Assembly: GCA_030647775.1 (NCBI GenBank) | Contig: JAUSJC010000010.1 | Coordinates: forward strand, 200,718 to 264,717 | Direction of reading: 5' to 3' | Source: Candidatus Curtissbacteria bacterium | GTDB taxonomy: Bacteria > Patescibacteriota > Microgenomatia > Curtissbacterales > GWA2-41-24 | DNA: 64,000 nt | Shown: one piece after another, positions 1 to 64,000 of the stretch | Position numbering within the stretch: position 1 is the stretch's first letter | Layout of the letters: each line of letters starts with the position of its first letter | The notes under the pieces: generated by a model | Seen by the model: only the letters and a program-made list of their open reading frames with translations | Told to the model about the DNA's origin: nothing | Database searches by the model: none | Position numbers and translations under genes: made by a program

Positions 1-145
1 GGCGCGAGATTCGGCAGTAAAATGGCAAAAACAGCCACAAATGTTAAAACTTTTTTCCAAAAAATAGTACCCATAGAATTAGCAAAAAGCCATCAAAATG
101 GCCTCATATTGTACCAAAAAACATATCAGAAAGCAAACCTATAGG

Positions 146-175
146 ATTACAGTGAAATAATCGTATGATGGTATA
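146..175 (+). promoter_or_regulatory. putative sigma70 promoter upstream of the thermonuclease gene: TTACAG, then a roughly 19 bp spacer, then an extended -10 TGgTATAAT
   Basis: The motif tgatggtataat lies at about 164-175, with a -35-like ttacag upstream. Confidence 0.35.
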
Positions 176-186
176 ATTTAGTAGAT

Positions 187-969
187 TTGAAAAAGTTTGT
201 GCCTCTATTCTTTTCTGGGCTATTTATCATTTTTGGACTTTTATTGATTACTTTCCCTTTTGAAAAAAATCGTGCGGGTCTTGAGTCAACACTAACTAAA
301 AACCAACCTCAAGTTGCATCTGCAAGTGATTCCTCCCAGCTCTCACGTGAGATCAAAAACACCCAAGAAGCCAAGGTCGCAAGGGTCATCGACGGCGATA
401 CGATTGAACTCGAAGACGGTCAAAGAGTCCGCTATATTGGCATTGATACACCGGAGACAGTTGATCCCCGAAAACCGGTTCAGTGTTTCGGTAGGGAAGC
501 GTCAAATAAAAATAAAGAATTAGTAGAAAGTAAAACCGTTCGCTTAGAAAAAGACGTATCCGAGACCGATAAATACGGCAGGTTCTTGAGATATGTGTAC
601 GTTGAAGATGCTTTCGTCAACGATTTCTTAGTCCGCCAAGGTTTTGCTCATTCATCATCTTATCCTCCGGACATCAAACATCAACAGCAGTTTCAGCAAG
701 CCGAAAAAGAAGCTCAAGAAAACAACCGTGGTCTTTGGGCCGGATGCAATTCCCCGTCCACACCAACAACTCAGGCAACTCCTAGTCAGCAGGCTCCGGA
801 TCCGAACTGCGTCATCAAGGGCAATATTTCATCAACCGGTGAGAAAATCTACCATATGCCAGGACAAAATTATTACAATAAAACGCGAATCGACACATCA
901 AAAGGCGAAAAATGGTTCTGCACAGAAGACGAAGCGGTTGCCGCCGGCTGGCGAAAATCAAAACTATAA
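187..969 (+). CDS. secreted or membrane-anchored thermonuclease (SNase-like) with a C-terminal sunset-like domain
   Basis: The ORF starts at TTG. It has an N-terminal TM helix, SNase motifs (DGDTIEL, RVRYIGIDTPE, YGRFLRYVYV) and a C-terminal CVIKGNISSTGEKIYHMPGQNYY...WFCTEDEAVAAGWRKS tail. Confidence 0.7.
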   Translation: MKKFVPLFFSGLFIIFGLLLITFPFEKNRAGLESTLTKNQPQVASASDSSQLSREIKNTQEAKVARVIDGDTIELEDGQRVRYIGIDTPETVDPRKPVQCFGREASNKNKELVESKTVRLEKDVSETDKYGRFLRYVYVEDAFVNDFLVRQGFAHSSSYPPDIKHQQQFQQAEKEAQENNRGLWAGCNSPSTPTTQATPSQQAPDPNCVIKGNISSTGEKIYHMPGQNYYNKTRIDTSKGEKWFCTEDEAVAAGWRKSKL

Positions 970-2010
970 ATGAAATCTAATTTATCAAAAATTCTTTTAT
1001 TGATTATTGTTCTATATTCAGTGCACCTATCAACCCTTCTTTTCAAAAACTATCAAGGCGTCGACCTCTCGGAACCAATATTCGGTACTTACAGAAGTGA
1101 CGAAAAGATATTTTTAAAAACATATTATTTGGTTAAATCCGGTCATAGTTATTACGACTCGTTTCAAAGCGCATCGGCAAATGACTACGCCAATCTTAAA
1201 CTCGGATCAGACGTTTTCACCTGGAGACTGCCAACAGCTTTTTACATATGGTCTCTCACAACTACAAACGGTTATCAGATACTTGCAGAGTATTGGGTCT
1301 TGGCCATTCTGTTTTTAGTTAGCGTTTTCTTAATTATCAAAAAACTTGCCACCGTCAACGCTGGCCTATTATCAGTTCTCCTCGTCTTGCCATATTTTGC
1401 GGGCAACCTTTCTTATAAAACGTCTTTCTTATTTATAGAATGGTGGGCCCTGTTTTTCTTTACTTTTGGCCTAACATTTTTCTTTTACAAGAAATTTGTC
1501 CCCGCGTGGATTTTATTTTTTGTCGCGATAGCGATCAGAGAACTTATGATAATTCCCATATTGGCGTTTTTGATTCTATCGCTCCTGTTAAAGAAAAATC
1601 GAATCTTCTTTGCAACTCTTATTTTATTTTCTTTAATAATTTTTGTTCTGCATGCCCACTTTGTACTTTCCCGTTTTCCAGATACGCCTCAAACATCCAC
1701 AATTCTTTCTCGTTTCCACACGCCAGACAAGCAAAGTCTCCTTACAATGATTTCTTTCTCGATGCAAAATTATCCGCTGACGAAGTATAGAATCAATTTA
1801 TTATTAATAGTTCTTGCTTTTATAAGTCTCTTGGCAAACATCAAGGAAAAAGGAATCAGCGAGAAGCTATATTATTATTTAGCACCCTGGAGCATGCTTC
1901 TTACTTTCCCTTTTATCACGACAACCCTTTACAATGATTATTGGGGAATCCTATTTATGCCACTTTTAATCTCAACAGTATCGTCATTATTTTCAAAACA
2001 AAAAACCTGA
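970..2010 (+). CDS. polytopic membrane protein, unknown function
   Basis: 346 aa ORF with multiple hydrophobic helices, tightly packed after the nuclease gene. Confidence 0.5.
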   Translation: MKSNLSKILLLIIVLYSVHLSTLLFKNYQGVDLSEPIFGTYRSDEKIFLKTYYLVKSGHSYYDSFQSASANDYANLKLGSDVFTWRLPTAFYIWSLTTTNGYQILAEYWVLAILFLVSVFLIIKKLATVNAGLLSVLLVLPYFAGNLSYKTSFLFIEWWALFFFTFGLTFFFYKKFVPAWILFFVAIAIRELMIIPILAFLILSLLLKKNRIFFATLILFSLIIFVLHAHFVLSRFPDTPQTSTILSRFHTPDKQSLLTMISFSMQNYPLTKYRINLLLIVLAFISLLANIKEKGISEKLYYYLAPWSMLLTFPFITTTLYNDYWGILFMPLLISTVSSLFSKQKT

Positions 2011-2013
2011 AAA

Positions 2014-3534
2014 ATGCTAGCCAAAGTTACCTCCGCAGCTGTTGTTGGTTTAGATGCCGTTCCTATTACCGTTGAGGTCGATATTGCTTCCCAGGGGTTA
2101 CCAAGTTTTACCATAGTCGGTCTTCCCGATAAAGCCGTTGAAGAATCAAAGGAAAGAGTTAGGGCCGCGCTTAAAAACAGCGGTGCCGATATCCCCCCAA
2201 AAAGGATAACGGTCAATCTTGCCCCGGCAGACTTACCAAAAGAAGGCCCCGCCTATGATCTTCCAATCGCCCTCGGTATTCTAATAGCCAGTGAACAATT
2301 AAAAGCGGATGTCGAAGACTCAATTTTTATTGGCGAACTTTCTCTTGACGGGTCACTGCGCCGAATTTGGGGCGTTTTGCCCTGTACCCTTATGGCCCGC
2401 GACAAAAATTTTAGTAATATTTTCCTTCCTCCGGATAATACTGGAGAAGCCGGGGCTGTCGATAAAATCAGCATTATTGCCCCAAAAAACTTACGCCAGC
2501 TTTTTGATCATTTTGCCACAGACACCAAGATTCCACCTCTAAAATTTAAAAAACAAATCTTTAAAAATATTATTGACGAAGACTTTGATTTTGAAAATAT
2601 TTTAGGGCAGGAAAATGCCAAACGCGCCCTAACTATTGCCGCCGCCGGCGGTCACAACATTTTAATGAAAGGTCCACCCGGAGCCGGCAAAACTCTTATG
2701 GCCAGAAGCTTCACGACTATCCTGCCCAGGTTAACTTTTGATGAAAGCCTTGAGGTGACAAAAATTTATTCTGTTGCCAACCTCTTAAATGCCGAAACCC
2801 CCCAAGTCCTGTCACGTCCGATTCGTAGCCCTCACCATACCACAAGCCATATTGGCTTAATCGGCGGCGGTAATATCCCGCGCCCCGGAGAAATTTCGCT
2901 TGCCCACCGTGGAGTTTTGTTTTTAGACGAATTGCCGGAATTCCCAAGACAAGTCCTCGAAGCCTTAAGACAGCCGATGGAAGATGGGCATATTACCATT
3001 TCCCGTGCCGCCGGGTCTGTCAAATTTCCCTGCCGTTTTACTCTGGTTGCCGCCGCCAACCCCTGTCCTTGCGGCTTTTTTGGTGACGAAACTAGAAATT
3101 GTGTTTGTGCTCCAAGCGCCATCACCCGTTATCAAAAAAGGATCTCCGGTCCAATCTTGGACAGAATCGATATCCATATCACGGTCCCGGCAGTCAAAGT
3201 GGAAAAGCTGACAGGGCAAACAAGGGGAGAGTCAAGCGCAAAGATTCAGGCCCGTGTCCAAAAAGCCCGCGCCCTTCAAGAAAAAAGATTTAAGAATCTG
3301 GCTATTGCCTCAAATGCTGAAATGTCGGCAAAACTGATGAAAAAATATTGTAATCTCGACGATCAGTCAATTCTGCTTTTGAAACAGGCTATTTCCAAAC
3401 TCAATCTTTCCGCCCGTTCATTTCATAGAGTCATTAAAATTGCCCGGACCATCGCCGACCTTGAAGCGTCAATCAAAATAAAATCCAATCATGTTGCAGA
3501 AGCGCTTCAATATCGTCCTGCTGCTGATATTTAA
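2014..3534 (+). CDS. YifB/ComM family Mg-chelatase-like AAA+ ATPase
   Basis: Lon-like N-terminal domain (LPSFTIVGLPDKAVEESKERV), Walker A GPPGAGKT, ChlI-like C-terminal half. The 3' end is duplicated around a repeat element (see findings). Confidence 0.85.
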   Translation: MLAKVTSAAVVGLDAVPITVEVDIASQGLPSFTIVGLPDKAVEESKERVRAALKNSGADIPPKRITVNLAPADLPKEGPAYDLPIALGILIASEQLKADVEDSIFIGELSLDGSLRRIWGVLPCTLMARDKNFSNIFLPPDNTGEAGAVDKISIIAPKNLRQLFDHFATDTKIPPLKFKKQIFKNIIDEDFDFENILGQENAKRALTIAAAGGHNILMKGPPGAGKTLMARSFTTILPRLTFDESLEVTKIYSVANLLNAETPQVLSRPIRSPHHTTSHIGLIGGGNIPRPGEISLAHRGVLFLDELPEFPRQVLEALRQPMEDGHITISRAAGSVKFPCRFTLVAAANPCPCGFFGDETRNCVCAPSAITRYQKRISGPILDRIDIHITVPAVKVEKLTGQTRGESSAKIQARVQKARALQEKRFKNLAIASNAEMSAKLMKKYCNLDDQSILLLKQAISKLNLSARSFHRVIKIARTIADLEASIKIKSNHVAEALQYRPAADI

Positions 3535-3571
3535 AGCGCTTCAAAACCCTGAGTGAAATCGAAGGGTCGCC
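3535..3571. repeat. family A palindromic element (core CCCTGAGYGAARTCGAAGGG), flanked by near-duplicate copies of the yifB 3' end at 3499-3523 and 3572-3594
   Basis: Sequence aagcgcttcaaaaccctgagtgaaatcgaagggtcgcc. Copy 1 is gaagcgcttcaatatcgtcctgc and copy 2 is gaggcacttcaataccgtccgc. Confidence 0.6.
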
Positions 3572-3624
3572 GAGGCACTTCAATACCGTCCGCAAATCGA
3601 AAATTAATCTGATAAAATATACTT

Positions 3625-4245
3625 ATGAAGAAAATCATCATTCTGTTGGTTGCTTCAGTTATCATAATTTTGATCGGGCTTATTTGGTACGCCATCAATA
3701 TCTCTTTCAATCAAGTTCGGCCGGCTACTGCCGAAATTAACAAAAATATCGTCAAAGATCTATCTAAGATCGTCCGTATCCCCGAAGGGATTGCGCCGCC
3801 GATGCAGGATTTTAATCAAACCATTTATTCATGGGAAATGGAAACGCCTGCGGGAGAGGTAACAGGTATTACTTTTAAGTACACGCCATCATTTGCCAGA
3901 AAAGATGACAAAATCATCGCGACTTTAGAAATGCCCGAAAACGGTGACCCGAGTATTTTTAATAAGGTTCTTGAAGCAATTATTGTCGACGAACAGTCAC
4001 TGGCAGCTGCCCGTGATCCCCAAAAAGCGAATCTTGGTGCAAACGGGAAAAGCGGTTACAACTCGATCAAACTGGCCGTTTCGCCAAAATCCGGGCAAAC
4101 GACAAACATTACCTGGGAATTTGAAAAGAAAACCCTTTCCAAAGAATTAAATAGCTCCTATGACCAAATTAATAAAATCCCCAGTTTCGCCTTGAATTTT
4201 TTGTATGGACTACCGGGTTTTATCATTGGTTTACTAAAAGGATAA
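3625..4245 (+). CDS. hypothetical secreted or membrane-anchored protein
   Basis: 206 aa ORF with an N-terminal TM or signal sequence and a hydrophobic C-terminus. Confidence 0.5.
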   Translation: MKKIIILLVASVIIILIGLIWYAINISFNQVRPATAEINKNIVKDLSKIVRIPEGIAPPMQDFNQTIYSWEMETPAGEVTGITFKYTPSFARKDDKIIATLEMPENGDPSIFNKVLEAIIVDEQSLAAARDPQKANLGANGKSGYNSIKLAVSPKSGQTTNITWEFEKKTLSKELNSSYDQINKIPSFALNFLYGLPGFIIGLLKG

Positions 4246-4284
4246 CCAAATTAAACTCGGCTTGAAAGAAGATTTTTGAAGTAG

Positions 4285-4334
4285 AAAAAACCCCCGGAGA
4301 CAATTCTGAAGCCAAAATTATCGTGGGGTTTTTT
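4285..4334. terminator. possible bidirectional terminator: A-run and CCCCC, then GGGG and a T-run
   Basis: aaaaaaccccc ... ggggtttttt sits between convergent genes. Confidence 0.3.
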
Positions 4335-4425
4335 CTTTTACTCGCAACCCGATTTTTCAAAAGGGTCGAAAGCAGTATCTACATTGAAAATCAACCACCG
4401 CGTCAAACGCGGTAGGCTAGTTTGA

Positions 4426-4566
4426 CTAGCCACCAATCTTGAACATGGTCGTACCGCAAACTGGGCACTTACCTTTTGAAGCTGGTTTGCCGTTTTTCAT
4501 TGTTACTTTTTGAGCATTGGGATCATCTCTCTTTGCGCGGCACTTAACACAATACATTGTAGTCAT
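4426..4566 (-). CDS. small C4 zinc-ribbon protein (46 aa, DUF5679-like)
   Basis: Translation MTTMYCVKCRAKRDDPNAQKVTMKNGKPASKGKCPVCGTTMFKIGG. AGGAGG lies 7 nt upstream. The gene is absent from the ORF track because it is shorter than 60 aa. Confidence 0.5.
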   Translation of the reverse strand: MTTMYCVKCRAKRDDPNAQKVTMKNGKPASKGKCPVCGTTMFKIGG

Positions 4567-4665
4567 TCTAGTTAATCACCTCCTTTTGGCAGAGAAGTTT
4601 TAAAGAAGTCTGCTTTAGCGTCAAAGCTAAATTAGCTTCAATTAGCCTCAACCATAGCATAGGCT

Positions 4666-4905
4666 TTAAGCTAGTGTCAAGCGTAGCATTATTTGAGCTG
4701 CAAGAATAAATGCGCTGATTATAATAATTTTTAAAAGATCGCCTCTTAAATATGAAAGGTTTTCTCCTGTGGTAACCTGTTTTTTATAGCCGGCGTCGTT
4801 TTTAAATTCTTCTTCCGCCGAGTCGATAATCTTAATCGCGCCTTCGTTAAAGACAAAATGGCGCATGCCGGCTTTCAGTTTTCTCTTTTTAGTTTTAAAA
4901 GGCAT
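4666..4905 (-). CDS. small hypothetical protein with a C-terminal TM helix
   Basis: 79 aa ORF beginning MPFKTKKRKLKAGMRHF. The true start may be the internal Met. Confidence 0.3.
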   Translation of the reverse strand: MPFKTKKRKLKAGMRHFVFNEGAIKIIDSAEEEFKNDAGYKKQVTTGENLSYLRGDLLKIIIISAFILAAQIMLRLTLA

Positions 4906-5040
4906 TTTTCTCTTAAATAATGTAAAATATTATTTAAAGCATCTTAGCACAAACACTCTTCCGAAAAGCCGAACCATTGACAAGCGAAAGCAGCAAGTGG
5001 TAAAAGAGTGGGTACCAATATTATCCAAAGTTAACAGTGG

Positions 5041-5529
5041 ATGGAAAAACTTCAGCTTGTCGATTATTTTTTGGGAGCCATTCTTGTTTGGTTAGTAGTT
5101 TTGAGCGTTTATTTCATAAAGGTACTTAGGTCATGGAATAAACTGACAAGAAGCGGTAAAGATCTAAATCTGCAGGGGATCTTAGAAAATATCATTGGGA
5201 ACCAGCAGTCCATTAACAAAAAAGTCGATATTCTTGGAGAAGAAATCAAAAGGCTGCAAGGGGAGAGCAAAAATTATTTTCAAAAGCACGCACTAATTCG
5301 CTTCAATCCTTTTGAAGATACCGGTGGGGATCAGAGTTTTATTGTTGCGCTCATGACAGGTGTCAACAATGGCTTTGTTATTTCATCTTTGCACTCTAGA
5401 AACGGGACAAGGGTGTATGCCAAACAGATTGCCGGTGCCAAGGCATCTGGCAATGAACTGTCAAAAGAGGAAAAAGAGGTAGTTGAAAAAGCTGCCAAGA
5501 GCCGGGGAGAACCGATTGACAAAAATTAA
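5041..5529 (+). CDS. DUF4446 family protein
   Basis: N-terminal TM helix and coiled-coil, then the conserved IRFNPFEDTGGDQSFIVALMTGVNNGFVISSLHSRNGTRVYAK block. Confidence 0.6.
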   Translation: MEKLQLVDYFLGAILVWLVVLSVYFIKVLRSWNKLTRSGKDLNLQGILENIIGNQQSINKKVDILGEEIKRLQGESKNYFQKHALIRFNPFEDTGGDQSFIVALMTGVNNGFVISSLHSRNGTRVYAKQIAGAKASGNELSKEEKEVVEKAAKSRGEPIDKN

Positions 5530-5554
5530 ATGATAAATAAACAAAAGTTTTTCT

Positions 5555-6685
5555 GTGAATAAAAAAGTATTATTGGTTATTGCGGGAGCCCTTGTCCTGT
5601 ACGCTGCTTCAGCCGGCGTTTCTTATTTGGTTTTTAATTCCATAAAGGGGCCGATTAATATAACTACCCCGTTTGGGAGCCTTACGGATATTACTTCCAT
5701 TTCAGAAGAAGGGGCAAAAGACCAGGCGTGCCCTCTAAATGGGGCTCTTTATACTAAAACCAGAAAAGACGCATGGGAAAAAAGAAGGCCGCTTGGGGTA
5801 ATGATCGAAAACCACCTCGATGCAAGGCCCATAATCGGGCTTTCGCGCGCCGACGTTATCTATGAAGCTGTCGCGGAAGGCGGAATTCCCCGTCAGCTGG
5901 CAATGTATCTGTGTCAGGATGCCGGAGATATCGCACCCATCAGAAGCGCCAGAACCTATTATGTCGATTGGCTTTCCGAATATGATGGGCTTTATTCTCA
6001 TGTCGGCGGAGCAAATGATTCCGGAGGCGATATCAACCCCAAAGCAGACGCCTTAGGCCAAATTAGAAAATATGGGATACGCGATATGGACCAATTCGGC
6101 TTGGGCTTCCCAACCTACTGGCGCGGGACAGATCGGCTTGCGCCTCATAATGTCCATTCTACAACGACAAAACTTTGGCAGGCAGCTGCGGATAGAAACT
6201 GGGGCCCCACAGACGATAACGGTGTAAGGTGGGACAAAAACTTCACGATTTGGAAATTTAAAGATGACGCTTCTCTTGAAGCGAGAGGTAACCAAAAACC
6301 GATTGCCGTCCCATTTTGGCTGAGCCAGCCGGAGTATACCCAAACGTGGCAATACGACAAAACCGCCAACGTTTACAAAAAATACTATGGAACTGAAGCG
6401 GCAGTCGACCCGCTTACAAAAGAAAATTTAGCACCCAAAAATCTGATAGTTCAGTTTGAAGTTGAGACCCAAACCCAGGATAAAGACGGCCATCTTTTAT
6501 ATGGTACAACCGGGTCTGGCAACGCTTTAATATTCATGGACGGTAATGTTACCCGCGGAACATGGAACAAAAAAGACCGGATAAGCCGCACAATCTATAA
6601 AGATGCCGGCGGGAAAGAAATTGCTTTTGACAGGGGACAAATTTGGATCGAAATAGTCCCTGTCGGAAATACGGTCACGTACTAA
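5555..6685 (+). CDS. secreted protein, possibly DUF3048/YerB-like
   Basis: 376 aa ORF with a signal or TM N-terminus. The family assignment is from memory only. Confidence 0.45.
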   Translation: MNKKVLLVIAGALVLYAASAGVSYLVFNSIKGPINITTPFGSLTDITSISEEGAKDQACPLNGALYTKTRKDAWEKRRPLGVMIENHLDARPIIGLSRADVIYEAVAEGGIPRQLAMYLCQDAGDIAPIRSARTYYVDWLSEYDGLYSHVGGANDSGGDINPKADALGQIRKYGIRDMDQFGLGFPTYWRGTDRLAPHNVHSTTTKLWQAAADRNWGPTDDNGVRWDKNFTIWKFKDDASLEARGNQKPIAVPFWLSQPEYTQTWQYDKTANVYKKYYGTEAAVDPLTKENLAPKNLIVQFEVETQTQDKDGHLLYGTTGSGNALIFMDGNVTRGTWNKKDRISRTIYKDAGGKEIAFDRGQIWIEIVPVGNTVTY

Positions 6686-6740
6686 GTCTGCCTGTTTACC
6701 CCGCTAAGGCGGGGCCGGATATCAGCCTGCCCATAAAATT

Positions 6741-7319
6741 ATGTTGATAGATCTTTTAATTTCTAAAGTCAGAGTCAAGGTTCTCGAACTCTTTTTGGGT
6801 AATCCGGACCAGTCCTATCACGTCCGCGATATTGTCAGGCGTGTCGAAGAGGAAATCAACGCCGTAAGGCGTGAGCTGGCCAGGATGGAAAAAATTGGTT
6901 TTTTGGCAAGCGAATGGCGCGCAAACCGCAGGTTCTACTCCGTAAAAAAAGACTTTATCTTCTATTGGGAATTGTTATCAATTATTAATAAGCAATCAGG
7001 CCTCGGCGGCCAAATTATCAAAAACCGCGGCAAACTCGGCAAAATTAAATACGCTATGCTTTCGGGTTCCTTCGTCCGCGGCAAACCGTATAGCCAGAAC
7101 GAAGTCGATCTTTTCATAGTCGGTACAATTATTCTGCCGGAACTGGGCAGTTTAGTTCGTGAAGAGGAAACCAGGCGTGACCGTGAAATTAACTTTACAC
7201 CCATGACAGAAGAAGAATTTAGTTTCCGCAAAAACAGGCGCGATCCGTTTATCATGGGAATCCTTTCCAAGCCCCGGGTTATGTTAATCGGGGAAGAAGA
7301 GGAAATGGTAAAGTTGTAA
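6741..7319 (+). CDS. winged-HTH fused to a minimal nucleotidyltransferase (Pol-beta superfamily)
   Basis: N-terminal wHTH-like region (VLELFLGNPDQSYHVRDIVRRV), then GSFVRGK...NEVDLFIV, which is the GS...[DE]xD NTase signature. Confidence 0.5.
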   Translation: MLIDLLISKVRVKVLELFLGNPDQSYHVRDIVRRVEEEINAVRRELARMEKIGFLASEWRANRRFYSVKKDFIFYWELLSIINKQSGLGGQIIKNRGKLGKIKYAMLSGSFVRGKPYSQNEVDLFIVGTIILPELGSLVREEETRRDREINFTPMTEEEFSFRKNRRDPFIMGILSKPRVMLIGEEEEMVKL

Positions 7320-7320
7320 A

Positions 7321-7466
7321 CCCTGAGCGAACGAAGTGAGTCGAAGGGCTATAGTCCTGAGCTTGTCGAAGGGCTCTAACCTTCTGAACTACTAATCTGC
7401 TAAAATCTTTCTTAGGCCCGCAGTTCTGAGTGAAGTCGAAGGACGAGGACCGCATGGCTTTGTATC
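7321..7466. repeat. cluster of family A palindromic elements plus a family C module (CGCATGGCTTTGTATCATG) abutting the secD start
   Basis: ccctgagcgaacgaagtgagtcgaaggg, tcctgagcttgtcgaaggg, ttctgagtgaagtcgaaggacgaggaccgcatggctttgtat. Confidence 0.6.
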
Positions 7467-8783
7467 ATGTCAAAACACCCGAGGCGTATTCTCTTTTTTA
7501 TCATCATCCTCGTTCTAGCCGCCGTTTATATCGACCTGCCAAAATTCTCCTGGAAAGGCATCAACTTTTCCCATAACCCGAAAGTTACCAATTTTATAAA
7601 AAGGGACCTTGAACCAAAGCTGGGCTTAGATCTTGCCGGCGGCGTGCAATTAACGATGTCTGCCGATATGAGCGGCGTGTCCGCCCAAGACCGTGACAGT
7701 GCTCTGGAGAGCGCTAAAAATGTCATCGAAAACAGAGTTAACGCCCTTGGAGTTGCCGAGCCGGTCATTCAAACTGCCAAAACAGGCGGCCAATACCGTT
7801 TAATCGTTGAACTTGCCGGACTTAAAAATATCGACGAAGCAGTTGCCACTGTTAAAAAAACGGCCCATTTGGAATTTAAGACTCTCAAGAAAGATATACC
7901 CCCGGAAGCAACTCAGTCGGCAGACTTAATACCCGATAGTTACGAAAGTTCAGGCTTAACAGGGAAAGATTTAACAAGGGCAATCGCCCAGCCCAGCACA
8001 GACCCGAGTAGCCCCGGTTATGTTGTTAGTCTCCAGTTTAGCAGTGACGGTGCTAAAAAACTGGCGGAAATCACAAAAGATAATCTTAGCAAACCCATGG
8101 CGATGTTCTTGGATGACCTTCCTATTTCCTGGCCGCCGCCGAGAATCCAATCCGTAATTTCCGACGGTAACGCCCAAATTACCGGCAATTTTGATTCCAA
8201 TTCGGCAAAACAGTTAGCCATTCAGCTTAACGCCGGCGCGCTTCCTATTCCCTTAAAAATTGAAAGCCAAACCAGAGTCGGTCCAACTCTTGGTCTTGTG
8301 GCAGTCCAAAAAAGTATTCTGGCCGCCGCAATTGGTATTGCCTCCGTCATCATTTTTATGATTGCCTATTACCGCCTGCTTGGAATCTTTGCCGCGCTTG
8401 CCCTTTTAATCTACACACTACTTGTCTTTGCTCTTTTCAAATTAATTCCTGTAACCCTGACTCTTGCCGGTATCGCCGGGTTCATTCTTTCTATTGGCAT
8501 GGCAGTCGATGCTAACATCTTAATTTTTGAAAGGATGAAAGAAGAACGCCGTTGGGGTAAGCCCAAGCTTGAAGCATTTTACAGCGGTTTTGAAAGGGCC
8601 TGGTCTTCCATCCGTGATTCAAATGTTTCATCCTTGATTACAACAGCCGTCCTTTTCCAGTTTGGTACCGGCTCAATCCGCGGTTTTGCCTTGACTCTAG
8701 CCATCGGAATTTTAGTTTCCATGTTTAGCGCCGTAACCGTAACCAGAACACTACTGCGATTATTTTGGGCGAGACAAGCATGA
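7467..8783 (+). CDS. secD: protein translocase subunit SecD
   Basis: Periplasmic domain plus six C-terminal TM helices, immediately followed by secF. Confidence 0.85.
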   Translation: MSKHPRRILFFIIILVLAAVYIDLPKFSWKGINFSHNPKVTNFIKRDLEPKLGLDLAGGVQLTMSADMSGVSAQDRDSALESAKNVIENRVNALGVAEPVIQTAKTGGQYRLIVELAGLKNIDEAVATVKKTAHLEFKTLKKDIPPEATQSADLIPDSYESSGLTGKDLTRAIAQPSTDPSSPGYVVSLQFSSDGAKKLAEITKDNLSKPMAMFLDDLPISWPPPRIQSVISDGNAQITGNFDSNSAKQLAIQLNAGALPIPLKIESQTRVGPTLGLVAVQKSILAAAIGIASVIIFMIAYYRLLGIFAALALLIYTLLVFALFKLIPVTLTLAGIAGFILSIGMAVDANILIFERMKEERRWGKPKLEAFYSGFERAWSSIRDSNVSSLITTAVLFQFGTGSIRGFALTLAIGILVSMFSAVTVTRTLLRLFWARQA

Positions 8784-8835
8784 GAAGCGGGTGGCACGAC
8801 AGGAAGGAAAGTCGTGACAGGACCCGCAAAATAAA

Positions 8836-9726
8836 ATGAACATTATTAAATACAGGAATTGGTTTTTTGCTTTATCACTGGCCATTATTATTCCCGGCCT
8901 TATTGCGCTTGCCCTGTGGCACCTAAAACCCGGAATTGATTTTTCCGGAGGGACTCTTTGGGAAGTAAAAACAAACACTGCGCCCAAAAATCTTCAGGAC
9001 TTTATATCCAAAAATGGAGTAGAGGTATCACAAGTCACCAAAACAAGCCAGGGATCAATTCTTTTGCGCCTTAAAGTCACGGATGACGCAAAGATCAAAG
9101 AGATCAAAGATAAAGTATCTTCAAACATCGGCCCATTTGAAGAAGTAAGGTTAGAAACTGTCGGGCCGGTTATTTCCAAAGAGCTTACTCAAAAAGCCGC
9201 TCTTGCTGTCGGTATTGCGCTTTTAGGTATCGTGCTTTACGTAACTTGGGCTTTTAGAAAATTGGCCAAACCCGCTTCGCCAATTGCTTTTGGGGTATGT
9301 ACAATTATTGCCCTTATCCACGACATCATTGTCGTTGTCGGTATCTTTGCAATTCTTGGTCACTTTTTCGGTGTCGAAGTCGACTCGCTTTTTATTACGG
9401 CCCTTTTGACAGTTCTTGGTTTTTCCGTCCACGATACGATTGTAGTTTTTGATAGGATCCGCGAGAATTTAAGAAAGCACAGTGATTATTCTTTTGAAGA
9501 AGTTGTTAATCACTCACTCCTGCAAACCATTGGCCGTTCTCTCAACACATCATTAACCGTAGTTTTTGTTCTCCTGGCGCTTCTCCTTTTCGGCGGCGAG
9601 TCGATAAAAACTTTCGTCTTAGCGCTTCTAATCGGCATTATTTCCGGGACCTATTCCTCCATCTTCAATGCCGCCCCGCTCCTCGTCGTCTGGTCGGAGT
9701 TTATTAAAAATAAACGCAGATCCTGA
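8836..9726 (+). CDS. secF: protein translocase subunit SecF
   Basis: 296 aa SecF-like topology. Its TGA stop codon lies inside a family A repeat. Confidence 0.85.
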   Translation: MNIIKYRNWFFALSLAIIIPGLIALALWHLKPGIDFSGGTLWEVKTNTAPKNLQDFISKNGVEVSQVTKTSQGSILLRLKVTDDAKIKEIKDKVSSNIGPFEEVRLETVGPVISKELTQKAALAVGIALLGIVLYVTWAFRKLAKPASPIAFGVCTIIALIHDIIVVVGIFAILGHFFGVEVDSLFITALLTVLGFSVHDTIVVFDRIRENLRKHSDYSFEEVVNHSLLQTIGRSLNTSLTVVFVLLALLLFGGESIKTFVLALLIGIISGTYSSIFNAAPLLVVWSEFIKNKRRS

Positions 9727-9741
9727 GTTTATCGAAGGGCA
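9720..9741. repeat. family A element overlapping the secF stop codon
   Basis: gatccTGAgtttatcgaagggc. Confidence 0.5.
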
Positions 9742-9761
9742 ACAATTCAAAAATAAATAAG

Positions 9762-11108
9762 TTATTTAAGATCAGAAAGTCTACGAGTTAGAAGGTCTTT
9801 CTTATTTTTCTTTGGGTCTTCTTGGACTTCTTCAAAAAGTTTATTCAAAATCTCTCCGACTTTTGGCCCGGGCTTCAGATTAAGCATCTTCATAACGTCA
9901 TTACCGCTAATTTTTAAATCGGCAACCGTAAACGGTTTTTTCAAAACATCCGTTATCTTTTGTCTAAAAAGTTTAAGCCGCCAAGATTCCGGCTGTTGCA
10001 GGCCGCCGCCAAGCCGGTCTCCAACCCGAAGATCCATCATATCCTCGACATACTCCAGTCCCACATTATGAATAAAACGGCGAATTGCCGCGTCCGTCTG
10101 GTTTTCGTTGACCGAAAATTGGTGCCAGCGCACCAAAAGAAATAACTTCTCCTTTTGCTCACGCGATAAATGCAGTCTATCGGCAATTTGCTTAACAATT
10201 CGCCCGCCAACAACTTCGTGATTATAAAAAGTCCGTACGCCTTCTTCCGTAACTTTGGCAACTTTTGCTTTGCCAATATCGTGAAGCATTGTCGCGAGTT
10301 TTGTAATCACGTCTTTGGACGGGCAAAACTTCAGGCTCATTACGCAGTGTGTTCCGACATCGTGAATATGATGCCTCTGCGGACTTTTTTGGGGAACGCT
10401 AAAACACTCGTCAAGCTCCGGCAAAATAACAGCAAGAATTCCGGTCTCTTTCGCCAGAAAAATTCCGTCCGCGCCATTATCACTAGCTACTATTTTAAAA
10501 AGCTCGTCCCTTATTCTCTCACCGGAAATTTTGGAGATCAGCTGCGCGTTTTTGGCGATAGACTTTTGGGTTTTTTCTTCTATCTTAAATCCCAAACCCG
10601 TTGCAAACCTTATTGCTCTTAAAAGTCGGAGTGCGTCCTCGCTAAACCGCGCGTCAGGTTCTCCGACAGTTCTAATAATTCTATCTTTAAAATCTTCAAC
10701 TCCGCCGTAAGGATCGACTGGCGTCTCATCTAGTTTACCCTGAGCGAAGCGAAGGGCTACGGCATTAATTGTAAAATCCCGCCTTGCCAGGTCTTCTTCC
10801 AAACTCTTCCCCCAGGCAACTTTTTCGGGATGACGTGAGTCTTCATATTTGCCCTCGGTTCTGTATGTGGTGATTTCGGCAATCGTCTTGCCGCTTTTGG
10901 CAATTCCCACAGTGCCAAAACGGTTGTTGTAAAAAGCTTCAGGAAATATCTTTAAAATTTTCTCGGGCGTGGCGTTGGTCGTCAAATCGAAGTCGGAAAT
11001 ATTTTTCCCAGCCAAAACATCCCTTACGCCGCCGCCTACCAAAGCTGCTTCATATCCGGCTTTTTCAATCTTATCCAGAATTTGTTTTACGTCAGTGTTA
11101 ATAGTCAT
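9762..11108 (-). CDS. cca: CCA-adding tRNA nucleotidyltransferase with HD domain
   Basis: GGGVRD head motif, HD domain, 448 aa. It contains an in-frame family A insertion (ALRFAQGKL) at 10736-10760. Confidence 0.85.
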   Translation of the reverse strand: MTINTDVKQILDKIEKAGYEAALVGGGVRDVLAGKNISDFDLTTNATPEKILKIFPEAFYNNRFGTVGIAKSGKTIAEITTYRTEGKYEDSRHPEKVAWGKSLEEDLARRDFTINAVALRFAQGKLDETPVDPYGGVEDFKDRIIRTVGEPDARFSEDALRLLRAIRFATGLGFKIEEKTQKSIAKNAQLISKISGERIRDELFKIVASDNGADGIFLAKETGILAVILPELDECFSVPQKSPQRHHIHDVGTHCVMSLKFCPSKDVITKLATMLHDIGKAKVAKVTEEGVRTFYNHEVVGGRIVKQIADRLHLSREQKEKLFLLVRWHQFSVNENQTDAAIRRFIHNVGLEYVEDMMDLRVGDRLGGGLQQPESWRLKLFRQKITDVLKKPFTVADLKISGNDVMKMLNLKPGPKVGEILNKLFEEVQEDPKKNKKDLLTRRLSDLK

Positions 11109-11117
11109 AATGACCTT

Positions 11118-11185
11118 CGTATGTCATGCTGAACTCGTTTCAGCATCTAGATCCCGAAACAAGTTCGGGATGATTAAATGTTTGG
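11118..11185. repeat. two short palindromes in the cca-recJ intergenic region (tgtcatgctgaactcgtttcagcatc; gatcccgaaacaagttcgggatga)
   Basis: Perfect inverted repeats. The first is family B-like. Confidence 0.4.
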
Positions 11186-11239
11186 CAAGTTCATTATATT
11201 ATGATTGTGACTTAACGTGCGATTTGTTGCTAAAATGAC

Positions 11240-12871
11240 TTGATGATAGATACCGTTTGGAAAGTTAAGGAAAAAAATCCCGACAAGGGAAGTAAGGATT
11301 GGCTAACCCATGTTCTTGCTAAAAACAGGGGGCTGATAACACCCCAGAAATTACAAGAATTTCTCAATCCCACGCTTGATCAAATCTTAGCCGTAGAACT
11401 TTCCCAAGTGGAAACAAGTGTCAAAAGAGCTATTAACGCAATCAAAGGCAAAGAAAAGATCATTGTCTACTCCGATTACGACGCCGACGGTATTTGCGCG
11501 GCAGCCATCCTCTGGGAAACACTTTATGATCTTGGTGCCGACGCGATGCCTTATGTTCCTCATAGAATCAAAGAAGGTTACGGACTTTCCAAGCCGGCCA
11601 TATCCAAGCTGGCCAAGGAGGGCGTTAAGTTAATAATCACTGTCGATCACGGTGTTACCGCAACCGGCCAGGTTGAACACGCGAGTTCCCTCGGGCTGGA
11701 TGTTATTATTACCGACCACCATGTTCTCCCCAAATTACTACCAAAACCATTTGCCATGTTTCATACAACGAGTCTTTGCGGCGCGGGTGTTGCCTGGTGC
11801 TTTGCCTGGGAAATTGCAAAAAAGTTAAAACCCGATTACAAAGAAAAACTTTTAGAAAAGTTAGAGCTTGCTGCCATTGCCACCATTGCCGATCTTGTCC
11901 CTTTAACCGGCGGCAGCCGCGCAATTGTCAAAATTGGTCTCGAAAAACTCGCTAGAACCAAAAGGCCGGGCCTAAAAGCCTTAATCCGTGCATCCCACGT
12001 CAATGGGAAAGTCGGCACATATGAAATTGGCCATATCCTGGCTCCCCGCATCAATGCCATGGGAAGAATCGAACATGGCCTGGATTCACTCCGCCTCATT
12101 TGTGCCAAAAACCAAAATCAGGCAGATGAGCTTGCTCAGCTTCTTTCTAAAACCAATACCAGGAGACAAGATCTAACCACCAAAGCAATAACAAACGCGA
12201 TGAGTTTGGTGAGAGACGATCATGTTGTCGGAGTGATTGCCAGCGAAAGTTGGCATGAAGGTATTATCGGTCTTGTTGCGTCTCGCTTAGTCGAAGCCTA
12301 CAAAAAACCGATGGTTGTCATATCTATTGGTGAGAATTTTTCCAAAGGTTCCGCTCGTTCCATTCCGGGTTTTAATATCGTCGAAGCAATTCGCGCATCC
12401 AGCGAATTTTTGATGGACGCCGGCGGCCACCCGATGGCGGCAGGTTTTACCATCGAAACAAGACATATTGAAGCCTTCTCCGCCAAAATCAATCAACATT
12501 CTAAAAGCTTAATTACCGATGAACTTTTAACGCCGCTTATCGAAATCGAGTGCCAACTCGAAACATCCGATATTAATCATCATGTTTTGGCTCAAACCGA
12601 ACTGTTTGAACCATATGGTGTTGCCAATCCGATGCCTTTATTTGTGACGAAAAATCTGTTGGTTGAGGATGTCCGGACGGTTGGTGCGGCAAACGATCAT
12701 CTAAAACTGCAGGCTTCCGGTCTTTCGGCAATCGGTTTTAATATGGGCAGACTGTCAAGCGATATCCGCCCCGGCTATTTAGTTGATTTGGTCTACACAC
12801 TTGCCAAAGATAAATATGCCGGCAATGGCGGCCTTCAGCTAAAACTCAAAGACCTAAGGGTTAAGAATTAA
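11240..12871 (+). CDS. recJ: single-stranded-DNA-specific exonuclease RecJ
   Basis: DHH motifs (SDYDADGI, DHH) and a DHHA1 C-terminal domain. Confidence 0.85.
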   Translation: MMIDTVWKVKEKNPDKGSKDWLTHVLAKNRGLITPQKLQEFLNPTLDQILAVELSQVETSVKRAINAIKGKEKIIVYSDYDADGICAAAILWETLYDLGADAMPYVPHRIKEGYGLSKPAISKLAKEGVKLIITVDHGVTATGQVEHASSLGLDVIITDHHVLPKLLPKPFAMFHTTSLCGAGVAWCFAWEIAKKLKPDYKEKLLEKLELAAIATIADLVPLTGGSRAIVKIGLEKLARTKRPGLKALIRASHVNGKVGTYEIGHILAPRINAMGRIEHGLDSLRLICAKNQNQADELAQLLSKTNTRRQDLTTKAITNAMSLVRDDHVVGVIASESWHEGIIGLVASRLVEAYKKPMVVISIGENFSKGSARSIPGFNIVEAIRASSEFLMDAGGHPMAAGFTIETRHIEAFSAKINQHSKSLITDELLTPLIEIECQLETSDINHHVLAQTELFEPYGVANPMPLFVTKNLLVEDVRTVGAANDHLKLQASGLSAIGFNMGRLSSDIRPGYLVDLVYTLAKDKYAGNGGLQLKLKDLRVKN

Positions 12872-12967
12872 TCCACATCGCAAGAGAGTTCTCGACTTCG
12901 CTCGAACAATATCGTTCGACTTGATGGAGAACTTCCTTAATATCTAAAGATAAGTTAAAATCAAGCC

Positions 12968-14290
12968 ATGCAAAGAACAATTATTGCCGATTGTCCGAAA
13001 AAGGTTGGAGAGAAGGTCGAAATCTACGGTTGGGTAGACACAAAAAGAGACCATGGAAAAATCACCTTTATCGATATCCATGACTTTAGCGGTCAAATTC
13101 AGGTTGTTGGTAGTGGAGAAGATCTTTCCGCCCTCAAACCCCAATATGTCGTCAAGGTCGAAGGGGTAGTTCAAAAACGCCCGCCAGAAATGGTCAATGA
13201 AAAGTTAAAAACCGGCGAAGTTGAAATCAAAATCGATAAAGTAGAAGTCTTATCAAAAGCCGACGAATTACCTTTCGATTTGGGTATGGGAACTTTGGAT
13301 TTGGAGCTTCCGACCCTGCTCGATTTTCGCGCCCTCACACTGAGGCACCCCAAAGTGAAAGCGATTTTTAAAGTTCAGGCAAAAGTTTTAGAAGGTTTTA
13401 GAAAAGCCGCCGAAGAAATTGGTTGTACAGAAATCATTGTTCCTACCATCGCCGCTTCGCAAACAGAAGGCGGCGCCGAAGTTTTTAAAGTCGATTACTA
13501 CGGTCACAAGGCTTTCCTTACCCAAAGCCCCCAGCTCTACAAACAAATATTAATCCCGGTTTTTGAAAGAGTTTTCACCGTAACCAAAGCTTACAGGGCG
13601 GAACCTTCGGTCACAACAAGGCACTTGTCGGAAGTCACCCAGATGGATTGCGAGATCGGTTTTGTCCAGTTTACCGATCTTCTGGATCTCTTAGAAAAAG
13701 TTGCCGTCGAGACGATCAAATACGCCGAAAGCGAGTGTGAAGAAATTTTAGATTCGTTGGGTCATAAAAAAATTGCTTTTGGGAAAATTCCAAGACTTAC
13801 ACTTCGAGAAGCTCAAGAAATAATTAAGAAAGAATATGGAAGGGATAACACCAAAGAAAAAGATTTAACTCCTCAAGACGAGCAAGACCTTTGCAAATGG
13901 GCGCTTGAAAAACATAAAAGTGATCTTGTCACTGTTACCCATTTTCCAACTGCCGCCAAACCTTTTTATACAAAACCGGATCCCGAAAATCCTAAGTTAT
14001 CTCTAAGTTACGACCTCCTTTTTAGGGGAGTTGAAGTTCTTTCCGGCAGCCAGAGAATAGAAGGTTATGACCAGTTGGTAGAGAGCATAAAAAGTCGGGG
14101 AATGAACCCCAAAGATTTTGAAATGTATCTTATGGCTTTCAAATTTGGTATGCCCCCCGAAGGAGGATTTTCTTTTGGGCTGGAAAGAATAACAATGCAC
14201 ATCTTGAACCTTGCCAATATCCGTGAAGCATCCCTTTTCCCCAGGGATATGGAACGAGTAGATATTCGTTTCTCTAAATTAGTAAAGTGA
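12968..14290 (+). CDS. class IIb aspartyl- or asparaginyl-tRNA synthetase; archaeal-type (possibly non-discriminating) AspRS is likely
   Basis: N-terminal OB fold plus class II motifs (FRAEPS...RHLSEVTQMD, GGFSFGLERI), 440 aa. Asp versus Asn specificity cannot be decided by eye. Confidence 0.8.
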   Translation: MQRTIIADCPKKVGEKVEIYGWVDTKRDHGKITFIDIHDFSGQIQVVGSGEDLSALKPQYVVKVEGVVQKRPPEMVNEKLKTGEVEIKIDKVEVLSKADELPFDLGMGTLDLELPTLLDFRALTLRHPKVKAIFKVQAKVLEGFRKAAEEIGCTEIIVPTIAASQTEGGAEVFKVDYYGHKAFLTQSPQLYKQILIPVFERVFTVTKAYRAEPSVTTRHLSEVTQMDCEIGFVQFTDLLDLLEKVAVETIKYAESECEEILDSLGHKKIAFGKIPRLTLREAQEIIKKEYGRDNTKEKDLTPQDEQDLCKWALEKHKSDLVTVTHFPTAAKPFYTKPDPENPKLSLSYDLLFRGVEVLSGSQRIEGYDQLVESIKSRGMNPKDFEMYLMAFKFGMPPEGGFSFGLERITMHILNLANIREASLFPRDMERVDIRFSKLVK

Positions 14291-15213
14291 AATTACCCCA
14301 AGCCGCTGTTGCCGCTTTAATTCTTGCCATTTCAATCTCCTTTTTCATATTGCCGAAGTATCGGCAGGATTTTCCGTTTACCGGGAGAGTCCAGAAAATC
14401 GATTTTCAGGATTCCTTAAAACTCGAACCATACCCGATTACCGTTTCCGGTTTTGAAAGCGCTCCAACTCTTTCCGCCCAAGCCGCCACCGTCATCGACA
14501 ACAAAACTGGTGTGACCCTATTTGAAAAAGACCCGGATTTGAAACATCTTCCCGCTTCCACAACAAAGCTGATGACCGCCTTAGTTGCTTTAGAAAATTG
14601 CCTGCCCCAAACCGTCGTCAGGATCGGTTTCGTTGAAGAGAAAGGTACTAAAATGGGTCTTGCCGCCGGCGACCAATTGACAGTTGAAAGCCTCCTTTAT
14701 GGACTGCTGGTTCCTTCCGGAAATGATGCGGCATTCGTACTTGCTTACTCTTGTAACGATTCTTATTTGGGGTTTATTGCCGAAATGAACAAAAAGGCTA
14801 AAGATTTAGGGATGGTAAATACCCATTTTGTAAATCCGGCCGGATTTGATGACCAGTTTCAATACTCGACGGCCCGCGATCTCACAAAACTTTCCCGCGC
14901 CGCCGTTGCTAATCCGCTAATTTCTAAAATTGTGGCAACCAAAAGTATCGTAGTCAACGATGTTACCGGTACAAAAACGTATTATCTGGAAAATGTTAAT
15001 AAGCTTTTGGGTAAAGTTCCCGGAGTTGAGGGTGTAAAAACCGGTCAGACAGAAGGGTCTTTAGAAAACTTGGTCGCCAGAGCAACCCGCGGCGGCAATA
15101 CCATTATCACTGTTGTACTTGGGTCTGGCGACCGATTCGGTGAAACCGGCCAGCTCATTGAATGGGCTTACAAAAACCACAAATGGATCTCACCCGGCCA
15201 GCCGAAGCCCTAA
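14287..15213 (+). CDS. serine-type D-alanyl-D-alanine carboxypeptidase (PBP5-like, S11)
   Basis: SxxK (ASTTKLMT), SxN (PSGND) and KTG (VKTGQT) motifs. Confidence 0.85.
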   Translation: MKLPQAAVAALILAISISFFILPKYRQDFPFTGRVQKIDFQDSLKLEPYPITVSGFESAPTLSAQAATVIDNKTGVTLFEKDPDLKHLPASTTKLMTALVALENCLPQTVVRIGFVEEKGTKMGLAAGDQLTVESLLYGLLVPSGNDAAFVLAYSCNDSYLGFIAEMNKKAKDLGMVNTHFVNPAGFDDQFQYSTARDLTKLSRAAVANPLISKIVATKSIVVNDVTGTKTYYLENVNKLLGKVPGVEGVKTGQTEGSLENLVARATRGGNTIITVVLGSGDRFGETGQLIEWAYKNHKWISPGQPKP

Positions 15214-16226
15214 CGGGAAATCCATGCGTCATCTACAGCGTCAATAAAAGCTTTCAAACTGCCTCTTGATGTAAAAATATAAACCGGCGTAAGATATTGA
15301 CTCGTTTTGCTGCTTTCTACGTAACCCAGATTAATATTCGTTATTTCAAAAGTGTCTGAACTGGAATTGGCATTGAATACTCCTTGCCCATTTTGCAGCT
15401 CTGTGTATGCTTTGGTGACTCCCTTCAGTGGATAAGTAGCGAATTTGAACCTTTCAAGGTTGTAAATATTCATTTTTGCTCCAACAATACCTTTATCGGT
15501 AACTTGGGCAACCACCTGACTTTTGCCGTCAGCAATTGGCAAAATTGGCAATTTATCTACGTCTGCCCTATAAAAATCGACTCTCACCAAATCGGAGCTG
15601 GAAAGTGACGAAGCCGGCACTAAATCGCTGGCGCTAAACTTTAAATTAGTCGTATAGACTCTATTATATGGAAATTCCTTGTCGCTTAAATTGAAGTTGT
15701 TGAAGAAGGTACGGGCTGTTCCAATGGCGTCATCCGTACTTTTTGGTTTTGAAATACCCTGCAGGCTTGTTTGATATAAAAAATCGCCGCTGGAACTGTC
15801 AACTGTAAATATCCGCGAGCTGTCTTTTGCATCAACAAACCTAAAGCCTTGGGGGATAATCTGTGGGGCTAGGGTAAAACCGATACTTTGTGCTTTCTTC
15901 TTTACGTCCTCAAGCTTCCCGAACGAAGAATTACTCGCCGATATTGCAAAAACTTTGGCACTGGTGGAAAGCTGTGGCAATTCGCCACTTATTGTTTCAA
16001 TCTTGTAATTTATTGTCCCTTGTTGTCTTATTCCATCGGAAAAGTCGGTTTTGGGTAATTTTCCAAAAGCCACTATTGCTGTTGGCGGCGGCGGCGGAAA
16101 GAGGGAATTTCTAATACTCTTTCCGAAGAGAAACAGAACAAAAAGGATCAAAATTCCGCCTATCCCTAAAGCTGTAAAAACCGATGCTCTTCGCCAAAAA
16201 CTGGCAAAGTTTGTTAAGGTAATCAT
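15210..16226 (-). CDS. hypothetical secreted or membrane-anchored protein
   Basis: 338 aa ORF with an N-terminal TM helix; no recognisable motifs. Confidence 0.5.
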   Translation of the reverse strand: MITLTNFASFWRRASVFTALGIGGILILFVLFLFGKSIRNSLFPPPPPTAIVAFGKLPKTDFSDGIRQQGTINYKIETISGELPQLSTSAKVFAISASNSSFGKLEDVKKKAQSIGFTLAPQIIPQGFRFVDAKDSSRIFTVDSSSGDFLYQTSLQGISKPKSTDDAIGTARTFFNNFNLSDKEFPYNRVYTTNLKFSASDLVPASSLSSSDLVRVDFYRADVDKLPILPIADGKSQVVAQVTDKGIVGAKMNIYNLERFKFATYPLKGVTKAYTELQNGQGVFNANSSSDTFEITNINLGYVESSKTSQYLTPVYIFTSRGSLKAFIDAVDDAWISR

Positions 16227-16246
16227 GCCTTTGATACAATTCTAGC

Positions 16247-17569
16247 ATGTCTAAAGTCATAGATCCCAAGCGCAGTCGAGTCATCGAGACCCTGAGTTTA
16301 TCGAAGGGTCGAAGGACCACAGGTCCTGAGCGCAGTCGAAGGATTCGCGTTCGATACGCCCCTTCGCCTACAGGCATTCCGCACATCGGTAATATAAGAA
16401 CCGCCCTTTTCAATTACCTATTTGCAAAAAACCAAAATGGCGATTTTCTACTGCGCATCGAAGATACCGATCAAAACCGGTTAATACCCGAATCCGTCGA
16501 AAAAATCAAAGAAAGCCTCGAGCTCCTGGGCCTAAAGTGGGATGAAGAGGAACACCAATCAAAACGGTTGGAAATCTACAAAAAGCATTTGGACATTCTT
16601 AAGGGAAAAGATTTGGCATATGAAGATGACGGTGCCTGGCGTTTTAAAGTTGAAAAGGGCAAAACACTGCAGTGGGATGATGTCGTTCATGGACAGGTTA
16701 AATTTTCATCAGACGTTATCGAAGACTTCATCATCATAAAATCCGACGGATTTCCCACTTATCACTTTGCTTCTGTTGTAGACGATCACGATATGCAGAT
16801 TTCCCACGTTTTCCGCGGCGATGAATGGATTTCTTCAACACCAAAACACCTACTAATATACCAGGCGTTTGGATGGGAACCGCCAAAGTTTGTCCACTTG
16901 CCGCCAATTCTCGGGGCTGACCATAAAAAACTTTCCAAGCGCGAAGGCGCCAAATCGGTAATTGAATACATAGAAGAAGGATATCTTCCGGAGGCGATTG
17001 TTAACTTTTTAGCATTTCTGGGTTGGTCACCCAAAGATGATAGAGAAATTTTCAGTCTTGAGGAGCTCACTCGCGAATTTTCCCTCGACCGCATCAACAA
17101 AAACAGCCCAATTTTTAATTTGGAAAAATTAAATTGGTTCAATAGTCAGTGGCTCCGAAGACTTCCACAAAAAGAATTATCCAAAAAAATCAAAAAAGCT
17201 TTTCCAAGATATGATCCAAAAATTGTCGGGAAACTCACCCCCCTTATCCAGAAAAGGATTACAAATGTTAACGATTTTCCAAAACTTTGCAATTTCTTTT
17301 TTGAAGTGCCAAAACCTTTAGATTCGGTTGTCGAAAAAGGTGTTCTGTCAAAAGTAGCCGAGAATTTTGTTAAAGTTTCGTGGAATGCGGAAGAAATTAA
17401 AAATTCGATAGAAGATTTTGCCCAAAGTCAAAAAGTCGACAAGAAAGATTTAATAGTCAGCATAAGAAATATTGTGGCAGGCAGACCTGTTACGCCCCCG
17501 CTTTACGAGTCGTTAGAAATATTAGGTAAAGATGAAACTATTGCAAGGCTCAAAAAATATGTCAGCTAG
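16247..17569 (+). CDS. gltX: glutamyl-tRNA synthetase (or non-discriminating GluRS) with an N-terminal extension built from repeat elements
   Basis: HIGN motif (PTGIPHIGNIRTALF) and KMSKS motif (KLSKR). The first roughly 35 aa (MSKVIDPKRSRVIETLSLSKGRRTTGPERSRRIRV) are encoded by two family A elements at 16268-16345. Confidence 0.85.
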   Translation: MSKVIDPKRSRVIETLSLSKGRRTTGPERSRRIRVRYAPSPTGIPHIGNIRTALFNYLFAKNQNGDFLLRIEDTDQNRLIPESVEKIKESLELLGLKWDEEEHQSKRLEIYKKHLDILKGKDLAYEDDGAWRFKVEKGKTLQWDDVVHGQVKFSSDVIEDFIIIKSDGFPTYHFASVVDDHDMQISHVFRGDEWISSTPKHLLIYQAFGWEPPKFVHLPPILGADHKKLSKREGAKSVIEYIEEGYLPEAIVNFLAFLGWSPKDDREIFSLEELTREFSLDRINKNSPIFNLEKLNWFNSQWLRRLPQKELSKKIKKAFPRYDPKIVGKLTPLIQKRITNVNDFPKLCNFFFEVPKPLDSVVEKGVLSKVAENFVKVSWNAEEIKNSIEDFAQSQKVDKKDLIVSIRNIVAGRPVTPPLYESLEILGKDETIARLKKYVS

Positions 17570-18221
17570 AAAAACTATTGTTGCAGTTTTTGCCCATCCG
17601 GACGATGAGGCCTTTGGCCCTTCCGGAACTATCGCCAAGTTTACCAAAACCCACGACGTTTATCTTCTTTGCGCGACAAAGGGGGAAGCGGGCAAAGATT
17701 TCGGCAACCATAAAAATCTGGCAAAAGCCCGGGTAAACGAATTAAAAAAATCGGCCAAAATATTAGGTGTTAAGAAAATTTATTTTCTAGGGTTTATCGA
17801 TGGGACACTGTCCAATTCTCTTTACCATGCGCTTGCTAAAAAGATCGAAAATCACCTAAAAAGATTAAAGCCGGAAACGGTAATTACAACTGAACCAAGA
17901 GGCGTTTCCGGCCATATCGACCATATCACCGTTTCCATGACTACAAGTTTTGCCTGCCGGAAATTGCCGTTTGTCAAAACCATCCTTTACCATTGCATAA
18001 CGGACAAGATGCGCAGTGGGTTTGGCGACGATTATTTTGTTTATTTTCCGCCCGGTTATAAAAAAAGTGAAATCGGTAAAATTGTTGATGTTTCCGATGT
18101 CTGGGACGTAAAAATGAAAGCAATGTTTGCCCATAAATCGCAGATTCAAGATGCCAAAAGGATACTTGAAAGGCGTCAAAACTTTCCCAAGAAAGAATAT
18201 TTTCTAGTCGTCAGTAAATAA
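17532..18221 (+). CDS. PIG-L/LmbE family deacetylase
   Basis: VFAHPDDEAFGPSG and GHIDH motifs. The start may be the downstream Met at 17559. Confidence 0.7.
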   Translation: MKLLQGSKNMSARKTIVAVFAHPDDEAFGPSGTIAKFTKTHDVYLLCATKGEAGKDFGNHKNLAKARVNELKKSAKILGVKKIYFLGFIDGTLSNSLYHALAKKIENHLKRLKPETVITTEPRGVSGHIDHITVSMTTSFACRKLPFVKTILYHCITDKMRSGFGDDYFVYFPPGYKKSEIGKIVDVSDVWDVKMKAMFAHKSQIQDAKRILERRQNFPKKEYFLVVSK

Positions 18222-18224
18222 TTA

Positions 18225-19379
18225 ATGAAACTTTTTAATAGTTCCGCCAAAAAAGAGGAAGCTGTTGATCTTTCAAAACCCATCGGTATCTATGTCTGCG
18301 GCGTAACCCCATACGATACAACTCACCTCGGTCACGCTTTTACATTCATAACTTACGATGTTTTGGTCCGCTATCTAAGATTTCTTGGTGCCAAAGTTGC
18401 TTATGTGCAAAATGTTACCGATATTGACGACGTCATTTTAATCAAGTCAACATCCATTGGAGTTAATTGGAAAAAACTTGGGGAAAAAGAGACTAAAAAC
18501 TACCTTGCCAATATGGATTCGTTAAATATGCTTCGTCCGGATTTTTATCCTCTTGCCACCGACCACATTACTACGATGATACGAATCATCGTAGTACTTT
18601 TAAAAAGGGGTTTCGCATACGAGAAAAATAAATCCGTATACTTCAGTATCAAGTCTTACAAAAAATTTGGCCAGCTTTCTAAATATGGTTATGACGCCAT
18701 GCTGCAAATTGCCAATGACCGCGGCAACTTCCCGCTTGACCCCGATAAAAATGACCCTCTGGATTTTGTGCTCTGGCAGGCGCAGAAACCTGGTGAACCG
18801 GCTTGGAATTCACCATGGGGAAAGGGTCGTCCCGGTTGGCATATTGAATGTTCGGCTATGTCCATAAAATATCTGGGCCCGACTGTAACAATCCATGGCG
18901 GGGGAGAGGATTTAATTTTTCCTCACCATGAATGCGAAATTGCCCAAAGTGAAAATTACACAGGGAAGCAGTTTGTAAAAATCTGGATGCACACCGCTAT
19001 GGTTTATTGTCAAAACAAAAAAATGAGCAAATCTCTTGGCAACATGATTTTTGTCCACGACCTCTTAAAAAAATATTCGGCAAACGAAATTCGCCTTTTT
19101 CTCCTAATGCACCACTGGCGCCGTTCTTGGAATTATCAGGAGTCGGATCTTAAAACTGCAGAAATTTTAGCCAAAATATTTGAGTCTCAATCTAAAGATG
19201 GGAATTTAAAAAAAGACGAGCTTAAAAAACTAATCCCGGATTTTTTCCATGCCCTGGATGATGATCTTAACACCCCAGATGCAATTACCGCCCTCGACAA
19301 CTTCGCTAAATCAAACGCGCAAAATAAAGGCTCGGTTATTAAAAATTGCTCTGAAATTCTTGGACTGCGGTTTAGCTGA
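18225..19379 (+). CDS. cysS: cysteinyl-tRNA synthetase
   Basis: HIGH motif (HLGHA) and KMSKS motif. It contains an in-frame family F palindrome at 18565-18597 encoding TMIRIIVV. Confidence 0.85.
   Translation: MKLFNSSAKKEEAVDLSKPIGIYVCGVTPYDTTHLGHAFTFITYDVLVRYLRFLGAKVAYVQNVTDIDDVILIKSTSIGVNWKKLGEKETKNYLANMDSLNMLRPDFYPLATDHITTMIRIIVVLLKRGFAYEKNKSVYFSIKSYKKFGQLSKYGYDAMLQIANDRGNFPLDPDKNDPLDFVLWQAQKPGEPAWNSPWGKGRPGWHIECSAMSIKYLGPTVTIHGGGEDLIFPHHECEIAQSENYTGKQFVKIWMHTAMVYCQNKKMSKSLGNMIFVHDLLKKYSANEIRLFLLMHHWRRSWNYQESDLKTAEILAKIFESQSKDGNLKKDELKKLIPDFFHALDDDLNTPDAITALDNFAKSNAQNKGSVIKNCSEILGLRFS
18565..18597. repeat. family F perfect palindrome (TACTACGATGAT-acga-ATCATCGTAGTA) inside the cysS CDS
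   Basis: Identical to the element at 56161-56196, which overlaps the lysS stop. Confidence 0.7.
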
Positions 19380-19872
19380 CTATTTCGAGCTTGCGAGAAA
19401 CAAGCTTTCTTATTTTAATTTCGATAATTCTGTAGTCTGCTTTTCCGCTTGGCGAATAAACGCTAACAATATCCCCAACCCTTTTTCCAAGAAGCGCACT
19501 GCCGATTGGCGAGCTGTCGGAAATTTTCCCCTTTAAGGGATCAGCTTCTTGCGCGCTGACTATTGTAAATTGCATATTATCTTCGCCGGCATTAATTACC
19601 ACTTCGTTTCCAAAACCGACAATTTCCGCTTCCTCGGCTTGTGTTACTTCGCCAAGCCGCATCATTAGTTTTAACTCGCGGACGCGGCTGTCTATTTTTC
19701 CAAGTTCTTCTTTTGCCGCGTGGTAGCCCGCGTTTTCCGAAAGGTCTCCCTGTTCGCGCGCGGCCACAAGCCGCGTCAAAACCCCCGGCCTTCTGGCGGC
19801 AAGCCCCTCAAGTTCTTTTTTTAGGTTTTCAAAGCCTTCCGGCGTAAATTTAAAGCTCGGTAGTTTTCTCAC
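19372..19872 (-). CDS. greA: transcription elongation factor GreA
   Basis: N-terminal coiled-coil (LTRLVAAREQGDLSENAGYHAAKEE) and FKBP-like C-terminal domain. Convergent 8 bp overlap with cysS. Confidence 0.8.
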   Translation of the reverse strand: MRKLPSFKFTPEGFENLKKELEGLAARRPGVLTRLVAAREQGDLSENAGYHAAKEELGKIDSRVRELKLMMRLGEVTQAEEAEIVGFGNEVVINAGEDNMQFTIVSAQEADPLKGKISDSSPIGSALLGKRVGDIVSVYSPSGKADYRIIEIKIRKLVSRKLEIVS

Positions 19873-20006
19873 AGAACAATTATATAAGCACGAATAGAAA
19901 ATTTGTTAATACCAAAATCTTCCGTTGGCACTGGTTTATCCTTCGTACTCGAAGGGTTGACTATGCTGGAACGTTCTATTTGAGTATCTAAGGCTGTTCT
20001 TTGAAT

Positions 20007-20636
20007 TTATGCAAGAGATTTAATCAGTTCAGGTAATTTCTCGAATTGTGAAGTAATTGCATCTACGTTTTTATACTGACTTTGTGAAAAAATAATCACC
20101 TTCATGCCTGCAGCTTTCCCTGCAACAATGTCGTTTTCGACGTCGCCAATATAAACTGCTTCTCTGGGACTTATATTTAGCTTTTGACATGCCAGAAGAA
20201 GCGGTTCTGGATGAGGTTTATGGTTAATAGTGTCTTGATAGGAGATTGTAACCTTAAAATACTTTTGTAATTTTGCAAGGGCAGGAGCTTCGTAAACACT
20301 TTCTTTAATCCGACTTGTAACAATCCCAAGAGAATATATTTTGCTTAAAGTTTCGATGACTTCCCCTGCCTTTTCAGGCATAGTCAACAATTCAAGATGA
20401 TATTTTATTTTACGACTTCGTCCTGTTTCCCATATTTGTTTAATTTCTTCATCTGAGGTGGATTTTGTAAGAGTTTTGATTGCGTCCATCATGCTCAAAT
20501 GAAAAATCGGGGGAAATTCTTCTCTTGTTGGTGGTCGATAACCAACTTTCGTCATTAAATCTTGAAAGAATTTTAAGTTTGCCTCAAATGAATTAAGTAA
20601 AACGCCATCAATATCAAAAACTACCGCTTTTATCAC
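20007..20636 (-). CDS. HAD superfamily hydrolase (beta-phosphoglucomutase-like)
   Basis: DxDGVL motif (VVFDIDGVLLNS) and C-terminal GDxxxD (IGDVENDI). Confidence 0.75.
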   Translation of the reverse strand: MIKAVVFDIDGVLLNSFEANLKFFQDLMTKVGYRPPTREEFPPIFHLSMMDAIKTLTKSTSDEEIKQIWETGRSRKIKYHLELLTMPEKAGEVIETLSKIYSLGIVTSRIKESVYEAPALAKLQKYFKVTISYQDTINHKPHPEPLLLACQKLNISPREAVYIGDVENDIVAGKAAGMKVIIFSQSQYKNVDAITSQFEKLPELIKSLA

Positions 20637-20672
20637 AACGTTATTATAGCAGAGTTTGAAGCTAAATGAGGG

Positions 20673-20743
20673 CTGCGGGACTAGGATTCGAACCTAGATA
20701 AACGGATCCAGAATCCGTTGTCCTACCATTAGACGATCCCGCA
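20673..20743 (-). tRNA. tRNA-Gln (anticodon CUG)
   Basis: Minus-strand cloverleaf: U1:A72 acceptor TGCGGGA/TCCCGCA, D-arm GTCTAATGGTAGGAC, anticodon arm ACGGA-TTCTGGA-TCCGT, T-arm CTAGG-TTCGAAT-CCTAG. No encoded CCA. Confidence 0.75.
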
Positions 20744-20746
20744 AAG

Positions 20747-21013
20747 CTACCTACTTAATTGCTTTAAACTATTTTCAATCTTTCCTTTTAAGACTTCTCT
20801 CCCGTAACCAGATTTGTAAAACTTTTCTTGTTTAAGTGCGTCCTCTTCAGTTAAAAATGCTTCATAAAATACAAGTTTATACGGCCTATTATCTCTAGTA
20901 TATTTGCCTCCAATTCCGTCGTTATGCTCTCTAAACCTGCGCCTTAAATCATTTGTTGATCCTGTATATAATCTTTTATTCTTCAGACTTAATAAAACAT
21001 AAACGTAATACAT
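20747..21013 (-). CDS. small GIY-YIG nuclease-domain protein (COG2827-like)
   Basis: MYYVYVLLSLKNKRLYTGSTNDLRRRFREHN... Start taken at the Met of MYYVYVL. A partial tRNA-Gln 5' half lies immediately upstream. Confidence 0.65.
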   Translation of the reverse strand: MYYVYVLLSLKNKRLYTGSTNDLRRRFREHNDGIGGKYTRDNRPYKLVFYEAFLTEEDALKQEKFYKSGYGREVLKGKIENSLKQLSR

Positions 21014-21083
21014 AAAAGTCCGTTGTCCCTGCCTCATCGGCAGGTCGCCGAAGAGGCGACTACCATTAGACGATCCCGCAAAG
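21014..21083 (-). repeat. partial copy of tRNA-Gln (positions -3 to 31) interrupted by two small hairpins; abuts the GIY-YIG gene start
   Basis: Minus strand reads CTTTGCGGGATCGTCTAATGGTA, then the hairpin GTCGCCTCTTCGGCGAC, then the hairpin CTGCCGATGAGGCAG, then GGACAACGGAC, then TTTT-ATG. Confidence 0.6.
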
Positions 21084-21320
21084 TTAAATCCTTCTTTTCA
21101 AATATGCTCTACCAAAACCTGTTTTTAATTGTTTTTCTCTTCATATAGCTTTTTCCTTAGACAAACACGCTTCGTAGTAAATCAAAATTAATGGAACTCT
21201 ATTTTTTGTTGAGACAACTAGTTCTTGATTGTGAGCTTTTACTCTTTTTTCTAGATTGTCAGTCCAACCTGTGTATAAATTTCCATCCGTTTTGCTTTTT
21301 AACACATAGGTAAAGTACAT
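21084..21320 (-). pseudogene. second GIY-YIG nuclease-domain gene carrying an in-frame TGA (at 21141-21143) in a conserved position
   Basis: MYFTYVLKSKTDGNLYTGWTDNLEKRVKAHN...EACLSKEKAI*REKQLKTGFGRAYLKRRI aligns with paralogue 1 through the stop. The start ATG follows the D-arm-like GTCTAATGGT. Confidence 0.5.
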
Positions 21321-21335
21321 ACCATTAGACCTGCC

Positions 21336-21400
21336 CGCAATGCTACGCTCGCCAGAAACGCTGTATCTACTGCGAGCTGGCATAGCGTTGCAGGCGGGCG
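21336..21400. repeat. family D element (CCTGCCCGCAATGCTACGC ... ATAGCGTTGCAGGCGGG) with a 33 bp internal insertion
   Basis: Compact copies lie at 40369-40404 inside copA and inside the tRNA-like element at 50062-50105. Confidence 0.5.
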
Positions 21401-21488
21401 ACTCCGCATCGCATTAAGATTTTAGCATTTTTAGCCTGCTTTGGATAATTTTGTTAAATTTCTTGAACTTGCTATAGTAGAAGTGTAA

Positions 21489-22055
21489 ATGGCCGGTTCA
21501 AGAGCAGAATTCGTCAAACAAATTCCCGAAACTAAACTTTCCCGCCTGCTTTTTGCGGACACCCGCCTGGCAGTCATTTGGCTTATTATCAGGGTTTATG
21601 TTGGCTGGCAATGGTTTTTTGCCGGTTATGAAAAAGTTATCAGTCCTGCTTGGACAGGGGATAAAACCGGAATGGCGCTCAAAGGTTTTCTTGCCGGGGC
21701 CATTTCCAAGGCTTCCGGTCCGCATCCCGATGTCCAGGATTGGTACGCAGCCTTCTTAAACGGTTTTGTGCTCCAGCACACGACACTTTTTTCCTATATG
21801 GTCGCCTACGGTGAACTTTTAGTTGGTATTGCTCTTATTCTTGGAGTTTTTACGGGAGTGGCGGCCTTTTTTGGAGCTTTTATGAATATGAACTACCTCC
21901 TTGCCGGTACCGTTAGCACAAATCCTATTTTGTTATTGCTCGAAATCCCAATTATTATCGGTTGGCGGGTTGCCGGCTGGTTTGGGCTGGATCGTTTCAT
22001 TTTGTCAAAATTTGGAGTTCCCTGGCACCCCGGACCATTTTTCAGGAAAAAGTAG
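21489..22055 (+). CDS. DoxX family membrane protein
   Basis: 4-TM protein with VYVGWQWFFAGYEKV near the N-terminus. Confidence 0.55.
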   Translation: MAGSRAEFVKQIPETKLSRLLFADTRLAVIWLIIRVYVGWQWFFAGYEKVISPAWTGDKTGMALKGFLAGAISKASGPHPDVQDWYAAFLNGFVLQHTTLFSYMVAYGELLVGIALILGVFTGVAAFFGAFMNMNYLLAGTVSTNPILLLLEIPIIIGWRVAGWFGLDRFILSKFGVPWHPGPFFRKK

Positions 22056-22062
22056 TAAATAT

Positions 22063-22392
22063 ATGGATTTAACCAGCCAAAAATGCGTCCCATGCGAAGG
22101 CGGCACCAAACCAATGACGCAAGATGAGACAAAGCCATATCTGGAAGAGGTCAAAGATTGGCAAGTCGTAAAGCCAAAAGGGATAGACACACTAAGAAGA
22201 GAATTTAAGTTTAAAGATTTCAAAGAAGCTTTAAACTTTGTCAATAAAATTGGCGAGATTGCCGAAGAAGAAGGCCATCATCCGGATATCGAACTGGGGT
22301 GGGGGAAGGTCAAAGTCGAACTTTCCACGCACGCCATCGGCGGCCTATCCGTTAACGACTTCATTCTTGCTGCCAAGATCGATAAAATCTAA
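22063..22392 (+). CDS. pterin-4a-carbinolamine dehydratase
   Basis: Start at the Met of MDLTSQKCVPCEGG. EEEGHHPDIELGWGKVKVELSTH is the PCD signature. Confidence 0.75.
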   Translation: MDLTSQKCVPCEGGTKPMTQDETKPYLEEVKDWQVVKPKGIDTLRREFKFKDFKEALNFVNKIGEIAEEEGHHPDIELGWGKVKVELSTHAIGGLSVNDFILAAKIDKI

Positions 22393-22989
22393 AACCCGCT
22401 CCTCCGTCACTACAAAATCCATTTTTAGATCATGGTTTTCTCTCGGGATCACATCGACTATTTGCAGCTCATATGCCAGTCCAACGCGAACCGCCTTGCT
22501 TTTTGCAAATAGCGTGTCAAACACTCCCTTACCGTATCCCAGTCTCACACCATTCTTATCAAAAGCCACACCGGGGAAAAATGCCAAATCGATTTTACCC
22601 GTGTCGATCATCCCGCCGCTCTTTGGCTCGAGTATTCCCAGCGGTCCTTCTTTTAGATCGCCCCAGCCGCGAAACCGCGCTAATTGATATTCATCAGTCT
22701 CTTTTAAATACTTGGGAAGATAAACCTCCACACCAGCTTCGACAAAAAAATTGATAATATCGTGAGTTTCCACCTCGTTTTTTATTGGTAAATAGAGAGA
22801 AACTCTGTTTCCGGTAGAAAAAATACTGCTCCCAATGATTTTTTTGGTGATTGCTAAGCTTTTCGCGCGAACCTTGCTCGCTGAAAGCTCTACCCTTTGG
22901 GCAATTATCTGTTTTCTAACCCCATTTTTATTTCGAGTAATCGAGAAATAAGCTCTCTTATCCATAAGCCCATTATACATTAGCTTCAA
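22345..22989 (-). CDS. 5-formyltetrahydrofolate cyclo-ligase
   Basis: GYGKGVFD and VGLAYELQIVDVIP motifs. The start may be an internal Met. Confidence 0.7.
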   Translation of the reverse strand: MKLMYNGLMDKRAYFSITRNKNGVRKQIIAQRVELSASKVRAKSLAITKKIIGSSIFSTGNRVSLYLPIKNEVETHDIINFFVEAGVEVYLPKYLKETDEYQLARFRGWGDLKEGPLGILEPKSGGMIDTGKIDLAFFPGVAFDKNGVRLGYGKGVFDTLFAKSKAVRVGLAYELQIVDVIPRENHDLKMDFVVTEERVLDFIDLGSKNEVVNG

Positions 22990-23018
22990 ATGGGTAAAAT
23001 AATGAGCCTTGAATAAGC

Positions 23019-23071
23019 GGAGCTTTTCTACGAATAAGCAAAGCTTTTCTTCGAATAAATATTTGGCTCAC
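23019..23071. repeat. tandem roughly 21 bp direct repeats: GAATAAGCGGAGCTTTTCTAC, GAATAAGCAAAGCTTTTCTTC, GAATAAA
   Basis: They lie in the divergent intergenic region between the 5-FCL gene and the SGNH hydrolase gene. Confidence 0.4.
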
Positions 23072-23106
23072 TTGCCAAAACAAAGTCTTAAAATTAGAAT
23101 TATGGA

Positions 23107-24186
23107 ATGCTCTTCACCCTTTGGGCCCGCCTCTCGTATTTTCTTGGAGATTTCGCTCTTTATTTAATCCTGTTATCAGTCTCTCTTGCTTTGGTGGTTT
23201 TTGGATCTTACAAAGTTTACAAGTCCGATTTTACCGAAAAGAAAAAGAAAATTGCGCTTGCCGTCATTTTTGTAGTCTTTTTCCTGATTTTAGTCTTTAG
23301 CGCCTTCGAAGCCTACTTCCGCTACAGGTATGACCAGTCAGACGGCTTGGGGTTTCTGAAGGTTAACGCCCGCTGGCAGGCCAGACACGTCGTTTTTAAT
23401 AGCGATTTTTTTAGGGACAGGAATTTTGGGGATAAAAAAGAGGGGACTAAAAGAATTTGCGCCATCGGTGATTCTGTAACCTTGGGCGGAGGCATTAAAA
23501 ATACGAGCGACAGGTTTACGAATCTTCTGGAAAAAGAACTCCGTGCGGCAAACTACAATGCCGAAGTCTACAATCTCGGCAAATCGGGCTACGACACCGA
23601 CGGTGAAAAGGCAATTTACGAAAGTACGAAATTTTTAAATTGCGACATTATCATTTGGGCGTATTTTTTAAACGATGTTCAGCCGCAGGGCGCTTCAACC
23701 GGGTCACCGATAATTTCCGCCGAAAGCCGTACCACAAAACTCGTCGCTTTCGTTTCCAATCACTCTTATTTTTTCGATTATCTATATTGGAGACTTTCTG
23801 CCAGGTACGAAAAGACTTTCGGCGAGCTAAGAAATGCCGACCTTGGAGCATACCAAAACCCGCAGGTATTCGAGAGCCACAAAAAAACAGTTATTTCATG
23901 GCTAGGAGAGATGAAGGCGGATAATAAAAAAGTTGTTGTCATCATTTTTCCGTTTGTCCATTTGCTTCCGAACTATCCGGCCGTAGAGATTCATCAGGAA
24001 TTGTGGGGAATTTTCAGAGAAAATGGAGCCGACGGGACTGTTGACCTTTTAGATTACCTAAAAGGCAAAAATGCCAAAGATCTTGTCGCCAGCAAATTTG
24101 ATAACCATCCCAATGAATATGTCCACAAACTGGCCGCCGAAAAACTATTTGAAACAGTAGCCCCGCTTCTTGAAAAAACCAACTAA
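23107..24186 (+). CDS. membrane-anchored SGNH/GDSL family hydrolase
   Basis: N-terminal TM helices and a GDS motif (ICAIGDSVTLGGG). Confidence 0.65.
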   Translation: MLFTLWARLSYFLGDFALYLILLSVSLALVVFGSYKVYKSDFTEKKKKIALAVIFVVFFLILVFSAFEAYFRYRYDQSDGLGFLKVNARWQARHVVFNSDFFRDRNFGDKKEGTKRICAIGDSVTLGGGIKNTSDRFTNLLEKELRAANYNAEVYNLGKSGYDTDGEKAIYESTKFLNCDIIIWAYFLNDVQPQGASTGSPIISAESRTTKLVAFVSNHSYFFDYLYWRLSARYEKTFGELRNADLGAYQNPQVFESHKKTVISWLGEMKADNKKVVVIIFPFVHLLPNYPAVEIHQELWGIFRENGADGTVDLLDYLKGKNAKDLVASKFDNHPNEYVHKLAAEKLFETVAPLLEKTN

Positions 24187-24190
24187 AAAA

Positions 24191-24589
24191 TTACTTGCCC
24201 TTTTTCATCGAACCCGTAGCCTTAACAACACCCCATTGGACCAGTGTCAGGACGACTCCGATAATCGCAACATAGACAAGACTCGAAATCCCTAGGCCTA
24301 AGACCAGAGCGAACCTTTTTATCAGCCACAGCGCCGTGACGTTATAAACAAGGTATATGAGCCCCCAAATGTTTTGGTTTGTCACCTTGTAGCCCGATCT
24401 CTTAACCGCCGGTTCGACAACAAGCATTAAAGTTGTCAGGACGAACCCGGCAATCACAGCCGCCATGGGCGTAGACACCTTATCGTTGCCTAAAACGACA
24501 TTGCCTACGAGTATTAAAGAGGCAGCCAAAAATACCAGGGAATTGGCTATCCAAAGGCTAAAAAAGCTAATTAATTTCTGATTACTCAT
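24191..24589 (-). CDS. small polytopic membrane protein
   Basis: 132 aa ORF with four hydrophobic helices. Confidence 0.5.
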   Translation of the reverse strand: MSNQKLISFFSLWIANSLVFLAASLILVGNVVLGNDKVSTPMAAVIAGFVLTTLMLVVEPAVKRSGYKVTNQNIWGLIYLVYNVTALWLIKRFALVLGLGISSLVYVAIIGVVLTLVQWGVVKATGSMKKGK

Positions 24590-24692
24590 AAAATCACCTC
24601 CTTTTCCTCCAGTGTAGCAAAATAAGCCGTTGTATTCTAGCTTGAGTAGCCTTGCTATTGGCCCGTGGCATGTAATATAGTTAGGCTAGCAA

Positions 24693-24995
24693 ATGGTTTC
24701 CCAGGAAGAAGTTATCAAAAAATTACGGCTTTGCCTTGATCCGGAGTTAGGTTTAAACATAGTCGATCTGGGTCTTGTCTACGGCGTAAATATCGAAGGC
24801 GCCAAAGTTAACGTTCTCATGACTCTAACCACCCCGGGGTGTCCGCTTGATTCTTATTTTGTCCGGGACATTACAGATAAACTCAAATCACTTAAAGGTA
24901 TTTCCGATGTTTCCGTGGAACTCACATTCGAACCGTCCTGGAGTCCGGATAAGATGTCCGAAGAGTCCAAAGACCTTCTGGGGTTTGTAAACTGA
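24693..24995 (+). CDS. DUF59/MIP18-family Fe-S cluster assembly protein (SufT-like)
   Basis: DPELGLNIVDLGLVY...TTPGCP motif. Confidence 0.7.
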   Translation: MVSQEEVIKKLRLCLDPELGLNIVDLGLVYGVNIEGAKVNVLMTLTTPGCPLDSYFVRDITDKLKSLKGISDVSVELTFEPSWSPDKMSEESKDLLGFVN

Positions 24996-25244
24996 CCCCT
25001 GCCCCTCAAATTCGCACCTTGAGCCGTGTATGCCTGCCCGCCTCTGGAGGGAATAATACTGGAAAGACGAAAGGGAAGAATTGTGGGGTTGACCTTCGCC
25101 TTTTCTTCGGGTATCATCAAACCTACAATACAAATTTAAATCTGGCTTTGCCAGTTTAAATTTACCCAATGAGGGAAAGAGAAATATTAAGGCAGATATC
25201 CGCAGGTTGTCTCCTTAAAGTGTCTTAAATTGCCCACTTGACAA

Positions 25245-25292
25245 GAACTATATCTAGTGTCTAATGTGGAATTAGACCACAATATATTGTGC
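25245..25292. promoter_or_regulatory. two NrdR boxes about 32 bp apart, upstream of nrdR-nrdJ
   Basis: Box 1 is GAACTATATCTAGTGT. Box 2 is CCACAATATATTGTGC, which contains a perfect 14 bp palindrome. A TTGACA overlaps box 1. Confidence 0.5.
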
Positions 25293-25407
25293 TTTTGGCA
25301 AATTCGTGAAATAATCCCGTCCCGTTTGACGGGAGCAGTCTGCAAAAGTCAGAAGTACATTTTCATATAAAAGGGCAGTATAAATTAATGTGTAAGGGAA
25401 AGCTAAC

Positions 25408-25872
25408 GTGATTTGTCCGTTTTGCGGTTTCGAAAAGACTTCGGTTGTCGACAAACGTGAAGGCACAAGCGGAAAAACAACAAGGCGCAGGCGCTCTTGT
25501 CTTAAATGCGGCCGCCGGTTTACAACTTTTGAAAGGGTTGAGACGCTTGATCTTTTAGTTATTAAAAAAGACGGCAAAAGGGAAATTTTTGACCGTTCAA
25601 AGTTAAGAAGCGGCGTAATCAAATCTTGTGAAAAACGGCCGGTTTCGGCCGACGATATTGAAAAATTAATAGACGAAGTTGAAGGTGAGCTAAGACGCGA
25701 CGGCAAAGACGAGATTTTGTCAAAAAGGGTAGGTGAGCTTGTCATCCGCAAGCTCAAAAAATTAGATGAGATTGCCTACATCAGGTTTGCATCGGTTTAC
25801 AGGCAATTTGCAGATCTTTCGGATTTTGAAAAAGAACTGGCAAAATTATCAAAAGGTTTAAAAAACAGCTAA
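25408..25872 (+). CDS. nrdR: transcriptional repressor NrdR
   Basis: GTG start. Zn ribbon CPFCG...CLKCGRRF plus ATP-cone. Confidence 0.9.
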   Translation: MICPFCGFEKTSVVDKREGTSGKTTRRRRSCLKCGRRFTTFERVETLDLLVIKKDGKREIFDRSKLRSGVIKSCEKRPVSADDIEKLIDEVEGELRRDGKDEILSKRVGELVIRKLKKLDEIAYIRFASVYRQFADLSDFEKELAKLSKGLKNS

Positions 25873-25877
25873 ACAAA

Positions 25878-28835
25878 ATGAAACAAAGAAAATTCGATAT
25901 TGATAAAGTTGACACCAGAAGCGCAGTCCGCGCCAAGGTTAGGAAAATTGGCCGCCAAATCCCCAAAGCGCCTAAAGACTTATCTGAACCCGCCCTTTCC
26001 GAAAACGCCGCCTATATCGCCAAAACCCGCTACGCTTTTAGAAACGAAAAGGGCGAACCCATCGAATCTCCAAAAGACATGTTCTGGCGGATTGCCTACT
26101 ACATAGGTGCAGCCGATGAAATCTACCTGCCTCGCGGCAAGGCGGGCCACGGCAAGAAGACCCACGAAAAATCGTCCCGCGAATTTTACGAAATAATGGC
26201 AACCCAAAAGTTTATCCCCAACACGCCGACTTTAGTTAATTCCGGCAAAACCGGTCAGTCGCTTTCGGCCTGCTTCGTTCTTCCGGTTGAAGACAACCTC
26301 GAAAGCATTCTAAAAACCATGCACGATATGGCCATGATCCACAAGATGGGCGGCGGTACCGGTTTTTCTTTTTCCCACCTGCGCCCCAAAGACGATGTTA
26401 TCGGGACTTCCAAGGGTAAGACCACCGGCCCGGTAGCCTTCTTGCAGGCTTATAACGACGTTACTTCCCAAATCCGTCAGGGCGGCGTCAGGCGCGGTGC
26501 CAATATGGGGATTCTCCATTACACCCATCCGGATATCCTGCGCTTTGCCGTCCACAAAGTCGACGAATTTTCCCTAACCAACTTCAATATTTCCGTCACT
26601 GTTACCGAAAATTTCATGAAAAAGGTTAAGGAAGATGAAAAGTATGTAACCCAGGAAGCCGATTTCGACCCGGTTATCGAAGAAATTAAAGAAGCCTACA
26701 CCATCCGCGACTTGGATCTCAAAACCGTCAGGATTGAAGAAGGCGTTATCAAACTTTACGATATTTGCCGCTCCAAAACCCAAGGCGAAGGTTACGACCT
26801 TATAAATCCAAAAACGGGTAAAGTTACAGACCGGTTAAACGCCAAGAAATTCTTCGACCTTATCACCAAACTTGCCTGGCAGTATGGCGACCCGGGCATG
26901 ATCCTGATCGACAGGATTAACAGTTCCCGCGCCAACCCGGTTCCCAATATCGGCCCGATCGAAGCAACCAACCCCTGCGCCGAACAGCCCCTGCACGCCT
27001 ACGACGCCTGCACTTTAGGCTCCATCAACCTTGCCAAGTTTGTCGTAGATGCTGACGAAGGAAGCATCGCAGACCCTGAGCGCAGTCGAAGGGTCGTAGA
27101 CGATAAATCAATCGACTGGCAGGAAATGGGAAATGTGATCGCGACTGCCGTCCATTTTCTCGATAACGTCTTGGATATGAATGAATATCCTGTTCCCGAG
27201 ATCGACAAGATGACATCCGCTATTAGGAGAATCGGCCTTGGGGTTATGGGTTGGGCCGATATGCTTGTCAAACTTGGAATCGGCTACGATACCCGGGAAG
27301 CTTTCGACTTGGCCGAGAAAGTTATGAAATTTGTGCAGCGGGAAGCCGACAGTGCCAGCGTGGATCTTGCCAAAACCCGCGGCGTCTTTCCGGCTTTCAA
27401 AGGTTCCATTTACGACAAACCAGCCACTGGCCCTGAGCGAAGTCGAAGGGGCCAGATTCGTCCCCGAAACGGCGCCAGAACCACCATTGCCCCAACCGGC
27501 ACCATTTCCCTTCTTGCCGATTGTTCTTCCGGCATCGAACCGCATTTTGCCTTAACCTATGCCAAAAACACCATCGAAGGTAAACGCCTTTTTAACACCA
27601 ACTCTTATTTTAAAGAAGCGTTGGACGCCCGCGGGTTAGATTCCGAAGACCTGCTTGCCAAGATTAGCGAAAATAAGGGTTCCATCCAAAACATGGACGA
27701 AATCCCCGAGGGCCTGAAAAAAACCTTTGTAGTCGCCGGTGATATCGCTCCGAAAGATCACGTCCAAGTGGCCGCCGCTTTCCAAAAGTTTACCGACAAC
27801 GGCATTTCCAAAACAATCAACTTCTCCAACGAGGCAACTGTCGAGGATGTGCGCGAAGCTTACTGGTTAAGTTACGAACTTGGCTGCAATATGATCACTA
27901 TTTACCGCGACGGTTCGCGCGTCAAGCAGGTTTTGGAAGTCAAAAAAGGTAAATCCTATTACGACCAGCTTACCGGTAAAAGAACAGAGGCAGAAGCCAG
28001 CCAGGAGCCGGCGCTTCCTATAAAGCGCCGCACACCGCAGGAGGCTTGGGGCATGCGCGTTCGTAAAAAAGCCGATGTCGGTCAAGTCTATACTTCCGTT
28101 TTTCGTGATGTTGATGGTGCCCCGATTGAAGTTTTTGTCACCATCGGCAAAACCGGCGGCTATGTTGCCGGCGCGGCCGAAGTTACCGGGCGTCTGGCTT
28201 CGCGCGCCTTAAAATACGGCGCCACCTTGGAAGAAGTTGCCTCCGATCTTATCGGTATTGCCTGCGGCACTCCCTACGGTTTTGGTACTGAAAGCGTCCT
28301 TTCCGCCTTTGACGCTATCGGCAAATCCTTAATCGAAATTTCCAAGGCCAAACAGCTTCAGCTACCGATGGACAGTCAAGCACAGGCGCAAAACTCGGAA
28401 GTTACCACCCTTTCAATTTCGAATCCTACAAACGGTAACGGCCCGCTTCGCCCGCTCAGCGAGGCGAGCCATACCAACGCCAATGGCAACTCCAACGGAC
28501 ACACCCGCCCGACAACGCCTTCGACGTTAGTCGATGGCGGGCGGGCCAACGGTAATGGTCATACAAACGGTCCGCTTCGCCCGCTCAGCGAGGCGAGCCA
28601 TACCAACGGTAGTAATGGGGTGCAGACAACCCTAAGCAGCCTGGTTGGTACTCCCGTTCCCCAGGTCGAAATCAAGCAGGGGAATAACGGTCTGGTTATT
28701 GCCGCTTTGCACGATGAAGAAAAAGCCCTGGAAACCAAATTCACTTCCTGCCCGGACTGCGGATCACCGCTTGTCTACGCCGAAGGCTGCCGCAAATGCG
28801 TCAACGTCACCTGCGGCTGGAGTAAATGTAGTTAA
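25878..28835 (+). CDS. nrdJ: class II (adenosylcobalamin-dependent) ribonucleotide reductase NrdJ with a C-terminal zinc ribbon
   Basis: NPCAEQ active-site region. C-terminal CPDCGSPLVYAEGCRKCVNVTCGW. Two in-frame family A inserts (ADPERSRRVVDD at 27072-27095; TGPERSRRGQIR at 27429-27453). A low-complexity tandem repeat (GPLRPLSEASHTN) lies at 28441-28609. Confidence 0.85.
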   Translation: MKQRKFDIDKVDTRSAVRAKVRKIGRQIPKAPKDLSEPALSENAAYIAKTRYAFRNEKGEPIESPKDMFWRIAYYIGAADEIYLPRGKAGHGKKTHEKSSREFYEIMATQKFIPNTPTLVNSGKTGQSLSACFVLPVEDNLESILKTMHDMAMIHKMGGGTGFSFSHLRPKDDVIGTSKGKTTGPVAFLQAYNDVTSQIRQGGVRRGANMGILHYTHPDILRFAVHKVDEFSLTNFNISVTVTENFMKKVKEDEKYVTQEADFDPVIEEIKEAYTIRDLDLKTVRIEEGVIKLYDICRSKTQGEGYDLINPKTGKVTDRLNAKKFFDLITKLAWQYGDPGMILIDRINSSRANPVPNIGPIEATNPCAEQPLHAYDACTLGSINLAKFVVDADEGSIADPERSRRVVDDKSIDWQEMGNVIATAVHFLDNVLDMNEYPVPEIDKMTSAIRRIGLGVMGWADMLVKLGIGYDTREAFDLAEKVMKFVQREADSASVDLAKTRGVFPAFKGSIYDKPATGPERSRRGQIRPRNGARTTIAPTGTISLLADCSSGIEPHFALTYAKNTIEGKRLFNTNSYFKEALDARGLDSEDLLAKISENKGSIQNMDEIPEGLKKTFVVAGDIAPKDHVQVAAAFQKFTDNGISKTINFSNEATVEDVREAYWLSYELGCNMITIYRDGSRVKQVLEVKKGKSYYDQLTGKRTEAEASQEPALPIKRRTPQEAWGMRVRKKADVGQVYTSVFRDVDGAPIEVFVTIGKTGGYVAGAAEVTGRLASRALKYGATLEEVASDLIGIACGTPYGFGTESVLSAFDAIGKSLIEISKAKQLQLPMDSQAQAQNSEVTTLSISNPTNGNGPLRPLSEASHTNANGNSNGHTRPTTPSTLVDGGRANGNGHTNGPLRPLSEASHTNGSNGVQTTLSSLVGTPVPQVEIKQGNNGLVIAALHDEEKALETKFTSCPDCGSPLVYAEGCRKCVNVTCGWSKCS
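28441..28609 (+). repeat. coding tandem repeat inside nrdJ (two roughly 40 nt copies of CCGCTTCGCCCGCTCAGCGAGGCGAGCCATACCAACG) in an N/G-rich linker
   Basis: Copies lie at 28441-28480 and 28571-28609. Confidence 0.6.
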
Positions 28836-28837
28836 CC

Positions 28838-29000
28838 CAACCGACCGTCATTCTGGAGCGAAGCGATAGAATCTTGTTTACCATTCCGAAGTCTTGACGA
28901 AGGATGGTCATTGCGAGCAAAGCGAAGCAATCTCTCTTATATTGTTCGAGCTTGTCGAGAACTTTCCTTTTTGTCATTCTGGCCATTCGGCCTTGAGCTC
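28838..29000. repeat. cluster of family B elements (GTCATTCTGGAGCGAAGCG..., GTCATTGCGAGCAAAGCGAAGCAATC) and a family E element (GTTCGAGCTTGTCGAGAAC)
   Basis: Intergenic between nrdJ and the peptidase S51 gene. Confidence 0.55.
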
Positions 29001-29041
29001 ATGGTCGAAAGACTTGACCAGAATCTGCTACAATTTCCCTT

Positions 29042-29704
29042 GTGAAACTACTTTTAACTTCCGGCGGGATCACTAATGGCACCATCAAAAACGCCTTGGC
29101 CGATCTTATCGGCAAACCGTTTTCCGAAACTTCTCTTGCCTTTATTCCAACGGCGGCCGATGTCGAAGACCATGACAAGTCCTGGCTCGTTAATGATCTT
29201 AACAACTGTAAGAATCTAGGCCTAAAACTCTTGGATATTGTCGATATTTCGGCTCTTTCCAAAGAACAATGGGAGCCAAGGCTGCAATCTGCCGACATTT
29301 TATTTTTCGGCGGCGGCAACACTTTCCATTTAATGTATTGGATCAACAAATCCGGCCTTGCCAAAAAACTGCCTGGCCTTTTAAAAACAAAAGTTTACGT
29401 CGGCCTAAGCGCCGGCAGCATGGTTGCCGGTAAAACAATTAGTCTAAGCGACTCCAAAAAACTTTACTACGAAGATATAAAAGGTTATCAGGGCGAAAAA
29501 GTTTTGGGTTTTGTCGATTTTCAAATCCGCCCGCACTTAAATTCTCCCCATTTTCCAGACGTTCAAGAAAAAAAATTGAGAAAATTGGCTAAAAACGCAA
29601 AAGAAAAAGTTTACGCGATCGACGACAACATGGCCATAAAAGTGGTAGACTGCAAAGTGGAAGTAGTCGGTGAAGGCAAATATCTAATCCTTAATTCTAA
29701 ATAA
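29042..29704 (+). CDS. peptidase S51 (peptidase E / cyanophycinase-like)
   Basis: GTG start. LLLTSGGI, GGGNTF and VGLSAGSMVAG motifs. Confidence 0.75.
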   Translation: MKLLLTSGGITNGTIKNALADLIGKPFSETSLAFIPTAADVEDHDKSWLVNDLNNCKNLGLKLLDIVDISALSKEQWEPRLQSADILFFGGGNTFHLMYWINKSGLAKKLPGLLKTKVYVGLSAGSMVAGKTISLSDSKKLYYEDIKGYQGEKVLGFVDFQIRPHLNSPHFPDVQEKKLRKLAKNAKEKVYAIDDNMAIKVVDCKVEVVGEGKYLILNSK

Positions 29705-31182
29705 TGGACATGGTCTTCGATATAAAAAACAATGCACGTAGGAAAAAATCTGTCAAAATCATAGAAGCAGCATTAAAACGTGGCATAGATCTATCATCAT
29801 TGTCAGAGGATGTAGTCATAACAGAGGTTAAAGAAGGTGGGGTTGGTGATGATTATCATATAACTATCACTTACAGTTCGGATCAACTAAACAAAAAGAA
29901 GACTATGCCTGTCCCAAGTACGTCAATGCCACTTGCGGCTGATCAAAATGCAGCTAACCCTGCGTCATACCCCTCCAAAAAAATGGGAACATATTTCTTT
30001 AGATTTATAACACCTACACGTTTAACCTTCAGTGACTGGTTAGTACACCAGAAGTGGGAACAGAATGGAATAAAAGTAAATCTACCTTCGGTTAACGCCG
30101 AGATGATGGTTTTTGATAAAAGAATAAAACATAAAGGGACTTTTATGCACTATGGCCTCGGTTGCGACATAAAAATAATGAGCCAAAACGAAAAAGAAGC
30201 AAAATTACGATCAGAAGTAATAGTCCTAGAATTTTTAACACTCATTTCCTATCTAGAGAAATGTTATTTTGGCGCTCCGTCAATGATCTTAGAATACGAA
30301 TATCCAGAAGAGGGCACAAGCATTAAAAATTACTCAGCAATTATATTTGATAACAACTATATTCCTAAGGAAATAAGTCCGAGGCCGATTAACATTCAAA
30401 GGCTGCAAATTTTTTTAAATAAATTTGAACCACTGGAACCCAATAAAAAAATGTCCATAAGTCAAACATTACATTGGTTTTGGAAAGCTCTTGGTGCTGC
30501 CGACAAAAGAGACAGATTCTTAAGTCTTTGGATTGCACTGGAATTTTTAGAGGAGGAACTTAAAAAAAGATATGGTCTGGCAGCTTCCAAGTCCACTTTG
30601 CCTAAGTGTCCACACTGTAAAAACAACATAGACGCTTGCCCAAAATGTAAAAAGCCAGATCCTTTTTATAAAACAAATACCGGTTTTACAGGCTATAAAG
30701 AAATTGAGAAAGCTATCAAGGGAAAAACACTAAAATTTGACCAAATCCATGCTTACAGAAGTAAATTAATTCATGGTAATAACATCACCGTTAGGGAGGT
30801 AGACGACTCAATAATGTCTACAGTCATATTGATTAATTTGGCAATTTTGACATTAATGGACATGAGTACCGATCCTGATGTTAATGCTAGTGATGCAATA
30901 GAAATGGCAAAAGGATCAATAAGGAAATTAGCATTGCCAATAATGTATAGATTTGATGGGGAGATCAAAGTAAGCGAAATACCAGAAATAGACCATACGG
31001 AAAAGCAACCCTTCGTTTCTGGCGATTTTGATTTACATTTTAAGATTATTAACGGTTTTAAGATTGAAACAGATGGTAAATTAAGACACCAATTCCATGG
31101 AGTTTTTCAAAGTGGTAAGGTTAAAAAGATTTTAATGGTTGATGAGTCTGAAATCGTGGAAAAAGTTTGGGAAATTATTTAA
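29704..31182 (+). CDS. hypothetical 492 aa protein with a HEPN-like R-x4-H motif and an embedded CxxC...CxxC zinc ribbon
   Basis: TAATG overlap with the S51 gene. By eye, GC is lower than in the neighbours. Motifs are LHWFWKALGAADKRDRFLSLWIALEFL, CPHCKNNIDACPKCK and HAYRSKLIHGNN. Confidence 0.6.
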   Translation: MDMVFDIKNNARRKKSVKIIEAALKRGIDLSSLSEDVVITEVKEGGVGDDYHITITYSSDQLNKKKTMPVPSTSMPLAADQNAANPASYPSKKMGTYFFRFITPTRLTFSDWLVHQKWEQNGIKVNLPSVNAEMMVFDKRIKHKGTFMHYGLGCDIKIMSQNEKEAKLRSEVIVLEFLTLISYLEKCYFGAPSMILEYEYPEEGTSIKNYSAIIFDNNYIPKEISPRPINIQRLQIFLNKFEPLEPNKKMSISQTLHWFWKALGAADKRDRFLSLWIALEFLEEELKKRYGLAASKSTLPKCPHCKNNIDACPKCKKPDPFYKTNTGFTGYKEIEKAIKGKTLKFDQIHAYRSKLIHGNNITVREVDDSIMSTVILINLAILTLMDMSTDPDVNASDAIEMAKGSIRKLALPIMYRFDGEIKVSEIPEIDHTEKQPFVSGDFDLHFKIINGFKIETDGKLRHQFHGVFQSGKVKKILMVDESEIVEKVWEII

Positions 31183-31339
31183 ACCCTATCTATTCCAAAT
31201 GCTATACAAAATTATGCCTGCCCCAAAAAAAAGGAATCGCCCAATCCTTCCGCTCCGCGCCATAATTCGCCCGAAATAGTATAATACCAGGACGGAAAGG
31301 AGGATAAGTAAATTTAATCAATAAATTTACTAAAATACT

Positions 31340-31540
31340 ATGAATGGAGTAGTTAAAACAAAAATAGATAAAGGATTCGGATTTATTTCTCGTGAAGGAG
31401 AATCAAAGGATCTTTTCTTTCACTCTACGGATTTGAGCGGTGTCACTTTTGAAGAACTTCAAATAGGGGCAGCCGTCACGTTTGATGTTGAGAATGGTGA
31501 AAAAGGCCCAAGTGCAAAAAATGTAAAACTTGCTGCGTAA
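31340..31540 (+). CDS. cspA: cold-shock protein (CspA family)
   Basis: RNP motifs (KGFGFI, LFFHST), 66 aa. Confidence 0.9.
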   Translation: MNGVVKTKIDKGFGFISREGESKDLFFHSTDLSGVTFEELQIGAAVTFDVENGEKGPSAKNVKLAA

Positions 31541-31564
31541 AGTTTACAAAGTAATACAAAAAAG

Positions 31565-31588
31565 CCTTGCTTTATGCAAGGTTTTTTT
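31565..31588 (+). terminator. rho-independent terminator after the csp gene
   Basis: ccttgc-tttat-gcaagg followed by a T7 run. Confidence 0.7.
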
Positions 31589-31713
31589 GTGCTCTTACAC
31601 GCCGTAATTTCTCGAGGCAAAACGTTGCCGAAGATCCAGAGAGCAAGATAGCGAGCTGGAAACCTTAATTAGCCTCATTTTCGTTTGTTTCCAATTACTG
31701 ATATACTAAAGTT

Positions 31714-32370
31714 ATGTCTGCCAAAAGTCGAGTTATCGAGACCCTGAGCCTATCGAAGGGGGGATTTGCCCAACCCGCAGTAGTTCTTATCCTGCTCGGC
31801 ATTTTTGCCGCAGCTTTTTTTAACTTCAAAAATATCACAAAATGGGTTGCCTCTTTGGCGCCGCCGCCCCCCGTCTATCAAAACACCATCCCCCAGTGGC
31901 AAGTTTATAAAAACCAGACTCATGAATTCTCCATTGAATATCCCAACGGTTGGTTTGTTAGAAGTTACGGTGATTACGCCGCCAATTTCCAAACGACCGA
32001 CCTAAAACTGGGCGAAGCGACCCCTGGTGCAATTAGGGTTAAATTTGCGGCTCTTAAAGAAAACGTGGATCAAGCCGAATTTGAAAAGATTTATAAAATC
32101 GGCGTGGGCGTTGATATTTATGAGCCCCTTGATGTCAAATCAATAATCGCCAAAGTCAAAAACCTGATGTTTGGTCAATACAGGGGAGTGGAATATGTCG
32201 TTAACCGCAGCTTTTCCGCCCTCGAAGGCCCCCGCGGCCAGTTTACCCATTTTTACTCGGTTAATAAAAATGGGGTAATCCTACAGTTTTTCTCGGCAGC
32301 CGATACAAAAGATGCCCATCAGAAATCCGACGCGATTTTCCGGAAGATGATTGCCACGCTTAGGTTTTAG
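31714..32370 (+). CDS. hypothetical membrane-anchored protein; its N-terminus is encoded by a family A element
   Basis: MSAKSRVIETLSLSKGG, then a TM helix. The N-terminal leader is shared with gltX. Confidence 0.5.
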   Translation: MSAKSRVIETLSLSKGGFAQPAVVLILLGIFAAAFFNFKNITKWVASLAPPPPVYQNTIPQWQVYKNQTHEFSIEYPNGWFVRSYGDYAANFQTTDLKLGEATPGAIRVKFAALKENVDQAEFEKIYKIGVGVDIYEPLDVKSIIAKVKNLMFGQYRGVEYVVNRSFSALEGPRGQFTHFYSVNKNGVILQFFSAADTKDAHQKSDAIFRKMIATLRF

Positions 32371-32971
32371 ATCTGCCTTTCCAAATCCGTTCTGTTTCCC
32401 CGTCCAATTTGTTGGCGTATCTAGCCAAAACGAATAGCCAATCTGAAAGCCTATTAATATAAGGGAGGATCGCCGCGTTTATTTTTTCCTCTTCCGCGAG
32501 TGTCACAATTGCCCGCTCGGCCCGTCTTGCCGTTGCCCGGGCCAGATGTAATTTCGATCCGCTGGAACTTCCGCCCGGCAAAATAAAATTCTTGAGTTTG
32601 AGCAGCTGCCGATCCATCCGGTCGATTTCTTTCTCTAAGCGTGTAATATGAGCTCTAGTAATTTTGGGAATTTTCACCTTTACATTTTTTGGCGTGGCTA
32701 AATTACTTCCTAAAACCATCAGTTCTGCCTGAACTCTTTCTAATTTTTTTGTCATCGCGAGCGAAGCGAAGCGATCTCTTTTATAATCAGAATCGAGATT
32801 GCTTCGTCGTTCCACTCCTCGTAATGACAGGTCGGATAGAACAACTCCTATCAAGCTGTTCAGCTCATCCACCGTTCCATAAGCCGCTATCCTCGCCGAA
32901 TTTTTCTCCACCCTCTCGCCGCCAAATAGGGAAGTCGTACCGCTGTCTCCGGTCTTTGTGTAAATCTTCAC
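32360..32971 (-). CDS. PduO-type ATP:cob(I)alamin adenosyltransferase
   Basis: MKIYTKTGDSGTTSL N-terminus. Contains an in-frame family B insertion (RFASLAMTKK) at 32751-32815. Confidence 0.75.
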   Translation of the reverse strand: MKIYTKTGDSGTTSLFGGERVEKNSARIAAYGTVDELNSLIGVVLSDLSLRGVERRSNLDSDYKRDRFASLAMTKKLERVQAELMVLGSNLATPKNVKVKIPKITRAHITRLEKEIDRMDRQLLKLKNFILPGGSSSGSKLHLARATARRAERAIVTLAEEEKINAAILPYINRLSDWLFVLARYANKLDGETERIWKGRSKT

Positions 32972-33071
32972 CGGTCAAATAATATCATAGCCGGTCGGTT
33001 CTGTTAAAATATACAGTGCCATGCGGTCCTCACAGGCTGCGGGCCTAATACAGTAGAGGAGGTGACTCTAT

Positions 33072-33299
33072 ATGTTTGTACTACTTGCTCAAATGATGCG
33101 CTACGGTAACCAGTCCGGTGTTACTACAAGGTCAAATGACGGTACGGATCTACATAGCTCAATGATGGGCTGGGCGGGCAGCAACCAGAATATTTTCTGG
33201 ATCGACTCACTCCTGAGTTTGGTCACTTGGATTTTGGTTATTGCCGTTTTGTTTGCTCTTTTCAGATGGCTTTGGAAAAAGGGAGACAAGGGAAGATAA
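33072..33299 (+). CDS. small membrane protein (75 aa) at the head of the copper operon
   Basis: C-terminal TM helix. An extended -10 (tgttaaaat) lies upstream at about 33000. Confidence 0.4.
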   Translation: MFVLLAQMMRYGNQSGVTTRSNDGTDLHSSMMGWAGSNQNIFWIDSLLSLVTWILVIAVLFALFRWLWKKGDKGR

Positions 33300-33315
33300 A
33301 GCGGATTATTCCTTG

Positions 33316-33366
33316 TTGACACCAATGATATATTTTCCCTAATATATCCTCATAGGGAGGATATAT
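33316..33366 (+). promoter_or_regulatory. sigma70 promoter (TTGACA, 18 bp spacer, TAATAT) overlapping a 10-5-10 inverted repeat (ATATATCCTC-atagg-GAGGATATAT); candidate CsoR operator
   Basis: -35 at 33316-33321, -10 at 33340-33345, inverted repeat at 33342-33366 running into the csoR start codon. Confidence 0.45.
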
Positions 33367-33637
33367 GGCATACAGGCCAAAAGACACACAAGAACGCATA
33401 CTCCATAGACTCAAAATAGCCAAAGGTCATCTCGAAAAAGTAGTAACAATGGTAAAAGATGATGTCTACTGCATCGATGTCTTGCAGCAATTGCAAGCCG
33501 TTGAGGGAGGACTCAAAGAGACAGGCAATCTTATTCTTGAAAATCACCTAATGTGTTGCGTTGCAGATGCTATCACGAAAGGTAAAAAAGACCAGACGAT
33601 TGCCGAGGTTATGGAAGTTTTCCGAAAGAAGCAATAA
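33365..33637 (+). CDS. csoR: copper-sensing repressor CsoR (CsoR/RcnR family)
   Basis: 90 aa. C-H-C ligand pattern (YCIDV ... H ... MCC). Confidence 0.75.
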   Translation: MAYRPKDTQERILHRLKIAKGHLEKVVTMVKDDVYCIDVLQQLQAVEGGLKETGNLILENHLMCCVADAITKGKKDQTIAEVMEVFRKKQ

Positions 33638-34134
33638 TGAAAGGCAAAAATCTTATTTTTATTATTGCATTTATTACGCTAATAGTCCTCATTGGAGGCG
33701 TGTTCTTAGTAAGTAAAACAACACAATCTCCTCAAGTGGCCGGGTTCCAAGATGCAAAAGCATATGTTATCGATGCGACAAGTTTTGACTGGGGAAATAT
33801 TCCAATGAACGGAGGATTAATGACCAAAACGTTTACTATTAAAAATACGGGAACCGATACTTTAAAGCTTTTGAATATTAAGACATCCTGCCATTGTACG
33901 AAGGCTCATGTAACAATTGACGGTAAAAAAAGTCCCGATTTTGGAATGGATGGAATTTCCTCATGGGTTGGGGAAGTTACGCCGGGAAAAGAAGCAAAGT
34001 TGACCGCTATTTTTGACCCTGCTTATCATGGACCGCAGGGAGTAGGTCCTATGAATAGATTTGTTTCGGTTGAAACAAATGACCGAGGTATTTCAAAATT
34101 AGCGTTTACGCTTACGGGGACGGTAGTAAAATAA
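33637..34134 (+). CDS. membrane-anchored DUF1573 domain protein
   Basis: N-terminal TM helix, then a beta-rich domain with the SCHCTKAH motif. Confidence 0.55.
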   Translation: MKGKNLIFIIAFITLIVLIGGVFLVSKTTQSPQVAGFQDAKAYVIDATSFDWGNIPMNGGLMTKTFTIKNTGTDTLKLLNIKTSCHCTKAHVTIDGKKSPDFGMDGISSWVGEVTPGKEAKLTAIFDPAYHGPQGVGPMNRFVSVETNDRGISKLAFTLTGTVVK

Positions 34135-34135
34135 T

Positions 34136-35107
34136 ATGAAAATAAGCAAGTTCCAAAAAATTCGTTCGCGACGTTTTAGACAAGCGAAAAAACTTTTGTC
34201 AAAAACAATACCTATTTGGATGGTTACCGTAGTGCTTTTAAATTCCGTTTTGGCAACCGGGTTTATAGAATATTACATTATGAAAAAGAATTTTAATAAC
34301 GCACTTGTTTCTCTTTCAAAAACAACAAAAAGTCCCGCAGAGCTTGTCCAAATTTTAAAACAGCAAGTATTGCCCCAAGGCGGGTATACGCTAGGAGTGC
34401 GGTGGGATGATATAGGGAAAAAACTTTTGGAGTCAGGGGTTATTGATAAGGCCAAATATGAAGGACTTTTTGTAAACGATCCGGAAGCAAAAAACCAAAT
34501 GAAATATTTATCGCAGGACTTGCAAGATAACATGATGATAAACGAGAAAAACGCTCATTTTATGGTAAATACCCTGTGGGCTCTTGGTCTTGTCAATAAA
34601 AGTGACGTCCTTGACAAAGGATCGATGAAAACGTACGGAAAAGGAAATGTTATGAATTTTGCCTCTACCGGCGGATGGAATCTGGGCGCAAAGGAAACAA
34701 GTCAGCTTTATTCTTCAGTGGAAATTATAAAACTGACACCCGAGCAGCAGGAACTGGTTAAAAAGATAGCGCAAAATATCTACCGCCCCTGCTGCGGCAA
34801 CTCCACTGAATTTCCGGACTGCAACCATGGTATGGCAGCGCTTGGATACATAGAACTTGCAATAAGCCAAGGTGTGCCGGAGGAAAGAATTTATAAAGAT
34901 ATTCTTGCTCTAAATTCTTTTTGGTTTCCTCAGAATTATGTAGAGCTTGCCGCCTACATGCAGAAGCAGGGGACCCAGTGGAAAAATGTTGACGCAAAAT
35001 TGGCTCTATCCTTCCAGTATTCATCAGCGCAGGGAGCACAAAGTATTCATCAGGCAGTACAAGACGTACCGGGTTTAGGTAGCGTGGGTGGAAGTTGCGG
35101 ACAATAA
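34136..35107 (+). CDS. hypothetical membrane-anchored protein with a Cys-rich motif (PCCGNSTEFPDCNHG) and a C-terminal GGSCGQ
   Basis: 323 aa ORF inside the copper/thiol operon. Confidence 0.5.
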   Translation: MKISKFQKIRSRRFRQAKKLLSKTIPIWMVTVVLLNSVLATGFIEYYIMKKNFNNALVSLSKTTKSPAELVQILKQQVLPQGGYTLGVRWDDIGKKLLESGVIDKAKYEGLFVNDPEAKNQMKYLSQDLQDNMMINEKNAHFMVNTLWALGLVNKSDVLDKGSMKTYGKGNVMNFASTGGWNLGAKETSQLYSSVEIIKLTPEQQELVKKIAQNIYRPCCGNSTEFPDCNHGMAALGYIELAISQGVPEERIYKDILALNSFWFPQNYVELAAYMQKQGTQWKNVDAKLALSFQYSSAQGAQSIHQAVQDVPGLGSVGGSCGQ

Positions 35108-35113
35108 AATAAG

Positions 35114-35947
35114 ATGGAAGGCGCAATACTGCAAACATCGCTAGTCGCCGCCTTTGCCGCCGGTATAGTTGCCCTTTTTGCGCCATGCTGTATCACATAT
35201 CTTTTGCCAGCCTATTTAGGTAGCGTATTCAAGGAGAAGGAAAAAGTTCTACTTATGACGCTGGTTTTTGGCCTTGGTATTTTTATTGTCATGATGCCGG
35301 CTATTTTAGGAGTAGCGCTTCTTTCAAAAGCTCTTTTTATATACCATGGCCCGATCTATTTTGTCGGAGGATTGGTAATGATTGCAATAGCTCTAATTAC
35401 TATTCTTGGTTTGCGTCTTCCCATGCCTCATTTGCCGGGCAGAGCTCAAGGCAAGACAGACATTCTCTCGATTTTTACGCTCGGCATTTTTTCCGGAATC
35501 ACCAGCGCCTGCTGCGCGCCTGTTTTAATAGGAATTCTTGCTCTTACATTCCTTTCGCCGAACTTTTTAGGGGCACTGGGGATAGGGGCAGTCTATGTAT
35601 TGGGTATGATAACCCCGCTCCTTATTATTTCATTGTTCCTCTCCGGTAAGATTGAAAGATTTATGTTTTTGAGAAAACCCGTCAGGCAATTGAGCTTTTT
35701 AGGGAAAGACAGGACTCTTCTTATGAGCAATTTTATTGCAAGCACCATTTTTTTTATAACGGGTGTTGCCATCATTATTTTGAATACAACGGGAAGGCTT
35801 GGGAAGGAAGATGTAAATGGATTTACAAAACTCATAACAGGCGCGGGAAATTATGTAAATCAATTAGTTGGCGGAAATATAGCCATAAATATAATTTTTC
35901 TTATGGTAATAATTTTTGGGCTTTATAAACTTATAAAGAAAATATAA
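35114..35947 (+). CDS. DsbD_2/CcdA-like thiol-disulfide transporter
   Basis: LFAPCCITYLLP and ACCAPVLIGIL motifs, polytopic. Confidence 0.6.
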   Translation: MEGAILQTSLVAAFAAGIVALFAPCCITYLLPAYLGSVFKEKEKVLLMTLVFGLGIFIVMMPAILGVALLSKALFIYHGPIYFVGGLVMIAIALITILGLRLPMPHLPGRAQGKTDILSIFTLGIFSGITSACCAPVLIGILALTFLSPNFLGALGIGAVYVLGMITPLLIISLFLSGKIERFMFLRKPVRQLSFLGKDRTLLMSNFIASTIFFITGVAIIILNTTGRLGKEDVNGFTKLITGAGNYVNQLVGGNIAINIIFLMVIIFGLYKLIKKI

Positions 35948-35956
35948 GGTGGTATT

Positions 35957-36115
35957 ATGAATAAAAGTATTGTACTACTTATTATTGTTGCTTTTATTGT
36001 CGGAGGTGTTCTTGCGGGAAGAATTGATATTTCAAGATTGCTTCCTTTTGCTATTATTTTGATTTGTCCACTAATGATGATGTTTATGATGAAAGATCAC
36101 CATAAACATAAATAA
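35957..36115 (+). CDS. small His-rich membrane peptide (52 aa)
   Basis: MNKSIVLLIIVAFIVGG...ICPLMMMFMMKDHHKHK. RBS aaggtgg. Absent from the ORF track (<60 aa). Confidence 0.4.
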   Translation: MNKSIVLLIIVAFIVGGVLAGRIDISRLLPFAIILICPLMMMFMMKDHHKHK

Positions 36116-36128
36116 AGGAGGTGAATAA

Positions 36129-36395
36129 ATGTTAAATGCAAAAGCGTTTGCAAACGCAGCAGCAACAGTAATGGCAGTATGGGTACTGGCGTGTGCCCTG
36201 TTATCATTCCTTGCACCCGATTTGCTTTTCACCGTTGCCCAGTCCTGGATGCATACCATAAACCTGGAGTCGGTTAAAACGACTCTCAATCCAAATTTAG
36301 GGTTTTTACTTTGGGGATTGATCACGGCAACAGGTTTGACTTGGCTGACAACATACTCATTTGCCAAGTTGTACAACCGGTTTACAAAGAAGTAA
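36129..36395 (+). CDS. small membrane protein
   Basis: 88 aa with two TM helices. RBS aaggagg. Confidence 0.45.
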   Translation: MLNAKAFANAAATVMAVWVLACALLSFLAPDLLFTVAQSWMHTINLESVKTTLNPNLGFLLWGLITATGLTWLTTYSFAKLYNRFTKK

Positions 36396-36404
36396 AAAAG
36401 TACT

Positions 36405-36572
36405 ATGTTCTGGCCAAAAAAATCTAAAAAAGCAGCCGATCCTGTTTGCCTTATGAAAGTAAAGGTAGAAGACGGTGCAGTCTCATTAGGCCATAAGGGT
36501 CAAAGGTATTATTTTTGTTCCGAAAATTGTAAGGGACAATTCAAACAAAATCCGCAAAAATATTTATCATGA
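36405..36572 (+). CDS. YHS-domain metal-binding protein (55 aa)
   Basis: DPVCLMKV ... YYFCSENCKGQF. Absent from the ORF track (<60 aa). Confidence 0.55.
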   Translation: MFWPKKSKKAADPVCLMKVKVEDGAVSLGHKGQRYYFCSENCKGQFKQNPQKYLS

Positions 36573-36604
36573 AAAATATTTTTGAAAACGAGCCGCATCA
36601 TTAA

Positions 36605-37486
36605 ATGGATTTATTAGTAAGCGCGTCATTTATTGCTTCATTCTTTGCGGGAGTCGCCGCTCTTTTTGCGCCTTGTTGCGTGACTGTTCTTTTACCCACA
36701 TATCTTGCTTCGGTTTTTAAGCAAAGAACAACCGTGTTTTTAATGACCTTTGTCTATTTCTTAGGCCTACTGTTAGTATTTTTGCCAATTGGGCTGGGGG
36801 CAGCCGCCCTAACCCAGGTTTTTAGTTCGTATCATAATGTCATTTTTTACTTAGGCTCAATCTTTTTACTTATGCTTGGGTTTAGTCTGGTCCTCGGCTT
36901 GCAATTTTCATTTCCTGTCGTAGTCCACCCGCGGCTCAGGGGTTCGGGATTAGGTTCGGTTTTTGTTTTAGGGGTATTTTCCGGCATAGCCACGACTTGT
37001 TGTGCCCCGGTTTTAGCCGGCGTTTTAACTCTTGCCGCCATGCCGGGGTCATTTCTCTTGGGTGGGGCTTACACGCTTGCCTACGTTTTGGGCATGGTTA
37101 TTCCTTTATTTGTCCTGAGCGCACTGCTCGACAAGAGTAAATTTACACAAAAGTTTTTCATTTTTAGAAAAACAGTAAGCTATAGCTTTTTTGGTAAAAA
37201 AATCCGCCTGACCATATCAAATCTTTTTTCGGGATTAATGTTTTTAACTCTCGGAGCACTTATTTTTTACTTGGCCAGGACAAATAATCTGGCATCTCAT
37301 GCTTCCTATCAAATTACGGTTAATGTATTCCTTACAAAACTTATACGATTTGTGAGTACCTATACAAAAATTATTTCGGAGCCCATCTGGGCCATTATCT
37401 TCTTTGTCGCGTTTCTGGCAATTATTGGAATTTCCGTCAGACAATTCTTAAACTCAAACGATAAGAAAGAAGGTGGTCACAAATAA
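36605..37486 (+). CDS. second DsbD_2/CcdA-like thiol-disulfide transporter
   Basis: LFAPCCVTVLLP and TCCAPVLAGV motifs. Confidence 0.6.
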   Translation: MDLLVSASFIASFFAGVAALFAPCCVTVLLPTYLASVFKQRTTVFLMTFVYFLGLLLVFLPIGLGAAALTQVFSSYHNVIFYLGSIFLLMLGFSLVLGLQFSFPVVVHPRLRGSGLGSVFVLGVFSGIATTCCAPVLAGVLTLAAMPGSFLLGGAYTLAYVLGMVIPLFVLSALLDKSKFTQKFFIFRKTVSYSFFGKKIRLTISNLFSGLMFLTLGALIFYLARTNNLASHASYQITVNVFLTKLIRFVSTYTKIISEPIWAIIFFVAFLAIIGISVRQFLNSNDKKEGGHK

Positions 37487-37530
37487 AAAAACAAACAATT
37501 TTTATCATAGTCCCGGTTGCACTATTTATC

Positions 37531-38106
37531 TTGGCCGCCGTAGCCTTCTTTTTAGCCGGAAATAGCGGCAATGACAATCAATCGACAAACGGTAACGATC
37601 ATCATCAAGAACAGGCCACACAAGACGAAAATAAGTTCAACGCCCTTCTCGGCAATGAAGCCCCCAATTTTACTCTAGAAAGTTTCGACGGCAAAAAAAT
37701 CAACCTGCAAGACTTAAGAGGTAAAAAAGTCGTCTTATTTTTTAACGAAGGCGTTATGTGTTACCCAGCCTGTTGGAACCAAATTGCCGCTTTCGGAAAA
37801 GATAATGCCTTCAATAATGAAAGCACGTCTACCCTTGTAATTAACCCCGATACAAAAAACGACTGGAAAACCGCTGTTTCCAAAATGCCGGAACTAGCAT
37901 CAGCCAATGTTCTTCTAGATTCAAATAAAAACGTTTCAAGAGAATATGGGGTACTATCCCTGCCATCTTCAATGCATAAAGGAACTATGCCCGGCCATAC
38001 ATATCTTATTCTCGACAAAAATGGTGTCGTCCGTTTTCTCAAAGACGATCCGCAAATGGCCGTTAGAAATGACGAACTGCGAAAGGAGCTTGAGAAGCTG
38101 AATTGA
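37531..38106 (+). CDS. thioredoxin-fold redoxin (AhpC/TSA-like)
   Basis: N-terminal TM helix. VVLFFNEGVMCYPAC places a CxxC motif in a Trx-like context. Confidence 0.6.
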   Translation: MAAVAFFLAGNSGNDNQSTNGNDHHQEQATQDENKFNALLGNEAPNFTLESFDGKKINLQDLRGKKVVLFFNEGVMCYPACWNQIAAFGKDNAFNNESTSTLVINPDTKNDWKTAVSKMPELASANVLLDSNKNVSREYGVLSLPSSMHKGTMPGHTYLILDKNGVVRFLKDDPQMAVRNDELRKELEKLN

Positions 38107-38564
38107 TTGCCAGAGAGATGAAAGCTGTGCTTAGTATAACAGCCTGGGCAGTTTTAAAAGGAGTATTAGCGGCACTTTTTTTACTGACACTTTATTTTGC
38201 CGTTGTCTCTCTGGTGTCAGGCTGGGATTTTGCAAAAGACCAATTCACTAAATTTTGGTACTTTACAATAACTCTCGCACTTGGATTTGGGATCCAAATT
38301 GGTCTTTATAGTTATTTAAAAAGTGCCATCCGTCAAGCTGTTTCGGCAAAAGTAGTAGCAGCGTCAGGCGCAACATCAACTGTAGCCATGATTTCTTGCT
38401 GTGCTCATTATTTGGCCACTATTTTGCCAATATTAGGAATAACCGGAATAATTACAATCATTAGTCAATATCAGGTTCGTTTATTCTGGATTGGCCTAGC
38501 ATTTAACTTAGCCGGTATTTCGTATATGCTAAGTAGATTAATAAAGTACACTCGCCCGGTATGA
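38103..38564 (+). CDS. membrane protein, unknown
   Basis: 153 aa polytopic ORF with overlapping stop and start codons within the operon. Confidence 0.4.
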   Translation: MIAREMKAVLSITAWAVLKGVLAALFLLTLYFAVVSLVSGWDFAKDQFTKFWYFTITLALGFGIQIGLYSYLKSAIRQAVSAKVVAASGATSTVAMISCCAHYLATILPILGITGIITIISQYQVRLFWIGLAFNLAGISYMLSRLIKYTRPV

Positions 38565-38983
38565 AAACAAACAGGTTAATTTTCCTTAGCGTTTTAATTA
38601 TCCTAACGAGTGTCTTTCTCGTTTCAAAGGTTGTCAATAAACCTGACAAGTTACAAAATAGTGCTGCGCCTTCTCAAACAAACTCACAAGGTACGGTAAG
38701 CATCGCAGTAACCCTAAAAAATGTGTCGCAGCCGGTCTTTAAAATTGTTTTAGATACACATTCCGGCAGTCTCGATGAGGACATAGCCGCGAGTTCTGTG
38801 CTTATTGACGATCAGGGCAATACAAAACAGCCAATTGCCTGGGAAGGTAATCCAGCCGGTGGTCATCATAGAGAAGGGGAATTGAAATTTCAGGCTATTA
38901 CTCCCGGATCGAAATCAATCACACTCAAAATACGAGATATCGGAGAAGTGTCCGAGAGGAGCTTCACTTGGAATCTTGAGTAA
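38561..38983 (+). CDS. secreted protein, unknown (His-rich loop GGHHREGE)
   Basis: Signal or TM N-terminus, 140 aa. Confidence 0.4.
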   Translation: MKTNRLIFLSVLIILTSVFLVSKVVNKPDKLQNSAAPSQTNSQGTVSIAVTLKNVSQPVFKIVLDTHSGSLDEDIAASSVLIDDQGNTKQPIAWEGNPAGGHHREGELKFQAITPGSKSITLKIRDIGEVSERSFTWNLE

Positions 38984-38998
38984 TGTATAAGTAAGCAC

Positions 38999-39496
38999 AT
39001 GAGAAATTCTATTTTAAAAGTAACTATATTTGCTATCGCCTTTGCTTTTGTTGAAGCCGCAGTTGTAGTCTACTTACGCCACCTCTTGGGAGCCAGCCAG
39101 CCGCAATTTAACCAAAGTGAAGTATTATTGCTTCTTCCCGGTATAACTTTTTTAGAACCACAAACCGCGGTAAAAATTATCAAAAACACCGCAATCCTTA
39201 ATGTTGAAAGGATCAGGGAAGTTGCAACGCTTGTCATTTTGGCATCGGTTGCCGCCACGGCCGGAAAAAACCTCAAGCAAAAAATTGCCTATTTCTTTTT
39301 AGCCTTTGGGGTCTGGGACATTTTTTATTATGTTTTTTTAAAACTGATTATAAACTGGCCTAATGCTTTAACTGATTCAGATACATTTTTCTTACTTCCC
39401 GTCCCCTGGGTTGGCCCTGTTTTTGTACCAGTCATAATCTCTTTCTGTATGATTTTGCTGTCGCTTTTTTATCTGACTAAATCAAAAAAATCATGA
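38999..39496 (+). CDS. membrane protein, unknown
   Basis: 165 aa polytopic ORF. Confidence 0.4.
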   Translation: MRNSILKVTIFAIAFAFVEAAVVVYLRHLLGASQPQFNQSEVLLLLPGITFLEPQTAVKIIKNTAILNVERIREVATLVILASVAATAGKNLKQKIAYFFLAFGVWDIFYYVFLKLIINWPNALTDSDTFFLLPVPWVGPVFVPVIISFCMILLSLFYLTKSKKS

Positions 39497-40197
39497 AATA
39501 CACTTGGCTTGCCGGAAGCCTAATTATGCTAGGAGTCTGGTTCTTAATATTCCTAAAGGCTAAGAATAAAGATACGCGCGTAAAAATGTTCAGAGTAAGC
39601 CTCGTAACTTCACTGCTGGGTTTTACCGAACCAATTTTTGTGCCTAAATATTGGAATCCACCTTCGCTTTTTAACTTGGCTCAAACTACAAGGTTTGACG
39701 TGGAAAGCCTAATTTTTGCTTTCGGAATTGGTGGTATTGCGTCAGTAGCGTACGAATGGCTGTTCAAGACTAAGCAAATGGGAATGCCGTCTTCTCAAAT
39801 GCATAACACGCGCCATCGTTATCATCTTTTGGCTCTGTTTTCAACGCCGATAATTTTTGGAGTTTTATATTTTTCAACTAATTTTAACCCGATCTATTCC
39901 ACCATAATCGCACTTTCGACTGGGGGATTATTTACCTGGTACTGTCGCCCGGACCTAAAAGCAAAAATGGTAATTGGCGGTCTTATATTTACAATCTGTT
40001 ATTTTCTTATTTTCCTATTCCTTGTTTTAATCGACCCTGATTTTGTTAAAAAGGCTTGGAATCTTTCGGCCATTTCGGGTATTTTAGTTTTAGGTGTGCC
40101 GCTGGAAGAAATAATGTTCGCCTTCGCACTTGGCTTTATGTGGTCAAGCGTTTATGAACATGTCATGTGGCAGAAAGTGATACACTCAAACCGCTAA
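39493..40197 (+). CDS. membrane protein, unknown
   Basis: 234 aa polytopic ORF. Confidence 0.4.
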   Translation: MKYTWLAGSLIMLGVWFLIFLKAKNKDTRVKMFRVSLVTSLLGFTEPIFVPKYWNPPSLFNLAQTTRFDVESLIFAFGIGGIASVAYEWLFKTKQMGMPSSQMHNTRHRYHLLALFSTPIIFGVLYFSTNFNPIYSTIIALSTGGLFTWYCRPDLKAKMVIGGLIFTICYFLIFLFLVLIDPDFVKKAWNLSAISGILVLGVPLEEIMFAFALGFMWSSVYEHVMWQKVIHSNR

Positions 40198-40201
40198 AAA
40201 T

Positions 40202-42460
40202 TTGGGATACATAAAAATGGAACATCAAATAGAAAACCAAAAACCCAAAAATCTTTACACCTGCCCCATGCACGCAGAAGTTTTAAGCGCCAACCCTGGC
40301 ACTTGTCCAAAGTGCGGAATGGTTTTGGTCAAGGCAGAAGGAAAAATGTCTCACCAGAATATGGAAATGCCTGCCCGCAATGCTACGCATAGCGTTGCAG
40401 GCGGGTCCTTTTGGGAAAAATTCAAAATGGGTATGACTATGGTGATGGGTATGGAGCATGGTGGGCTTGCCGGCCGCGAAATGGCCAAATTGATGGAAGA
40501 AGATATTAGGAACAAATTCTTTTTCTCGCTTCTGCTCTCTTTGCCGATCATTGCTTACTCACCGCTAGGGCAACAGCTTCTCGGCTTAAAACTGCCGACA
40601 CCAATACCATCGGCATGGATCTTATTCATTCTAACCACCCCCGTTTTTTTCTATTCCGGCTGGATATTTCTTTACTCGAGCTTCAGAGCGCTTCAAAAAA
40701 AGATCCTCAATATGGCGGTTTTAATAGCCGTTGGTATTACGGCGGCTTACGCGTTTAGCATTGTCCTGACGGTTATCGGGTCAAACGATTCCTACTACGA
40801 GGCGGCAGCCCTTCTTATCACCTTTGTCCTTTTCGGCCACTGGATGGAAATGAAGTCCCGTCGCGGTACAACAGACGCCCTGCAGGCTCTATTTGCACTG
40901 GTTCCGCCAAAAGCCAGAATTATTAAAAACGGCCAAGAACAGCAAATTCCAACCTCTGAAGTTAAAGTCGGCGATATTTTAATTTTAAAACCCGGAGACA
41001 AGGTACCAGTTGATGGCGAAATCGTTGAAGGCGAAACGGCAATTGACGAGTCCCTGGTAACAGGAGAATCAATTCCGGTAGCCAAGGCGAAAGGCGATAA
41101 AGTCATCGGGGGTTCTATAAACCAATCCGGATCTGTGAAATTTAAAGCGACAAAAGTAGGTAAAGATACGGCACTCGCCCAAATTGTAAAAATGGTTGAA
41201 ACAGCCCAAAACTCTAAAGCCCCCGGGCAAAAGATCGCTGACAGGTTTGCGCAGTACTTGGTTATCGTGGCTGTTGGAGGCGGGTTAATCACGTTCGGTG
41301 TTTGGTTTTTTATCATTGGTCAACCGCTTCTTTTCGCTTTAACATTTGCAATTTCTACAGTTGTTATCGCCTGCCCGGACGCGCTTGGTCTTGCCACACC
41401 GACTGCTGTTGCCGTCGGCACCGGCCTTGGCGCCAAGCACAATATCCTAATAAAAGACGCCTCGACGCTTGAACAGGTTTCCAAAATACAAGCCGTGGTC
41501 TTGGATAAAACAGGAACATTAACGGAAGGGAAGCCCAAAATTACAGATGTAATAGCCGCTGGGGGATTCTCCGAAAATGAAATATTAAGGCTGTTTGCCT
41601 CGGCGGAAGCAAAATCAAGTCATCCGTTAAGCAAGGCAGTCCTTGAAGAAGCCGCCAGAAGGAAAATTTCAGTGTCGCAAAAAGTCGAGAAATTTATTTC
41701 TATAGCAGGACATGGCGTCGAGGCGCGAGTAGCGGGTAAGCAGGTTTTAGTTGGAACCGTAAAACTGATGAAAGATAGAAGCATTGATTTGACATCAATT
41801 GAAAAAGAAATCGGCCGTTTAGTCGGTGAAGGCAAAACAATCATGGTTCTGGCAATAAATGGCCAAGCCGCAGGGGTCGCGGCAGCTGCGGATCCAATTA
41901 AAGAAAATGCAAAACTGGCTATAAAACGAATGCAGGAACTCGGTTTGGAGATAGCTATGATAACCGGTGATAACCAGAAAACTGCCGAGTCCATTGGCCG
42001 GCAGCTTGGAATAAAAAGGATTTTTGCCGAAGTTCTACCGGGGGATAAGGCGAAGTACGTTAAGAAACTACAGGACGAAGGCAAATTCACGGCGATGGTC
42101 GGAGACGGCGTAAATGATGCGCCTGCTCTTGCTCAAGCTGATATAGGTATAGCAATAGGCGCCGGTACAGACGTGGCTATTGAAACAGCAAACGTAGTTC
42201 TCATGAAATCCGACCCGGCGGATGTGCTAAGGGCAATCCGTTTGTCCAAAGCCACAGTTACCAAAATGAAACAAAATCTTTTCTGGGCATCGATTTACAA
42301 TTTGTTGGCAATCCCGATAGCGGCCGGTGTTTTATACCCCGGTTTCGGTATTTCCCTGCGTCCTGAAATATCGGCGCTTTTAATGAGTATATCTTCAATC
42401 ATTGTTGCTACAAACGCAGTTCTATTGAAAAGGGTAGAAAAAAGCCTTGTAAGCGTATAA
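40202..42460 (+). CDS. copA: P1B-type copper-translocating ATPase with an N-terminal CPMH...CPKCGM metal-binding module and an unusual CPD TM6 motif
   Basis: DKTGT, GDGVNDAP, TM7 YN, TM8 MSISS. TM6 reads IACPDALGLATP. An in-frame family D insertion lies at 40369-40404 (MPARNATHSVAGGS). Confidence 0.85.
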   Translation: MGYIKMEHQIENQKPKNLYTCPMHAEVLSANPGTCPKCGMVLVKAEGKMSHQNMEMPARNATHSVAGGSFWEKFKMGMTMVMGMEHGGLAGREMAKLMEEDIRNKFFFSLLLSLPIIAYSPLGQQLLGLKLPTPIPSAWILFILTTPVFFYSGWIFLYSSFRALQKKILNMAVLIAVGITAAYAFSIVLTVIGSNDSYYEAAALLITFVLFGHWMEMKSRRGTTDALQALFALVPPKARIIKNGQEQQIPTSEVKVGDILILKPGDKVPVDGEIVEGETAIDESLVTGESIPVAKAKGDKVIGGSINQSGSVKFKATKVGKDTALAQIVKMVETAQNSKAPGQKIADRFAQYLVIVAVGGGLITFGVWFFIIGQPLLFALTFAISTVVIACPDALGLATPTAVAVGTGLGAKHNILIKDASTLEQVSKIQAVVLDKTGTLTEGKPKITDVIAAGGFSENEILRLFASAEAKSSHPLSKAVLEEAARRKISVSQKVEKFISIAGHGVEARVAGKQVLVGTVKLMKDRSIDLTSIEKEIGRLVGEGKTIMVLAINGQAAGVAAAADPIKENAKLAIKRMQELGLEIAMITGDNQKTAESIGRQLGIKRIFAEVLPGDKAKYVKKLQDEGKFTAMVGDGVNDAPALAQADIGIAIGAGTDVAIETANVVLMKSDPADVLRAIRLSKATVTKMKQNLFWASIYNLLAIPIAAGVLYPGFGISLRPEISALLMSISSIIVATNAVLLKRVEKSLVSV

Positions 42461-42496
42461 AAGGAGGATCATATTTTTAAGATTCTGCAGTATTTT

Positions 42497-43168
42497 TTGA
42501 TTATCATCCTTTCAATAATAATCATTCTTGGAAATTTTAATTTTCTGATTTTCAATAAAAACCATTACCGGTCTCTTTATATAAAAGTAGGAGTTTACCA
42601 AAATTTCCAAAATCAAAAAATTATAGATAGCGCTACGGATAACCTTTTCGGCTACTTTCGGGGACAAAACAAACTCGATCAAAATTTTTTCTCAATGCAG
42701 GCTGTTTCACACCTAAAGGACGTCAAAGATTTACTGCAGGTTTCAAACGGCCTATTCTATTTTTCTTTTATCGCGGTAATCTGCTTGGGAATTTTTCTTG
42801 TCGCCAAGAAACGATCAAAAATCGTTTTTAAATCTCTTTTTATTTCGTCAATCGTCACGATTATCTTTGTTGTCATGCTTGGGCTGGGAGCAGCTACGGC
42901 TTTCGATAGTTTTTTCCTTAAATTCCATCAGCTTTTATTCACTAATACCCTTTGGCTTTTTCCGCCGGACGATAATTTGATACGTCTTTTCCCCCAGCAG
43001 TTTTTTGTGGAATTTGCCAACCGCCTAGCCCTAAACATTTTGATCACATCAATTATAATAGCCTCTGTTGCTTTTTCTATCTCACATTCTGTCATCCCGA
43101 ATTTATTTCGGGATCTACAACTAAAGATGCTGAAACGAGTTCAGCATGACAAGAAAGGAATGACATGA
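42497..43168 (+). CDS. integral membrane protein, unknown (possibly TIGR01906/DUF1461-like)
   Basis: 223 aa. The family call is weak. Confidence 0.4.
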   Translation: MIIILSIIIILGNFNFLIFNKNHYRSLYIKVGVYQNFQNQKIIDSATDNLFGYFRGQNKLDQNFFSMQAVSHLKDVKDLLQVSNGLFYFSFIAVICLGIFLVAKKRSKIVFKSLFISSIVTIIFVVMLGLGAATAFDSFFLKFHQLLFTNTLWLFPPDDNLIRLFPQQFFVEFANRLALNILITSIIIASVAFSISHSVIPNLFRDLQLKMLKRVQHDKKGMT

Positions 43169-43917
43169 TCCCTAATTCATTCCCCATCGGTCCCCTCACC
43201 ATCCATATTTACGGTCTAATTATCGCCATTGCCATTCTTCTGGGTTGGACCATAGCCAAAAAACGGGCGCTTTCATACAAAATCAAAGCCGATTTATTTG
43301 ATGACCCGCTTCTTCTCCTGCCATTTATTTTTGGGATCGTCGGCGGCCGTCTCTACCACGTTATCGATAAATGGGATTTTTACTCCCAAAATCCAAATCA
43401 GATCTTTGCTATCACAAACGGGGGATTGGGGATTTTCGGAGCACTGGCCGGAGTTTTTATTGGATTTTGGTTCGTTGCCAAAATAAAGAAGGTCGATTTT
43501 TTAAAATTATTAGATTTGATATCACCGGCTCTCATCCTTGGTCAGGCAATCGGCCGCATCGGTAATTTTATCAATCAGGAAGGCTTTGGTCCACCAACGA
43601 ACCTGCCATGGGGAGTCGCCATCGATCCGGCCCATCGTCCAGGCCAATATTTATTCTCGACCCATTTCCACCCGACATTTTTTTATGAAGCAATTTTAGA
43701 AGTATTAGCTTTTATTGTCTTGATTAAAATGTCGAGTAAACTAAAACTTCCCGGCCAAACATTCGGCCTTTACTTGGTCCTCTACGCGCTTTCTCGCGCA
43801 GTTGCCGAATACTGGCGCATCGATACAGCCAAAATCGGGGAGATAAAAGTGGCTTATATACTGGCCTTTTTGAGTTTGATTTTTGGTATCTATTTGGTAA
43901 AAAGAAGGGAAAATTAA
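43165..43917 (+). CDS. lgt: prolipoprotein diacylglyceryl transferase
   Basis: GRLGNFINQE signature, 250 aa. Confidence 0.8.
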   Translation: MIPNSFPIGPLTIHIYGLIIAIAILLGWTIAKKRALSYKIKADLFDDPLLLLPFIFGIVGGRLYHVIDKWDFYSQNPNQIFAITNGGLGIFGALAGVFIGFWFVAKIKKVDFLKLLDLISPALILGQAIGRIGNFINQEGFGPPTNLPWGVAIDPAHRPGQYLFSTHFHPTFFYEAILEVLAFIVLIKMSSKLKLPGQTFGLYLVLYALSRAVAEYWRIDTAKIGEIKVAYILAFLSLIFGIYLVKRREN

Positions 43918-44313
43918 GGTTTCCCGGGCTGGCCACTAACTTCGTCTTTACGATCCCTACCGATACCTTCTTTTTTGTCCCAAATGCCCAGAATCTGATC
44001 AGAATCCATCCCCATTTCCATCATCGCTCGAACCCAATCGCCATCACTTTGCACTTTTCCCTCATAAGTTCCCGCATCCAAAGCTTCTTTTATCTCATCA
44101 ACCGATTCATCTTCAGGCTTTGTTTCGAGTCTACGAGCCAGCCGGTCAAATATGCCGTCCACTTTAACACCAGACAGCTCTGCTTTTTTAATTTGCTCGC
44201 CAACGCGCTGAACTAAGTTGGCTTTGGATTGTTCACCCGGTTCTGCCACGTTCTTATTATCTCTTATGAGGAGCTCAGTGTGCAAATTGTAGGCTTGACA
44301 CGACTTAGCACTC
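43914..44313 (-). CDS. hypothetical acidic protein (start taken at MSAKSCQ)
   Basis: The ORF track extends over upstream repeats. The likely start is the internal Met, with RBS-like sequence upstream. Confidence 0.4.
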
Positions 44314-44330
44314 ATGGTATGCTCTCTGCT

Positions 44331-44440
44331 AACCCCAATCCGAACCATTCGGATTATAGACCCGCAGTCCTGAGTCGCGAAGGACGAGGATCGCATGGCA
44401 CTGTATATTCGGACTAACAATTCGGATAAATTCGGGTGTA
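44331..44440. repeat. family A element plus family C module (CGCATGGCACTGTAT) upstream of lon
   Basis: cccgcagtcctgagtcgcgaaggacgaggatcgcatggcactgtatattcgg; ccgaaccattcgg palindrome. Confidence 0.55.
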
Positions 44441-44450
44441 AAATAAAGAC

Positions 44451-46874
44451 GTGGCAATATTCATTGATCCGCAAAAACCCAGAATTAAAAACGAACTCCC
44501 GATAGTTCCGCTTAGGGATACTGTTGTTTTCCCGTCTTCCATGGTTCCAATTACCGTTGGTCGTCCTAAGGTTAAGCTTGGACTCGATAGTGCTTGGGCC
44601 ACCGACCACTTGGCTGTTTTTGTCGCCCAGAAAAATCCGCGCATCGAAAACCCGGCCCCGGGCGACATCTATTCCGTCGGCACCGTCGGTTTAATCCGTC
44701 GGCTTTGGAAGGTCGATAATGAATATAATCTGGCCGTCGAGGGCATCAGCCGCGTTTACCTTAAAGAATTCTCCCAAATCGATCCATATCTTGCTGTCAA
44801 AGTCGAAGAAATTCCCGAACTCACCCAAAAAACCGAGGAAGTCGAAGCGCTTTTTAGAAATATCCTGGCTAAAATCAAGAAATTCGGCGAACTAGGCGGT
44901 ACCCTCACCCTTGAATCTTCGATCCATATCTTTTCAACGGATGACCCGAACCAGCTTGTTAATATTGTCGCCGCCTCCATCGATCTTAAAACTGCCGATA
45001 AACAGCAAATTCTGGAAATGGTCGATACCAAAGCCAGGCTCGACAGGCTTTCGGAACTTTTAACGCGCGAAATCCGAATCTTAGAAATTTCCTCAAAAAT
45101 CGACACCGAAACCCAGGAAAGGGTCGGCAAAGTTACCAAAGATGCAATCCTGCGCGAGAAAATGAAATCTATCGAAAAAGAGCTGGGTGAAGATGAAGAT
45201 GGTCAGGAAATTGCCCAGTTCAGGAAAAAAATCAAAGAAGCCCAAATGCCAACCGATGTCAGGACTAAAGCCGACCGTGAGCTGATTCGTCTTGCCAAAA
45301 TGTCGTCTTATAACCCCGAATCATCCTATATCCGCACCTATTTGGAGTGGCTGGTCGACCTGCCTTGGCAGATCAAGGACAAGAAAAAATCAACCGATGT
45401 CGAGCTGGCCGCCAAAATTTTAGAGGAAGACCATTACGGTTTGCCAAAAGTTAAGGAAAGAATTTTGGAATATTTTGCCGTCCATAAGCTAGTCGGCAAA
45501 ATTAAAGGACCAATCTTGTGCTTTTACGGTCCGCCCGGCGTCGGTAAAACATCAATCGGCAAATCAATTGCCCGGGCGCTTGACCGTAAATTTATAAGGG
45601 TATCTTTAGGCGGCATCCACGATGAAGCGGAAATTCGCGGCCACAGAAGAACCTATGTTGGTGCTATGCCGGGCAGAATAGTCCAGGGTATTAAAAACGC
45701 CGGCACCAAAAACCCGGTCTTTATGCTGGACGAAATCGATAAAATCGGTGCCGATTTCCGCGGCGATCCGTCATCGGCGCTCCTGGAGGCTCTTGACCCG
45801 GAACAAAATAATTCTTTCTCCGACCATTATCTGGAAGTTGCCTACGACCTTTCCGATGTTTTGTTTATCGCAACCGCCAACATTTTGGATACTATTCCGC
45901 CGGCGCTTCGCGACAGGCTTGAGGTAATCAGTTTCCCAGGTTACACCGAAGACGAAAAATTCCACATCGCCAAGCGCTTCCTGATCCCCAAACAGCTTGA
46001 AGCCCATGGTTTAAATAAGGAGAAAGTGGAAATAACGGATAGTACCTTAAAAGACATCATTTCCCATTACACCAGGGAAGCAGGTGTTAGGGAATTGGAA
46101 AGGGAAGCGGCAGCGATCTTTAGAAAAGTAGCTAAAAAATTGGCCACAGCCAAAGTAAAGACCAAAATCGCGATTAGTCCAAAACAGCTCCATGCTTATC
46201 TTGGAGCGGCTAAATTTACAAGAGCCATTGCCGAAGAAAAGGATGAAATTGGAATGACAACCGGTCTCTCGGTAACTTCCGCCGGCGGCGAAATCCTCTT
46301 TGTTGAAGTAACACCTATGCCCGGCAAAGGCCTGTTAATTTTAACCGGCCAGCTTGGTGATGTTATGAAGGAATCGGCTCAAGCCGCACTTTCCTATGTG
46401 CGTTCCCGCGCCAAAGTTTTGGGTATTCCCGAAAACCTTTTTGCCAAAAGCGATATTCATATCCACGTTCCGGAAGGCGCCGTTCCCAAGGAAGGCCCGT
46501 CTGCCGGTATCGCCATCACCACAGCGCTTGTTTCTGCTCTTACAAAAATTCCCGTCCGCCGTGAAGTCGGCATGACCGGAGAAGTCACCCTGCGCGGCCG
46601 GGTTTTGGAAATCGGCGGCCTTAAAGAAAAAACCCTGGCAGCTCATAGGGCGGGTCTAACAACAATTATTATTCCAAAACAAAATGCCAAAGACCTGGAA
46701 GATATCCCTAAAAATGTTAAGCGCGACCTGCAGTTTATTTTGGCCGAGCACATGGACGAAGTCTTAAAAGTGGCACTGACTAAATCTCTTCCTAAAGAAA
46801 AAGCCGCGGAGTCTCCAAAGCTTCCTGTCCGTCATCCTGAACTTGTTTCAGGATCTTCCCAACCAACTAATTAA
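44451..46874 (+). CDS. lon: ATP-dependent protease Lon
   Basis: GTG start. LON N-domain, Walker [11 protein letters not shown] dyad (PKEGPSAG). The C-terminal tail ([10 protein letters not shown]) is encoded by a family B element at 46829-46857. Confidence 0.9.
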
Positions 46875-46946
46875 CTCAATTAACTTTTCACTTTGACTTT
46901 CGACTTTGACTTCCTTCGCTCTTCCCCGGCCGACTAACTAAATATC

Positions 46947-46975
46947 TTGCATTTTTCAAAATCTCTTTGTATCAT
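46947..46975 (+). promoter_or_regulatory. sigma70 promoter for the pyrophosphatase gene (TTGCAT, 17 bp spacer, TATCAT)
   Basis: Exact 17 bp spacer, about 60 bp upstream of the start. Confidence 0.45.
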
Positions 46976-47034
46976 TGCGGGAAAAGCATTACTTGCCCCT
47001 TGCCAGCTTTTTCAAAAAAAAGTTTAATTAATCC

Positions 47035-49044
47035 GTGATAAATATCGATCCACAAATTGGCCTGCCGTTTGCGCTAGTTGCGGCTGTTGCTGCGATTCTT
47101 TACGGCGTGGTTACGTCGTTTAAAATCGTGTCCCTTCCGGCAGGTACTCCTAAAATGCGCGCCATTTCCGACGCTATTGCCGAAGGAGCCGCGGCTTTTC
47201 TTCAAAGGCAGTACATGGTAATAGCCGCCGTTGCAGTCGTTATTTTCGGCTTCATTTGGTTTTTCTTAGCACCCCAAACTGCCATTGGATTCCTAATCGG
47301 TGCCCTTGCCTCCGCCGCCTCCGGCTTTATCGGCATGAATATTTCGGTTCGCGCCAATGTCCGTACGGCCCAGGCGGCTCAAACCGGTCTTGCCAAAGCT
47401 CTTGATGTTGCCTTTCGCGGCGGCTCGGTTACCGGGCTTCTTGTCGTTGGCCTTTCCCTGCTTGCCGTTGCCGGTTATTTTGGTGCGACGGGGGATCTCA
47501 CCGGCCTTATCGGCCTTGGATTTGGCGGATCGTTAATTTCTATTTTTGCCCGTCTTGGCGGCGGTATTTTTACCAAAGGCGCCGATGTTGGTGCCGATCT
47601 GGTTGGTAAAGCGGAAGCCGGTATTCCCGAAGATGACCCCAGAAATCCGGCAGTTATTGCCGATAATGTCGGTGATAATGTCGGTGACTGCGCCGGCATG
47701 GCCGCCGACCTTTTCGAAACCTATGCTGTCACAATGATCGCGGCGATGCTTTTGGGGTCGCTAATTTTTAAAGGTTCAGTTGGCGCAATTCTTTATCCCA
47801 TTGTTTTGGGAAGCGTTGGCATTATCGCCACTATCATAAGTATCTTCTTCGTCAAATTGCCAAAAAACAGAAGCATTATGGGTGCTCTTTACGCAGGCTT
47901 AATCACAGCCGCCGTTCTTTCAATCATTGGTTTTTATCCGGTAACGCAACTTATGCTCAATGCTAATGGCATTTATGATCCTCTCAATATTTATTTCACT
48001 TCTATTGTTGGTATCGTCGTTACCCTCTTGATGGTTTTCATTACCGAATACTACACCGCTACCAAGTATAAGCCTGTCCAGTCGATTGCCGCCGCTTCTC
48101 AAACGGGCCATGCTACAAATATTATCGCCGGGCTTGCTGTTTCCATGCGCTCCACTTTCTGGCCGGTATTGGTAATTTGTGCGGGGATTCTTGTGGCCTT
48201 TACCCTAGCCGGAATTTATGGTGTTGCGACTGCCGCAACTTCAATGCTGTCTTTGACCGGGATAATCGTGGCCATTGATGCCTTTGGTCCGATTACCGAT
48301 AACGCCGGCGGTATTGCCGAAATGGCCCATCTTCCCAAACGGGTGAGAAACGTTACCGATCCCCTGGACGCTGTCGGCAACACTACCAAAGCCATAACCA
48401 AAGGCTACGCCATCGCCTCTGCCGCATTGGCGTCATTGGTTCTGTTCGCTTCTTATTCCGAGGAGCTTGCCGCGCGCGGTGCCGGTGTCCAATTTTCGCT
48501 TTCAGATCCAAAAGTACTCATCGGTCTTTTAATTGGTGCGTCCCTGCCGTTTTTGTTTGCCTCTTATGCTATGGAGGCAGTCGGTAAAGCGGGCGGGGCA
48601 GTGGTCGAAGAAGTCAGGCGTCAATTCAAAGAGTTCCCCGGGATTTTAAAAGGTACCCAAAAACCCCAGTACGATAAAGCTGTCGACATTGTCACTAAAA
48701 AGGCCTTAAAGCTGATGATTGTACCGGCTTTGATTCCCATTATCGCCCCGGTTATTGTCGGTTTCACTTTAGGGTCAACGGCGCTGGGCGGTCTTTTAAT
48801 GGGGACAATCGTTTCCGGGCTTTTCGTTGCCATTTCCATGACAACCGGCGGAGCCGCTTGGGATAATGCCAAAAAATATATCGAGTCAGGGGAATTTGGC
48901 GGTAAAGGTTCGGACGCTCACAAAGCCGCCGTTACCGGCGACACCGTCGGTGATCCGTATAAAGATACAGCGGGGCCTGCTATAAATCCCATGATTAAGA
49001 TTATCAATATCGTAGCGCTTCTTTTGATACCCTTCTTGATCTAA
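47035..49044 (+). CDS. hppA: membrane-bound proton-translocating pyrophosphatase
   Basis: [16 protein letters not shown] and DNVGDNVGD motifs, about 16 TM helices. Confidence 0.85.
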
Positions 49045-49053
49045 TCCAAGCAC

Positions 49054-49106
49054 CCCTGTCATTGCGAGCGAAGCCCCGCCTGCCGGACGGGCAGGGAAGC
49101 AATCTC
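49054..49106. repeat. family B element (CTGTCATTGCGAGCGAAGC ... GCAATC) with an internal hairpin
   Basis: Lies between convergent genes. It may double as a terminator. Confidence 0.5.
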
Positions 49107-49173
49107 AACAATTTAACAATAAGAGAGCTTATTGCTCGTAAACTCGCAATGGAGCAATTTAACAATTTGCCTT

Positions 49174-49869
49174 TTAATAAATTATTCTGTTGGGTTTTAT
49201 GGACGCTGAAGCCTCAATAAAACCGGGTGCTTTGGGGGCACTGTTAAGCAGATTTTCCTCCTGTGCCGCGGTGTCGGTTGCGTTTTTAAACCGGTCGCGG
49301 ATTCCCGGCCTGAAGTTGTTAAGGGCATTTACTCCATCGACAAAACTAGCCGCCGCCTTGTCGTAGTTTTCCCGGAAATTATATCCGTCCCCCAGTCCTT
49401 CCGTTCTTTTGCCGATCGCGAAGAACAAGACTTCTTGGCTTTTCAAATTCTCGGCAATTTCGCCGATCAAATTGGCTATATCCTGGTTTTGGGATTTGGC
49501 ACGGTCAAGTCCGCTGGTCATTTCCCGAAGCTTATCCCCATATCGAATCATGTTCGCGCTTGCGTTTTTAATATCCCCATTGGCAACCAAAAGGTAAGCT
49601 TCTTTAAGTCTTTTACCGGAAAGTGTCATATCAAACTCCGCCCTCTTTACGCTCGAAGGCTGAAATACCCGAAGTATCATTTCCTTGCCGGTAATTAAAA
49701 AATAGAAAGGATTAGAAGGAATTATTCGCAGCGGCACAATTTTGGAAAGAGCGCCATTTATTTGTCCGTCCGATGCTTGCGGGAAATCAACTTGAGCATG
49801 CACAGGAAGAACCGTCGCCCAAAAAAGCAGCAAAAATGATACTAAACAGACTAAGACTTTTTTTATCAT
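49174..49869 (-). CDS. hypothetical secreted protein (start at MIKKVLV)
   Basis: Signal peptide ...LPVHAQ. Upstream in-frame extension in the ORF track overlaps the tRNA. Confidence 0.5.
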   Translation of the reverse strand: MIKKVLVCLVSFLLLFWATVLPVHAQVDFPQASDGQINGALSKIVPLRIIPSNPFYFLITGKEMILRVFQPSSVKRAEFDMTLSGKRLKEAYLLVANGDIKNASANMIRYGDKLREMTSGLDRAKSQNQDIANLIGEIAENLKSQEVLFFAIGKRTEGLGDGYNFRENYDKAAASFVDGVNALNNFRPGIRDRFKNATDTAAQEENLLNSAPKAPGFIEASASIKPNRIIY

Positions 49870-49964
49870 AAATATCCCAAAATTCGAAGAATTTTGGAAA
49901 GGAAGAACAAATTTGCGATAAGTCCGCAATTTGCGGACGGAAGCAAAATTTAGTTCTGACGCAG

Positions 49965-50036
49965 TGCCGCTTACGGGAATCGAACCCGTGTTACTAGGTT
50001 GAGAACCTAGCGTCCTGACCATTAGACGAAAGCGGC
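49965..50036 (-). tRNA. tRNA-Glu (anticodon CUC)
   Basis: GCCGCTT acceptor, TCGTCTAATGGTCAGGAC D-arm, CTAGG-TTCTCAA-CCTAG anticodon arm, ACGGG-TTCGATT-CCCGT T-arm. Confidence 0.75.
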
Positions 50037-50044
50037 ATTGTTTT

Positions 50045-50138
50045 GGCTCCTACATGGATGACCTGCCCGCCATAGCTTGCGCATCAGGCGCTAGCAGGCG
50101 GGGAACGCTAGGTCCTAGGCCACTAGACGATGGAGCCA
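50045..50138 (-). other. tRNA-like pseudo-element: canonical acceptor and D-arm, then a family D palindromic block in place of a normal anticodon/T region
   Basis: Minus strand: GGCTCCATCGTCTAGTGGCCTAGGACCTAGCGTTCC, then [CCGCCTGCTAGCGCCTGATGCGCAAGCTATGGCGGGCAGG], then TCATCCATGTAGGAGCCA. The ends pair as an acceptor stem; no canonical T-arm. Confidence 0.4.
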
Positions 50139-50259
50139 AAGCCGTGCTGATTATAACTGAACCTAAATAACATAACAATATTATTGACTGGCAATTTGCA
50201 AAGATTTATGATAATATCTCTGTTCGCGTAGAGCGGTATAATCATTTTATGGCAAAAAT

Positions 50260-51036
50260 ATGAAAATAGCAGCAGCAGATTCAATGCGAGAACCAATTAT
50301 GGCTCAATTCCAGAAGGCAGGCCATGGTTTCGAGTTGCCTGGAGCCATTATTTCGGCCAGAACCGAAAGCGGGCACGAAATTTTTATGGTCAGATCTCCT
50401 CAGCTGGTCGAAGCTCTCCAAAATGGTTACGCGGACATGGCACTTGTTGGCACGGATATTTTGCACGAGAGACAATTATTGTACGCAGATCACCAGAAAA
50501 TAGCGCCACCGCTTCATACCCTCGCAACATTTAAAGGCTATGGAAGGCAATTCATAACGCCGAGTGTAGATATTGTTGTCCCACCTGGGTCTGAAAAAGA
50601 TCATCTTGATCCAGGAATGATAATCGTTACCGAACACCCTTACATACTTAAAGATCACTTAGAATCTCAAGGCTATAATACTGCACGAATCGGTGACAAG
50701 GGGGTTCCACTTCAGCACGATGAATTCAGGATATGGGCCGAAGCAAACAATGTTCATATTGGAATCCATCCAGTTTCAGGCAAAGAACCGGCTCTTTTGC
50801 TGTTGAGGTTTTGCGACGCTGCGACAATAGTCACCGAATCCGGAAGGACTAACACGGACAACGGCCTTAGAGTTATAGAAAGTATAGAACCAGTCTACAT
50901 ATCTCTTATTGCAACTGATGAAGCTGTAAGAGAACATGCCGAAGGCGCCATGCAATTCGCCGAGGACCTAAGAAAAGCATACTACAGTTCTAAACAAGAA
51001 TTTGAAGCAAGCCGGTTTTCCGCCGAGAGGGCTTAG
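50260..51036 (+). CDS. HisG-like ATP phosphoribosyltransferase-fold protein (orphan)
   Basis: DMALVGTDIL and ATIVTESGRT resemble HisG motifs. No other his genes are in the window. Confidence 0.5.
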   Translation: MKIAAADSMREPIMAQFQKAGHGFELPGAIISARTESGHEIFMVRSPQLVEALQNGYADMALVGTDILHERQLLYADHQKIAPPLHTLATFKGYGRQFITPSVDIVVPPGSEKDHLDPGMIIVTEHPYILKDHLESQGYNTARIGDKGVPLQHDEFRIWAEANNVHIGIHPVSGKEPALLLLRFCDAATIVTESGRTNTDNGLRVIESIEPVYISLIATDEAVREHAEGAMQFAEDLRKAYYSSKQEFEASRFSAERA

Positions 51037-51042
51037 TAATTC

Positions 51043-51071
51043 TTGACTCTTCTAGATCTTTCCCCTAGAAT
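51043..51071 (+). promoter_or_regulatory. sigma70 promoter P1 (TTGACT, 17 bp spacer, TAGAAT) reading into a roughly 400 bp ORF-less region
   Basis: Near-identical promoter P2 (TTGACG, 18 bp spacer, TAGAAT) at 51442-51471 in front of greA. Confidence 0.4.
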
Positions 51072-51441
51072 AAGCGTCCTTACATATCCATGTATCCTAT
51101 GGTGAAAAAAATTTATTCTCACCCCTCGGGACAGAGAAGCAGTTATCAATCTGGCACAGAACTTGGGTCTTGAGCTGCCGCACGCGCAAGCACTCGAAAG
51201 TCTTACAAGAACAAGATATCGAATCGAAAATCCTACCGCTCGGGGACGAGAACGCCTTTAAATGTCCCCTTGCAATTAGTCTTCAATTATTAACTACCCA
51301 GTAATCCTCTGATTAATCCACGTTATATAATCGAAGGCAGGCTAAGTCCAGAAATTACTGTAAGATTTATTACAGTAATTTTACGGTAATTATGAGATAT
51401 TAATTTCAATTACAGGACATGTTAATTTAGCCGGCATCAGC

Positions 51442-51471
51442 TTGACGCCAGGCTTATTTTTGGACTAGAAT
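51442..51471 (+). promoter_or_regulatory. sigma70 promoter P2 for the greA paralogue
   Basis: TTGACG ... TAGAAT. The downstream GCGTCCT is shared with P1. Confidence 0.4.
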
Positions 51472-51486
51472 TAGCGTCCTGATAAC

Positions 51487-51948
51487 GTGATGGCAAAAAA
51501 GTTCATCCTCACACACGAGGGACTAGACCAAATAAAAAGAGAATATGATGAGCTGGTTAAAAATAAAAGGCCGGATGTAGTTGCTAGGATCCAAAGGGCA
51601 AGGGACTTTGGGGATCTTGCCGAAAACTCCGAATACGACGCCGCCAAAGAAGATCAATCCCTGGTTGAAACCAGAATCTCTCAGCTTGAAGGCGTTCTCC
51701 ACTCCGCCCAAATTATCGAAACAGAAAAAACCGATTTTGTTATCATCGGCTCTACAGTTGTGGTTGAAATGAACGATGAAGTCCACAAATTTCAAATAGT
51801 TGGCTCCATGGAGGCCGATCCCGCCAATAGGAAAATATCAAACGAGTCCCCGGTTGGTAAAGCAATTCTAGGTTTAAAAATCGGTGAAGCAATCGAAATT
51901 TCAGTTGGTCCCGTCAAAAGTAAAGTGAGAGTCTTAGAAATATTATGA
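51487..51948 (+). CDS. greA: transcription elongation factor GreA (second paralogue)
   Basis: RARDFGDLAENSEYDAAKEDQ coiled-coil plus an FKBP-like domain. Starts at GTG 51487 or ATG 51490. Confidence 0.75.
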   Translation: MMAKKFILTHEGLDQIKREYDELVKNKRPDVVARIQRARDFGDLAENSEYDAAKEDQSLVETRISQLEGVLHSAQIIETEKTDFVIIGSTVVVEMNDEVHKFQIVGSMEADPANRKISNESPVGKAILGLKIGEAIEISVGPVKSKVRVLEIL

Positions 51949-53303
51949 TAAAAACCCCAATTGTTAAATTTAACATAAAAGATCTGGATCTAACTACATC
52001 TGAAAAGAAAGTGGCTCAAACCCTCATGAAAGCCGCTGAGTCGATTGCTCCGATATACGAAAAACAGGAAAATCATGAATTCCCGGGCGCCAATTTCTAT
52101 CCCCATGATGCAACAAAGGAAGAAATAGAAAAAGCAGCCGAAAAAAATCCCGGAATTCTCAACCCGTATACCATGGTAGAGCGCGGTGCCGGCGGAAAGT
52201 TAATAGCAATTCCTTATCACGTCAAATTTAAATCACAACTTGGAAAAACCTCAAAGCTCTTGGAAGCTGCTGCCAAGCTGACGAAAAATCACGACCTTGC
52301 CCACCGTCTCCATCTTCAGGCCCATTCACTTCTCGATGGTAATTATGAATTGAGCGATATTTACTGGCTTTCAATGAAACCCTACAAGATTGACATCGCC
52401 ATCGGACCCATCGATAGGTTAGACGACAAGTTATTTTTTAAGAAAGCCTCATATGAAGCCTGGGTAGGAATTATGGACGAAGAAGCTACCCAGAAAGCTA
52501 AAATCATTCAACAGGAAATTTACGACGTAAGAAGGAAGATTTTTTCCTCTTCTCAAAAGGCAGATTTTCTGGACAAAACTAAGCTTCGGGTCGATAAGAC
52601 CCTTATCTTTTCAGGGCTTTTCGCCAGAGGCATGTTTACCTCAAATAGCCTCCCGGTTGATCCCAACTTAATGGAAAAATACGGGATCGAAATAACCTTT
52701 TTTGATTCCTCTCTTGATGTTAAATTCGCAAAGCAACATTACCCAATTTTCCAGAGTGTTTTTGAGAAAGAATTCCAGAAAGATTATTCAAAAGAAGTTT
52801 TAAGAGAAGGTTCATTTAGAAATGTGCTCTTGCACGAAATCGGCCACTCACTTTTAAGATATAAAGATTCCGAAGAAAGGCTTAAGGAATTATTTCCGGT
52901 CATTGATGAACTTGCCGCTACCATTTATGGAATTAAAAGCTGCGCCTCACTTGTTCTCAAAGGAATTATGACCGAACAGGAACTGGAAGCAATTATGATC
53001 ATGTTCATATGCCGTGCATTTACCTGGTGGCTGGATTCACAGACCCAGCCGTCCGTTGAACCATTCGCCCTCGGCCATGCTATTGCTCTGAATTACTTTC
53101 TTGCCGCCGGCGCCCTTCAGGAGCAAAACGGCATCTCATGGCCAAATTTTAGCAAAATGTTCATGGCCATCGAAGAACTTTCAAATGGGCTGGAGGCTTT
53201 AATATCATTAGGTTCACGCTCAGATGCCAAGTATTTCATTGATAAATACGGCTCATTTATGATATACTCATCGTTCGTCAATCGTCTTAAAGGACTAAAA
53301 TAA
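51945..53303 (+). CDS. hypothetical protein with an HExxH motif (LLHEIGHSL); putative zinc metallopeptidase, possibly a divergent DPP III-like (M49) protein
   Basis: 452 aa with a 4 bp overlap with greA. ICRAF lies about 60 residues after HEIGH; this spacing is reminiscent of HEXXGH...EECRAE in M49, but the second motif lacks the Glu. Confidence 0.45.
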   Translation: MIKTPIVKFNIKDLDLTTSEKKVAQTLMKAAESIAPIYEKQENHEFPGANFYPHDATKEEIEKAAEKNPGILNPYTMVERGAGGKLIAIPYHVKFKSQLGKTSKLLEAAAKLTKNHDLAHRLHLQAHSLLDGNYELSDIYWLSMKPYKIDIAIGPIDRLDDKLFFKKASYEAWVGIMDEEATQKAKIIQQEIYDVRRKIFSSSQKADFLDKTKLRVDKTLIFSGLFARGMFTSNSLPVDPNLMEKYGIEITFFDSSLDVKFAKQHYPIFQSVFEKEFQKDYSKEVLREGSFRNVLLHEIGHSLLRYKDSEERLKELFPVIDELAATIYGIKSCASLVLKGIMTEQELEAIMIMFICRAFTWWLDSQTQPSVEPFALGHAIALNYFLAAGALQEQNGISWPNFSKMFMAIEELSNGLEALISLGSRSDAKYFIDKYGSFMIYSSFVNRLKGLK

Positions 53304-53310
53304 ACGATAT

Positions 53311-54663
53311 ATGACTGTAGAAAGAAGAATGCCGCCCGGAGCTGGAAGATTTTCCCTCAATGATTCTGGTCGTTTTACAAACAGCCACATTGAAGGCGGC
53401 CAGCCGCGTAGAAAAGATCAGGATCCAACTGCAGAGAATCTGTCCAAAAGAATAATCGCCGACCTTAGGGCTTTTGATGCTGGACTGAAAAAACGCGATC
53501 GTGATGACTTTTGTTTGGATATGGATTTGTCCCCTCAAGATGAGAATTCTCCAGCACCAATAAGTTATCAAGAAGCCAGGCCCAGATTTATTGCCCATAT
53601 AGCCGAAATCGAGGCTACAGCTCCAGAGTTACACTCCGGAGTATTACCTTTAGCAGCCGCTCGTTTAGATGGAATTGTTGCCTATTATGACGAGAAGGAA
53701 AGAGTCGCGAAGGGCGAACCAAAAGCAGAGTATAAAACACTCTTTGCAGCCGTTAATGGCTATGATCCATATCTCATTCCTGAGGCCCACCTGGAAGATA
53801 CACGAAAAGAAGAATTAATTGATCATCTCAAAGCCGTTGGGTATCATCCGGCAAGTGAATCCCCCGAACATGTTGCACGAGCAATCAGAGATTATCATGA
53901 GGCACATAGACTGGTTGCGCCGAAGGACGTACAAGAGGAATATTGGAGGTTTGCGAGAAGATACAGATCTCAACTTGCACAAGCTGTAGGCAGGGATTTA
54001 AGTTTCGTAAACTACGACACACCCATCAAATATCAAGATACTTTCTGGAGAATGTATGAAAGGCTTGGCCCGGAAGGCGCACATGTTTGGCTCAACTGGC
54101 ATAAGAGGCATAGCAACTCTTACGACATATCTGTCGTCCAGATGTACTCTAATCATGAAGATTTCCATATGGTTGTCGGAATGCTTTATAAGGCAGCAAT
54201 CGAATCACAAGACCTGGATCCTTTAGCCGGGCTAATTCCTATTCCCGGCCCTGACAGCTATGCCTTGGAAGGCGGCGCCGTAACTATTAGCGAGCTAGCT
54301 GGTTATAACACCACACCCGATACTAGGTTAGGAACGACTCTTTACTACCTTTCAAAAGTGGCAATAGCAAACGGAATTTATCTAGTTGAGCAAGGTGAGC
54401 CGATTCCAGGTGTCGCAGCCAATTTAGCCCCATACATGCCATCCAACACAGTTGAAGAAATAGAAGCTTCACTGACGGAGGCAACGACCCATACTTTTGA
54501 TCGTGTCTATCAACCAGTTTACGGCTTAGCTGGCTATGAATTCCTACAACTGAGTCGTAATGTTACCGGAAGCAAAAAAGTAGAATTTATAAGACGCTTT
54601 ATGGAAGTACCAAGGTCGAGACACCAAATCCACGACTTGGCTGACGATATTCTGTTTTCTTAA
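53311..54663 (+). CDS. hypothetical protein (450 aa), no recognisable domain
   Basis: Long ORF with coding-like composition. The start could be a downstream Met. Confidence 0.45.
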   Translation: MTVERRMPPGAGRFSLNDSGRFTNSHIEGGQPRRKDQDPTAENLSKRIIADLRAFDAGLKKRDRDDFCLDMDLSPQDENSPAPISYQEARPRFIAHIAEIEATAPELHSGVLPLAAARLDGIVAYYDEKERVAKGEPKAEYKTLFAAVNGYDPYLIPEAHLEDTRKEELIDHLKAVGYHPASESPEHVARAIRDYHEAHRLVAPKDVQEEYWRFARRYRSQLAQAVGRDLSFVNYDTPIKYQDTFWRMYERLGPEGAHVWLNWHKRHSNSYDISVVQMYSNHEDFHMVVGMLYKAAIESQDLDPLAGLIPIPGPDSYALEGGAVTISELAGYNTTPDTRLGTTLYYLSKVAIANGIYLVEQGEPIPGVAANLAPYMPSNTVEEIEASLTEATTHTFDRVYQPVYGLAGYEFLQLSRNVTGSKKVEFIRRFMEVPRSRHQIHDLADDILFS

Positions 54664-54715
54664 ATTACGCCAACTTTTCGTTGATTAATTAAGCCCCTTC
54701 TCGTATACTCTAGCC

Positions 54716-56176
54716 ATGGAGTCGCTGGAGAAAATTCGTCAAACTCGCCTCGAAAAGCTGGAAAAGATTAGGAAACTTGGCATCAATCCCTTCCCTGCCA
54801 AAAGCGCCAAAAAACAAGACGTCGCCACTTGCCTCAAATCAGCAGGCAAGATTGTCCAAACTGCCGGCCGCGTCATGGCCATCCGCGGCCACGGCGGCTC
54901 AAGCTTTATGGACTTGGTCGACGAGTCCGGCAAAATCCAACTTTTTTTCTCCGCCGACAAACTATCCACAATTAACCGTCAACTTTTAACTCTTCTGGAT
55001 ACCGGTGATTTTATTCAGGTAGAGGGGAAAGTTGACAAAACTGCCGCGGGTCAACTGACAATTTTTGCCGACGGCTTTAAACTTCTCACCAAATCTATTC
55101 GCCCGGTCCCCGCAACTTTTTACGGTTTAAAGAACCCAGAAACGCGACTGCGAAAAAGATATTTGGATTTGATAGCCAACCCCGAGGTTCATGACCTTTT
55201 TGTCAAAAAAGCAAAATTTTGGACCAGTGTCAGGCAGTTTTTAATAGAGGACGGATTTTTGGAAGTAGAAACTCCGGCCCTCGAACTTATTCCCGGCGGC
55301 GCAGACGCAACCCCCTTTATCACCCACCACAATGCTTTGGATGCCGATTATTACTTAAGAATCTCGCTGGAGCTTTACCAAAAAAGGTTGCTTGTCGGCG
55401 GCTTTGAAAAAATTTTTGAAATCGGGAAAATCCTCAGAAACGAAGGCATCGATACCGAACACTTGCAAGACTATCTCCAGATGGAATTTTACTGGGCGTA
55501 TGCCGACTACGTTGCTCTCATCGATTTTGTCGAAAAATATTACCGCTTCATTGTCAAAGAAACCTTTGGGTCAACAAAAACAAAAAGCGGTGAAATCGAA
55601 TTAGATTGGGGAAAACCATGGGAGAAAGTCGATTACATCGATGCTTTTAAGGTCGAAACCGGTCTGGATCTTTCTAAAAATCCTAAAGTCGACGAGCTTT
55701 TAAAACTGGCAGACAAAGTCGGTGCCAAGCCAAACAAGAAATTAGCAGAGGGGAGACTCATTGATTTGATTTACAAAAAGACAATTCGGCCAAAACTCAT
55801 CCAGCCATCCCTCCTTATTAATCATCCGGTTGCCGTATCCCCGCTGGCCAAAAGGGATGAAAAAAATCCCAATATTGTCCAAAGGATCCAGGTTTTGGCG
55901 GCTGGCACGGAAATCGGTAATGGCTGGTCGGAACTTAATGATCCGATAGACCAAGCTCAAAGATTTGAAAAACAGCAGGAAATGAGAAAAGAAGGTGATA
56001 CAGAAGCCCAAATGTACGATCACGATTTTGTCGAAGCTTTAGAATATGGTATGCCGCCCGCAGCCGGTTTTGGACTTTCCCAAAGATTATTTGCCGTGCT
56101 CGTCGACAAACCCATCCGCGAAACAGTCTTTTTCCCAACAATAAGAGGGGAAAATGAGACCATTACACTACGATGA
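54716..56176 (+). CDS. lysS: lysyl-tRNA synthetase (class II)
   Basis: N-terminal OB fold and class II motifs (FRNEG, GGFEKIFEIG, GLGIDR-like region). The stop codon lies inside a family F palindrome. Confidence 0.85.
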   Translation: MESLEKIRQTRLEKLEKIRKLGINPFPAKSAKKQDVATCLKSAGKIVQTAGRVMAIRGHGGSSFMDLVDESGKIQLFFSADKLSTINRQLLTLLDTGDFIQVEGKVDKTAAGQLTIFADGFKLLTKSIRPVPATFYGLKNPETRLRKRYLDLIANPEVHDLFVKKAKFWTSVRQFLIEDGFLEVETPALELIPGGADATPFITHHNALDADYYLRISLELYQKRLLVGGFEKIFEIGKILRNEGIDTEHLQDYLQMEFYWAYADYVALIDFVEKYYRFIVKETFGSTKTKSGEIELDWGKPWEKVDYIDAFKVETGLDLSKNPKVDELLKLADKVGAKPNKKLAEGRLIDLIYKKTIRPKLIQPSLLINHPVAVSPLAKRDEKNPNIVQRIQVLAAGTEIGNGWSELNDPIDQAQRFEKQQEMRKEGDTEAQMYDHDFVEALEYGMPPAAGFGLSQRLFAVLVDKPIRETVFFPTIRGENETITLR

Positions 56177-56196
56177 TACGAATCATCGTAGTGGGA
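56161..56196. repeat. family F perfect palindrome (CACTACGATGAT-acga-ATCATCGTAGTG) containing the lysS stop codon
   Basis: A near-identical copy lies inside cysS at 18565-18597. Confidence 0.7.
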
Positions 56197-56203
56197 GTAC
56201 GAA

Positions 56204-56800
56204 ATGAAAAAAGAAACACTTAAAAAAATTCTCAAAGTTTTCTTAACTTTGCAGTGGGCCAAAGAACTGCCGCGCCAGGGTTTTATCGCTTTGGGTTTTA
56301 AAAGAAACGAAGCCGATTCCGTTGCCGCCCATTCCTGGACGACAGCCATGCTGGTTTATTTCCTTGGCAGCGAAATGAAAAAACAAGGGCAAAAAATCGA
56401 TGTCGATAAAGCAGTCAAAATGGCGATGTTTCATGATATGGCCGAAACCATTGTCGGGGACGTCGGCACTTTCGTTAAAGCTATGGCCAAAGGCGCTTTT
56501 GCCCCGATTGAAGAAGAAGGCCTGAAATGGCTCGTCAAAGACCTGCCGTCAAATAAAGAAGTTATCGCGCTTGTCGAAGAATATATGGCTAGGAAAACCC
56601 TGGAAGCCCGTCTTTGCAAAGTCGCCGATAATCTGGATGCTCTGGCTCAGGCCAAAGGTGTTCCCGGCGCCCAAAGCGCGCTAAAGTATTTTAAAGAGGT
56701 TTACCATATCACCAAAATCCCATGGCACAAAGACGCCGTTGGAATGATTTTAAAAGACGAAGTGGAGCCCGAACGCTCTTGGCAGGAAAATAGTCACTAA
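56204..56800 (+). CDS. HD-domain phosphohydrolase (YfbR-like)
   Basis: HSWTTAML ... FHDMAETIVGDV HD motif. Confidence 0.65.
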   Translation: MKKETLKKILKVFLTLQWAKELPRQGFIALGFKRNEADSVAAHSWTTAMLVYFLGSEMKKQGQKIDVDKAVKMAMFHDMAETIVGDVGTFVKAMAKGAFAPIEEEGLKWLVKDLPSNKEVIALVEEYMARKTLEARLCKVADNLDALAQAKGVPGAQSALKYFKEVYHITKIPWHKDAVGMILKDEVEPERSWQENSH

Positions 56801-56805
56801 TCGCC

Positions 56806-56910
56806 CCTCCCTGTCATTCTGGAGCGAAGGGACAGAATAAGCTCTCTTATTCTGGGGACGAGCGAAGTCGAAGACTCTGAGTGAAATCGAAGAGCGAGGA
56901 CACCAGAATC
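56806..56910. repeat. family B element (CTGTCATTCTGGAGCGAAGGGACAGAAT) followed by family A elements
   Basis: Intergenic, between the HD-domain gene and serS. Confidence 0.55.
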
Positions 56911-56927
56911 TAAAAAAGGAGAAACAA

Positions 56928-58148
56928 ATGCTTGATATTAAATTTATAAGAGAAAATCAAAAACTGGTCGAAGAGAAATCCGCCCAAAAGGGTTATTCAC
57001 CCAACATTAAGAAATTATTGGAAGTAGACGGATCTCGGCGCAAGTTAATAGAAGAAGTCGATAAACTCAGGTCAGACCGGAAAGCGGCCGCAGGCATTAG
57101 GGATGAGGAAAAAGGAACGAAAATCAAATCCTCACTGAAAATTAAAGAAGACGAACTGGAAAAATTAAACGAGGAATTTTATACACTAGTCCGCGAGGTC
57201 CCAAACTTGCCAAAAGATGACGTGCCTCTTGGCCCCGATGATAAGAGCGATAAAGTCATAAAAGAAGCGGGTAAAAAATCCAAATTCGCTTTTGCACCTA
57301 AAGACCATTTGGAACTCGGAGTCGGCCTGGATTTAATCGATGTCGACCGGGCTTCAAAAACTTCCGGCGCAAGGTTTGGGTTTATAAAAAATGAACTGGT
57401 AATTTTAGAATTGGCGCTAGTTAGATTAGCCTTTGATCTTTTAACTGCGGAAGGATTCATCGCCGTCATTCCTCCCGTCATTATTAATAAGAAAATAGCC
57501 GAAGGCCTTGGCTATCCCGAATACGAAACAGGAGAGGGGTATAAACTAGACGACCAATTTTTAGTTGGTACCGCCGAGCATTCAATCGTCCCGATGCACA
57601 TGGACGAAACATTTGGCGAAAGCGATTTACCAAAAAGGTATGTCGGGTTTTCAACCGCTTTCAGGAGAGAGGCCGGATCGTACGGCAAAGATACCCGCGG
57701 AATCTTTCGTGTCCACCAGTTTGATAAAGTCGAAATGGTCTCCTTCGTCGATCCAAAAGACGATGACAAAGAGCATCAATTTCTGTTATCTCTCGAAGAA
57801 AAAATGGTAGGCCAGCTTGGATTGCCATATCGTGTTGTGAATAAGGCAGCGGGAGAACTCGGGTTTCCGACCGCCCAAAAATATGATATTGAAATCTGGA
57901 TCCCTTCACAAAAAATGTATCGCGAGACACACTCAGCATCAACCAATACCGATTTCCAATCAAGACGTTTAAACATTAAATACCAAAGCAAAAATCAAAA
58001 GGGTTACGTCTATATTCTCAACGCCACGGCCTTTGCTATCGGCAGGACCCTTATCGCCATTATGGAAAATTACCAGCAAAAAGACGGATCAATTTTGGTT
58101 CCAAAAGCCCTCCAAAAATACACCGGTTTTAGCAAAATCCCCCGTTAA
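56928..58148 (+). CDS. serS: seryl-tRNA synthetase
   Basis: Coiled-coil N-arm plus class II core (FRREAGS, GLPYRVVNKAAGELG). Confidence 0.85.
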   Translation: MLDIKFIRENQKLVEEKSAQKGYSPNIKKLLEVDGSRRKLIEEVDKLRSDRKAAAGIRDEEKGTKIKSSLKIKEDELEKLNEEFYTLVREVPNLPKDDVPLGPDDKSDKVIKEAGKKSKFAFAPKDHLELGVGLDLIDVDRASKTSGARFGFIKNELVILELALVRLAFDLLTAEGFIAVIPPVIINKKIAEGLGYPEYETGEGYKLDDQFLVGTAEHSIVPMHMDETFGESDLPKRYVGFSTAFRREAGSYGKDTRGIFRVHQFDKVEMVSFVDPKDDDKEHQFLLSLEEKMVGQLGLPYRVVNKAAGELGFPTAQKYDIEIWIPSQKMYRETHSASTNTDFQSRRLNIKYQSKNQKGYVYILNATAFAIGRTLIAIMENYQQKDGSILVPKALQKYTGFSKIPR

Positions 58149-58165
58149 ATTTTAACTTCAGCCGC

Positions 58166-58194
58166 CATGTCATTCTGAACTTGATTCAGAATCT
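58166..58194. repeat. family B palindrome (GTCATTCTGAACTTGATTCAGAATC)
   Basis: Immediately after the serS stop. Confidence 0.5.
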
Positions 58195-58243
58195 TTTGGG
58201 AGCTTGACATAGATTTTTTCACATCCTAATCTAAATATTAGAA

Positions 58244-58276
58244 AAGCCTTCCATCTGCCGAGGAAGGCTTTTTCTT
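58244..58276 (+). terminator. rho-independent terminator after serS
   Basis: aagccttcc-atctgccg-aggaaggctt followed by a T-run. Confidence 0.65.
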
Positions 58277-58312
58277 TGCTAAAATGCATATCGTAAGTTA
58301 AAATTGACTACT

Positions 58313-58465
58313 ATGCGTCCTACACTGCCAGACGTGGAAGTTGCCAGACTTAAAAAGAGAAACCGCATAAAGAAACTTTCCCCAAAAGTTCATAAAGTAG
58401 TTCACGAATCCGGAAGGTCTACAAAAAGTCTATGGCGCCTAATTATTGAAAGGGCTAAAAAATAA
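58313..58465 (+). CDS. small basic ORF (50 aa) immediately upstream of secA; possible leader or regulatory peptide
   Basis: MRPTLPDVEVARLKKRNRIKKLSPKVHKVVHESGRSTKSLWRLIIERAKK. The stop is 1 nt before the secA ATG. Not in the ORF track. Confidence 0.25.
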   Translation: MRPTLPDVEVARLKKRNRIKKLSPKVHKVVHESGRSTKSLWRLIIERAKK

Positions 58466-61414
58466 ATGTTTGGAATATTCGAAAAATTTTTAGATTCAAA
58501 TGAAAAACAGGTTAAAAACCTTCAGCCGATTATAGATCGCGTCGCGGGAGAGTCCAAAAAAATCCAAAAGCTGACAGATGGGCAGTTAAAATCAAAAACC
58601 GCCCAGTTCAAACTCCGTCTTGAGCGGGGAGAGTCACTCAATGATATTTTGCCGGAAGCATTTGCCGTTGTCCGCGAAGCGGCAACTCGTACTTTAAATC
58701 TCCGCCATTACGATGTCCAGGTTCTTGCCGGTATTGTCCTGCATCAGGGTAAAATTGCCGAGCAAAAAACGGGTGAAGGAAAAACCCTTACCGCATCCCT
58801 CGCGCTCTATTTAAATTCCCTAACCGGCCGTGGCGTTCATCTGGCGACAGTCAACGATTATCTTGCCCGGGTTGGCTTGGGATGGATGGGTCCGATCTAC
58901 GAGGCACTGGGGGTCTCCGCCGGCTGTATTATGCAGGATGCCGCTTTTATCTATGACCAAAAATATACCGACAAAAAGCAAACCGATTGGCGTCTCCAAC
59001 ACCTTCGGCCGGTTGATAAAAAAGAAGCATATAAGGCCGATATTACTTACGGTACCAATAACGAATTTGGTTTTGATTACCTGCGTGACAATATGGTTTG
59101 GGATCTTGCCGACATGGCTCAAAGAAGCCACCACTTTGCCATTGTCGATGAAGCAGACTCTATTCTAATCGATGAAGCCCGCACCCCGCTTATTATTTCC
59201 GCTCCCCAAAACCAGGCCTCCGATAAATATTTCCAATTTGCCAAACTTGTGGGCGAACTTTCCAAAGATACCGATTATGTTATTGACGAAAAATTAAAAT
59301 CGGCAAGCTTAACCGAGCATGGTATCACCAAAGTCGAAAAGCGCTTAGGGGTCGAAAATCTATACGAAAAAGATTTCGGCACTATTCACCATATTGAACA
59401 AGCCCTTCGCGCCAGAACTCTTTTTCATAAAGATACGGATTACGTTGTTAAAGATAACGAAATTATAATTGTCGACGAGTTTACGGGCCGTCTGATGCCG
59501 GGCCGCCGCTGGTCGGAAGGTTTGCATCAGGCGATTGAAGCCAAAGAAGGGGTGAGTGTCCAGCAGGAATCGCAAACCCTAGCCACCGTTTCTTTCCAAA
59601 ATTATTTTCGCCTTTACGAAAAACTTGCCGGGATGACTGGAACGGCCGCGACCGAAGCCGAAGAATTTCACAAGATTTACAAAGTCGAAGTTATTGTCAT
59701 TCCGACAAACAAAGACATGGTCAGGAAAGACCATTCCGATATTGTCTACAAGACTGTCAAAGCAAAGTTTACAGCCGCAGCTGCCGATATCGCCGAGCAT
59801 CACCAAATCGGTCAGCCTGTTTTAATCGGTACTACTTCAATCGAGAAGAATGAATTTTTAGCCGAACTTTTAAAAAGAAAAGGCGTCCCTCATCAGATAT
59901 TAAACGCAAAGAACCACCAGCGTGAAGCCGAAATTATTTCCCAGGCCGGAAGACGCGGGTCAGTTACTCTGGCAACCAACATCGCCGGCCGCGGTGTCGA
60001 CATTATCCTTGGCGGCACTCCGCCGACCGATAGGCTGGGCAGACCAAGAACGACCGGTCCCCAGTTTAAAAAATGGCAAAAAGAACATGAAGAGGTTGTT
60101 TCTCTCGGCGGCCTTCACGTCGTCGGAACCGAAAGGCACGAGGCCAGAAGAATTGATAACCAGCTCCGTGGCCGTTCCGGCCGTCAGGGAGACCCGGGCT
60201 CAAGCCGCTTTTATGTTTCCTTGGAAGACGATATTATGCGCCTTTTTGGTGGCGACCAAATCGCCAAAATAATGACCGCCTTCAAACTCCCGGAAGATAC
60301 CCCGATTGAACACGGTATGGTGAGTAAGGCTATCGAGAATGCGCAGGTCAAAGTCGAAACCCATAACTTCGATATCCGCAAACACCTGGTCGAATACGAC
60401 GATGTCGCCAATAAACAAAGGGAAATTATCTATGGTATGCGCAAAGATGTGCTTCTGGCAGCCCAAGACAAGGAAATGGCCGCCAAGATGCGGGAAGAAG
60501 TTAAAGACAAGATCGGAAGAGAAGTTGAAAACATTGTCCTTGCCCAAACCGTAGAAGGCGCGTCGCCTGATATTGGAAAAATTCTCCAGGATTTTTCCCT
60601 CATCATTCCTTTTGACGAAACTTCCCAAAAAAAACTTTTGTCCGATGCGCCCGCCAATTCCGAAAGATTAATAGAGTTTTTAAAAGGGGTCACAAGCCAG
60701 GTTTATGAAAGCCGCGAAAAATCTCTCGGGGAAAAAGTCGCCCGCGATATCGAAAAGTTTACGACTCTTTCCGTTATCGATACCCTGTGGATTGAACATC
60801 TGGATAGTCTAGATGATCTGCGCGAAGGCATTGGCCTTCGGGCTGCCGGCCAGCGCGACCCGTTGGTTGAATATAAACAGGAAGCATTTAACCTCTTTGA
60901 AAAATTAGCCGGGTCAATCGATTACGAAATCGTCCATCGCATTTTTAAAGTCCAGGTCCGCCAGGAACCGGCCGTAGAAAAACAAGAGGAGAGAGGAATC
61001 GAAGTCCATGCTCAGCCCGAGCTGGTCAGTCAAGAGCCGGCAATTACTAGCCAGGAGCCGGCAGTCGATCCTCTAACCATGCCGGATGACGAGCTGGACC
61101 GCGAGATCGCCCGGCTCGAAAAAGAACAGGGGACTACCGGTCAACAAACGCCCGCGGAAAGCCAGTCATTCTCCAAAGACCCGAACGAGATGACCGATGA
61201 GGAACTCGACGCCGAGATCGCCAGGATGGAGGCTCTCAAAAAAGGGTCCGACCCTTCGAAACTTCAAGCATCAAGCCCTTTCTTAAAAGGGTCGGACCCT
61301 ATCAATAAGCCACTCCGGATTCAAAAAATTGGCAGAAACGATCCCTGTCCTTGTGGATCAGGACTCAAATGGAAAAAGTGCGGCTTGATTAACGCCCCCG
61401 AACATAAAGGATAA
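58466..61414 (+). CDS. secA: preprotein translocase ATPase SecA
   Basis: DEAD-like motor, PPXD, and a C-terminal Zn-binding CPCGSGLKWKKCG. The acidic tail carries an internal inverted repeat. Confidence 0.9.
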   Translation: MFGIFEKFLDSNEKQVKNLQPIIDRVAGESKKIQKLTDGQLKSKTAQFKLRLERGESLNDILPEAFAVVREAATRTLNLRHYDVQVLAGIVLHQGKIAEQKTGEGKTLTASLALYLNSLTGRGVHLATVNDYLARVGLGWMGPIYEALGVSAGCIMQDAAFIYDQKYTDKKQTDWRLQHLRPVDKKEAYKADITYGTNNEFGFDYLRDNMVWDLADMAQRSHHFAIVDEADSILIDEARTPLIISAPQNQASDKYFQFAKLVGELSKDTDYVIDEKLKSASLTEHGITKVEKRLGVENLYEKDFGTIHHIEQALRARTLFHKDTDYVVKDNEIIIVDEFTGRLMPGRRWSEGLHQAIEAKEGVSVQQESQTLATVSFQNYFRLYEKLAGMTGTAATEAEEFHKIYKVEVIVIPTNKDMVRKDHSDIVYKTVKAKFTAAAADIAEHHQIGQPVLIGTTSIEKNEFLAELLKRKGVPHQILNAKNHQREAEIISQAGRRGSVTLATNIAGRGVDIILGGTPPTDRLGRPRTTGPQFKKWQKEHEEVVSLGGLHVVGTERHEARRIDNQLRGRSGRQGDPGSSRFYVSLEDDIMRLFGGDQIAKIMTAFKLPEDTPIEHGMVSKAIENAQVKVETHNFDIRKHLVEYDDVANKQREIIYGMRKDVLLAAQDKEMAAKMREEVKDKIGREVENIVLAQTVEGASPDIGKILQDFSLIIPFDETSQKKLLSDAPANSERLIEFLKGVTSQVYESREKSLGEKVARDIEKFTTLSVIDTLWIEHLDSLDDLREGIGLRAAGQRDPLVEYKQEAFNLFEKLAGSIDYEIVHRIFKVQVRQEPAVEKQEERGIEVHAQPELVSQEPAITSQEPAVDPLTMPDDELDREIARLEKEQGTTGQQTPAESQSFSKDPNEMTDEELDAEIARMEALKKGSDPSKLQASSPFLKGSDPINKPLRIQKIGRNDPCPCGSGLKWKKCGLINAPEHKG

Positions 61415-61452
61415 ACCCCTAAGTTTTTGCTACAATTGCTCAAAGCAACCGG

Positions 61453-63000
61453 ATGAAAGAAAAAATTGTAATAACTCTCCTCGTGTTTTCGGCAGCCATA
61501 ATCAGGTTCCTACTAATTGCGCGTGATTCGGTTCCTTTTGCCTACGACATGGGTCGCGATCTCCTGTGGGCTAAGGATATAAGCTTCTATCACACCCCAA
61601 CGCTAATCGGTCCGGCCGCCAGCATTTGGGGAGTCTATTTCCAGCCGTTTTGGTATTACTTTCTATCGATCCCGCTTCTTTTGACAGGAGGCAACCCGCT
61701 TTCGGCGGTCTTCGCTACTGCCGCTATGGTTTTGTTAACCGGGTTTTTGGCCTTTATCTTATTTAAAAACTACCTCCCGAAGATCTATATTTTTACTCTT
61801 GCGGTTTTGCTTCTTTTTTCATCCAATTTAATCAATATCTCAACGTTTGCCTTCCATGCCAATCTTTTGCCCCTTTTAACTTTACTGACAACTTATTTTA
61901 TTTTCGCGTCAATTGTTAAAAATCCCCTGAACTTCTCACTCGCGGCGTTTTTTGTCAGCTTGATGTTTAGTGCCGATCCGGCACCTGCAGTGGCCTTTAC
62001 GATAGTTCTGGTTTTTTTCTTCTTTTTCCTTAAACTTTACAAATCGCGGGAAGCTATAAAAACTGCTGTTACTTCAGCCGTTTTTTACCTTATTCCGTTT
62101 ATTCCCCAAATTATCTTTGAGCTTCGAAATAACTTTATCCAAACGAAATCCCTGTTTGCCTACTTTAGCGGAAATAACCCATCCCTTTCGGGCCAACTGC
62201 CGCTTTTAGGAAGAATCCCAAACCGCCTGTCCGTCTATTTTGATTTTGTAAAAGCAAACTTCGCCCCTCAAAATATTTTGACGCTTACTCTAATAATTTT
62301 TACTATTTATGGCCTCTACAAATTTTCAAAATCAATCAGCAATCGACAATCAACGATCAACAATGCACTTCATACTCTATTTAGAATTAACCTTTATATT
62401 TTTATTATCACTTTTCTCATAAATACTTTTTTGGTAAATGTGGAAATAAAGAACTGGTATCTTTCGGGGCAAGCGGTCAATGCCGCTTTCTTAATTGTAT
62501 TTGCTCTTGTTGGAATAAGATCCAAAATCTTAACTTTACTTTTTTTAACAATTTTTCTGCTTGCAAATCTTTTGCCGGTTACCAGTTCCCATAAAATAGC
62601 GCGAGCGGCGGCAGATCCGGCCACACTTTCAAATCAGCTTAAAGTTATCGATACCATTTACGCAGATAAGACAGATCCTTTCTCCGTTTATGTTTATACC
62701 CCTTCGATCTATGATCTGAATTACCAGCACCTTTTCTGGTGGCAAGGGATCAAAAAAGGAAAAGGATTACCTGCCGACTTTGCCTATTTGCCGCAAGAGC
62801 CGGATTATGTCAGAAATAAATCAAAATACTTCGTAAGTTTGGGGTCATCAAACACGATTTATCTAATCATCGAAAATGCTCAAGAGAACCAATTTTATAC
62901 AAGTGCCGATTGGCAAACTAACTTTAACGAATATAAAATTGTCTGGGAGAAAAATATAAATGGGGCAATAAGAGTCCAAAAAAAGGTTAAGCAAAATTGA
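61453..63000 (+). CDS. large polytopic membrane protein, possibly a GT-C-type glycosyltransferase
   Basis: 515 aa, more than 10 TM helices. The family call is weak. Confidence 0.45.
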   Translation: MKEKIVITLLVFSAAIIRFLLIARDSVPFAYDMGRDLLWAKDISFYHTPTLIGPAASIWGVYFQPFWYYFLSIPLLLTGGNPLSAVFATAAMVLLTGFLAFILFKNYLPKIYIFTLAVLLLFSSNLINISTFAFHANLLPLLTLLTTYFIFASIVKNPLNFSLAAFFVSLMFSADPAPAVAFTIVLVFFFFFLKLYKSREAIKTAVTSAVFYLIPFIPQIIFELRNNFIQTKSLFAYFSGNNPSLSGQLPLLGRIPNRLSVYFDFVKANFAPQNILTLTLIIFTIYGLYKFSKSISNRQSTINNALHTLFRINLYIFIITFLINTFLVNVEIKNWYLSGQAVNAAFLIVFALVGIRSKILTLLFLTIFLLANLLPVTSSHKIARAAADPATLSNQLKVIDTIYADKTDPFSVYVYTPSIYDLNYQHLFWWQGIKKGKGLPADFAYLPQEPDYVRNKSKYFVSLGSSNTIYLIIENAQENQFYTSADWQTNFNEYKIVWEKNINGAIRVQKKVKQN

Positions 63001-63033
63001 CTTTTAGGCTCCTTTGCCTAATACTAGGTTCAT

Positions 63034-63729
63034 ATGTCTTTCTTGCCCCGAAAAGGTTTTAGTCACTTAGTCATCTTAATTCTTGTCGCGATTTTAGGTA
63101 CAGTCTTCTTTCTAAGCCCAATAAAAAAATACCTATATATGGCATATCAAAATGCCGGTATGGCTGTCGGCATCAATCTAAATAATATTGCTACCGCAAG
63201 CTATGTCAATTTCATCAAATCCCAAAGCGGCCAGTATGAAAACGCCAGTACCGCAATTTGGCTAAACCAAAAAATCGCTTACAATAATTTCTTGGCCGAA
63301 GGCCCTGAGCGAAGTCGAAGGGCCGACGCGAACGTTTTGGGTAATCAATCTCCCGCTGATCCCAATAAATGGATTGATATTAATTTATCTGAACAAAGAC
63401 TTTATATGAAGCAAGGTGCCAGCACCGTTGCTAGTTTTTTAGTTTCTACCGGTAAATGGGCGCCGACCCCGACAGGCACTTTTGCCATCTGGACAAAGTT
63501 AAGATATACCACAATGGCAGGTGGAAACCAGGCGCTCGGTACTTACTATAACCTTCCAAATGTCCCCTACGTAATGTACTTTTACCAGGGTTATGGAATG
63601 CACGGGGCTTATTGGCATAACAACTTTGGCCAGCGCATGAGTCACGGCTGTGTCAACATGAGGCCGGAAGAAGCCGGCATTGTCTTCAACTGGGCAGATG
63701 TCGGCACCCGCGTAGTTGTCCACGATTAA
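63034..63729 (+). CDS. L,D-transpeptidase (YkuD family)
   Basis: GYGMHGAYWHNNFGQRMSHGCVNM catalytic region. In-frame family A insert AEGPERSRRADA at 63301-63323. Confidence 0.75.
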   Translation: MSFLPRKGFSHLVILILVAILGTVFFLSPIKKYLYMAYQNAGMAVGINLNNIATASYVNFIKSQSGQYENASTAIWLNQKIAYNNFLAEGPERSRRADANVLGNQSPADPNKWIDINLSEQRLYMKQGASTVASFLVSTGKWAPTPTGTFAIWTKLRYTTMAGGNQALGTYYNLPNVPYVMYFYQGYGMHGAYWHNNFGQRMSHGCVNMRPEEAGIVFNWADVGTRVVVHD

Positions 63730-63740
63730 ATTTTAGATAA

Positions 63741-63892
63741 CCCTGAGTATACCGTCAGCTTTTCAGCTGAGGCGACCTGCTGATATGTCTTCCTCTCCGT
63801 TGGAGAACGACATATATCAGATTGTCCGGAGGACAAGGCTGATATATAATCCCCCTTAGATCCCGTTCACGGGATCGCATGGCACTGTATAT
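63741..63892. repeat. family A element, other palindromes and a family C module (GATCGCATGGCACTGTATATAATG) running into the next gene start
   Basis: ccctgagtataccgtcagcttttcagctgagg ... cccgttcacgggatcgcatggcactgtatataatggac. Confidence 0.5.
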
Positions 63893-64000
63893 AATGGACA
63901 ACCAGCAATTATTAACCAACCTTGAAGAAAGGTTTACAATCATCAAGAAAAATTTTGATGTCTCGGCCCGGCAAAAAAAGCTAAGGGAACTTGAGGCCCA
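63879..64000 (+). CDS. 5' end of a peptide chain release factor gene (RF2-like N-terminus); partial, and the start is uncertain (ATG at 63879 within the family C module, or ATG at 63894)
   Basis: MALYIMDNQQLLTNLEERFTIIKKNFDVSARQKKLRELEA is coiled-coil-like. The sequence runs off the window. Confidence 0.4.
   Translation, partial: MALYIMDNQQLLTNLEERFTIIKKNFDVSARQKKLRELEA

Follow-up and report, generated by a model that had tools for sequence, protein, structure and literature searches.

Why do the same few short palindromic sequences recur both between and within the essential genes of one bacterial genome? The question is raised by a 64-kb stretch of DNA (here called the window) from a MAG of Candidatus Curtissbacteria, a member of the candidate phyla radiation; all repeat counts refer to these 64 kb, the contig itself measuring at least 527 kb. 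Gene identities were assigned by Pfam (YifB, CCA, GltX, CysS, NrdJ, PduO, CopA, Lon, LysS, and YkuD). The repeats listed in a preliminary description of the window are present, far above chance, and the peptides given there are all read through in frame; every coding copy in the window is frame-preserving and free of stops. The genome thus seen carries many REP-type hairpin repeats of 20 to 45 bases. Many of them are recent in-frame insertions in loops, linkers, and termini of housekeeping proteins, because close relatives (approximately 83 to 92% protein identity) lack the window's elements at almost every tested site. A comparable phenomenon is already known in Rickettsia, Opitutus, and other bacteria.

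The core of family A yielded five matches at up to 3 mismatches (3547, 16324, 27074, 27431, and 63303) versus none in 100 shuffles, and a relaxed motif yielded 13 copies on the plus strand, including those at 7358, 7427, 9724, 10741, 16293, 31745, and 56878. Family A has a short covarying stem around a conserved long loop, GAGCGAAGTCGA, which is also found across phyla and in unrelated phage contigs. Family F is a 26-nt palindrome with two identical copies (18570 and 56167), while the GC-rich family D comprises an exact copy at 40370, a split copy at 21330-21400, and a variant at 50060-50110. The literal consensus previously proposed for family B has no match in the window, even with 3 mismatches allowed, but the pattern GTC-AT stem-GAGCGAAGCGA-stem is matched by B-like copies at 28846, 28906, 32750 (the PduO copy), 49057, and 56812. 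The element in the Lon tail (46830), formerly placed in family B, belongs to a further family, G, which has an 8-bp stem and a 5-nt loop and is also found at 11122, 43090, 43126, and 58168. The CGTC/TGTC-tagged hairpins consist of the tag, a stem beginning with AT, a loop (4 to 5 nt in family G, 11 to 13 nt in family B), and a CTN tail; families B and G can both be placed in the "CGTC-tagged REP" superfamily known from the literature.

The window contains seven perfect stems of 7 bp or more that carry a tag, compared with 0 to 2 in shuffles. Among 42 sites selected by their loop, the flanks form three or more base pairs at 24 (fewer than 1 expected), and the covariation score was 0.497 versus 0.212 after shuffling (reached in 0 of 500 trials) and 0.09 to 0.22 with partners slid. 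Since nearest-neighbor folding energies of families A and B are no better than those of shuffles (z-scores of −0.6 to +0.6), the hairpin nature of these two families rests on covariation. The hairpins showed no match in Rfam, and no T-run was found 3′ of them.

Clean in-frame indels relative to orthologues, as anticipated in the preliminary description, were seen at five sites, i.e., gltX (+87 nt), nrdJ site 2 (+27 nt), the PduO gene (+63 nt), ORF 31714 (+30 nt), and the lysS/HD-gene junction (+43 nt), but not in cysS, copA, and cca; several intergenic elements are likewise absent from relatives. In the following, features lie on the plus strand unless stated otherwise, and no strand is assigned to dimers and composites. 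The gltX insertion (16250..16345) directly follows the ATG, consists of two family A hairpins plus a mini-hairpin, and adds 29 residues (…SRVIETLSLSKGRRTTGPERSRRI…); L001, L148, and L149 lack the insertion, and the DNA ahead of it shows no difference as far as the ATG. A copy 91% identical to that in gltX, together with its flank, lies in the N-terminal part of ORF 31714 (31729..31761; SRVIETLSLSKG), where L001 is 30 nt shorter. The PduO composite (32751..32828; …RRSNLDSDYKRDRFASLAMT…) comprises two GTCAT-tagged hairpins in inverted orientation, has a folding z-score of −2.4, and adds 21 residues relative to L001. Twelve orthologues are empty at this loop and three carry other inserts there; the loop was struck independently, and by different hairpin families, in four lineages.

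NrdJ carries two family A hairpins. Site 1 (27072..27095; DPERSRRV) is a 15-residue insertion relative to Thermotoga maritima NrdJ and is a gap against the structure of that protein (PDB 1xje). Across 120 homologues this loop holds 0 to 4 copies, the stems covary between loci, and decayed copies such as PDEKGRV and TKKDHSI occur. Two independent assemblies of a relative, from ENA and JGI, both have the site 1 element at this position, which argues against an assembly artifact. At site 2 (27427..27455; GPERSRRGQ), where the 27 nt are extra relative to L001, most homologues are empty, and among the others four different families occupy the same codon; the right stem arm, GCCAG, inverts a pre-existing left flank, CTGGC, seen in L007. 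In separate lineages, hairpins of different families independently entered the NrdJ loop that follows YDK. Both inserts are placed in coil between conserved secondary-structure elements by an AlphaFold2 model of low overall quality (mean pLDDT, 61), with pLDDT values of 56 to 59 and <50 versus 89 to 94 in the flanks; together with the gap against 1xje, this bears out the expected location in loops. Two 43-nt repeats, 98% identical, lie on the minus strand in the disordered C-terminal linker of NrdJ (28437..28608; pLDDT, <30), and each holds an antisense A-like hairpin (NGPLRPLSEASHTN).

At yifB and secF, an element coincides with a changed end. The 3′ end of yifB (3499..3607) consists of a new in-frame end at 3499-3534 (…AEALQYRPAADI, then stop), a partial repeat, AGCGCTTCAA, at 3535-3544, a family A hairpin at 3546-3567, and a displaced end at 3572-3607 (EALQYRPQIEN, then stop). 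The downstream copy is, by comparison, the ancestral terminus, because all 120 of 120 YifB homologues end in …QYRPQ[IVQ][ED][NS]; the block is absent in L145, L146, and L147. The duplication noticed earlier is present and its downstream copy does encode a different C terminus, but it is not a classic short, identical target-site duplication: it is imperfect, spans approximately 20 to 36 nt, and is 85% identical over 20 nt, with synonymous differences only. In secF, a family A hairpin (9716..9741) supplies the stop codon, as had been suggested, the TGA at 9724-9726 being that of CCTGAG in the hairpin, and SecF of L149 ends differently, without the hairpin.

The copies in cca and copA had also been read as insertions. 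They are in frame, but variable loop sequence has been swapped rather than cleanly gained, so that by alignment the inserts appear inseparable from loop replacement. Specifically, the family A hairpin antisense inside cca (10737..10757; ALRFAQGKL) represents, relative to L149, mostly a swap of a variable loop with a net gain of 3 nt, and at the site of the family D hairpin in the N-terminal linker of CopA (40370..40405; PARNATHSVAGG; z-score, −2.95) the sequences of the close orthologues L003 and L013 are unrelated to it. The C-terminal tail of Lon is formed by a CGTC-type hairpin (46830..46855; RHPELVSGS; z-score, −4.3) and is unrelated to the tails of L009, L024, and L012. A dimer of such hairpins (43090..43151) forms the C-terminal tail of a Lit protein (ORF 42497-43168), whose Pfam domain stops at residue 170 and whose orthologues align only to approximately residue 192. 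A family A hairpin occupies a linker of the L,D-transpeptidase upstream of its YkuD domain (63297..63327; GPERSRRA), and a further CGTC-type hairpin, with a GGTC tag, a 9-bp stem, a 4-nt loop, and a CTA tail, lies antisense (minus strand) near the end of ORF 33637-34134 (34058..34084).

The perfect family F palindrome inside cysS (18569..18596; TTMIRIIVV) was likewise considered as an insertion, and this was rejected: the protein aligns without gaps to Escherichia coli CysS (1li5), and none of 120 homologues shows a length change. L149 has compensatory changes in the arms and L148 a flipped loop, and amino acid pairs conform to the palindrome rule 15 times out of 23 (3.2 expected). These comparisons indicate a native coding palindrome conserved through compensatory changes, which is probably the source of the copy at the lysS/HD-gene junction. 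There, a 43-nt insert containing the palindrome (56158..56200) is flanked by direct repeats, GAAAATGA (56150-56157) and GAAATGA (56201-56207), and provides the lysS stop codon, as previously stated; 9 of 10 relatives have an ATGA stop/start overlap without the insert.

Between genes, two family A hairpins directly follow the stop of ORF 6741-7319 within a 56-nt block (7320..7375) that is absent in L145, and a family G (CGTC-type) hairpin dimer between cca and recJ (11122..11172; z-score, −6.4) is absent in L149. The spacer between nrdJ and a peptidase S51 gene holds a cluster of at least four hairpins (28846..29025): two belong to family B, one is A-like, and another is a B hairpin with others nested in it; the orthologous spacer of L001 measures 21 nt. 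Another family B hairpin has a different hairpin nested in its loop (49057..49107). serS is preceded by a cluster in which two A-type hairpins accompany one of type B (56812..56900) and followed by a single CGTC-type hairpin (58168..58193).

We consider it probable that these are REP-type non-autonomous hairpin repeats recently copied to many sites in this Curtissbacteria lineage, namely, just behind stop codons, into spacers, into loops of other hairpins, and into coding DNA; they are called putatively mobile because of their presence or absence between genomes only. Selection would remove coding insertions that break the frame, add a stop, or strike structured parts of a protein, and the survivors would therefore lie in surface loops, linkers, and termini. 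In-frame survival and the reshaping of loops and termini in housekeeping genes, both claimed before, are supported, while the selective step itself is inferred. The survivors would be translated as 7 to 30 extra residues, as the intactness of single-copy essential genes suggests, and the same few permissive loops may have been targeted repeatedly in different lineages. Spread would probably proceed on single-stranded DNA hairpins, through an enzyme acting in trans or through copying during replication or repair. No transposase was found in any ORF of the 64-kb window or at the loci of annotated relatives (approximately 80 kb), and the flank duplications, of 0, 3 to 4, 7, or >20 nt, match no one enzymatic mechanism neatly.

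Copying might also be driven by structure itself, stable mini-hairpins stalling or misaligning replication or repair and being copied by template switching without a dedicated transposon; variable flank would be co-copied, the arms of quasi-palindromes would correct each other, and families would be lineages of successful hairpins, possibly seeded by native coding palindromes. We regard this as unlikely, even though it accommodates much: family F is native to cysS, with its double changes and flipped loop, and its copy at the lysS junction carries the lineage-specific stem; the duplications vary from none through TAA and GAAATGA to >20 nt at yifB; the right arm at nrdJ site 2 mirrors a pre-existing flank; CGTC REPs lack a dedicated transposase (PMC3733652); G·T and A·C mismatches are about equally frequent (7 versus 8), which does not hint at selection acting on a single RNA strand; and the loops contain GCGAAGC-type motifs, which form extraordinarily stable DNA mini-hairpins (PMC13037366). 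Yet the conserved non-pairing tags (N-GTC and the CTN tail) and a loop whose conservation extends across phyla and to phages resemble protein recognition sites rather than slippage by-products, the strong orientation bias (22:2) is unpredicted by templated copying alone, a copied native palindrome was found in one case only, and the 5-nt flank common to the copies in cysS and at lysS weighs little as evidence.

Still less probable is that the hairpins are selected functional modules (mRNA stabilizers or terminators, nuclease or gyrase sites, or arginine-rich peptide loops) and not selfish. Intergenic copies do lie mostly just downstream of genes in sense orientation, as REPs do (PMC3733652), compensatory change maintains the stems, the loop is kept in distant genomes and phage contigs, and the cysS palindrome is conserved in the long term; against this, the window's copies are absent from close relatives at almost every tested site, one and the same protein loop harbors different families depending on the lineage, copies decay as at NrdJ site 1, and the hairpins lack both T-runs and Rfam matches. 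It is very improbable that a DDE transposase moved them as classical MITEs bearing terminal inverted repeats and flanked by target-site duplications, yifB included. The inverted ends of the PduO composite (GTCAT…ATGAC) and the direct repeats around the lysS insert and the yifB hairpin would suit such elements, but units of 20 to 45 nt are smaller than the usual MITE, duplication length varies from site to site and some sites show no duplication at all, the yifB copies diverge as described with the ancestral one downstream, and the survey for transposases was negative over the 64 kb and approximately 80 kb of annotated relatives. Of the earlier designation as MITE/REP-like, the strict MITE part accordingly falls, whereas the elements fit tagged REPs (PMC3733652).

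The closest known systems share some features with the window and differ in others. With the CGTC-tagged REP superfamily (Di Nocera, De Gregorio & Rocco 2013, BMC Genomics 14:522; PMC3733652) the window shares the unpaired CGTC or TGTC tag, the stem beginning with AT, a 3-nt tail, dimers in inverted orientation, no associated transposase, intragenic copies (tRNA synthetases included), repeat ends supplying stop codons, and the peptide signatures VI.., RH.., and ..MT; family G also resembles it in its 8- to 9-bp stems and 4- to 5-nt loops. It differs in host (Patescibacteria versus five phyla, mostly alpha-Proteobacteria), in tail (CTN versus CCA), in family B with stems of only 5 to 6 bp and its 11- to 13-nt loop, and in the high share of copies in housekeeping genes. 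Rickettsia palindromic elements (Ogata et al. 2000, 2002, as related in PMC10969869 and PMC3733652), of which RPE-4 and RPE-6 are CGTC REPs, are according to these accounts also selfish palindromes lying in frame in unrelated housekeeping genes of a small-genome bacterium and tolerated in surface loops; as described there, RPE-1 is larger (approximately 100 to 150 bp, 30 to 50 residues, versus 20 to 45 nt and 7 to 15 residues for single units here), and the window differs in having several structurally different families side by side. GTAG REPs/REPINs with RAYT transposases (Nunvar 2010, PMC2817692; Bertels & Rainey 2011, PMC3116915) have in common the short hairpin, the unpaired 5′ tag, and clusters downstream of genes. 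In its type of loop (CTGAGC..CGAAG), a Coxiella REP, GTAGGTTGGGCTGAGCTTGCGAAGCCCAAC, agrees with family A, which has xAG before the stem, unlike the GTAG of GTAG REPs; also unlike these, no RAYT was seen in the window, and many copies lie inside genes.

Heterocystous cyanobacteria reportedly contain small dispersed repeats, mobile hairpin units of approximately 21 to 27 nt without a known enzyme, described by Elhai et al. in 2008 (Genome Res 18:1484; cited in PMC3116915), which are said to insert in genes and, by nesting, in other repeats, as in the window; they differ in sequence and host, and the likeness is a lead only. In fungal mitochondria, GC clusters, double-hairpin elements, and "byp" elements are G+C-rich hairpins spreading in an A+T-richer genome and, like those of the window, lie in frame in protein genes and variable loops, albeit in organelle genomes. 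The ribosome skips byps, and these may disrupt the frame, unlike the coding copies described here.

Family D had further been reported next to a GIY-YIG gene and inside a tRNA-like element, and both were seen. The copy at 21330..21400 (z-score, −5.1) is split by a nested hairpin, is fused to a 5′ fragment of tRNA-Gln, and adjoins the GIY-YIG ORF, and a family D-like hairpin at 50060..50110 lies inside a tRNA-half remnant upstream of tRNA-Glu.

The central claim of the preliminary description, that selfish hairpin repeats are kept in-frame within essential genes, holds, and the observation is real and well supported. Its gene names were upheld by Pfam for YifB/ComM, the CCA-adding enzyme, GltX, CysS, NrdJ, and SecD/SecF and also for the PduO-type adenosyltransferase, CopA, Lon, LysS, and the YkuD L,D-transpeptidase. 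The window has a G+C content of 40 to 47%, and all 120 best NrdJ homologues belong to Curtissbacteria or Patescibacteria. The core sequence of hairpin family A was recovered five times at up to three mismatches versus zero times in shuffled sequences; a relaxed motif gave 13 copies on the + strand and three weak ones on the − strand. Family F is represented by two identical 26-nt palindromes and family D by an exact match at copA, a copy at 21330-21400 that is split, and a variant (50060-50110). The consensus proposed for family B is absent in its literal form, but the window has copies built as NGTC-AT stem-GAGCGAAGCGA-stem. The hairpin of the Lon tail represents a further family, G, in which stems measure 8 bp and loops 5 nt (copies at 11122, 43090, 43126, 46830, and 58168). 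All peptides that had been listed as repeat encoded are in-frame. Perfect hairpins with a stem of at least 7 bp numbered 89 in the window versus 38 to 51 in shuffles, and grouping all perfect hairpins de novo by their loop sequences did not discriminate. A whole-window Rfam scan at gathering score returned two tRNAs only, and at E ≤ 10 two hairpin clusters yielded noise only, with no family matching the repeats.

The window was compared with orthologous DNA of five related genomes. The comparison covered the loci L001 and L002 (NrdJ 83% identical; independent assemblies from ENA and JGI), L145 and L149 (a single NCBI MAG; YifB 90% identical), and L147 and L148 (a single Logan run; YifB 92% identical), and additionally the nrdJ surroundings in 20 GTDB species representatives and the lysS surroundings in 80 metagenome loci. 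As proposed, clean in-frame extra segments were found in the window; the copies are recent and lineage-specific. Specifically, gltX carries 87 additional nt directly after the ATG, the upstream DNA being identical as far as the ATG, and three genomes lack this insert. Further in-frame additions comprise 27 nt at the second family A hairpin of nrdJ (site 2, 27427-27455), 63 nt (21 aa) in the PduO gene, and 30 nt in ORF 31714, which has an N-terminal family A copy. Outside these reading frames, the window has an extra 56-nt block with two hairpins 3′ of the stop codon of ORF 6741-7319, an extra hairpin dimer in the cca-recJ spacer, an nrdJ-S51 spacer of 206 nt versus 21 nt, and, at the lysS/HD junction (56158-56200), an extra 43-nt block at a position where nine of ten relatives have a plain ATGA stop/start overlap. 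The first nrdJ hairpin (site 1, 27072-27095) is common to the window and L001, is lacking in many other homologues, and corresponds to a 15-residue gap versus the Thermotoga maritima crystal-structure sequence; since the same element occurs in independent assemblies, an assembly artefact is excluded for this site. The segments suggested as insertions in copA and cca merely differ in close orthologues, and a clean indel is absent there. The inserted units measure 20 to 45 nt and are flanked by repeats of 0, 3 to 4, 7, or more than 20 nt; no shared target motif was found among the empty sites compared. Peptides predicted to span the junctions include ...IADPERSRRVVDD... and ...ETLSLSKGRR....

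Insertion sites are reused. In the NrdJ loop at site 1, following LSKFV, the 120 homologues contain 0, 1, 2, 3, or 4 units of the (D)PE[RQ]SR[RS]V type. Site 2 is located directly after an invariant YDK, where the majority of homologues have no insert; the window encodes PATGPERSRRG, and other homologues carry family D (PARNASHSDAGG, PARNATQIVADG), PARRSL..GEGG types, or other hairpins at the identical codon boundary. Likewise, 12 orthologues have no insert in the PduO loop, and four lineages have four different inserts there. In an AlphaFold model of NrdJ, whose quality is limited (mean pLDDT, 61), a coil between strand-helix 380-388 and helix 414-434 accommodates site 1; site 2 maps to a coil modeled with low confidence (505-530), and the C-terminal repeats map to a disordered linker. 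The combination of hotspots and coil placement is the pattern expected from high insertion pressure filtered by selection, and selection is presumably what confines the copies to loops and termini. The copies are presumably translated, since they reside in essential single-copy genes that are intact, and since gltX lacks an alternative start. Bypassing of the inserts in translation or their removal from the RNA was set aside because all coding copies are in-frame and stop-free. The low-complexity C-terminal linker of NrdJ (NGPLRPLSEASHTN) contains two 43-nt repeats (28437-28479 and 28566-28608; 98% identical) with an antisense A-like hairpin inside; this region, disordered in the model, varies among homologues.

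Hairpin formation by family A was evaluated at 42 sites in the window and Curtissbacteria loci that were picked by their loop only (GAGCGAAGTCGA, ≤2 mismatches). At least three contiguous flanking base pairs were present at 24 of them, with less than one such site expected; the stems vary (CCCT/AGGG, TCCT/AGGA, CACT/AGTG, TCCC/GGGA, TAGT/ACTA, and GTTC/GAAC). For a fixed 6-bp helix, 68% of the cells pair versus 50.5% in shuffles, and the stems covary, with a score of 0.497 that was reached in 0 of 500 shuffles, versus 0.212 in shuffles and 0.09 to 0.22 when the partners were slid. Covariation was used because folding energy, which supports the hairpins of families F, G, and D and of the PduO composite, fails as a hairpin test for families A and B. 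The numbers of G·T and A·C mismatches (7 versus 8) were uninformative as to RNA- or DNA-level constraint. The loops contain GCGAAGC-like motifs, a type known to form extraordinarily stable DNA mini-hairpins (PMC13037366). Families G and B have an unpaired C/T/G-GTC, a stem beginning with AT, and CTN at the end. Hairpins are also nested inside the loops of other hairpins (49057-49107, 21330-21400, and 28972-29025). The orientation of family A is strongly biased, 22:2, toward the nrdJ strand; transcription and replication are inseparable here as causes, since the majority of genes lie on that strand. A stop-codon effect was rejected as explanation, the antisense orientation being stop-free in all frames and TGA occurring in one sense frame.

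The family A loop also occurs with unrelated stems in viral contigs of 38 to 73% G+C. A scan with the 14-mer TGAGCGAAGTCGAA produced 126 matches, mostly due to chance, of which only the 33 with complementary flanks are meaningful; these have at least three extra base pairs, versus about two such matches expected. One IMG/VR contig (IMGVR_UViG, 49% G+C; L113:300-5000) contains four exact and two relaxed copies that have short stems and each follow TCGGT; they are located, antisense to the genes, in short spacers between consecutive minus-strand genes.

At yifB, the gene end had been described as duplicated on both sides of a family A element, in the manner of a target-site duplication. The YifB C terminus reads ...AEALQYRPQ[IVQ][ED][NS] in all 120 homologues. 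The downstream, out-of-gene copy (3572-3607) encodes EALQYRPQIEN* followed by TCTGATA.AAT as in the relatives; judged by this agreement of ending and flank, it is the ancestral gene end. The in-frame copy differs from it at four positions over AEALQYRP, all synonymous, and terminates in AADI* as a new tail; 5′ of the hairpin, there is a third copy, which is partial (AGCGCTTCAA). Thus, the gene end is duplicated in association with a hairpin, but not as a short identical target-site duplication.

The family F palindrome in cysS (18569-18596) is not an insertion, contrary to the initial proposal: this part of CysS aligns to the Escherichia coli protein without gaps, and its length is the same in all 120 homologues. 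The palindrome encodes TTMIRIIVV, which is part of a helix, and HITxMIRIIxVL is widespread among homologues. The window DNA reads ACTACGATGAT-ACGA-ATCATCGTAGT. In L148 (4088-4180), the arms are those of the window, and the loop of 4 nt, TCGT instead of ACGA, is the exact inverse and still codes for Ile-Arg. In L149 (10313-10405), the sequence ACTTCAATGAT-ACGA-ATCATTGAAGT again forms a perfect palindrome, its arms showing two compensatory double changes that convert Thr/Val to Ser/Glu. Residue pairs of the homologues (S/E, T/V, and P/G, and also E/S) obey the palindrome rule in 15 of 23 cases versus 3.2 expected. On these sequence grounds, i.e., gapless alignment, constant length, compensatory changes, and paired residues, the element is a native, maintained coding palindrome; either its structure is selected or its two arms correct each other. 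Since the lysS copy of family F has the stem of the window lineage, cysS is its likely source. A LysS relative (L157:1250-1500) has an approximately 45-residue C-terminal extension of other hairpin repeats (…SVPRDSRSSQRQ*) at the junction that holds family F in the window.

The repeats were compared with the two REP superfamilies defined by Di Nocera et al. 2013 (PMC3733652). Members of the CGTC superfamily carry an unpaired terminal tetranucleotide tag (CGTC or TGTC, often also CCTC), an 8- to 9-bp stem starting with AT, a loop of 4 to 5 nt with exceptions in length noted, and a short unpaired 3-nt 3′ tail with the consensus CCA; they occur mostly as inverted dimers, in tens to thousands of dispersed copies per genome, without an associated transposase (PMC3733652). 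Twelve tagged hairpins of the window carry TGTC (n = 8), CGTC (n = 2), or GGTC (n = 2). The five family G copies have stems of 8 bp that begin with AT and loops of 5 nt, and the hairpin at 34058 has a 9-bp stem and a 4-nt loop, whereas family B, which also starts with AT, has stems of only 5 to 6 bp and loops of 11 to 13 nt. The 3-nt tail is CTA, CTT, CTC, or CTG in 11 of the 12 copies instead of CCA, and, as for CGTC REPs, no ORF of the window contains a transposase domain. Family G therefore falls within the definition of CGTC REPs, of which family B represents a variant with long loops. Intragenic CGTC REPs are known from Rickettsia conorii (RPE-4 and RPE-6), Sphingomonas, Erythrobacter, and others, in host genes including those for glycyl- and isoleucyl-tRNA synthetases, DnaE, and UvrA, and REP ends can supply stop codons (PMC3733652). 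The peptide signatures VIPAKAGI, RHPGGGRNL, and ..AGMT tabulated there (PMC3733652) are products of GTC-AT... reading frames, and signatures of this kind recur in the window as RHPELVSGS (Lon) and ..SLAMT (PduO).

For family A, the tag of the second superfamily, GTAG, of which a table lists more than 70 intragenic copies in Opitutus terrae (PMC3733652), was found in none of 24 copies; AAG, CAG, or GAG precedes the stem in 17 of them. The RAYT-associated Coxiella REP GTAGGTTGGGCTGAGCTTGCGAAGCCCAAC has the family A loop type (PMC2817692), and no RAYT (IS200-like Y1) gene was found within the window or the relatives' loci. Classical RPEs and in-frame MITEs have been reviewed (PMC10969869). In-frame insertion is common to RPE-1-type elements (about 100 to 150 bp, 30 to 50 aa) and the window repeats, but the latter are smaller, with single units of 7 to 15 aa and largest composites of 21 to 29 aa. 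MITEs of about 50 to 500 bp have terminal inverted repeats and a fixed duplication, whereas the window units comprise 20 to 45 nt with variable flank repeats; given unit size, flank repeats, and the yifB evidence, the MITE and target-site duplication model originally favored does not hold. The kind of element has already been described, and the host group and, in part, the families are new; we found no literature report of such repeats in CPR bacteria and nothing relevant on repeat-coded peptides such as PERSRR or LSLSKG.

No transposase was found in the window ORFs or the relatives' annotated loci. The hairpins might be copied by a trans-acting structure-specific enzyme or by templated copying during replication or repair, and either route would fit hairpins of a single-strand type that nest within one another and show no fixed duplication. 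The variable flank duplications, as well as the cysS-to-lysS copy, lean toward templated copying, whereas the conserved tags and loop lean toward recognition by a protein. A rather improbable further reading is that spread depends on structure and not on sequence: any very stable DNA mini-hairpin, the native coding palindrome of cysS included, would be copied by template switching or a structure-specific nuclease, for which the small GIY-YIG proteins adjoining the hairpins of the tRNA-Gln locus would be candidates. Such structure-driven spread, if true, would account for CGTC-type REPs without a transposase, for stems covarying freely around conserved loops, for nested hairpins, and for flank duplications of variable length.

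The genomes of CPR/Patescibacteria are tiny and usually called poor in mobile DNA. Within these 64 kb, at least 12 housekeeping proteins contain recent repeat-derived peptides; hairpin repeats thus visibly contribute to differences in protein length in the group. The affected proteins include three aminoacyl-tRNA synthetases (CysS with its native palindrome and no insert), ribonucleotide reductase, the CCA-adding enzyme, Lon, and SecF. For annotation and phylogeny, the repeats represent a practical hazard: they give rise to repeat-derived peptides, alter starts and stops, and make loops of marker proteins hypervariable. Related metagenome assemblies show the same protein loops empty, filled, or occupied by another family; they could serve to measure rates of insertion and loss of REP-type elements.

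Two tRNA loci of the window contain hairpins as well. At 20670-21400 (− strand), two small GIY-YIG ORFs (20747-21037 and 21141-21323, the latter with an internal stop) precede tRNA-Gln(CTG), and a copy of the tRNA 5′ part is located before each of them. One copy consists of tRNA positions 1 to 21, a 32-nt double hairpin, and positions 22 to 31; the other is fused with a family D hairpin. This arrangement suggests that a minimal GIY-YIG homing unit was inserted serially at the anticodon-stem region, the tRNA being regenerated. A copy in L009 (569-748) is 92% identical in protein, although NrdJ of that relative is only 70% identical. At 50040-50140 (− strand), directly upstream of tRNA-Glu, a tRNA-like remnant comprises the acceptor 5′ strand, the D-arm, the start of the anticodon stem, a 39-nt family D-like hairpin, and the acceptor 3′ end, i.e., the architecture of the tRNA-Gln locus without a GIY-YIG gene; ARAGORN, run with introns allowed, called no tRNA in this segment.

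A conserved leader, about 45 nt in length and with the sequence CCCGCAGTyCTGAGT..CGAAGGACGAGGAyCGCATGGCwyTGTAT, is located just upstream of secD (7417-7466), just upstream of lon (44360-44410), and at the end of the window (63872-63892); in the second half, two copies share 21 identical nt. This leader may constitute a 5′ UTR or promoter module that contains a hairpin; at the secD position, another hairpin is present in L145. The cumulative GC skew falls steadily over positions 1-64000 (C > G on the + strand), despite the location of about three quarters of the genes on the + strand.

Follow-up and report, generated by a model that had tools for sequence, protein, structure and literature searches.

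Architecture of the tRNA-Gln locus

The window, a 64,000-nucleotide (64-kb) stretch of a Candidatus Curtissbacteria genome, carries on its minus strand a compact array of tRNA-derived segments, hairpins and two small GIY-YIG genes (Table 1), and all elements listed in a preliminary description of this DNA were found there. In the direction of reading, the upstream half comprises a tRNA 5′ remnant, a 66-nt GC hairpin and a decayed GIY-YIG gene (gene 2). The downstream half comprises a copy of tRNA-Gln positions −3 to 21, a 32-nt double hairpin, a copy of tRNA positions 22–32, GIY-YIG gene 1 and finally tRNA-Gln(CUG).

Table 1. Features of the tRNA-Gln locus, in window coordinates.
Feature	Position	Strand	Evidence
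Intact tRNA-Gln(CUG), acceptor type TGCGGGA/TCCCGCA	20671..20743	−	ARAGORN, Rfam
GIY-YIG gene 1, 88 aa, intact	20747..21013	−	Pfam PF01541 E=1e-19
tRNA 22–32 copy GGACAACGGAC (21028–21018) and TTTT spacer up to the gene 1 ATG	21014..21028	−	Sequence
32-nt double-hairpin module at D-loop 21/22 of the upstream tRNA copy	21029..21060	−	Conservation, covariation
Leader 1, copy of tRNA-Gln −3..21, cttTGCGGGATCGTCTAATGGTA	21061..21083	−	Exact, 23/23; repeat family D1
GIY-YIG gene 2, pseudogene	21084..21320	−	Pfam E=5e-15; BLASTP
tRNA D-arm 10–20 copy GTCTAATGGTA	21320..21330	−	Third D-arm copy; repeat search
66-nt GC-rich hairpin ('family D' of the preliminary description)	21333..21398	−	Fold −45.5 kcal/mol, z=−2.5
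Older resident tRNA-Gln 5′ remnant, GGAG type, gcgaTGCGGAGTCG	21399..21412	−	Alignment with L203, L001
Extended −10-like box TGCTAAAAT, 10 nt upstream of the remnant	21419..21427	−	Motif shared with relatives
Whole 663-nt block absent from orthologous L203	20750..21412	−	BLASTN collinearity

The tRNA-Gln(CUG) gene, in which CCA is not encoded, was called by ARAGORN at 20670–20744 and matched by Rfam at 20673–20743 (64.7 bits). It follows the TAG stop codon of gene 1 after three nucleotides ('ctt'). The segment GGACAACGGAC corresponds to positions 22–31 of the window tRNA and to positions 22–32 of the tRNA allele found in the related loci L001 and L203; its equivalent in related loci closes the D stem and matches the tRNA type of its own locus. 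The ATG of gene 1 had been placed 4 nt after the position-31 equivalent; the spacing of 4 nt is correct when counted from position 32, and the distance from the position-31 equivalent is 5 nt. The leader segment, given earlier as 70 nt, measures 66 nt. Within it, the module consists of two perfect hairpins, GTCGCC-tcttc-GGCGAC and CTGCC-gatga-GGCAG.

Further upstream, the ATG of gene 2 overlaps the last base of the copied D-arm GTCTAATGGTA, in the D loop (GGT-ATG). This 11-mer occurs exactly three times in the window, against 0.5 occurrences expected by chance (one mismatch allowed; window shuffles). The outermost remnant stands where the tRNA starts in the empty allele, and gcgATGCGGAGTCG, as present in this remnant, also begins the intact tRNA-Gln of the related loci L205 and L204. 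The 3′ end of the 66-nt hairpin, TTGCGGGCAG, was considered as an acceptor strand and rejected as a resemblance only, the true remnant being ATGCGGAGTCG at 21409–21399, upstream of the hairpin. In the window and in L001, L203, L204, L205 and L202, a TGnTAAAAT box precedes the start of the tRNA or leader by 8–18 nt; the window copy is probably the tRNA promoter, now driving the whole array. A generic sigma-70 scan returned nothing on the minus strand, this box included, and the idea of a sigma-70 promoter conserved ahead of all leaders (5/44 loci) is unsupported beyond the Curtissbacteria relatives.

Structure and conservation of the GIY-YIG proteins

Both products match the Pfam GIY-YIG family PF01541 well above its cut-off of 22.6 bits (71 bits for gene 1 and 56 bits for gene 2). 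They are 42% identical (BLASTP) and belong to different subfamilies, gene 2 grouping in a protein tree with the 'second' open reading frames (ORFs) of loci L011, L072, L033 and L046. As first described, gene 2 has an in-frame TGA at 21143–21141 (codon 60), opposite Lys61 of gene 1, and the alignment resumes past the stop. The conserved Glu lies beyond this stop. Reading the TGA as a sense codon is unlikely, since the neighbouring genes read normally under table 11 and the organism belongs to Curtissbacteria, which to our knowledge is not among the CPR lineages that recode TGA.

The gene 1 protein is identical to a database protein on a Curtissbacteria contig. Between gene 1 and its L001 orthologue, 16 codon changes are synonymous and 5 non-synonymous, which shows gene 1 to be under purifying selection. 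Its closest sequence matches in the PDB are the UPF0213 protein BH0048 (1zg2, E=2e-10), 1ywl (E=4e-8) and SLX1 (E=1e-3). The AlphaFold2 model (pLDDT 94.7; secondary structure order E-E-H-H-E-H-H-H) displays the α/β fold of the GIY-YIG domain, with a three-stranded sheet and flanking helices. Foldseek matches it to BH0048, Slx1, the catalytic domain of I-TevI and the N-terminal domain of UvrC; superposition on the Slx1 nuclease domain gives a TM-score of 0.65–0.69 and an r.m.s.d. of about 2 Å at 28–36% identity. Across 30 family members, Y16, G18, R26, H30 and E63 never vary, and Y3 and Y5 hardly do. The Tyr of 'GIY', the Tyr-x-Gly of 'YIG', the Arg and the Glu are what we take, from published work on UvrC and I-TevI, to be the catalytic residues.

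Sequence and model together indicate that the gene 1 product is a minimal stand-alone GIY-YIG domain of the Slx1/UPF0213 type: in both the Pfam assignment and the AlphaFold2 model, its 88 residues form the catalytic domain alone and a DNA-binding domain is absent. No NCBIfam model covers the gene 1 family, and the UPF0213-type family comprises 19,622 cluster representatives (50% identity), mostly single-domain proteins of 85–130 aa. A defence system was rejected, as none of the PADLOC defence families matches at E<=0.01. A phage origin was likewise rejected: no relatives occur on viral contigs (none among 2.9 million), and PHROG matches are only weak, to homing endonucleases. Within 20500–21600, Rfam finds no intron or other family at E<=1 besides the tRNA, and none for the leaders or hairpins. 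A group I intron-encoded endonuclease was discarded on the absence of an Rfam intron, the small size of the non-coding parts (~70 nt) and the complete, uninterrupted tRNA downstream.

Empty, single and double states in related Curtissbacteria

Comparison of the locus in related genomes, proposed in the preliminary description, reveals empty (L203, L205, L202 and L204), one-cassette (L001) and two-cassette (window) states. The 663-nt block of the window is missing from L203, whose tRNA-Gln stands bare at precisely that point, with flanks ~81% identical over 1,077 nt. BLASTN aligns window 22488–21413 with L203 2994–1928 at 81%, and the next block, window 20749–20672, aligns with L203 1928–1851, starting at the same L203 base. 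L001 carries gene 1 only, at a different tRNA-Gln locus of which L205 is the empty form; L202 and L204 are likewise empty. Gene 2 is absent from L001 and L203, and a GIY-YIG gene is wholly missing from 4/6 related Curtissbacteria loci. There is, in sum, presence/absence polymorphism at a defined site in two pairs, the window and L203, and L001 and L205.

Despite their different genomic contexts, the window and L001 are 91.7% identical over the 410 nt of the gene 1 block (module, ORF and tRNA). The window tRNA-Gln is identical at 67/72 positions to the tRNAs of both L001 and L203. The leader of L001 consists of the first 21 nt of the resident, L205-type tRNA, followed by the module, and its intact downstream tRNA is identical to that of L203 at 72/72 positions and to that of L205 at 49/72. 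L001 thereby holds a foreign whole tRNA, with ~55 nt of L203-like 3′ flank, beside a 5′ remnant of resident type, which would be in keeping with co-conversion of donor flank; a resident 3′ tRNA remnant was looked for in L001 and not found. The earlier view of the leaders as copies of the neighbouring tRNA is accurate for leader 1, which is exact, and has to be amended for the L001 leader and the outermost window remnant, which represent a different resident allele (acceptor TGCGGAG). Since these segments come from another tRNA-Gln allele, the incoming DNA would have brought a whole replacement tRNA. Change between the window, L001 and L203 may have run as gain or as loss; had the two tRNA 5′ copies recombined in a window-like ancestor, for instance, L001 could be the product. 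The flanks are mosaic, and ordinary recombination at a hot spot may account for some of the states.

A conserved double-hairpin module

The two small D-loop hairpins seen in the window are indeed present; they are not incidental but form a conserved, covarying module of the family. Across 32 leaders, 97.9% of the double-hairpin cells are paired and seven pairs show compensatory changes, a combination of pairing and covariation reached by 0/500 shuffles; the D stem around the module is paired in 93% of cells. G-U pairs account for 1/352 hairpin cells, so that a constraint at the DNA level fits better than one at the RNA level. The minimum-free-energy fold of the window favours a single long hairpin, but its pairing (88.9%) is equalled by 182/500 shuffles, and covariation backs the two-hairpin form and not the single long one. 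Between the window and L001, the 56-nt leader core shows 0 changes and the module is identical, whereas the ORF differs by 8.6%.

Related loci totalling 366 kb contain 49 modules, 34 of which lie <=130 nt upstream of a GIY-YIG start; the remaining 15 are mostly opposite-strand echoes or lie within the same arrays. In the 64-kb window, the module motif occurs nowhere outside 21029..21060. The tRNA copy in CPR loci is usually broken by the conserved double hairpin at D-loop 21/22, and the position of the module within the copy ranges from 10 to 33 across loci. Modules or insertions are also found in anticodon loops, T loops and one non-tRNA hairpin loop (L084, L122, L008, L053, L001 and L066). 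The 66-nt hairpin follows position 10 of the old tRNA copy and is of the 'cccgcc...ggcggg' type, agreeing with the module of L158 in both respects; it is the module of the gene 2-type cassette.

A related hairpin also occurs elsewhere in the window, inside an ORF-less pseudo-tRNA at 50075–50116, upstream of tRNA-Glu.

Recurrence across CPR bacteria

The phenomenon is not local: it extends across the ultra-small CPR bacteria, hundreds of which share the design, and involves eight or more tRNA species. For 61/97 ORF hits, in 60/80 CPR loci, a tRNA on the same strand begins just where the GIY-YIG match ends; 46 of these 61 tRNAs are Gln and the others Gly, Pro, Ser, Val, Glu, Lys and Ile. The GIY-YIG stop codon usually falls between 23 nt inside the tRNA and 56 nt upstream of it. 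An upstream copy of the 5′ part of the locus's own tRNA, mostly perfect, is present in 43/60 tested loci, against 0/60 for the tRNA 3′ half and 2/60 for a distal region. Together with the window shuffles, these family-wide controls rule out chance similarity of the tRNA-like stretches, which the preliminary description had already called unlikely. The copy breaks at 21/22 in most loci and ends before the ORF at positions varying from 26 to 47, and the leader acceptor strand tracks the locus's own tRNA across lineages. The insertion point, earlier placed at the anticodon stem, has to be moved: the recurrent junction lies in the D loop, at 21/22 or, for cassettes like that of gene 2, at position 10, and the hairpin module marks it.

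L044 (382 nt) and L078 contain perfect tandem duplicates of whole units, and in L011 and L018 members of different subfamilies stand in tandem, arrangements that point to recent activity. Mirror-image cassettes with a copy of the tRNA 3′ end are found in L042, L076 and L077. Among tRNA-Gln genes with the same D arm, sampled from metagenomes, only 5/98 carry the gene; the cassette is therefore not a fixed feature of tRNA-Gln. A rough neighbour-joining protein tree of ~88 residues, without support values, is suggestive of repeated target switching, from tRNA-Gln to the tRNAs for Gly, Pro, Glu, Ser and Ile. The literature searched holds no description of GIY-YIG cassettes nested in tRNA genes in this way.

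A probable stack of homing-type cassettes

We regard as fairly probable the explanation that the locus is a stack of two small, selfish mobile-ORF cassettes of homing type, living in CPR tRNA genes. Each cassette would combine an upstream GC-rich hairpin module, a short tRNA piece and an Slx1/UPF0213-type GIY-YIG gene of ~80–90 aa, with replacement tRNA sequence fused to the 3′ end of the gene and comprising the 5′ part or more and, in L001, an entire tRNA. The point of entry would be a tRNA-gene loop, in most cases the D loop (21/22); the 5′ part of the resident tRNA would stay upstream with its promoter as a 'leader', the tRNA promoter would transcribe the cassette, and a complete tRNA would be rebuilt directly downstream, so that the host would lose nothing. 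In the window, the gene 2 cassette would have arrived first, at position 10 of a resident tRNA-Gln with acceptor TGCGGAG, and the gene 1 cassette later, at 21/22 of the restored tRNA, displacing gene 2 upstream, where it would have decayed. Serial insertion of GIY-YIG units at tRNA-Gln, with one copy decaying, had been suggested from the start and is backed by the empty, single and double states and by the gene 2 TGA. The accompanying reading as a mobile element or homing cassette is largely supported by the presence/absence and family patterns, save that the junction is not in the anticodon stem.

The nuclease would make the break, most likely by recognizing hairpin or cruciform structure of the tRNA-gene DNA and not a long sequence; structure recognition is proposed because a DNA-binding domain is missing from the protein and because Slx1 is its nearest structural relative. 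The predicted cleavage target is at tRNA-gene loops, chiefly at D loop 21/22. Spread would proceed through recombinational repair with co-conversion, and any function of the module would be exercised in the DNA itself, where it may form an end, serve for recognition or confer immunity. An 88-aa domain without a DNA-binding module is atypical for a site-specific homing enzyme. Because the presumed target persists in the restored tRNA, an occupied allele would not be immune, which agrees with the tandem arrays yet would burden the host. In most loci leader and tRNA are perfectly identical, and this would call for frequent turnover or for selection acting on the leader. The absence of copies from viral contigs also weighs against the explanation.

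Among the alternatives, one takes the hairpin modules as the real mobile agents, comparable to MITEs, REPINs and mitochondrial double-hairpin elements, with the GIY-YIG ORF as a passenger or independent resident and the tRNA-Gln locus as a hot spot of recombination or slippage, at which unequal crossing-over duplicates units without any nuclease break. This would suit the ORF-less modules that occur in partial tRNA copies downstream of intact tRNAs, in all three loops, where they nest and multiply, the ORF-less, hairpin-interrupted pseudo-tRNA upstream of tRNA-Glu in the window, and the quasi-inverted doublet form of the module, as in REPINs, with 88.9% of the long form paired. Fungal mitochondria offer a precedent, in that GC palindromes flank their tRNA genes and mobile double-hairpin elements are known there (PMC2800124). 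We consider the proposal unlikely nonetheless: the modules beyond the 34/49 close to a GIY-YIG start are mostly echoes or parts of the same arrays, the motif is found nowhere else in the window, the ORF is under purifying selection and keeps its conserved core residues, and what differs between relatives is ORF-bearing units. Still less likely, in our estimate, is the view that a conserved gene of the host is transcribed together with tRNA-Gln and that its tRNA-like leader is a cis-regulatory or processing element (for example, a tRNA mimic titrating a tRNA-binding factor, a partner for pairing with the tRNA 3′ strand, or a stabilizer of the mRNA 5′ end). Strict co-orientation, tight or overlapping junctions with the tRNA, a leader acceptor strand that follows its own tRNA in different lineages, conserved and covarying hairpins, and the promoter-like box ahead of the leader in Curtissbacteria relatives all agree with such a role. 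A host gene would, however, hardly be missing from four of six related loci, be present at so few tRNA-Gln genes with the same D arm (5/98) or sit at eight different tRNA species; perfect tandem duplications and pseudogenes exist, the module ranges from 10 to 33 within the leader, and the near absence of G-U pairs (1/352) is a better fit to a DNA-level constraint.

That the leader is a guide RNA, its ~21-nt tRNA-identical segment and scaffold hairpins directing the nuclease to tRNA genes, strikes us as very improbable. The anatomy does resemble that of IscB and its omega RNA (flank-derived guide, scaffold, nuclease ORF), and in most loci a perfect 21–24-nt target match stops exactly at a structured module with the nuclease gene next; the tRNA-identical segment tracks each locus's own tRNA, and the protein lacks a sequence-recognition domain. 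Yet the would-be guide is 10 to 33 nt long and not fixed, because the module sits at different tRNA positions, and the tRNA copy goes on past the module; the hairpins contain almost no G-U pairs, the surface of an 88-aa protein is small for binding an RNA scaffold, the target also lies in cis, in the restored tRNA, and no RNA-guided GIY-YIG enzyme appears in the literature searched. Membership of the OMEGA (IscB/TnpB) systems was rejected on the 10–33-nt segment, a GIY-YIG domain in place of RuvC/HNH, and the lack of an Rfam HEARO or omega RNA match. We give least credence to the interrupted tRNA pieces being functional split or intron-bearing tRNA genes, whose transcripts would be freed of the modules or joined as halves, perhaps through an action of the GIY-YIG protein on RNA. 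Modules lie in loops, up to three per copy, like non-canonical archaeal tRNA introns, and the D stem is kept around them (93% of cells paired). Against this, a complete uninterrupted tRNA stands beside the pieces in every locus examined, the pieces are truncated, with one acceptor strand missing, neither a known splicing motif nor an Rfam family fits them, and GIY-YIG enzymes are DNA nucleases.

If the explanation as homing-type cassettes is true, it would give a biological role to a large branch of uncharacterized UPF0213/YhbQ-type GIY-YIG proteins, and CPR genomes of ~1 Mb would house an active population of ~340-nt selfish cassettes, for which tRNA genes would be safe, strongly transcribed landing sites. 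It raises the question of how a bare catalytic domain chooses its target, whether by structure-specific cutting at gene-encoded hairpins, with help from the double hairpin, or otherwise. For annotation, such cassettes would account for the partial 'ghost' tRNAs, the mini-ORFs in tandem and the GC hairpins that surround tRNA genes in metagenome-assembled genomes, and they warn that tRNA alleles can be swapped laterally together with cassettes. A minimal nuclease with a defined target would also be a candidate building block for engineered nucleases, a use to which the I-TevI catalytic domain has already been put. More tentatively, and with the odds in our view against it, the cassettes may represent a very large, undescribed class of minimal selfish CPR elements, in which an 88-aa Slx1-like nuclease and a 32-nt double hairpin find their targets by DNA structure, namely by hairpin loops extruded from tRNA genes, and not by a long recognition sequence. 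Were that so, many tRNA genes, and perhaps rRNA stem-loops, would be colonized with the gene always rebuilt, and these would be the smallest known homing-type elements, with a new, structure-directed mode of target choice; in a more radical variant, the tRNA-derived leader RNA would help to guide the enzyme.

Comparison with known systems

Phage and ICE-type integrative elements insert in a tRNA gene, restore it from their own copy and leave a partial direct repeat. The cassettes share with them insertion into a tRNA gene and restoration borne by the element. Such elements, however, depend on tyrosine or serine recombinases, span kilobases and duplicate the 3′ part, whereas the cassettes have no recombinase, duplicate the 5′ part and form units of ~340 nt. 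In both sequence and fold, gene 1 is closest to Slx1 and the UPF0213/YhbQ proteins, which are single-domain proteins as well. Slx1, which works with Slx4 in repair, cuts branched and stem-loop DNA, an activity that fits a loop-directed target choice of the cassettes; for UPF0213 proteins, the literature searched reports neither mobility nor a link to tRNA genes.

SegB of phages T4 and T6 is a free-standing GIY-YIG homing endonuclease in a tRNA cluster that cuts within tRNA genes and drives tandem amplification of tRNA plus segB by means of a short homology that the 3′ end of the nuclease gene shares with the 5′ end of the tRNA; a 28-residue C-terminal truncation has been described (PMC13096335). 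Tandem units of tRNA and nuclease also occur in L044, L078 and the window. SegB differs in being a longer phage protein, not nested in a duplicated tRNA part and without a hairpin module. It also carries a DNA-binding region. Matches of gene 1 to homing-enzyme families are weak (22 bits for TIGR01453, whose cut-off is 56; E about 1e-4 for PHROG homing endonucleases). The cassette behaves as a homing element would, yet does not belong to the I-TevI/Seg type, because it encodes an 88-aa catalytic domain only and its insertion points vary (D, anticodon and T loops; eight tRNA species).

In CPR rRNA genes, GIY-YIG ORFs have been found in insertions that are neither group I nor group II introns; these GIY-YIG insertions were judged sparse and probably not spread by homing, rRNA insertions in general were noted to lie mostly at the top or base of stem-loops, and tRNA is not mentioned (PMC11270868). 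The host group and the non-intron GIY-YIG ORFs are the same as here, and the target, rRNA and not tRNA genes, is different.

A further parallel lies in the mobile ORFs (mORFs) of fungal mitochondria (Allomyces macrogynus atp6; Glomus atp6, atp9, cox2 and nad3), in which an endonuclease ORF brings a replacement gene end, so that the essential gene stays functional and its native part is left as a nearby remnant; the Glomus atp9 ORF is of the GIY-YIG type, and the native remnant resembles close relatives while the functional part is foreign (PMC3630166). L001 compared with L205 follows the same logic of resident remnant and foreign functional part. Double-hairpin elements reportedly (Paquin et al. 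2000) accompany such mobile ORFs in Allomyces mitochondrial DNA. The present cassettes differ in their bacterial (CPR) host, in residing in a tRNA and not a protein gene, in that the replacement concerns the whole gene or its 5′ part, where the mORFs replace the 3′ end, in their bare 88-aa Slx1/UPF0213-type domain and in the conserved double hairpin at the junction.

Organization of the tRNA-Gln locus

The minus-strand tRNA-Gln cassette feature, which as a whole spans positions 21412–20671 of the window, is real and not due to chance. Sequence, Pfam, ARAGORN and Rfam bear out its preliminary element-by-element description with small coordinate corrections (see table), and the tRNA-derived repeats are also detected by a repeat finder. 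The 11-mer GTCTAATGGTA occurs in three exact copies in the window against 0.5 expected by chance with one mismatch allowed; with the leader controls given below (43/60 versus 0/60 and 2/60), this confirms that the tRNA-like stretches are not accidental.

Elements of the tRNA-Gln locus, in minus-strand order
Feature	Window position	Strand	Evidence
tRNA-like 5′ remnant, 10 nt, aTGCGGAGTCG	21409–21399	minus	sequence
GC hairpin, 66 nt ('family D')	21398–21333	minus	fold −45.5 kcal/mol, z=−2.5
GTCTAATGGT joined to gene 2 ATG	at the gene 2 ATG	minus	sequence
GIY-YIG gene 2	21320–21084	minus	Pfam GIY-YIG E=5e-15
cttTGCGGGATCGTCTAATGGTA, exact tRNA-Gln −3 to 21	21083–21061	minus	sequence, repeat finder
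Two small perfect hairpins	21060–21029	minus	sequence
GGACAACGGAC (tRNA 22–32), then TTTT	between hairpins and gene 1	minus	sequence
GIY-YIG gene 1	21013–20747	minus	Pfam GIY-YIG E=1e-19
'ctt', then intact tRNA-Gln(CUG)	tRNA 20743–20671	minus	ARAGORN; Rfam 64.7 bits

The GIY-YIG protein

The gene 1 protein, 42% identical to that of gene 2, is identical to a database protein of Candidatus Curtissbacteria (Microgenomates, CPR), and hundreds of relatives at 60–80% identity are spread over CPR lineages. A profile search (E≤1e-3) returned 19,622 cluster representatives, nearly all single-domain proteins of 85–130 aa; NCBIfam and PADLOC hold no family covering the gene 1 protein, and PHROG no strong one. 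By sequence, the nearest solved structures belong to two UPF0213 proteins, BH0048 and EF2693, and to the Slx1 nuclease domain. Its AlphaFold2 model (pLDDT 94.7) fits Slx1 at ~2 Å, the I-TevI and UvrC GIY-YIG domains ranking behind, and the core residues Y16, G18, R26, H30 and E63 are invariant across the family.

Association with tRNA genes

Among 80 fetched genome loci encoding gene 1 relatives, 97 ORF hits were scanned. A same-strand tRNA begins directly at the end of the GIY-YIG match for 61 of the 97 hits, in 60 of the 80 loci; 46 of these tRNAs are tRNA-Gln (CUG or UUG), the others being Gly, Pro, Ser, Val, Glu, Lys and Ile. The scope of the design, recurring in 60/80 loci and with many tRNA species, had thus been underestimated. 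The ORF stop usually lies between 56 nt upstream of the tRNA and 23 nt within it, often inside, as with the TAA of GTCTAATGG. Intra-tRNA stops (L006, L007, L011, L016, L017, L035, L038 and other loci) are the TAA of this motif at positions 13–15 or a TAG at positions 8–10. Consequently, RNase P, by cutting at the 5′ end of the tRNA, would yield a stop-less mRNA. In two Roizmanbacteria loci (L021, L024) the GIY-YIG frame continues for ~185 nt through the tRNA without a stop, and no upstream leader copy was found there.

In 43 of 60 cases the stretch of 160 nt before the ATG contains a leader, a mostly perfect copy of the 5′ part of the locus's own tRNA. As controls, the tRNA 3′ half gave 0/60 and a distal region 2/60, both of the latter being tandem units. 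Acceptor stems vary among loci, and every leader agrees with the tRNA of its own locus. The 5′ limit is +1 to −6 in most loci. The junction had initially been placed in the anticodon stem; the perfect copy in fact mostly stops at position 21/22 (GGTAG|).

The hairpin module

A conserved 32-nt module, GTCGCC-TCWTC-GGCGAC then CCGCC-GAWGA-GGCGG, comes after the leader copy; 3′ of it are the D-stem 3′ strand of the locus's own tRNA type and a variable stretch reaching position 26–47. Aligned across 32 leaders, the two hairpins reach 97.9% pairing, with compensatory changes at seven pairs, a result matched by 0/500 shuffles; a single long hairpin as an alternative fold was unsupported. G-U pairs are nearly absent, which suggests from the alignment that the module is constrained as DNA rather than RNA. 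Other subfamilies carry it after position 10, 12, 15 or 18, or within the anticodon loop. The 'family D' hairpin is the module of the gene 2-type cassette, and a hairpin of the same kind occupies the same position in a related locus (L158).

The module motif is found once in the window. The related loci, 366 kb in all, contain 49 modules; 34 of these stand a short distance before a GIY-YIG start, and the remainder are mostly opposite-strand echoes or sit within partial tRNA copies of the same arrays.

Empty sites and replaced tRNAs

Curtissbacteria-like relatives were recovered with the neighbouring pterin dehydratase as anchor. The alignment of one of them, L203, with the window covers 1077 nt at 81% and ends at window position 21413. 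It resumes at the same L203 base with the tRNA, so that the window carries 663 additional nt (21412–20750) exactly before the tRNA. Another genome locus, L001, encodes an orthologue with 94% identity to gene 1 of the window, from which it differs by 16 synonymous and 5 non-synonymous changes; the locus carries gene 1, its module and the tRNA, without gene 2 or the big hairpin. This locus is non-orthologous to the window locus. On the upstream side its flank corresponds to that of L205, in which an intact tRNA-Gln of a different allele (acceptor TGCGGAG) starts at the corresponding point; L205 thus represents the L001 locus in its empty form. The L001 leader consists of the first 21 nt of the resident L205-type allele followed by the module, and the outermost window remnant, gcgATGCGGAGTCG, belongs to this resident type as well. 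The intact tRNA downstream in L001 is identical to the resident allele at 49/72 positions and to the L203 tRNA at 72/72, indicating that a whole replacement tRNA arrived with the incoming DNA.

L202 and L204 are likewise empty, giving two occupied sites among six related loci and three different states; the proposal of a mobile cassette is essentially right. In a sample of 98 tRNA-Gln genes with the same D arm, drawn from metagenomes and not confined to CPR, five carry a GIY-YIG gene, all with the same architecture. Recombination of a window-like state between its two tRNA 5′ copies could have produced L001, although with these data gain and loss are unrooted.

On the other side of the window tRNA-Gln, a HAD-family hydrolase gene (19922–20671) between the tRNA and greA forms a 750-nt insertion relative to L203, where greA directly follows the tRNA; with the 663-nt block, both flanks of the tRNA are therefore variable.

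Indications of recent activity and decay

Perfect tandem duplications of whole leader-ORF units precede a tRNA-Glu in L044 (382 nt) and a Ser/Leu-like tRNA 5′ part in L078, and point to very recent events. Two loci (L004, L051) retain fragments of an earlier upstream unit. In L011, L018 and the window, cassettes of different subfamilies are stacked, the upstream ORF ending within the next leader. In the tRNA-proximal window cassette the leader is perfect and the ORF intact, and the 56-nt leader core is unchanged between the window and L001. The outer cassette was rightly described as decaying: its tRNA remnant is diverged, and the in-frame TGA of gene 2 aligns with Lys61 of gene 1, a premature stop preceding the conserved Glu. 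Such polarity is consistent with each new insertion entering the intact tRNA and displacing older ones upstream.

Other arrangements and partial copies

In L042 (2888–3145), L076 and L077 the arrangement is mirrored: the ORF comes after the tRNA, and a copy of the tRNA 3′ end comes after the ORF. In a clade ~50% identical to gene 1 (L067, L069, L072, L074, L080) the ORF is placed behind a tRNA, with two AT-rich hairpins between them, and the ORF of L066 lies between direct repeats of half a non-tRNA hairpin. In L008, L009, L012, L053 and L056, further partial tRNA-Gln copies 0–330 nt past the intact tRNA form arrays with one to three GC modules in D, anticodon and T loops. The positions of ORFs and modules in these loops and in a non-tRNA hairpin argue that insertions fall in the loops of DNA able to form hairpins and not at a single sequence.

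Past the intact tRNA-Gln of L001 (1010–1150), a partial tRNA 3′ copy starts at about position 47; a hairpin-rich insert of 95 nt interrupts its T loop, and beyond the copy comes sequence homologous to the flank 3′ of the window tRNA. Elsewhere in the window (50040–50150, minus strand), a tRNA-Glu-like pseudogene (GGCTCCATCGTCTAGTGGCCTAGGACCTAGCGTT ... GGAGCC), uncalled by ARAGORN and Rfam, lies without an ORF 8 nt upstream of an intact tRNA-Glu(CUC); its middle is a GC hairpin of the 'cccgcctgc...gcgggcagg' type seen at 21333–21398. Other GC-rich repeat families occur at 16274–16342, 27061–27449, 31726–31760 and 63290–63321 (for example ...CCCTGAGCGAAGTCGAAGG), and a 43-nt repeat, 98% identical, is present in two copies 129 nt apart at 28437–28608.

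Interpretation and relation to known systems

The data are best explained by a family of minute selfish cassettes of a homing or mobile-ORF type, whose mobility is shown by comparison of related loci. Such cassettes would reside in tRNA genes and use the tRNA promoter; in Curtissbacteria relatives a TGnTAAAAT box lies 8–18 nt upstream of the leader or tRNA start. They would bring replacement tRNA sequence that keeps the gene intact, and each new insertion would enter the intact tRNA, displacing the older cassette upstream. The nuclease presumably makes the initiating break and, given its Slx1-like fold, the absence of a binding domain and the loop-directed insertions, probably recognizes structure. 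Candidate roles for the module are those of an end, a recognition element or an immunity element. Less weight is given to the hairpin elements being the true mobile agents, with the nuclease genes beside them, and to the tRNA-derived stretch acting as a host regulatory leader or a guide RNA; split or intron-bearing tRNAs also rank below the selfish-cassette reading.

The tRNA-nested arrangement, and a role of UPF0213-type proteins in it, found no description in the literature searched, whose coverage was incomplete, so that an earlier account may exist elsewhere. CPR rRNA genes contain GIY-YIG ORFs within non-intron insertions; the account of these places the majority of rRNA insertions in general at the top or base of stem-loops and makes no mention of tRNA (PMC11270868). 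Repetitive hairpin elements and GC palindromes lie beside tRNA genes in mitochondria (PMC2800124). The CPR tRNA cassettes resemble the phage GIY-YIG nuclease SegB, which cleaves within tRNA genes and causes units of tRNA plus nuclease gene to amplify in tandem (PMC13096335); in design they match mitochondrial mobile endonuclease ORFs, which import a replacement gene end (PMC3630166). We rate the locus as a homing-type mobile ORF with gene-part replacement, the CPR cassettes differing from the known ones in host, target, minimal nuclease type and the associated double hairpin.

What the first reader, a model, noticed from the sequence alone, without database searches (positions are those of the whole stretch)
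29704..31182. Orphan, compositionally distinct 492 aa gene with a HEPN-like R-x4-H motif and an embedded zinc ribbon, coupled to peptidase S51
This ORF has no recognisable housekeeping identity and looks more AT-rich than its neighbours (by-eye estimate, mid-30s % GC versus mid-40s). Its ATG overlaps the S51 peptidase stop in a TAATG configuration.

The central all-alpha region (LHWFWKALGAADKRDRFLSLWIALEFLEEEL ...) is interrupted by a CPHC-x7-CPKC zinc ribbon. It is followed by HAYRSKLIHGNN, which fits the R-x4-6-H catalytic signature of HEPN RNases, as found in Abi-type abortive-infection proteins and Swt1/LsoA-like toxins. Both flanking regions (about 250 aa N-terminal and about 90 aa C-terminal) lack known motifs.

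A single acquired HEPN-type effector fused to unknown sensor domains is the architecture expected of a novel single-gene antiphage or abortive-infection system, or of a toxin.
Basis: partly seen in the sequence, partly recalled or inferred. Interest (0 to 1): 0.65.

Follow-up and report, generated by a model that had tools for sequence, protein, structure and literature searches.

The report
Compact ApeA-like HEPN RNase gene
This AT-rich gene in a Candidatus Curtissbacteria genome encodes a shortened, zinc-ribbon-bearing relative of the bacterial antiviral RNase ApeA, so it is most likely a stand-alone RNA-cutting defence or toxin protein; that makes it a new variant of a known kind, not a new kind of system.

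Summary
ORF 29704-31182 (492 aa) is real, overlaps the S51 peptidase stop (TAATG), and has the lowest GC of 47 ORFs in the window (0.352 vs 0.432±0.036). It carries a Cys4 zinc ribbon (x6 spacer, not x7) and an R-x4-H motif.

The HEPN reading is supported and can be made more specific.
- The protein belongs to a rare, metagenome-only family of about 70 clusters, each about 400 aa.
- In 62 aligned members R352 is invariant. H357, E280, W276, F272 and Cys312/315 are at least 90% conserved.
- The family profile matches solved ApeA antiviral proteins (E=1.9e-7). hhalign against an ApeA profile gives 97% probability (E=5.9e-11).
- A pLDDT-92 AlphaFold model places R-x4-H at the end of helix 3, the acidic residue in helix 2, and the zinc ribbon in the helix2-helix3 insert.

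It is not a true ApeA. It lacks ApeA's N-terminal ligand-pocket domain, has an extra C-terminal β domain, and fails the ApeA and HEPN_Apea HMMs. Distant members fall into Pfam MauJ.

Genomic contexts vary and no partner gene is conserved, so the link to S51 is local. The most likely function is an infection- or stress-activated RNase. This is inferred, not shown.

The parts
29704..31182 (+). Whole ORF, 492 aa plus stop. Identical to NCBI MDO8487368.1, 'HEPN domain-containing protein', Candidatus Curtissbacteria.
29704..29982 (+). N-terminal extension (aa 1-93), unique to this copy. All other family members start at the equivalent of M94. GC is 0.394, against 0.343 for the core. It shares a short motif (DLSSLSEDVVITE) with an accessory module that is fused C-terminally in P0004 and is a separate 60-aa ORF in L001.
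   Evidence: low-confidence alpha/beta
29983..30390 (+). Conserved N-terminal beta/alpha domain (aa 94-229). Conserved residues are H149-x-G151...D155, A166 and R227. Its second half aligns with the ApeA Mid domain.
30394..30570 (+). First half of the HEPN domain (aa 231-289). It contains the helices with L-H-W-F-W-K-A-L-G and D270-x-F272-x3-W276-I-A-L-E280. E280 is the conserved acidic residue of helix 2 and aligns with ApeA W377/L380/E381.
30586..30678 (+). Cys4 zinc ribbon (aa 295-325; C302, C305, C312, C315), inserted between HEPN helix 2 and helix 3.
30736..30774 (+). HEPN helix 3 (aa 345-357), with catalytic-type R352 (codon 30757-30759) and H357 (codon 30772-30774). H357 is the first residue after the predicted helix.
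30790..30909 (+). HEPN helix 4 and a following helix (aa 363-402).
30940..31179 (+). C-terminal beta-strand domain (aa 413-492). The nearly invariant Q435-P436 precedes the second of four long strands. It has no counterpart in ApeA and is a candidate sensor or oligomerisation domain.
29042..29704 (+). Upstream peptidase S51 gene. Its stop overlaps the start of the HEPN gene, and a promoter-like site lies at 29005-29034. It is not a conserved partner.
31340..31540 (+). Downstream cold-shock protein gene (CSD). It is absent from the same junction in the syntenic relative L003 and is not a conserved partner.

Best explanation
The gene encodes a stand-alone HEPN ribonuclease that is a compact, distant relative of the antiviral protein ApeA.

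Architecture:
- a lineage-specific 93-aa N-terminal extension;
- a beta/alpha domain homologous to ApeA's Mid domain;
- a HEPN four-helix domain with a Cys4 zinc ribbon filling the variable helix2-helix3 insert;
- a C-terminal beta domain that ApeA lacks.

Proposed mechanism, inferred by analogy with ApeA and other HEPN enzymes:
1. Two copies dimerise through their HEPN domains.
2. The two R352-x4-H357 motifs, supported by E280, form one composite, metal-independent RNase site.
3. The enzyme stays inactive until a cue of phage infection or cell damage is sensed by the non-HEPN parts (zinc ribbon, C-terminal beta domain, N-terminal extension).
4. It then cuts cellular or viral RNA, with tRNA anticodon loops the most likely target, and arrests translation.

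Shown here: homology to ApeA, conservation of the catalytic constellation, the predicted domain layout, AT-rich composition and variable genomic context. Inferred: dimerisation, RNase activity, the trigger, and the defence role.
For: Family and conservation:
- The family has 70 clusters, mostly about 400 aa.
- R352 is conserved in 62/62 members, H357 in 60/62, E280 in 59/62 (the rest D), W276 in 58, F272 in 57, D270 in 52, Cys312/315 in 57 and Cys302/305 in 48.

Homology to ApeA:
- The family profile against PDB sequences returns only ApeA defence proteins as significant hits: Ec4ApeA 1.9e-7, Ec3ApeA 4.2e-6, Ec2ApeA 4.5e-4.
- hhalign gives 94.8% probability (E=5e-8) against one ApeA and 97.1% (E=5.9e-11) against a 6-sequence ApeA profile. 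The match covers the Mid domain and the W-x2-L-E helix.
- The R-x4-H helix aligns with ApeA's RLYRxRNxIVH at E=4.6e-4.
- The ApeA invariants W377/L380/E381/R508/H513 mirror W276/L279/E280/R352/H357.

Structure:
- The AlphaFold2 model has pLDDT 92.1 and pTM 0.85. R sits at the end of a helix, H is the first loop residue, the acidic residue lies two helices upstream, and the zinc ribbon lies between them.
- This is the layout described for HEPN domains in PMC3710099.

Known ApeA biology:
- ApeA cleaves tRNA anticodon loops or phage RNA, and its R-to-A mutants lose defence (bioRxiv 10.64898/2026.01.26.701840 and 10.64898/2026.03.20.713152).

Context and composition:
- Neighbours in other loci include a HigB/HigA-like pair, Mrr_cat, a serine recombinase with Macro and a large helicase, an AAA_15/21 ATPase, and DUF4258. 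No partner is conserved.
- The gene is AT-richer than its surroundings in the window and in 8 of 8 other loci.
- Pattern scans for the close subfamily and for one distant subgroup found no relative in GTDB species representatives, and scans for the close subfamily found none in IMG/VR or JGI metagenomes.
Against: - No experiment bears on this family.
- The window protein and its family do not reach the PADLOC ApeA or Pfam HEPN_Apea models.
- The ApeA N-terminal domain, which forms the activating ligand pocket, is absent. The activation mechanism therefore cannot simply be transferred.
- In the window the gene lies among housekeeping genes (RNR, S51 peptidase, CspA, PduO-type adenosyltransferase) rather than in a defence island.
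- It is syntenic in one related genome, with divergence like its neighbours: 64% identity versus 42% and 67%.
- The residue after R is N, D or H in only about a third of members. It is S in the window and G in 16 members.
- The R-x4-H segment alignment on its own is weak (33% probability).
Confidence: 0.6

Rival explanations
1. It is a toxin or addiction-type selfish RNase. The HEPN enzyme is carried by mobile elements and maintained by its own toxicity or by an unrecognised antitoxin, and has no dedicated anti-phage role.
For: HEPN domains are common toxins of toxin-antitoxin systems (HepT/MntA; PMC3710099). Homologues sit beside other toxin-antitoxin genes and recombinases. The composition is AT-rich everywhere.
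Against: No conserved adjacent small gene could serve as an antitoxin across loci. The closest characterised relatives (ApeA) are single-gene defence proteins regulated allosterically rather than by an antitoxin.
Confidence: 0.15
2. It is a housekeeping or stress-response RNA-processing RNase of this Curtissbacteria lineage. It is co-expressed with the S51 peptidase and functionally linked to the neighbouring RNA chaperone CspA.
For: The start overlaps the S51 stop, and the only promoter-like site lies upstream of S51. The locus is shared with a related genome, with neighbour-like divergence. CspA lies directly downstream.
Against: S51 and CspA are not neighbours in any other locus, and CspA is missing even in the syntenic relative. 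The family is rare and patchy rather than lineage-wide. The gene is compositionally atypical.
Confidence: 0.12
3. It has a HEPN-like fold but is catalytically inert, acting as a nucleotide- or nucleic-acid-binding regulator. The zinc ribbon is the functional nucleic-acid-binding element.
For: Some HEPN families have lost catalysis and act as binding domains (PMC3710099). The polar residue after R is not well conserved. The zinc ribbon is strongly conserved.
Against: R, H and the helix-2 acidic residue are essentially invariant across sequences that share only 16-18% mean column identity. That pattern is the signature of an active site.
Confidence: 0.08
4. It is not a HEPN domain at all. The R-x4-H is a chance motif in an unrelated helical protein.
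For: R-x4-H occurs in 35% of shuffled versions of this protein. Foldseek found no HEPN structure. No HEPN HMM is hit directly.
Against: There are significant and specific profile matches to three solved ApeA proteins and to an ApeA profile. The motif is invariant across the family. The predicted helix topology matches HEPN. NCBI independently labels the protein HEPN.
Confidence: 0.05

Closest known systems
ApeA single-gene anti-phage system (Gao et al. 2020; structures 9HXB, 9HXJ, 9HXM; bioRxiv 10.64898/2026.01.26.701840)
   Same: Both are single proteins with one HEPN domain. They share a homologous Mid-type beta/alpha domain followed by the HEPN helix carrying the invariant W-x2-L-E, and later the R-x4-H helix. 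The HEPN domain is split by an insertion in both. Both occur as stand-alone genes in variable or mobile contexts. Zn2+ is bound in some ApeAs.
   Different: The protein is about 400 aa (core) rather than about 600. It lacks the ApeA N-terminal domain (residues 1-198), which together with HEPN forms the activating ligand pocket. A ~60-aa segment containing a Cys4 zinc ribbon replaces ApeA's ~110-125-aa segment between the two conserved helices. There is an extra C-terminal beta domain. It is not detected by the PADLOC ApeA or Pfam HEPN_Apea models. It is found in a Patescibacteria/CPR genome, a group not listed among known ApeA hosts in bioRxiv 10.64898/2026.03.20.713152.
Pfam PF17419 MauJ (methylamine utilization protein MauJ; function unknown)
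   Same: The 116-position MauJ profile covers exactly the HEPN module of this family, including the zinc ribbon and R-x4-H. 15 of 62 members match at E<0.01, and two exceed the gathering cut-off at 32.4 and 31.1 bits.
   Different: The window protein and its closer relatives give no MauJ hit at all. MauJ has no assigned function or literature in the searchable library. No mau genes are nearby.
Minimal HEPN toxins (HepT of HepT/MntA) and other HEPN defence RNases (PrrC, Csm6, Cas13, DARNA)
   Same: They share the R-x4-6-H motif at the end of helix 3, an acidic residue in helix 2, and the expected dimeric composite active site with metal-independent RNA cleavage (PMC3710099).
   Different: There is no MNT-type antitoxin, ABC ATPase, CARF domain or CRISPR association here. 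The flanking domains are different, and the HEPN domain is interrupted by a zinc ribbon.

Membership tests
HEPN superfamily (Anantharaman et al. 2013, PMC3710099) | Conserved R-x4-6-H motif | tested here: met
   R352 is present in 62/62 members and H357 in 60/62, always with a 4-residue spacer.
HEPN superfamily (Anantharaman et al. 2013, PMC3710099) | [quoted passage not shown] | tested here: met
   In the AlphaFold2 model (pLDDT 92) the helix spans core residues 252-263, with R259 inside it and H264 as the first loop residue. The zinc ribbon (core 200-232) lies between the helix 175-196 and this helix.
HEPN superfamily (Anantharaman et al. 2013, PMC3710099) | Conserved acidic residue in helix 2 | tested here: met
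   E280 is E in 59/62 members and D in 3/62, and lies in helix core 175-196. The K/R of the E-x3-[KR] form is not conserved.
HEPN superfamily (Anantharaman et al. 2013, PMC3710099) | Polar residue (N/D/H) immediately after the R | tested here: inconclusive
   At position 353 the counts are N 17, G 16, S 14, A 4, H 3. The window protein has S.
HEPN superfamily (Anantharaman et al. 2013, PMC3710099) | Four-helix up-down bundle superposable on solved HEPN structures | tested here: inconclusive
HEPN superfamily (Anantharaman et al. 2013, PMC3710099) | Homodimerisation forming a composite active site; RNase activity | not testable with these tools
   No multimer prediction or biochemistry was available.
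ApeA defence system | Significant sequence or profile homology to bona fide ApeA proteins | tested here: met
   hmmsearch against PDB gave Ec4ApeA 1.9e-7, Ec3ApeA 4.2e-6 and Ec2ApeA 4.5e-4. hhalign gave 97.1% probability, E=5.9e-11. Four of the six proteins used for the ApeA profile hit PADLOC ApeA.
ApeA defence system | Recognition by the family's own models (PADLOC PDLC02157 ApeA; Pfam PF18739 HEPN_Apea) | tested here: not met
   Neither the window protein nor any of the 62 members hit these models.
ApeA defence system | [quoted passage not shown] | tested here: not met
   The family core is about 400 aa. The alignment to ApeA starts at ApeA residue ~257-260, so there is no counterpart of residues 1-198. 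An extra C-terminal beta domain is present. The architecture is as described.
ApeA defence system | Protection against phage that depends on the HEPN arginine; tRNA anticodon or phage RNA cleavage | not testable with these tools
   This requires experiments. It is known for ApeA.
Pfam PF17419 MauJ | Score at or above the gathering cut-off (28 bits) | tested here: not met
   The window protein gives no hit at E<=10. Distant members P0064 (32.4 bits) and P0065 (31.1 bits) do pass, and 15 of 62 match at E<0.01.
Cys4 zinc ribbon | Two CxxC knuckles conserved and flanked by beta strands | tested here: met
   C302/C305 are present in 48/62 members and C312/C315 in 57/62. Short strands flank the knuckles in the model. 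There are weak hits to HVO_2753/DUF1610, Nop10 and DZR zinc-ribbon models. The pattern occurred in 0 of 5000 shuffles.

The most novel reading that the evidence does not exclude
This family may be a previously undescribed compact lineage of ApeA-like immune RNases. It has discarded ApeA's N-terminal ligand-pocket domain and instead uses a zinc ribbon inserted in the HEPN domain, a new C-terminal beta domain, and shuffled accessory modules such as the window's N-terminal extension. It would therefore sense a different trigger and be activated differently.

The family would also link the unexplained Pfam family MauJ to HEPN RNases. It would be the first ApeA-type effector described in ultra-small Patescibacteria, where it might act in phage defence or in conflict with the host cell these episymbionts live on.
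Probability: 0.35. Interest if true: 0.6.

Novelty: new variant of a known kind. Interest (0 to 1): 0.42.

Why it matters
ApeA has only just been explained mechanistically. It is a HEPN RNase switched on by small molecules or RNA bound in a pocket built from its N-terminal domain.

A natural relative that keeps the Mid and HEPN core but lacks that pocket domain, and carries a zinc ribbon and a new beta domain instead, offers a comparison case. It could show how HEPN immune RNases are gated and how sensor modules are swapped.

The finding also gives a testable functional hypothesis for Pfam MauJ-like proteins. It adds a candidate immune effector to CPR/Patescibacteria, whose defence repertoires are poorly known.

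The practical impact is modest. The HEPN assignment is already in NCBI's annotation, and the biology expected is that of a known kind of system.

Tried and rejected
Searches that led nowhere:
- Direct HMM scans of the window protein against Pfam, NCBIfam, PADLOC and PHROGs gave only weak zinc-finger echoes. phmmer against PDB sequences likewise returned only a weak zinc-finger (DUF1610) echo, 6ydh.
- The first AlphaFold run, with a 4-sequence alignment, was poor (pLDDT 52.7) and was not used for inference.
- Pattern-based locus scans found no relatives. These covered GTDB species genomes (two different probes), IMG/VR and JGI metagenomes.
- Seeding the large protein database with a 67-aa Ec4ApeA fragment returned only an 87-aa fragment. 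ApeA sequences were obtained instead by tblastn on plasmids.
- Literature searches for MauJ returned nothing relevant.

Ideas considered and rejected:
- DARNA (PD-T7-3) is not a closer relative. Its HEPN domain is N-terminal and Csm6-like, with a different architecture.
- Functional coupling to S51 peptidase or CspA was rejected because neither is a neighbour in other loci.
- Recent insertion as a discrete mobile element was rejected. No flanking direct or inverted repeats, tRNA or integrase were found, and the locus is shared with a relative.
- Homology of the window's N-terminal extension to the shuffled accessory module is only suggestive (E 0.005-0.03). The homology between the L001 ORF and the P0004 tail, by contrast, is solid (E=1e-13).
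Full report
**1. The observation**

The ORF at 29704..31182 (+) is real and encodes 492 aa. Its ATG shares one base with the TAA stop of the upstream peptidase S51 gene, giving the sequence ...AAATAATGGAC.... The upstream gene matches Pfam Peptidase_S51 at 2.4e-33 and the downstream 66-aa gene matches CSD at 2.9e-20.

- **Composition.** The gene has the lowest GC of 47 non-overlapping ORFs of at least 150 aa in the window. Its GC is 0.352 against a mean of 0.432 (sd 0.036). Its GC3 is 0.316 against 0.429 (sd 0.054), the third lowest. The sliding profile shows a trough of 0.34-0.38 across the gene, against 0.44-0.55 upstream. The by-eye composition claim is therefore correct, with z of about -2.2.
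- **Zinc ribbon.** The sequence is CPHC-x6-CPKC, not x7. Such a pattern never appeared in 5000 shuffles.
- **R-x4-H.** R352-SKLI-H357 is present, but a bare R-x4-H turns up in 35% of shuffles. The motif means nothing unless it is conserved.

**2. Relatives**

An identical protein is in NCBI as MDO8487368.1, 'HEPN domain-containing protein [Candidatus Curtissbacteria bacterium]', on a 527-kb contig. The word-indexed search found only three other relatives. The exhaustive HMMER search of 1.84 billion representatives found 70 clusters (E<=1e-3), mostly 370-410 aa, and all begin at the equivalent of window residue M94.

In a 62-sequence alignment with only 16-18% mean column identity, conservation is as follows:

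| Residue | Conserved in (of 62) |
|---|---|
| R352 | 62 |
| H357 | 60 |
| P436 | 60 |
| E280 | 59 (remaining 3 are D) |
| W276 | 58 |
| F272 | 57 |
| C312, C315 | 57 |
| D270 | 52 |
| C302, C305 | 48 |

Every subgroup keeps the same motif order: RAxxWxRKGL...DxFxxxWIxLE, then CxxC...CPxC, then R-x4-H-G.

**3. What it is**

No HMM library recognises the window protein itself. The family profile, however, searched against all PDB sequences, returns the recently solved ApeA antiviral proteins as its only significant hits. These are Ec4ApeA (9HXM, 1.9e-7), Ec3ApeA (9HXJ, 4.2e-6) and Ec2ApeA (9HXB, 4.5e-4). A second, weaker, co-linear stretch lies on the R-x4-H helix.

To test this further I retrieved a full-length Ec4ApeA-like gene from plasmid pKP91, where it sits beside the anti-phage gene ppl, and five divergent homologues from other plasmids. 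Four of the six hit the PADLOC ApeA model.

- hhalign of my family against the single ApeA gave 94.8% probability (E=5e-8).
- hhalign against the six-sequence ApeA profile gave 97.1% (E=5.9e-11).
- The aligned block runs from the second half of ApeA's Mid domain through the helix bearing the invariant W-x2-L-E. It stops where the two families carry different insertions.
- Aligning the regions after the insertion separately places the family's F..hR..R..LhHG on ApeA's RLYRxRNxIVHxAG. This is E=4.6e-4 for that single comparison and only 33% probability on its own.
- The ApeA invariants W377, L380, E381, R508 and H513 correspond one-to-one to W276, L279, E280, R352 and H357.

**4. Structure**

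With the 62-sequence alignment, AlphaFold2 gave a confident model of the core (residues 94-492; pLDDT 92.1, pTM 0.85). In window numbering, the order is:

1. a beta/alpha domain (94-229);
2. helices 231-241, 246-264 and 268-289;
3. a strand-rich zinc-ribbon excursion (295-325);
4. a short helix;
5. helix 345-356, with R352 inside it and H357 as the first residue after it;
6. helices 363-384 and 391-402;
7. four long beta strands (414-478).

This matches the description of HEPN domains in Anantharaman et al. [quoted passage not shown]

**5. Relation to Pfam MauJ**

Fifteen of the 62 members match Pfam PF17419 (MauJ, function unknown) at E<0.01. Two of them exceed the gathering cut-off: P0064 at 32.4 bits and P0065 at 31.1 bits, against 28. 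The 116-position profile spans exactly the HEPN module, including the zinc ribbon and R-x4-H.

The window protein does not match MauJ. The broader family thus grades into MauJ, which would itself be an ApeA-like HEPN module. I found no literature on this.

**6. Context and evolution**

- **Synteny.** The closest homologue (P0002, 64% identity, cut by the contig end) lies at the same locus in a related genome. It is followed by the same 211/218-aa protein and the same PduO-type adenosyltransferase, which are 42% and 67% identical to the window's copies. The gene has therefore been at this locus since those genomes diverged. cspA is absent from that junction in the relative.
- **Other loci.** All other loci differ. 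Neighbours include a HigB/HigA-like pair (L002), Mrr_cat (L004), a serine recombinase with Macro and a 1335-aa helicase/MTES_1575 protein (L005), an AAA_15/AAA_21 ATPase (a JGI contig) and DUF4258 (L010). No partner gene is conserved, so the overlap with S51 is a local feature of a compact genome.
- **Composition elsewhere.** In all eight other loci with DNA, the homologue is 2-9 GC points below the rest of its contig. This is typical of accessory or conflict genes.
- **Rarity.** Pattern scans found no relatives in GTDB species representatives, IMG/VR or JGI metagenomes.
- **No mobile-element signature.** No tRNA, integrase or flanking repeats mark the window gene as a discrete mobile element.

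**7. The N-terminal extension**

Residues 1-93 exist only in the window copy and have a higher GC (0.394) than the core (0.343). They share a 13-residue motif with an accessory module (E=0.005-0.03). That module is clearly homologous between the C-terminal tail of P0004, where a SEC-C motif follows it, and a separate 60-aa ORF just downstream of P0003 in L001 (E=1e-13). This suggests, but does not prove, that small accessory modules are shuffled around the core.

**8. Mechanism**

ApeA proteins dimerise through HEPN to form a composite active site and assemble into rings. [quoted passage not shown] They then cut tRNA anticodon loops or phage genomic RNA, and mutating the HEPN arginine abolishes defence (bioRxiv 10.64898/2026.01.26.701840; bioRxiv 10.64898/2026.03.20.713152).

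By homology, I infer that the window protein is a dimeric, metal-independent RNase using R352, H357 and E280, held inactive until triggered. Because it lacks the ApeA N-terminal domain, the trigger and the gating must differ. The conserved zinc ribbon, the C-terminal beta domain with its invariant Q-P, and the accessory extension are the candidates. None of this is shown experimentally.

**9. Classification and score**

The protein meets the sequence and topology criteria of the HEPN superfamily and is demonstrably homologous to ApeA. It fails two defining features of ApeA proper: the three-domain ~600-aa architecture with the pocket-forming N-terminal domain, and recognition by the ApeA and HEPN_Apea models. 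I therefore file it as an ApeA-like HEPN protein, a new variant of a known kind, and not as an ApeA.

Interest is moderate:
- the HEPN label already exists in NCBI;
- the expected biology is familiar;
- the distinct architecture, the link to MauJ and the CPR host are worth a specialist's follow-up.

Noticed in passing
window 29704-29982; L001:2720-2902; L002 C-terminal part of 1193-2683: A ~55-aa accessory module (consensus roughly K-x-ELQEIhD-x-G-h-x-DISSLP-D/E-D-x-EIT-D ... h-T-Y/F-T-SK-x-F) occurs in two clear forms. It is a C-terminal fusion followed by a SEC-C motif in P0004, and a separate ORF downstream of P0003 (E=1e-13 between these two). It may also be the window protein's N-terminal extension, but there only a 13-residue motif matches (E 0.005-0.03).
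   Followed up: partly
window 28437-28479 and 28566-28608; 27074-27093 and 27431-27450 (inside the ribonucleotide reductase gene 25878-28835): In-frame DNA repeats lie inside the RNR coding sequence. One is a 43-nt direct repeat (98% identical, 129 nt apart) encoding NGPLRPLSEASHTN twice. The other is a 20-nt element, CCCTGAGCG(C/A)AGTCGAAGGG, present twice and encoding PERSRR. These look like small repeat elements tolerated within a gene.
   Followed up: partly
window 28856-28880, 28915-28939, 32759-32783: Copies of a GAGCGAAGCGAAGCAATCTC-type short repeat occur twice in the RNR-S51 intergenic region and once inside the PduO-type adenosyltransferase gene. The orthologue in L003 carries a similar peptide insertion (…HASLAMT…).
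   Followed up: no
window 31340-31540 versus L003 1066-1102: The cold-shock gene cspA lies between the HEPN gene and the 218-aa gene in the window. It is absent from the same junction in the syntenic relative, where the gap is only 35 nt. This is an insertion or deletion difference inside the AT-rich stretch.
   Followed up: partly
family members P0064, P0065 and others (not in the window): The Pfam family MauJ (PF17419, 'methylamine utilization protein', function unknown) appears to be an ApeA-like HEPN module with an inserted zinc ribbon and a conserved R-x4-H.
   Followed up: partly
L007 (Klebsiella variicola plasmid pKP91, NC_011281.1 64084-65913): The Ec4ApeA-type gene is annotated only as 'hypothetical protein'. 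It sits next to the anti-phage gene ppl and a ccdA antitoxin gene. It gives no Pfam HEPN_Apea hit (E<=1), and the tblastn fragment search matched 109 plasmid records, nearly all enterobacterial.
   Followed up: partly
window 30607-30622 and 30637-30652: The two zinc-ribbon knuckles (CPHCK and CPKCK) are also similar at the DNA level (81% over 16 nt). This is compatible with an old internal duplication, or simply with codon constraints.
   Followed up: no
window 970-2010 and 20007-20555: Two other ORFs are compositional outliers. The first has GC 0.358. The second has GC 0.366 and the lowest GC3 in the window (0.273), and lies next to tRNA-Gln (20670-20744). They were not examined.
   Followed up: no
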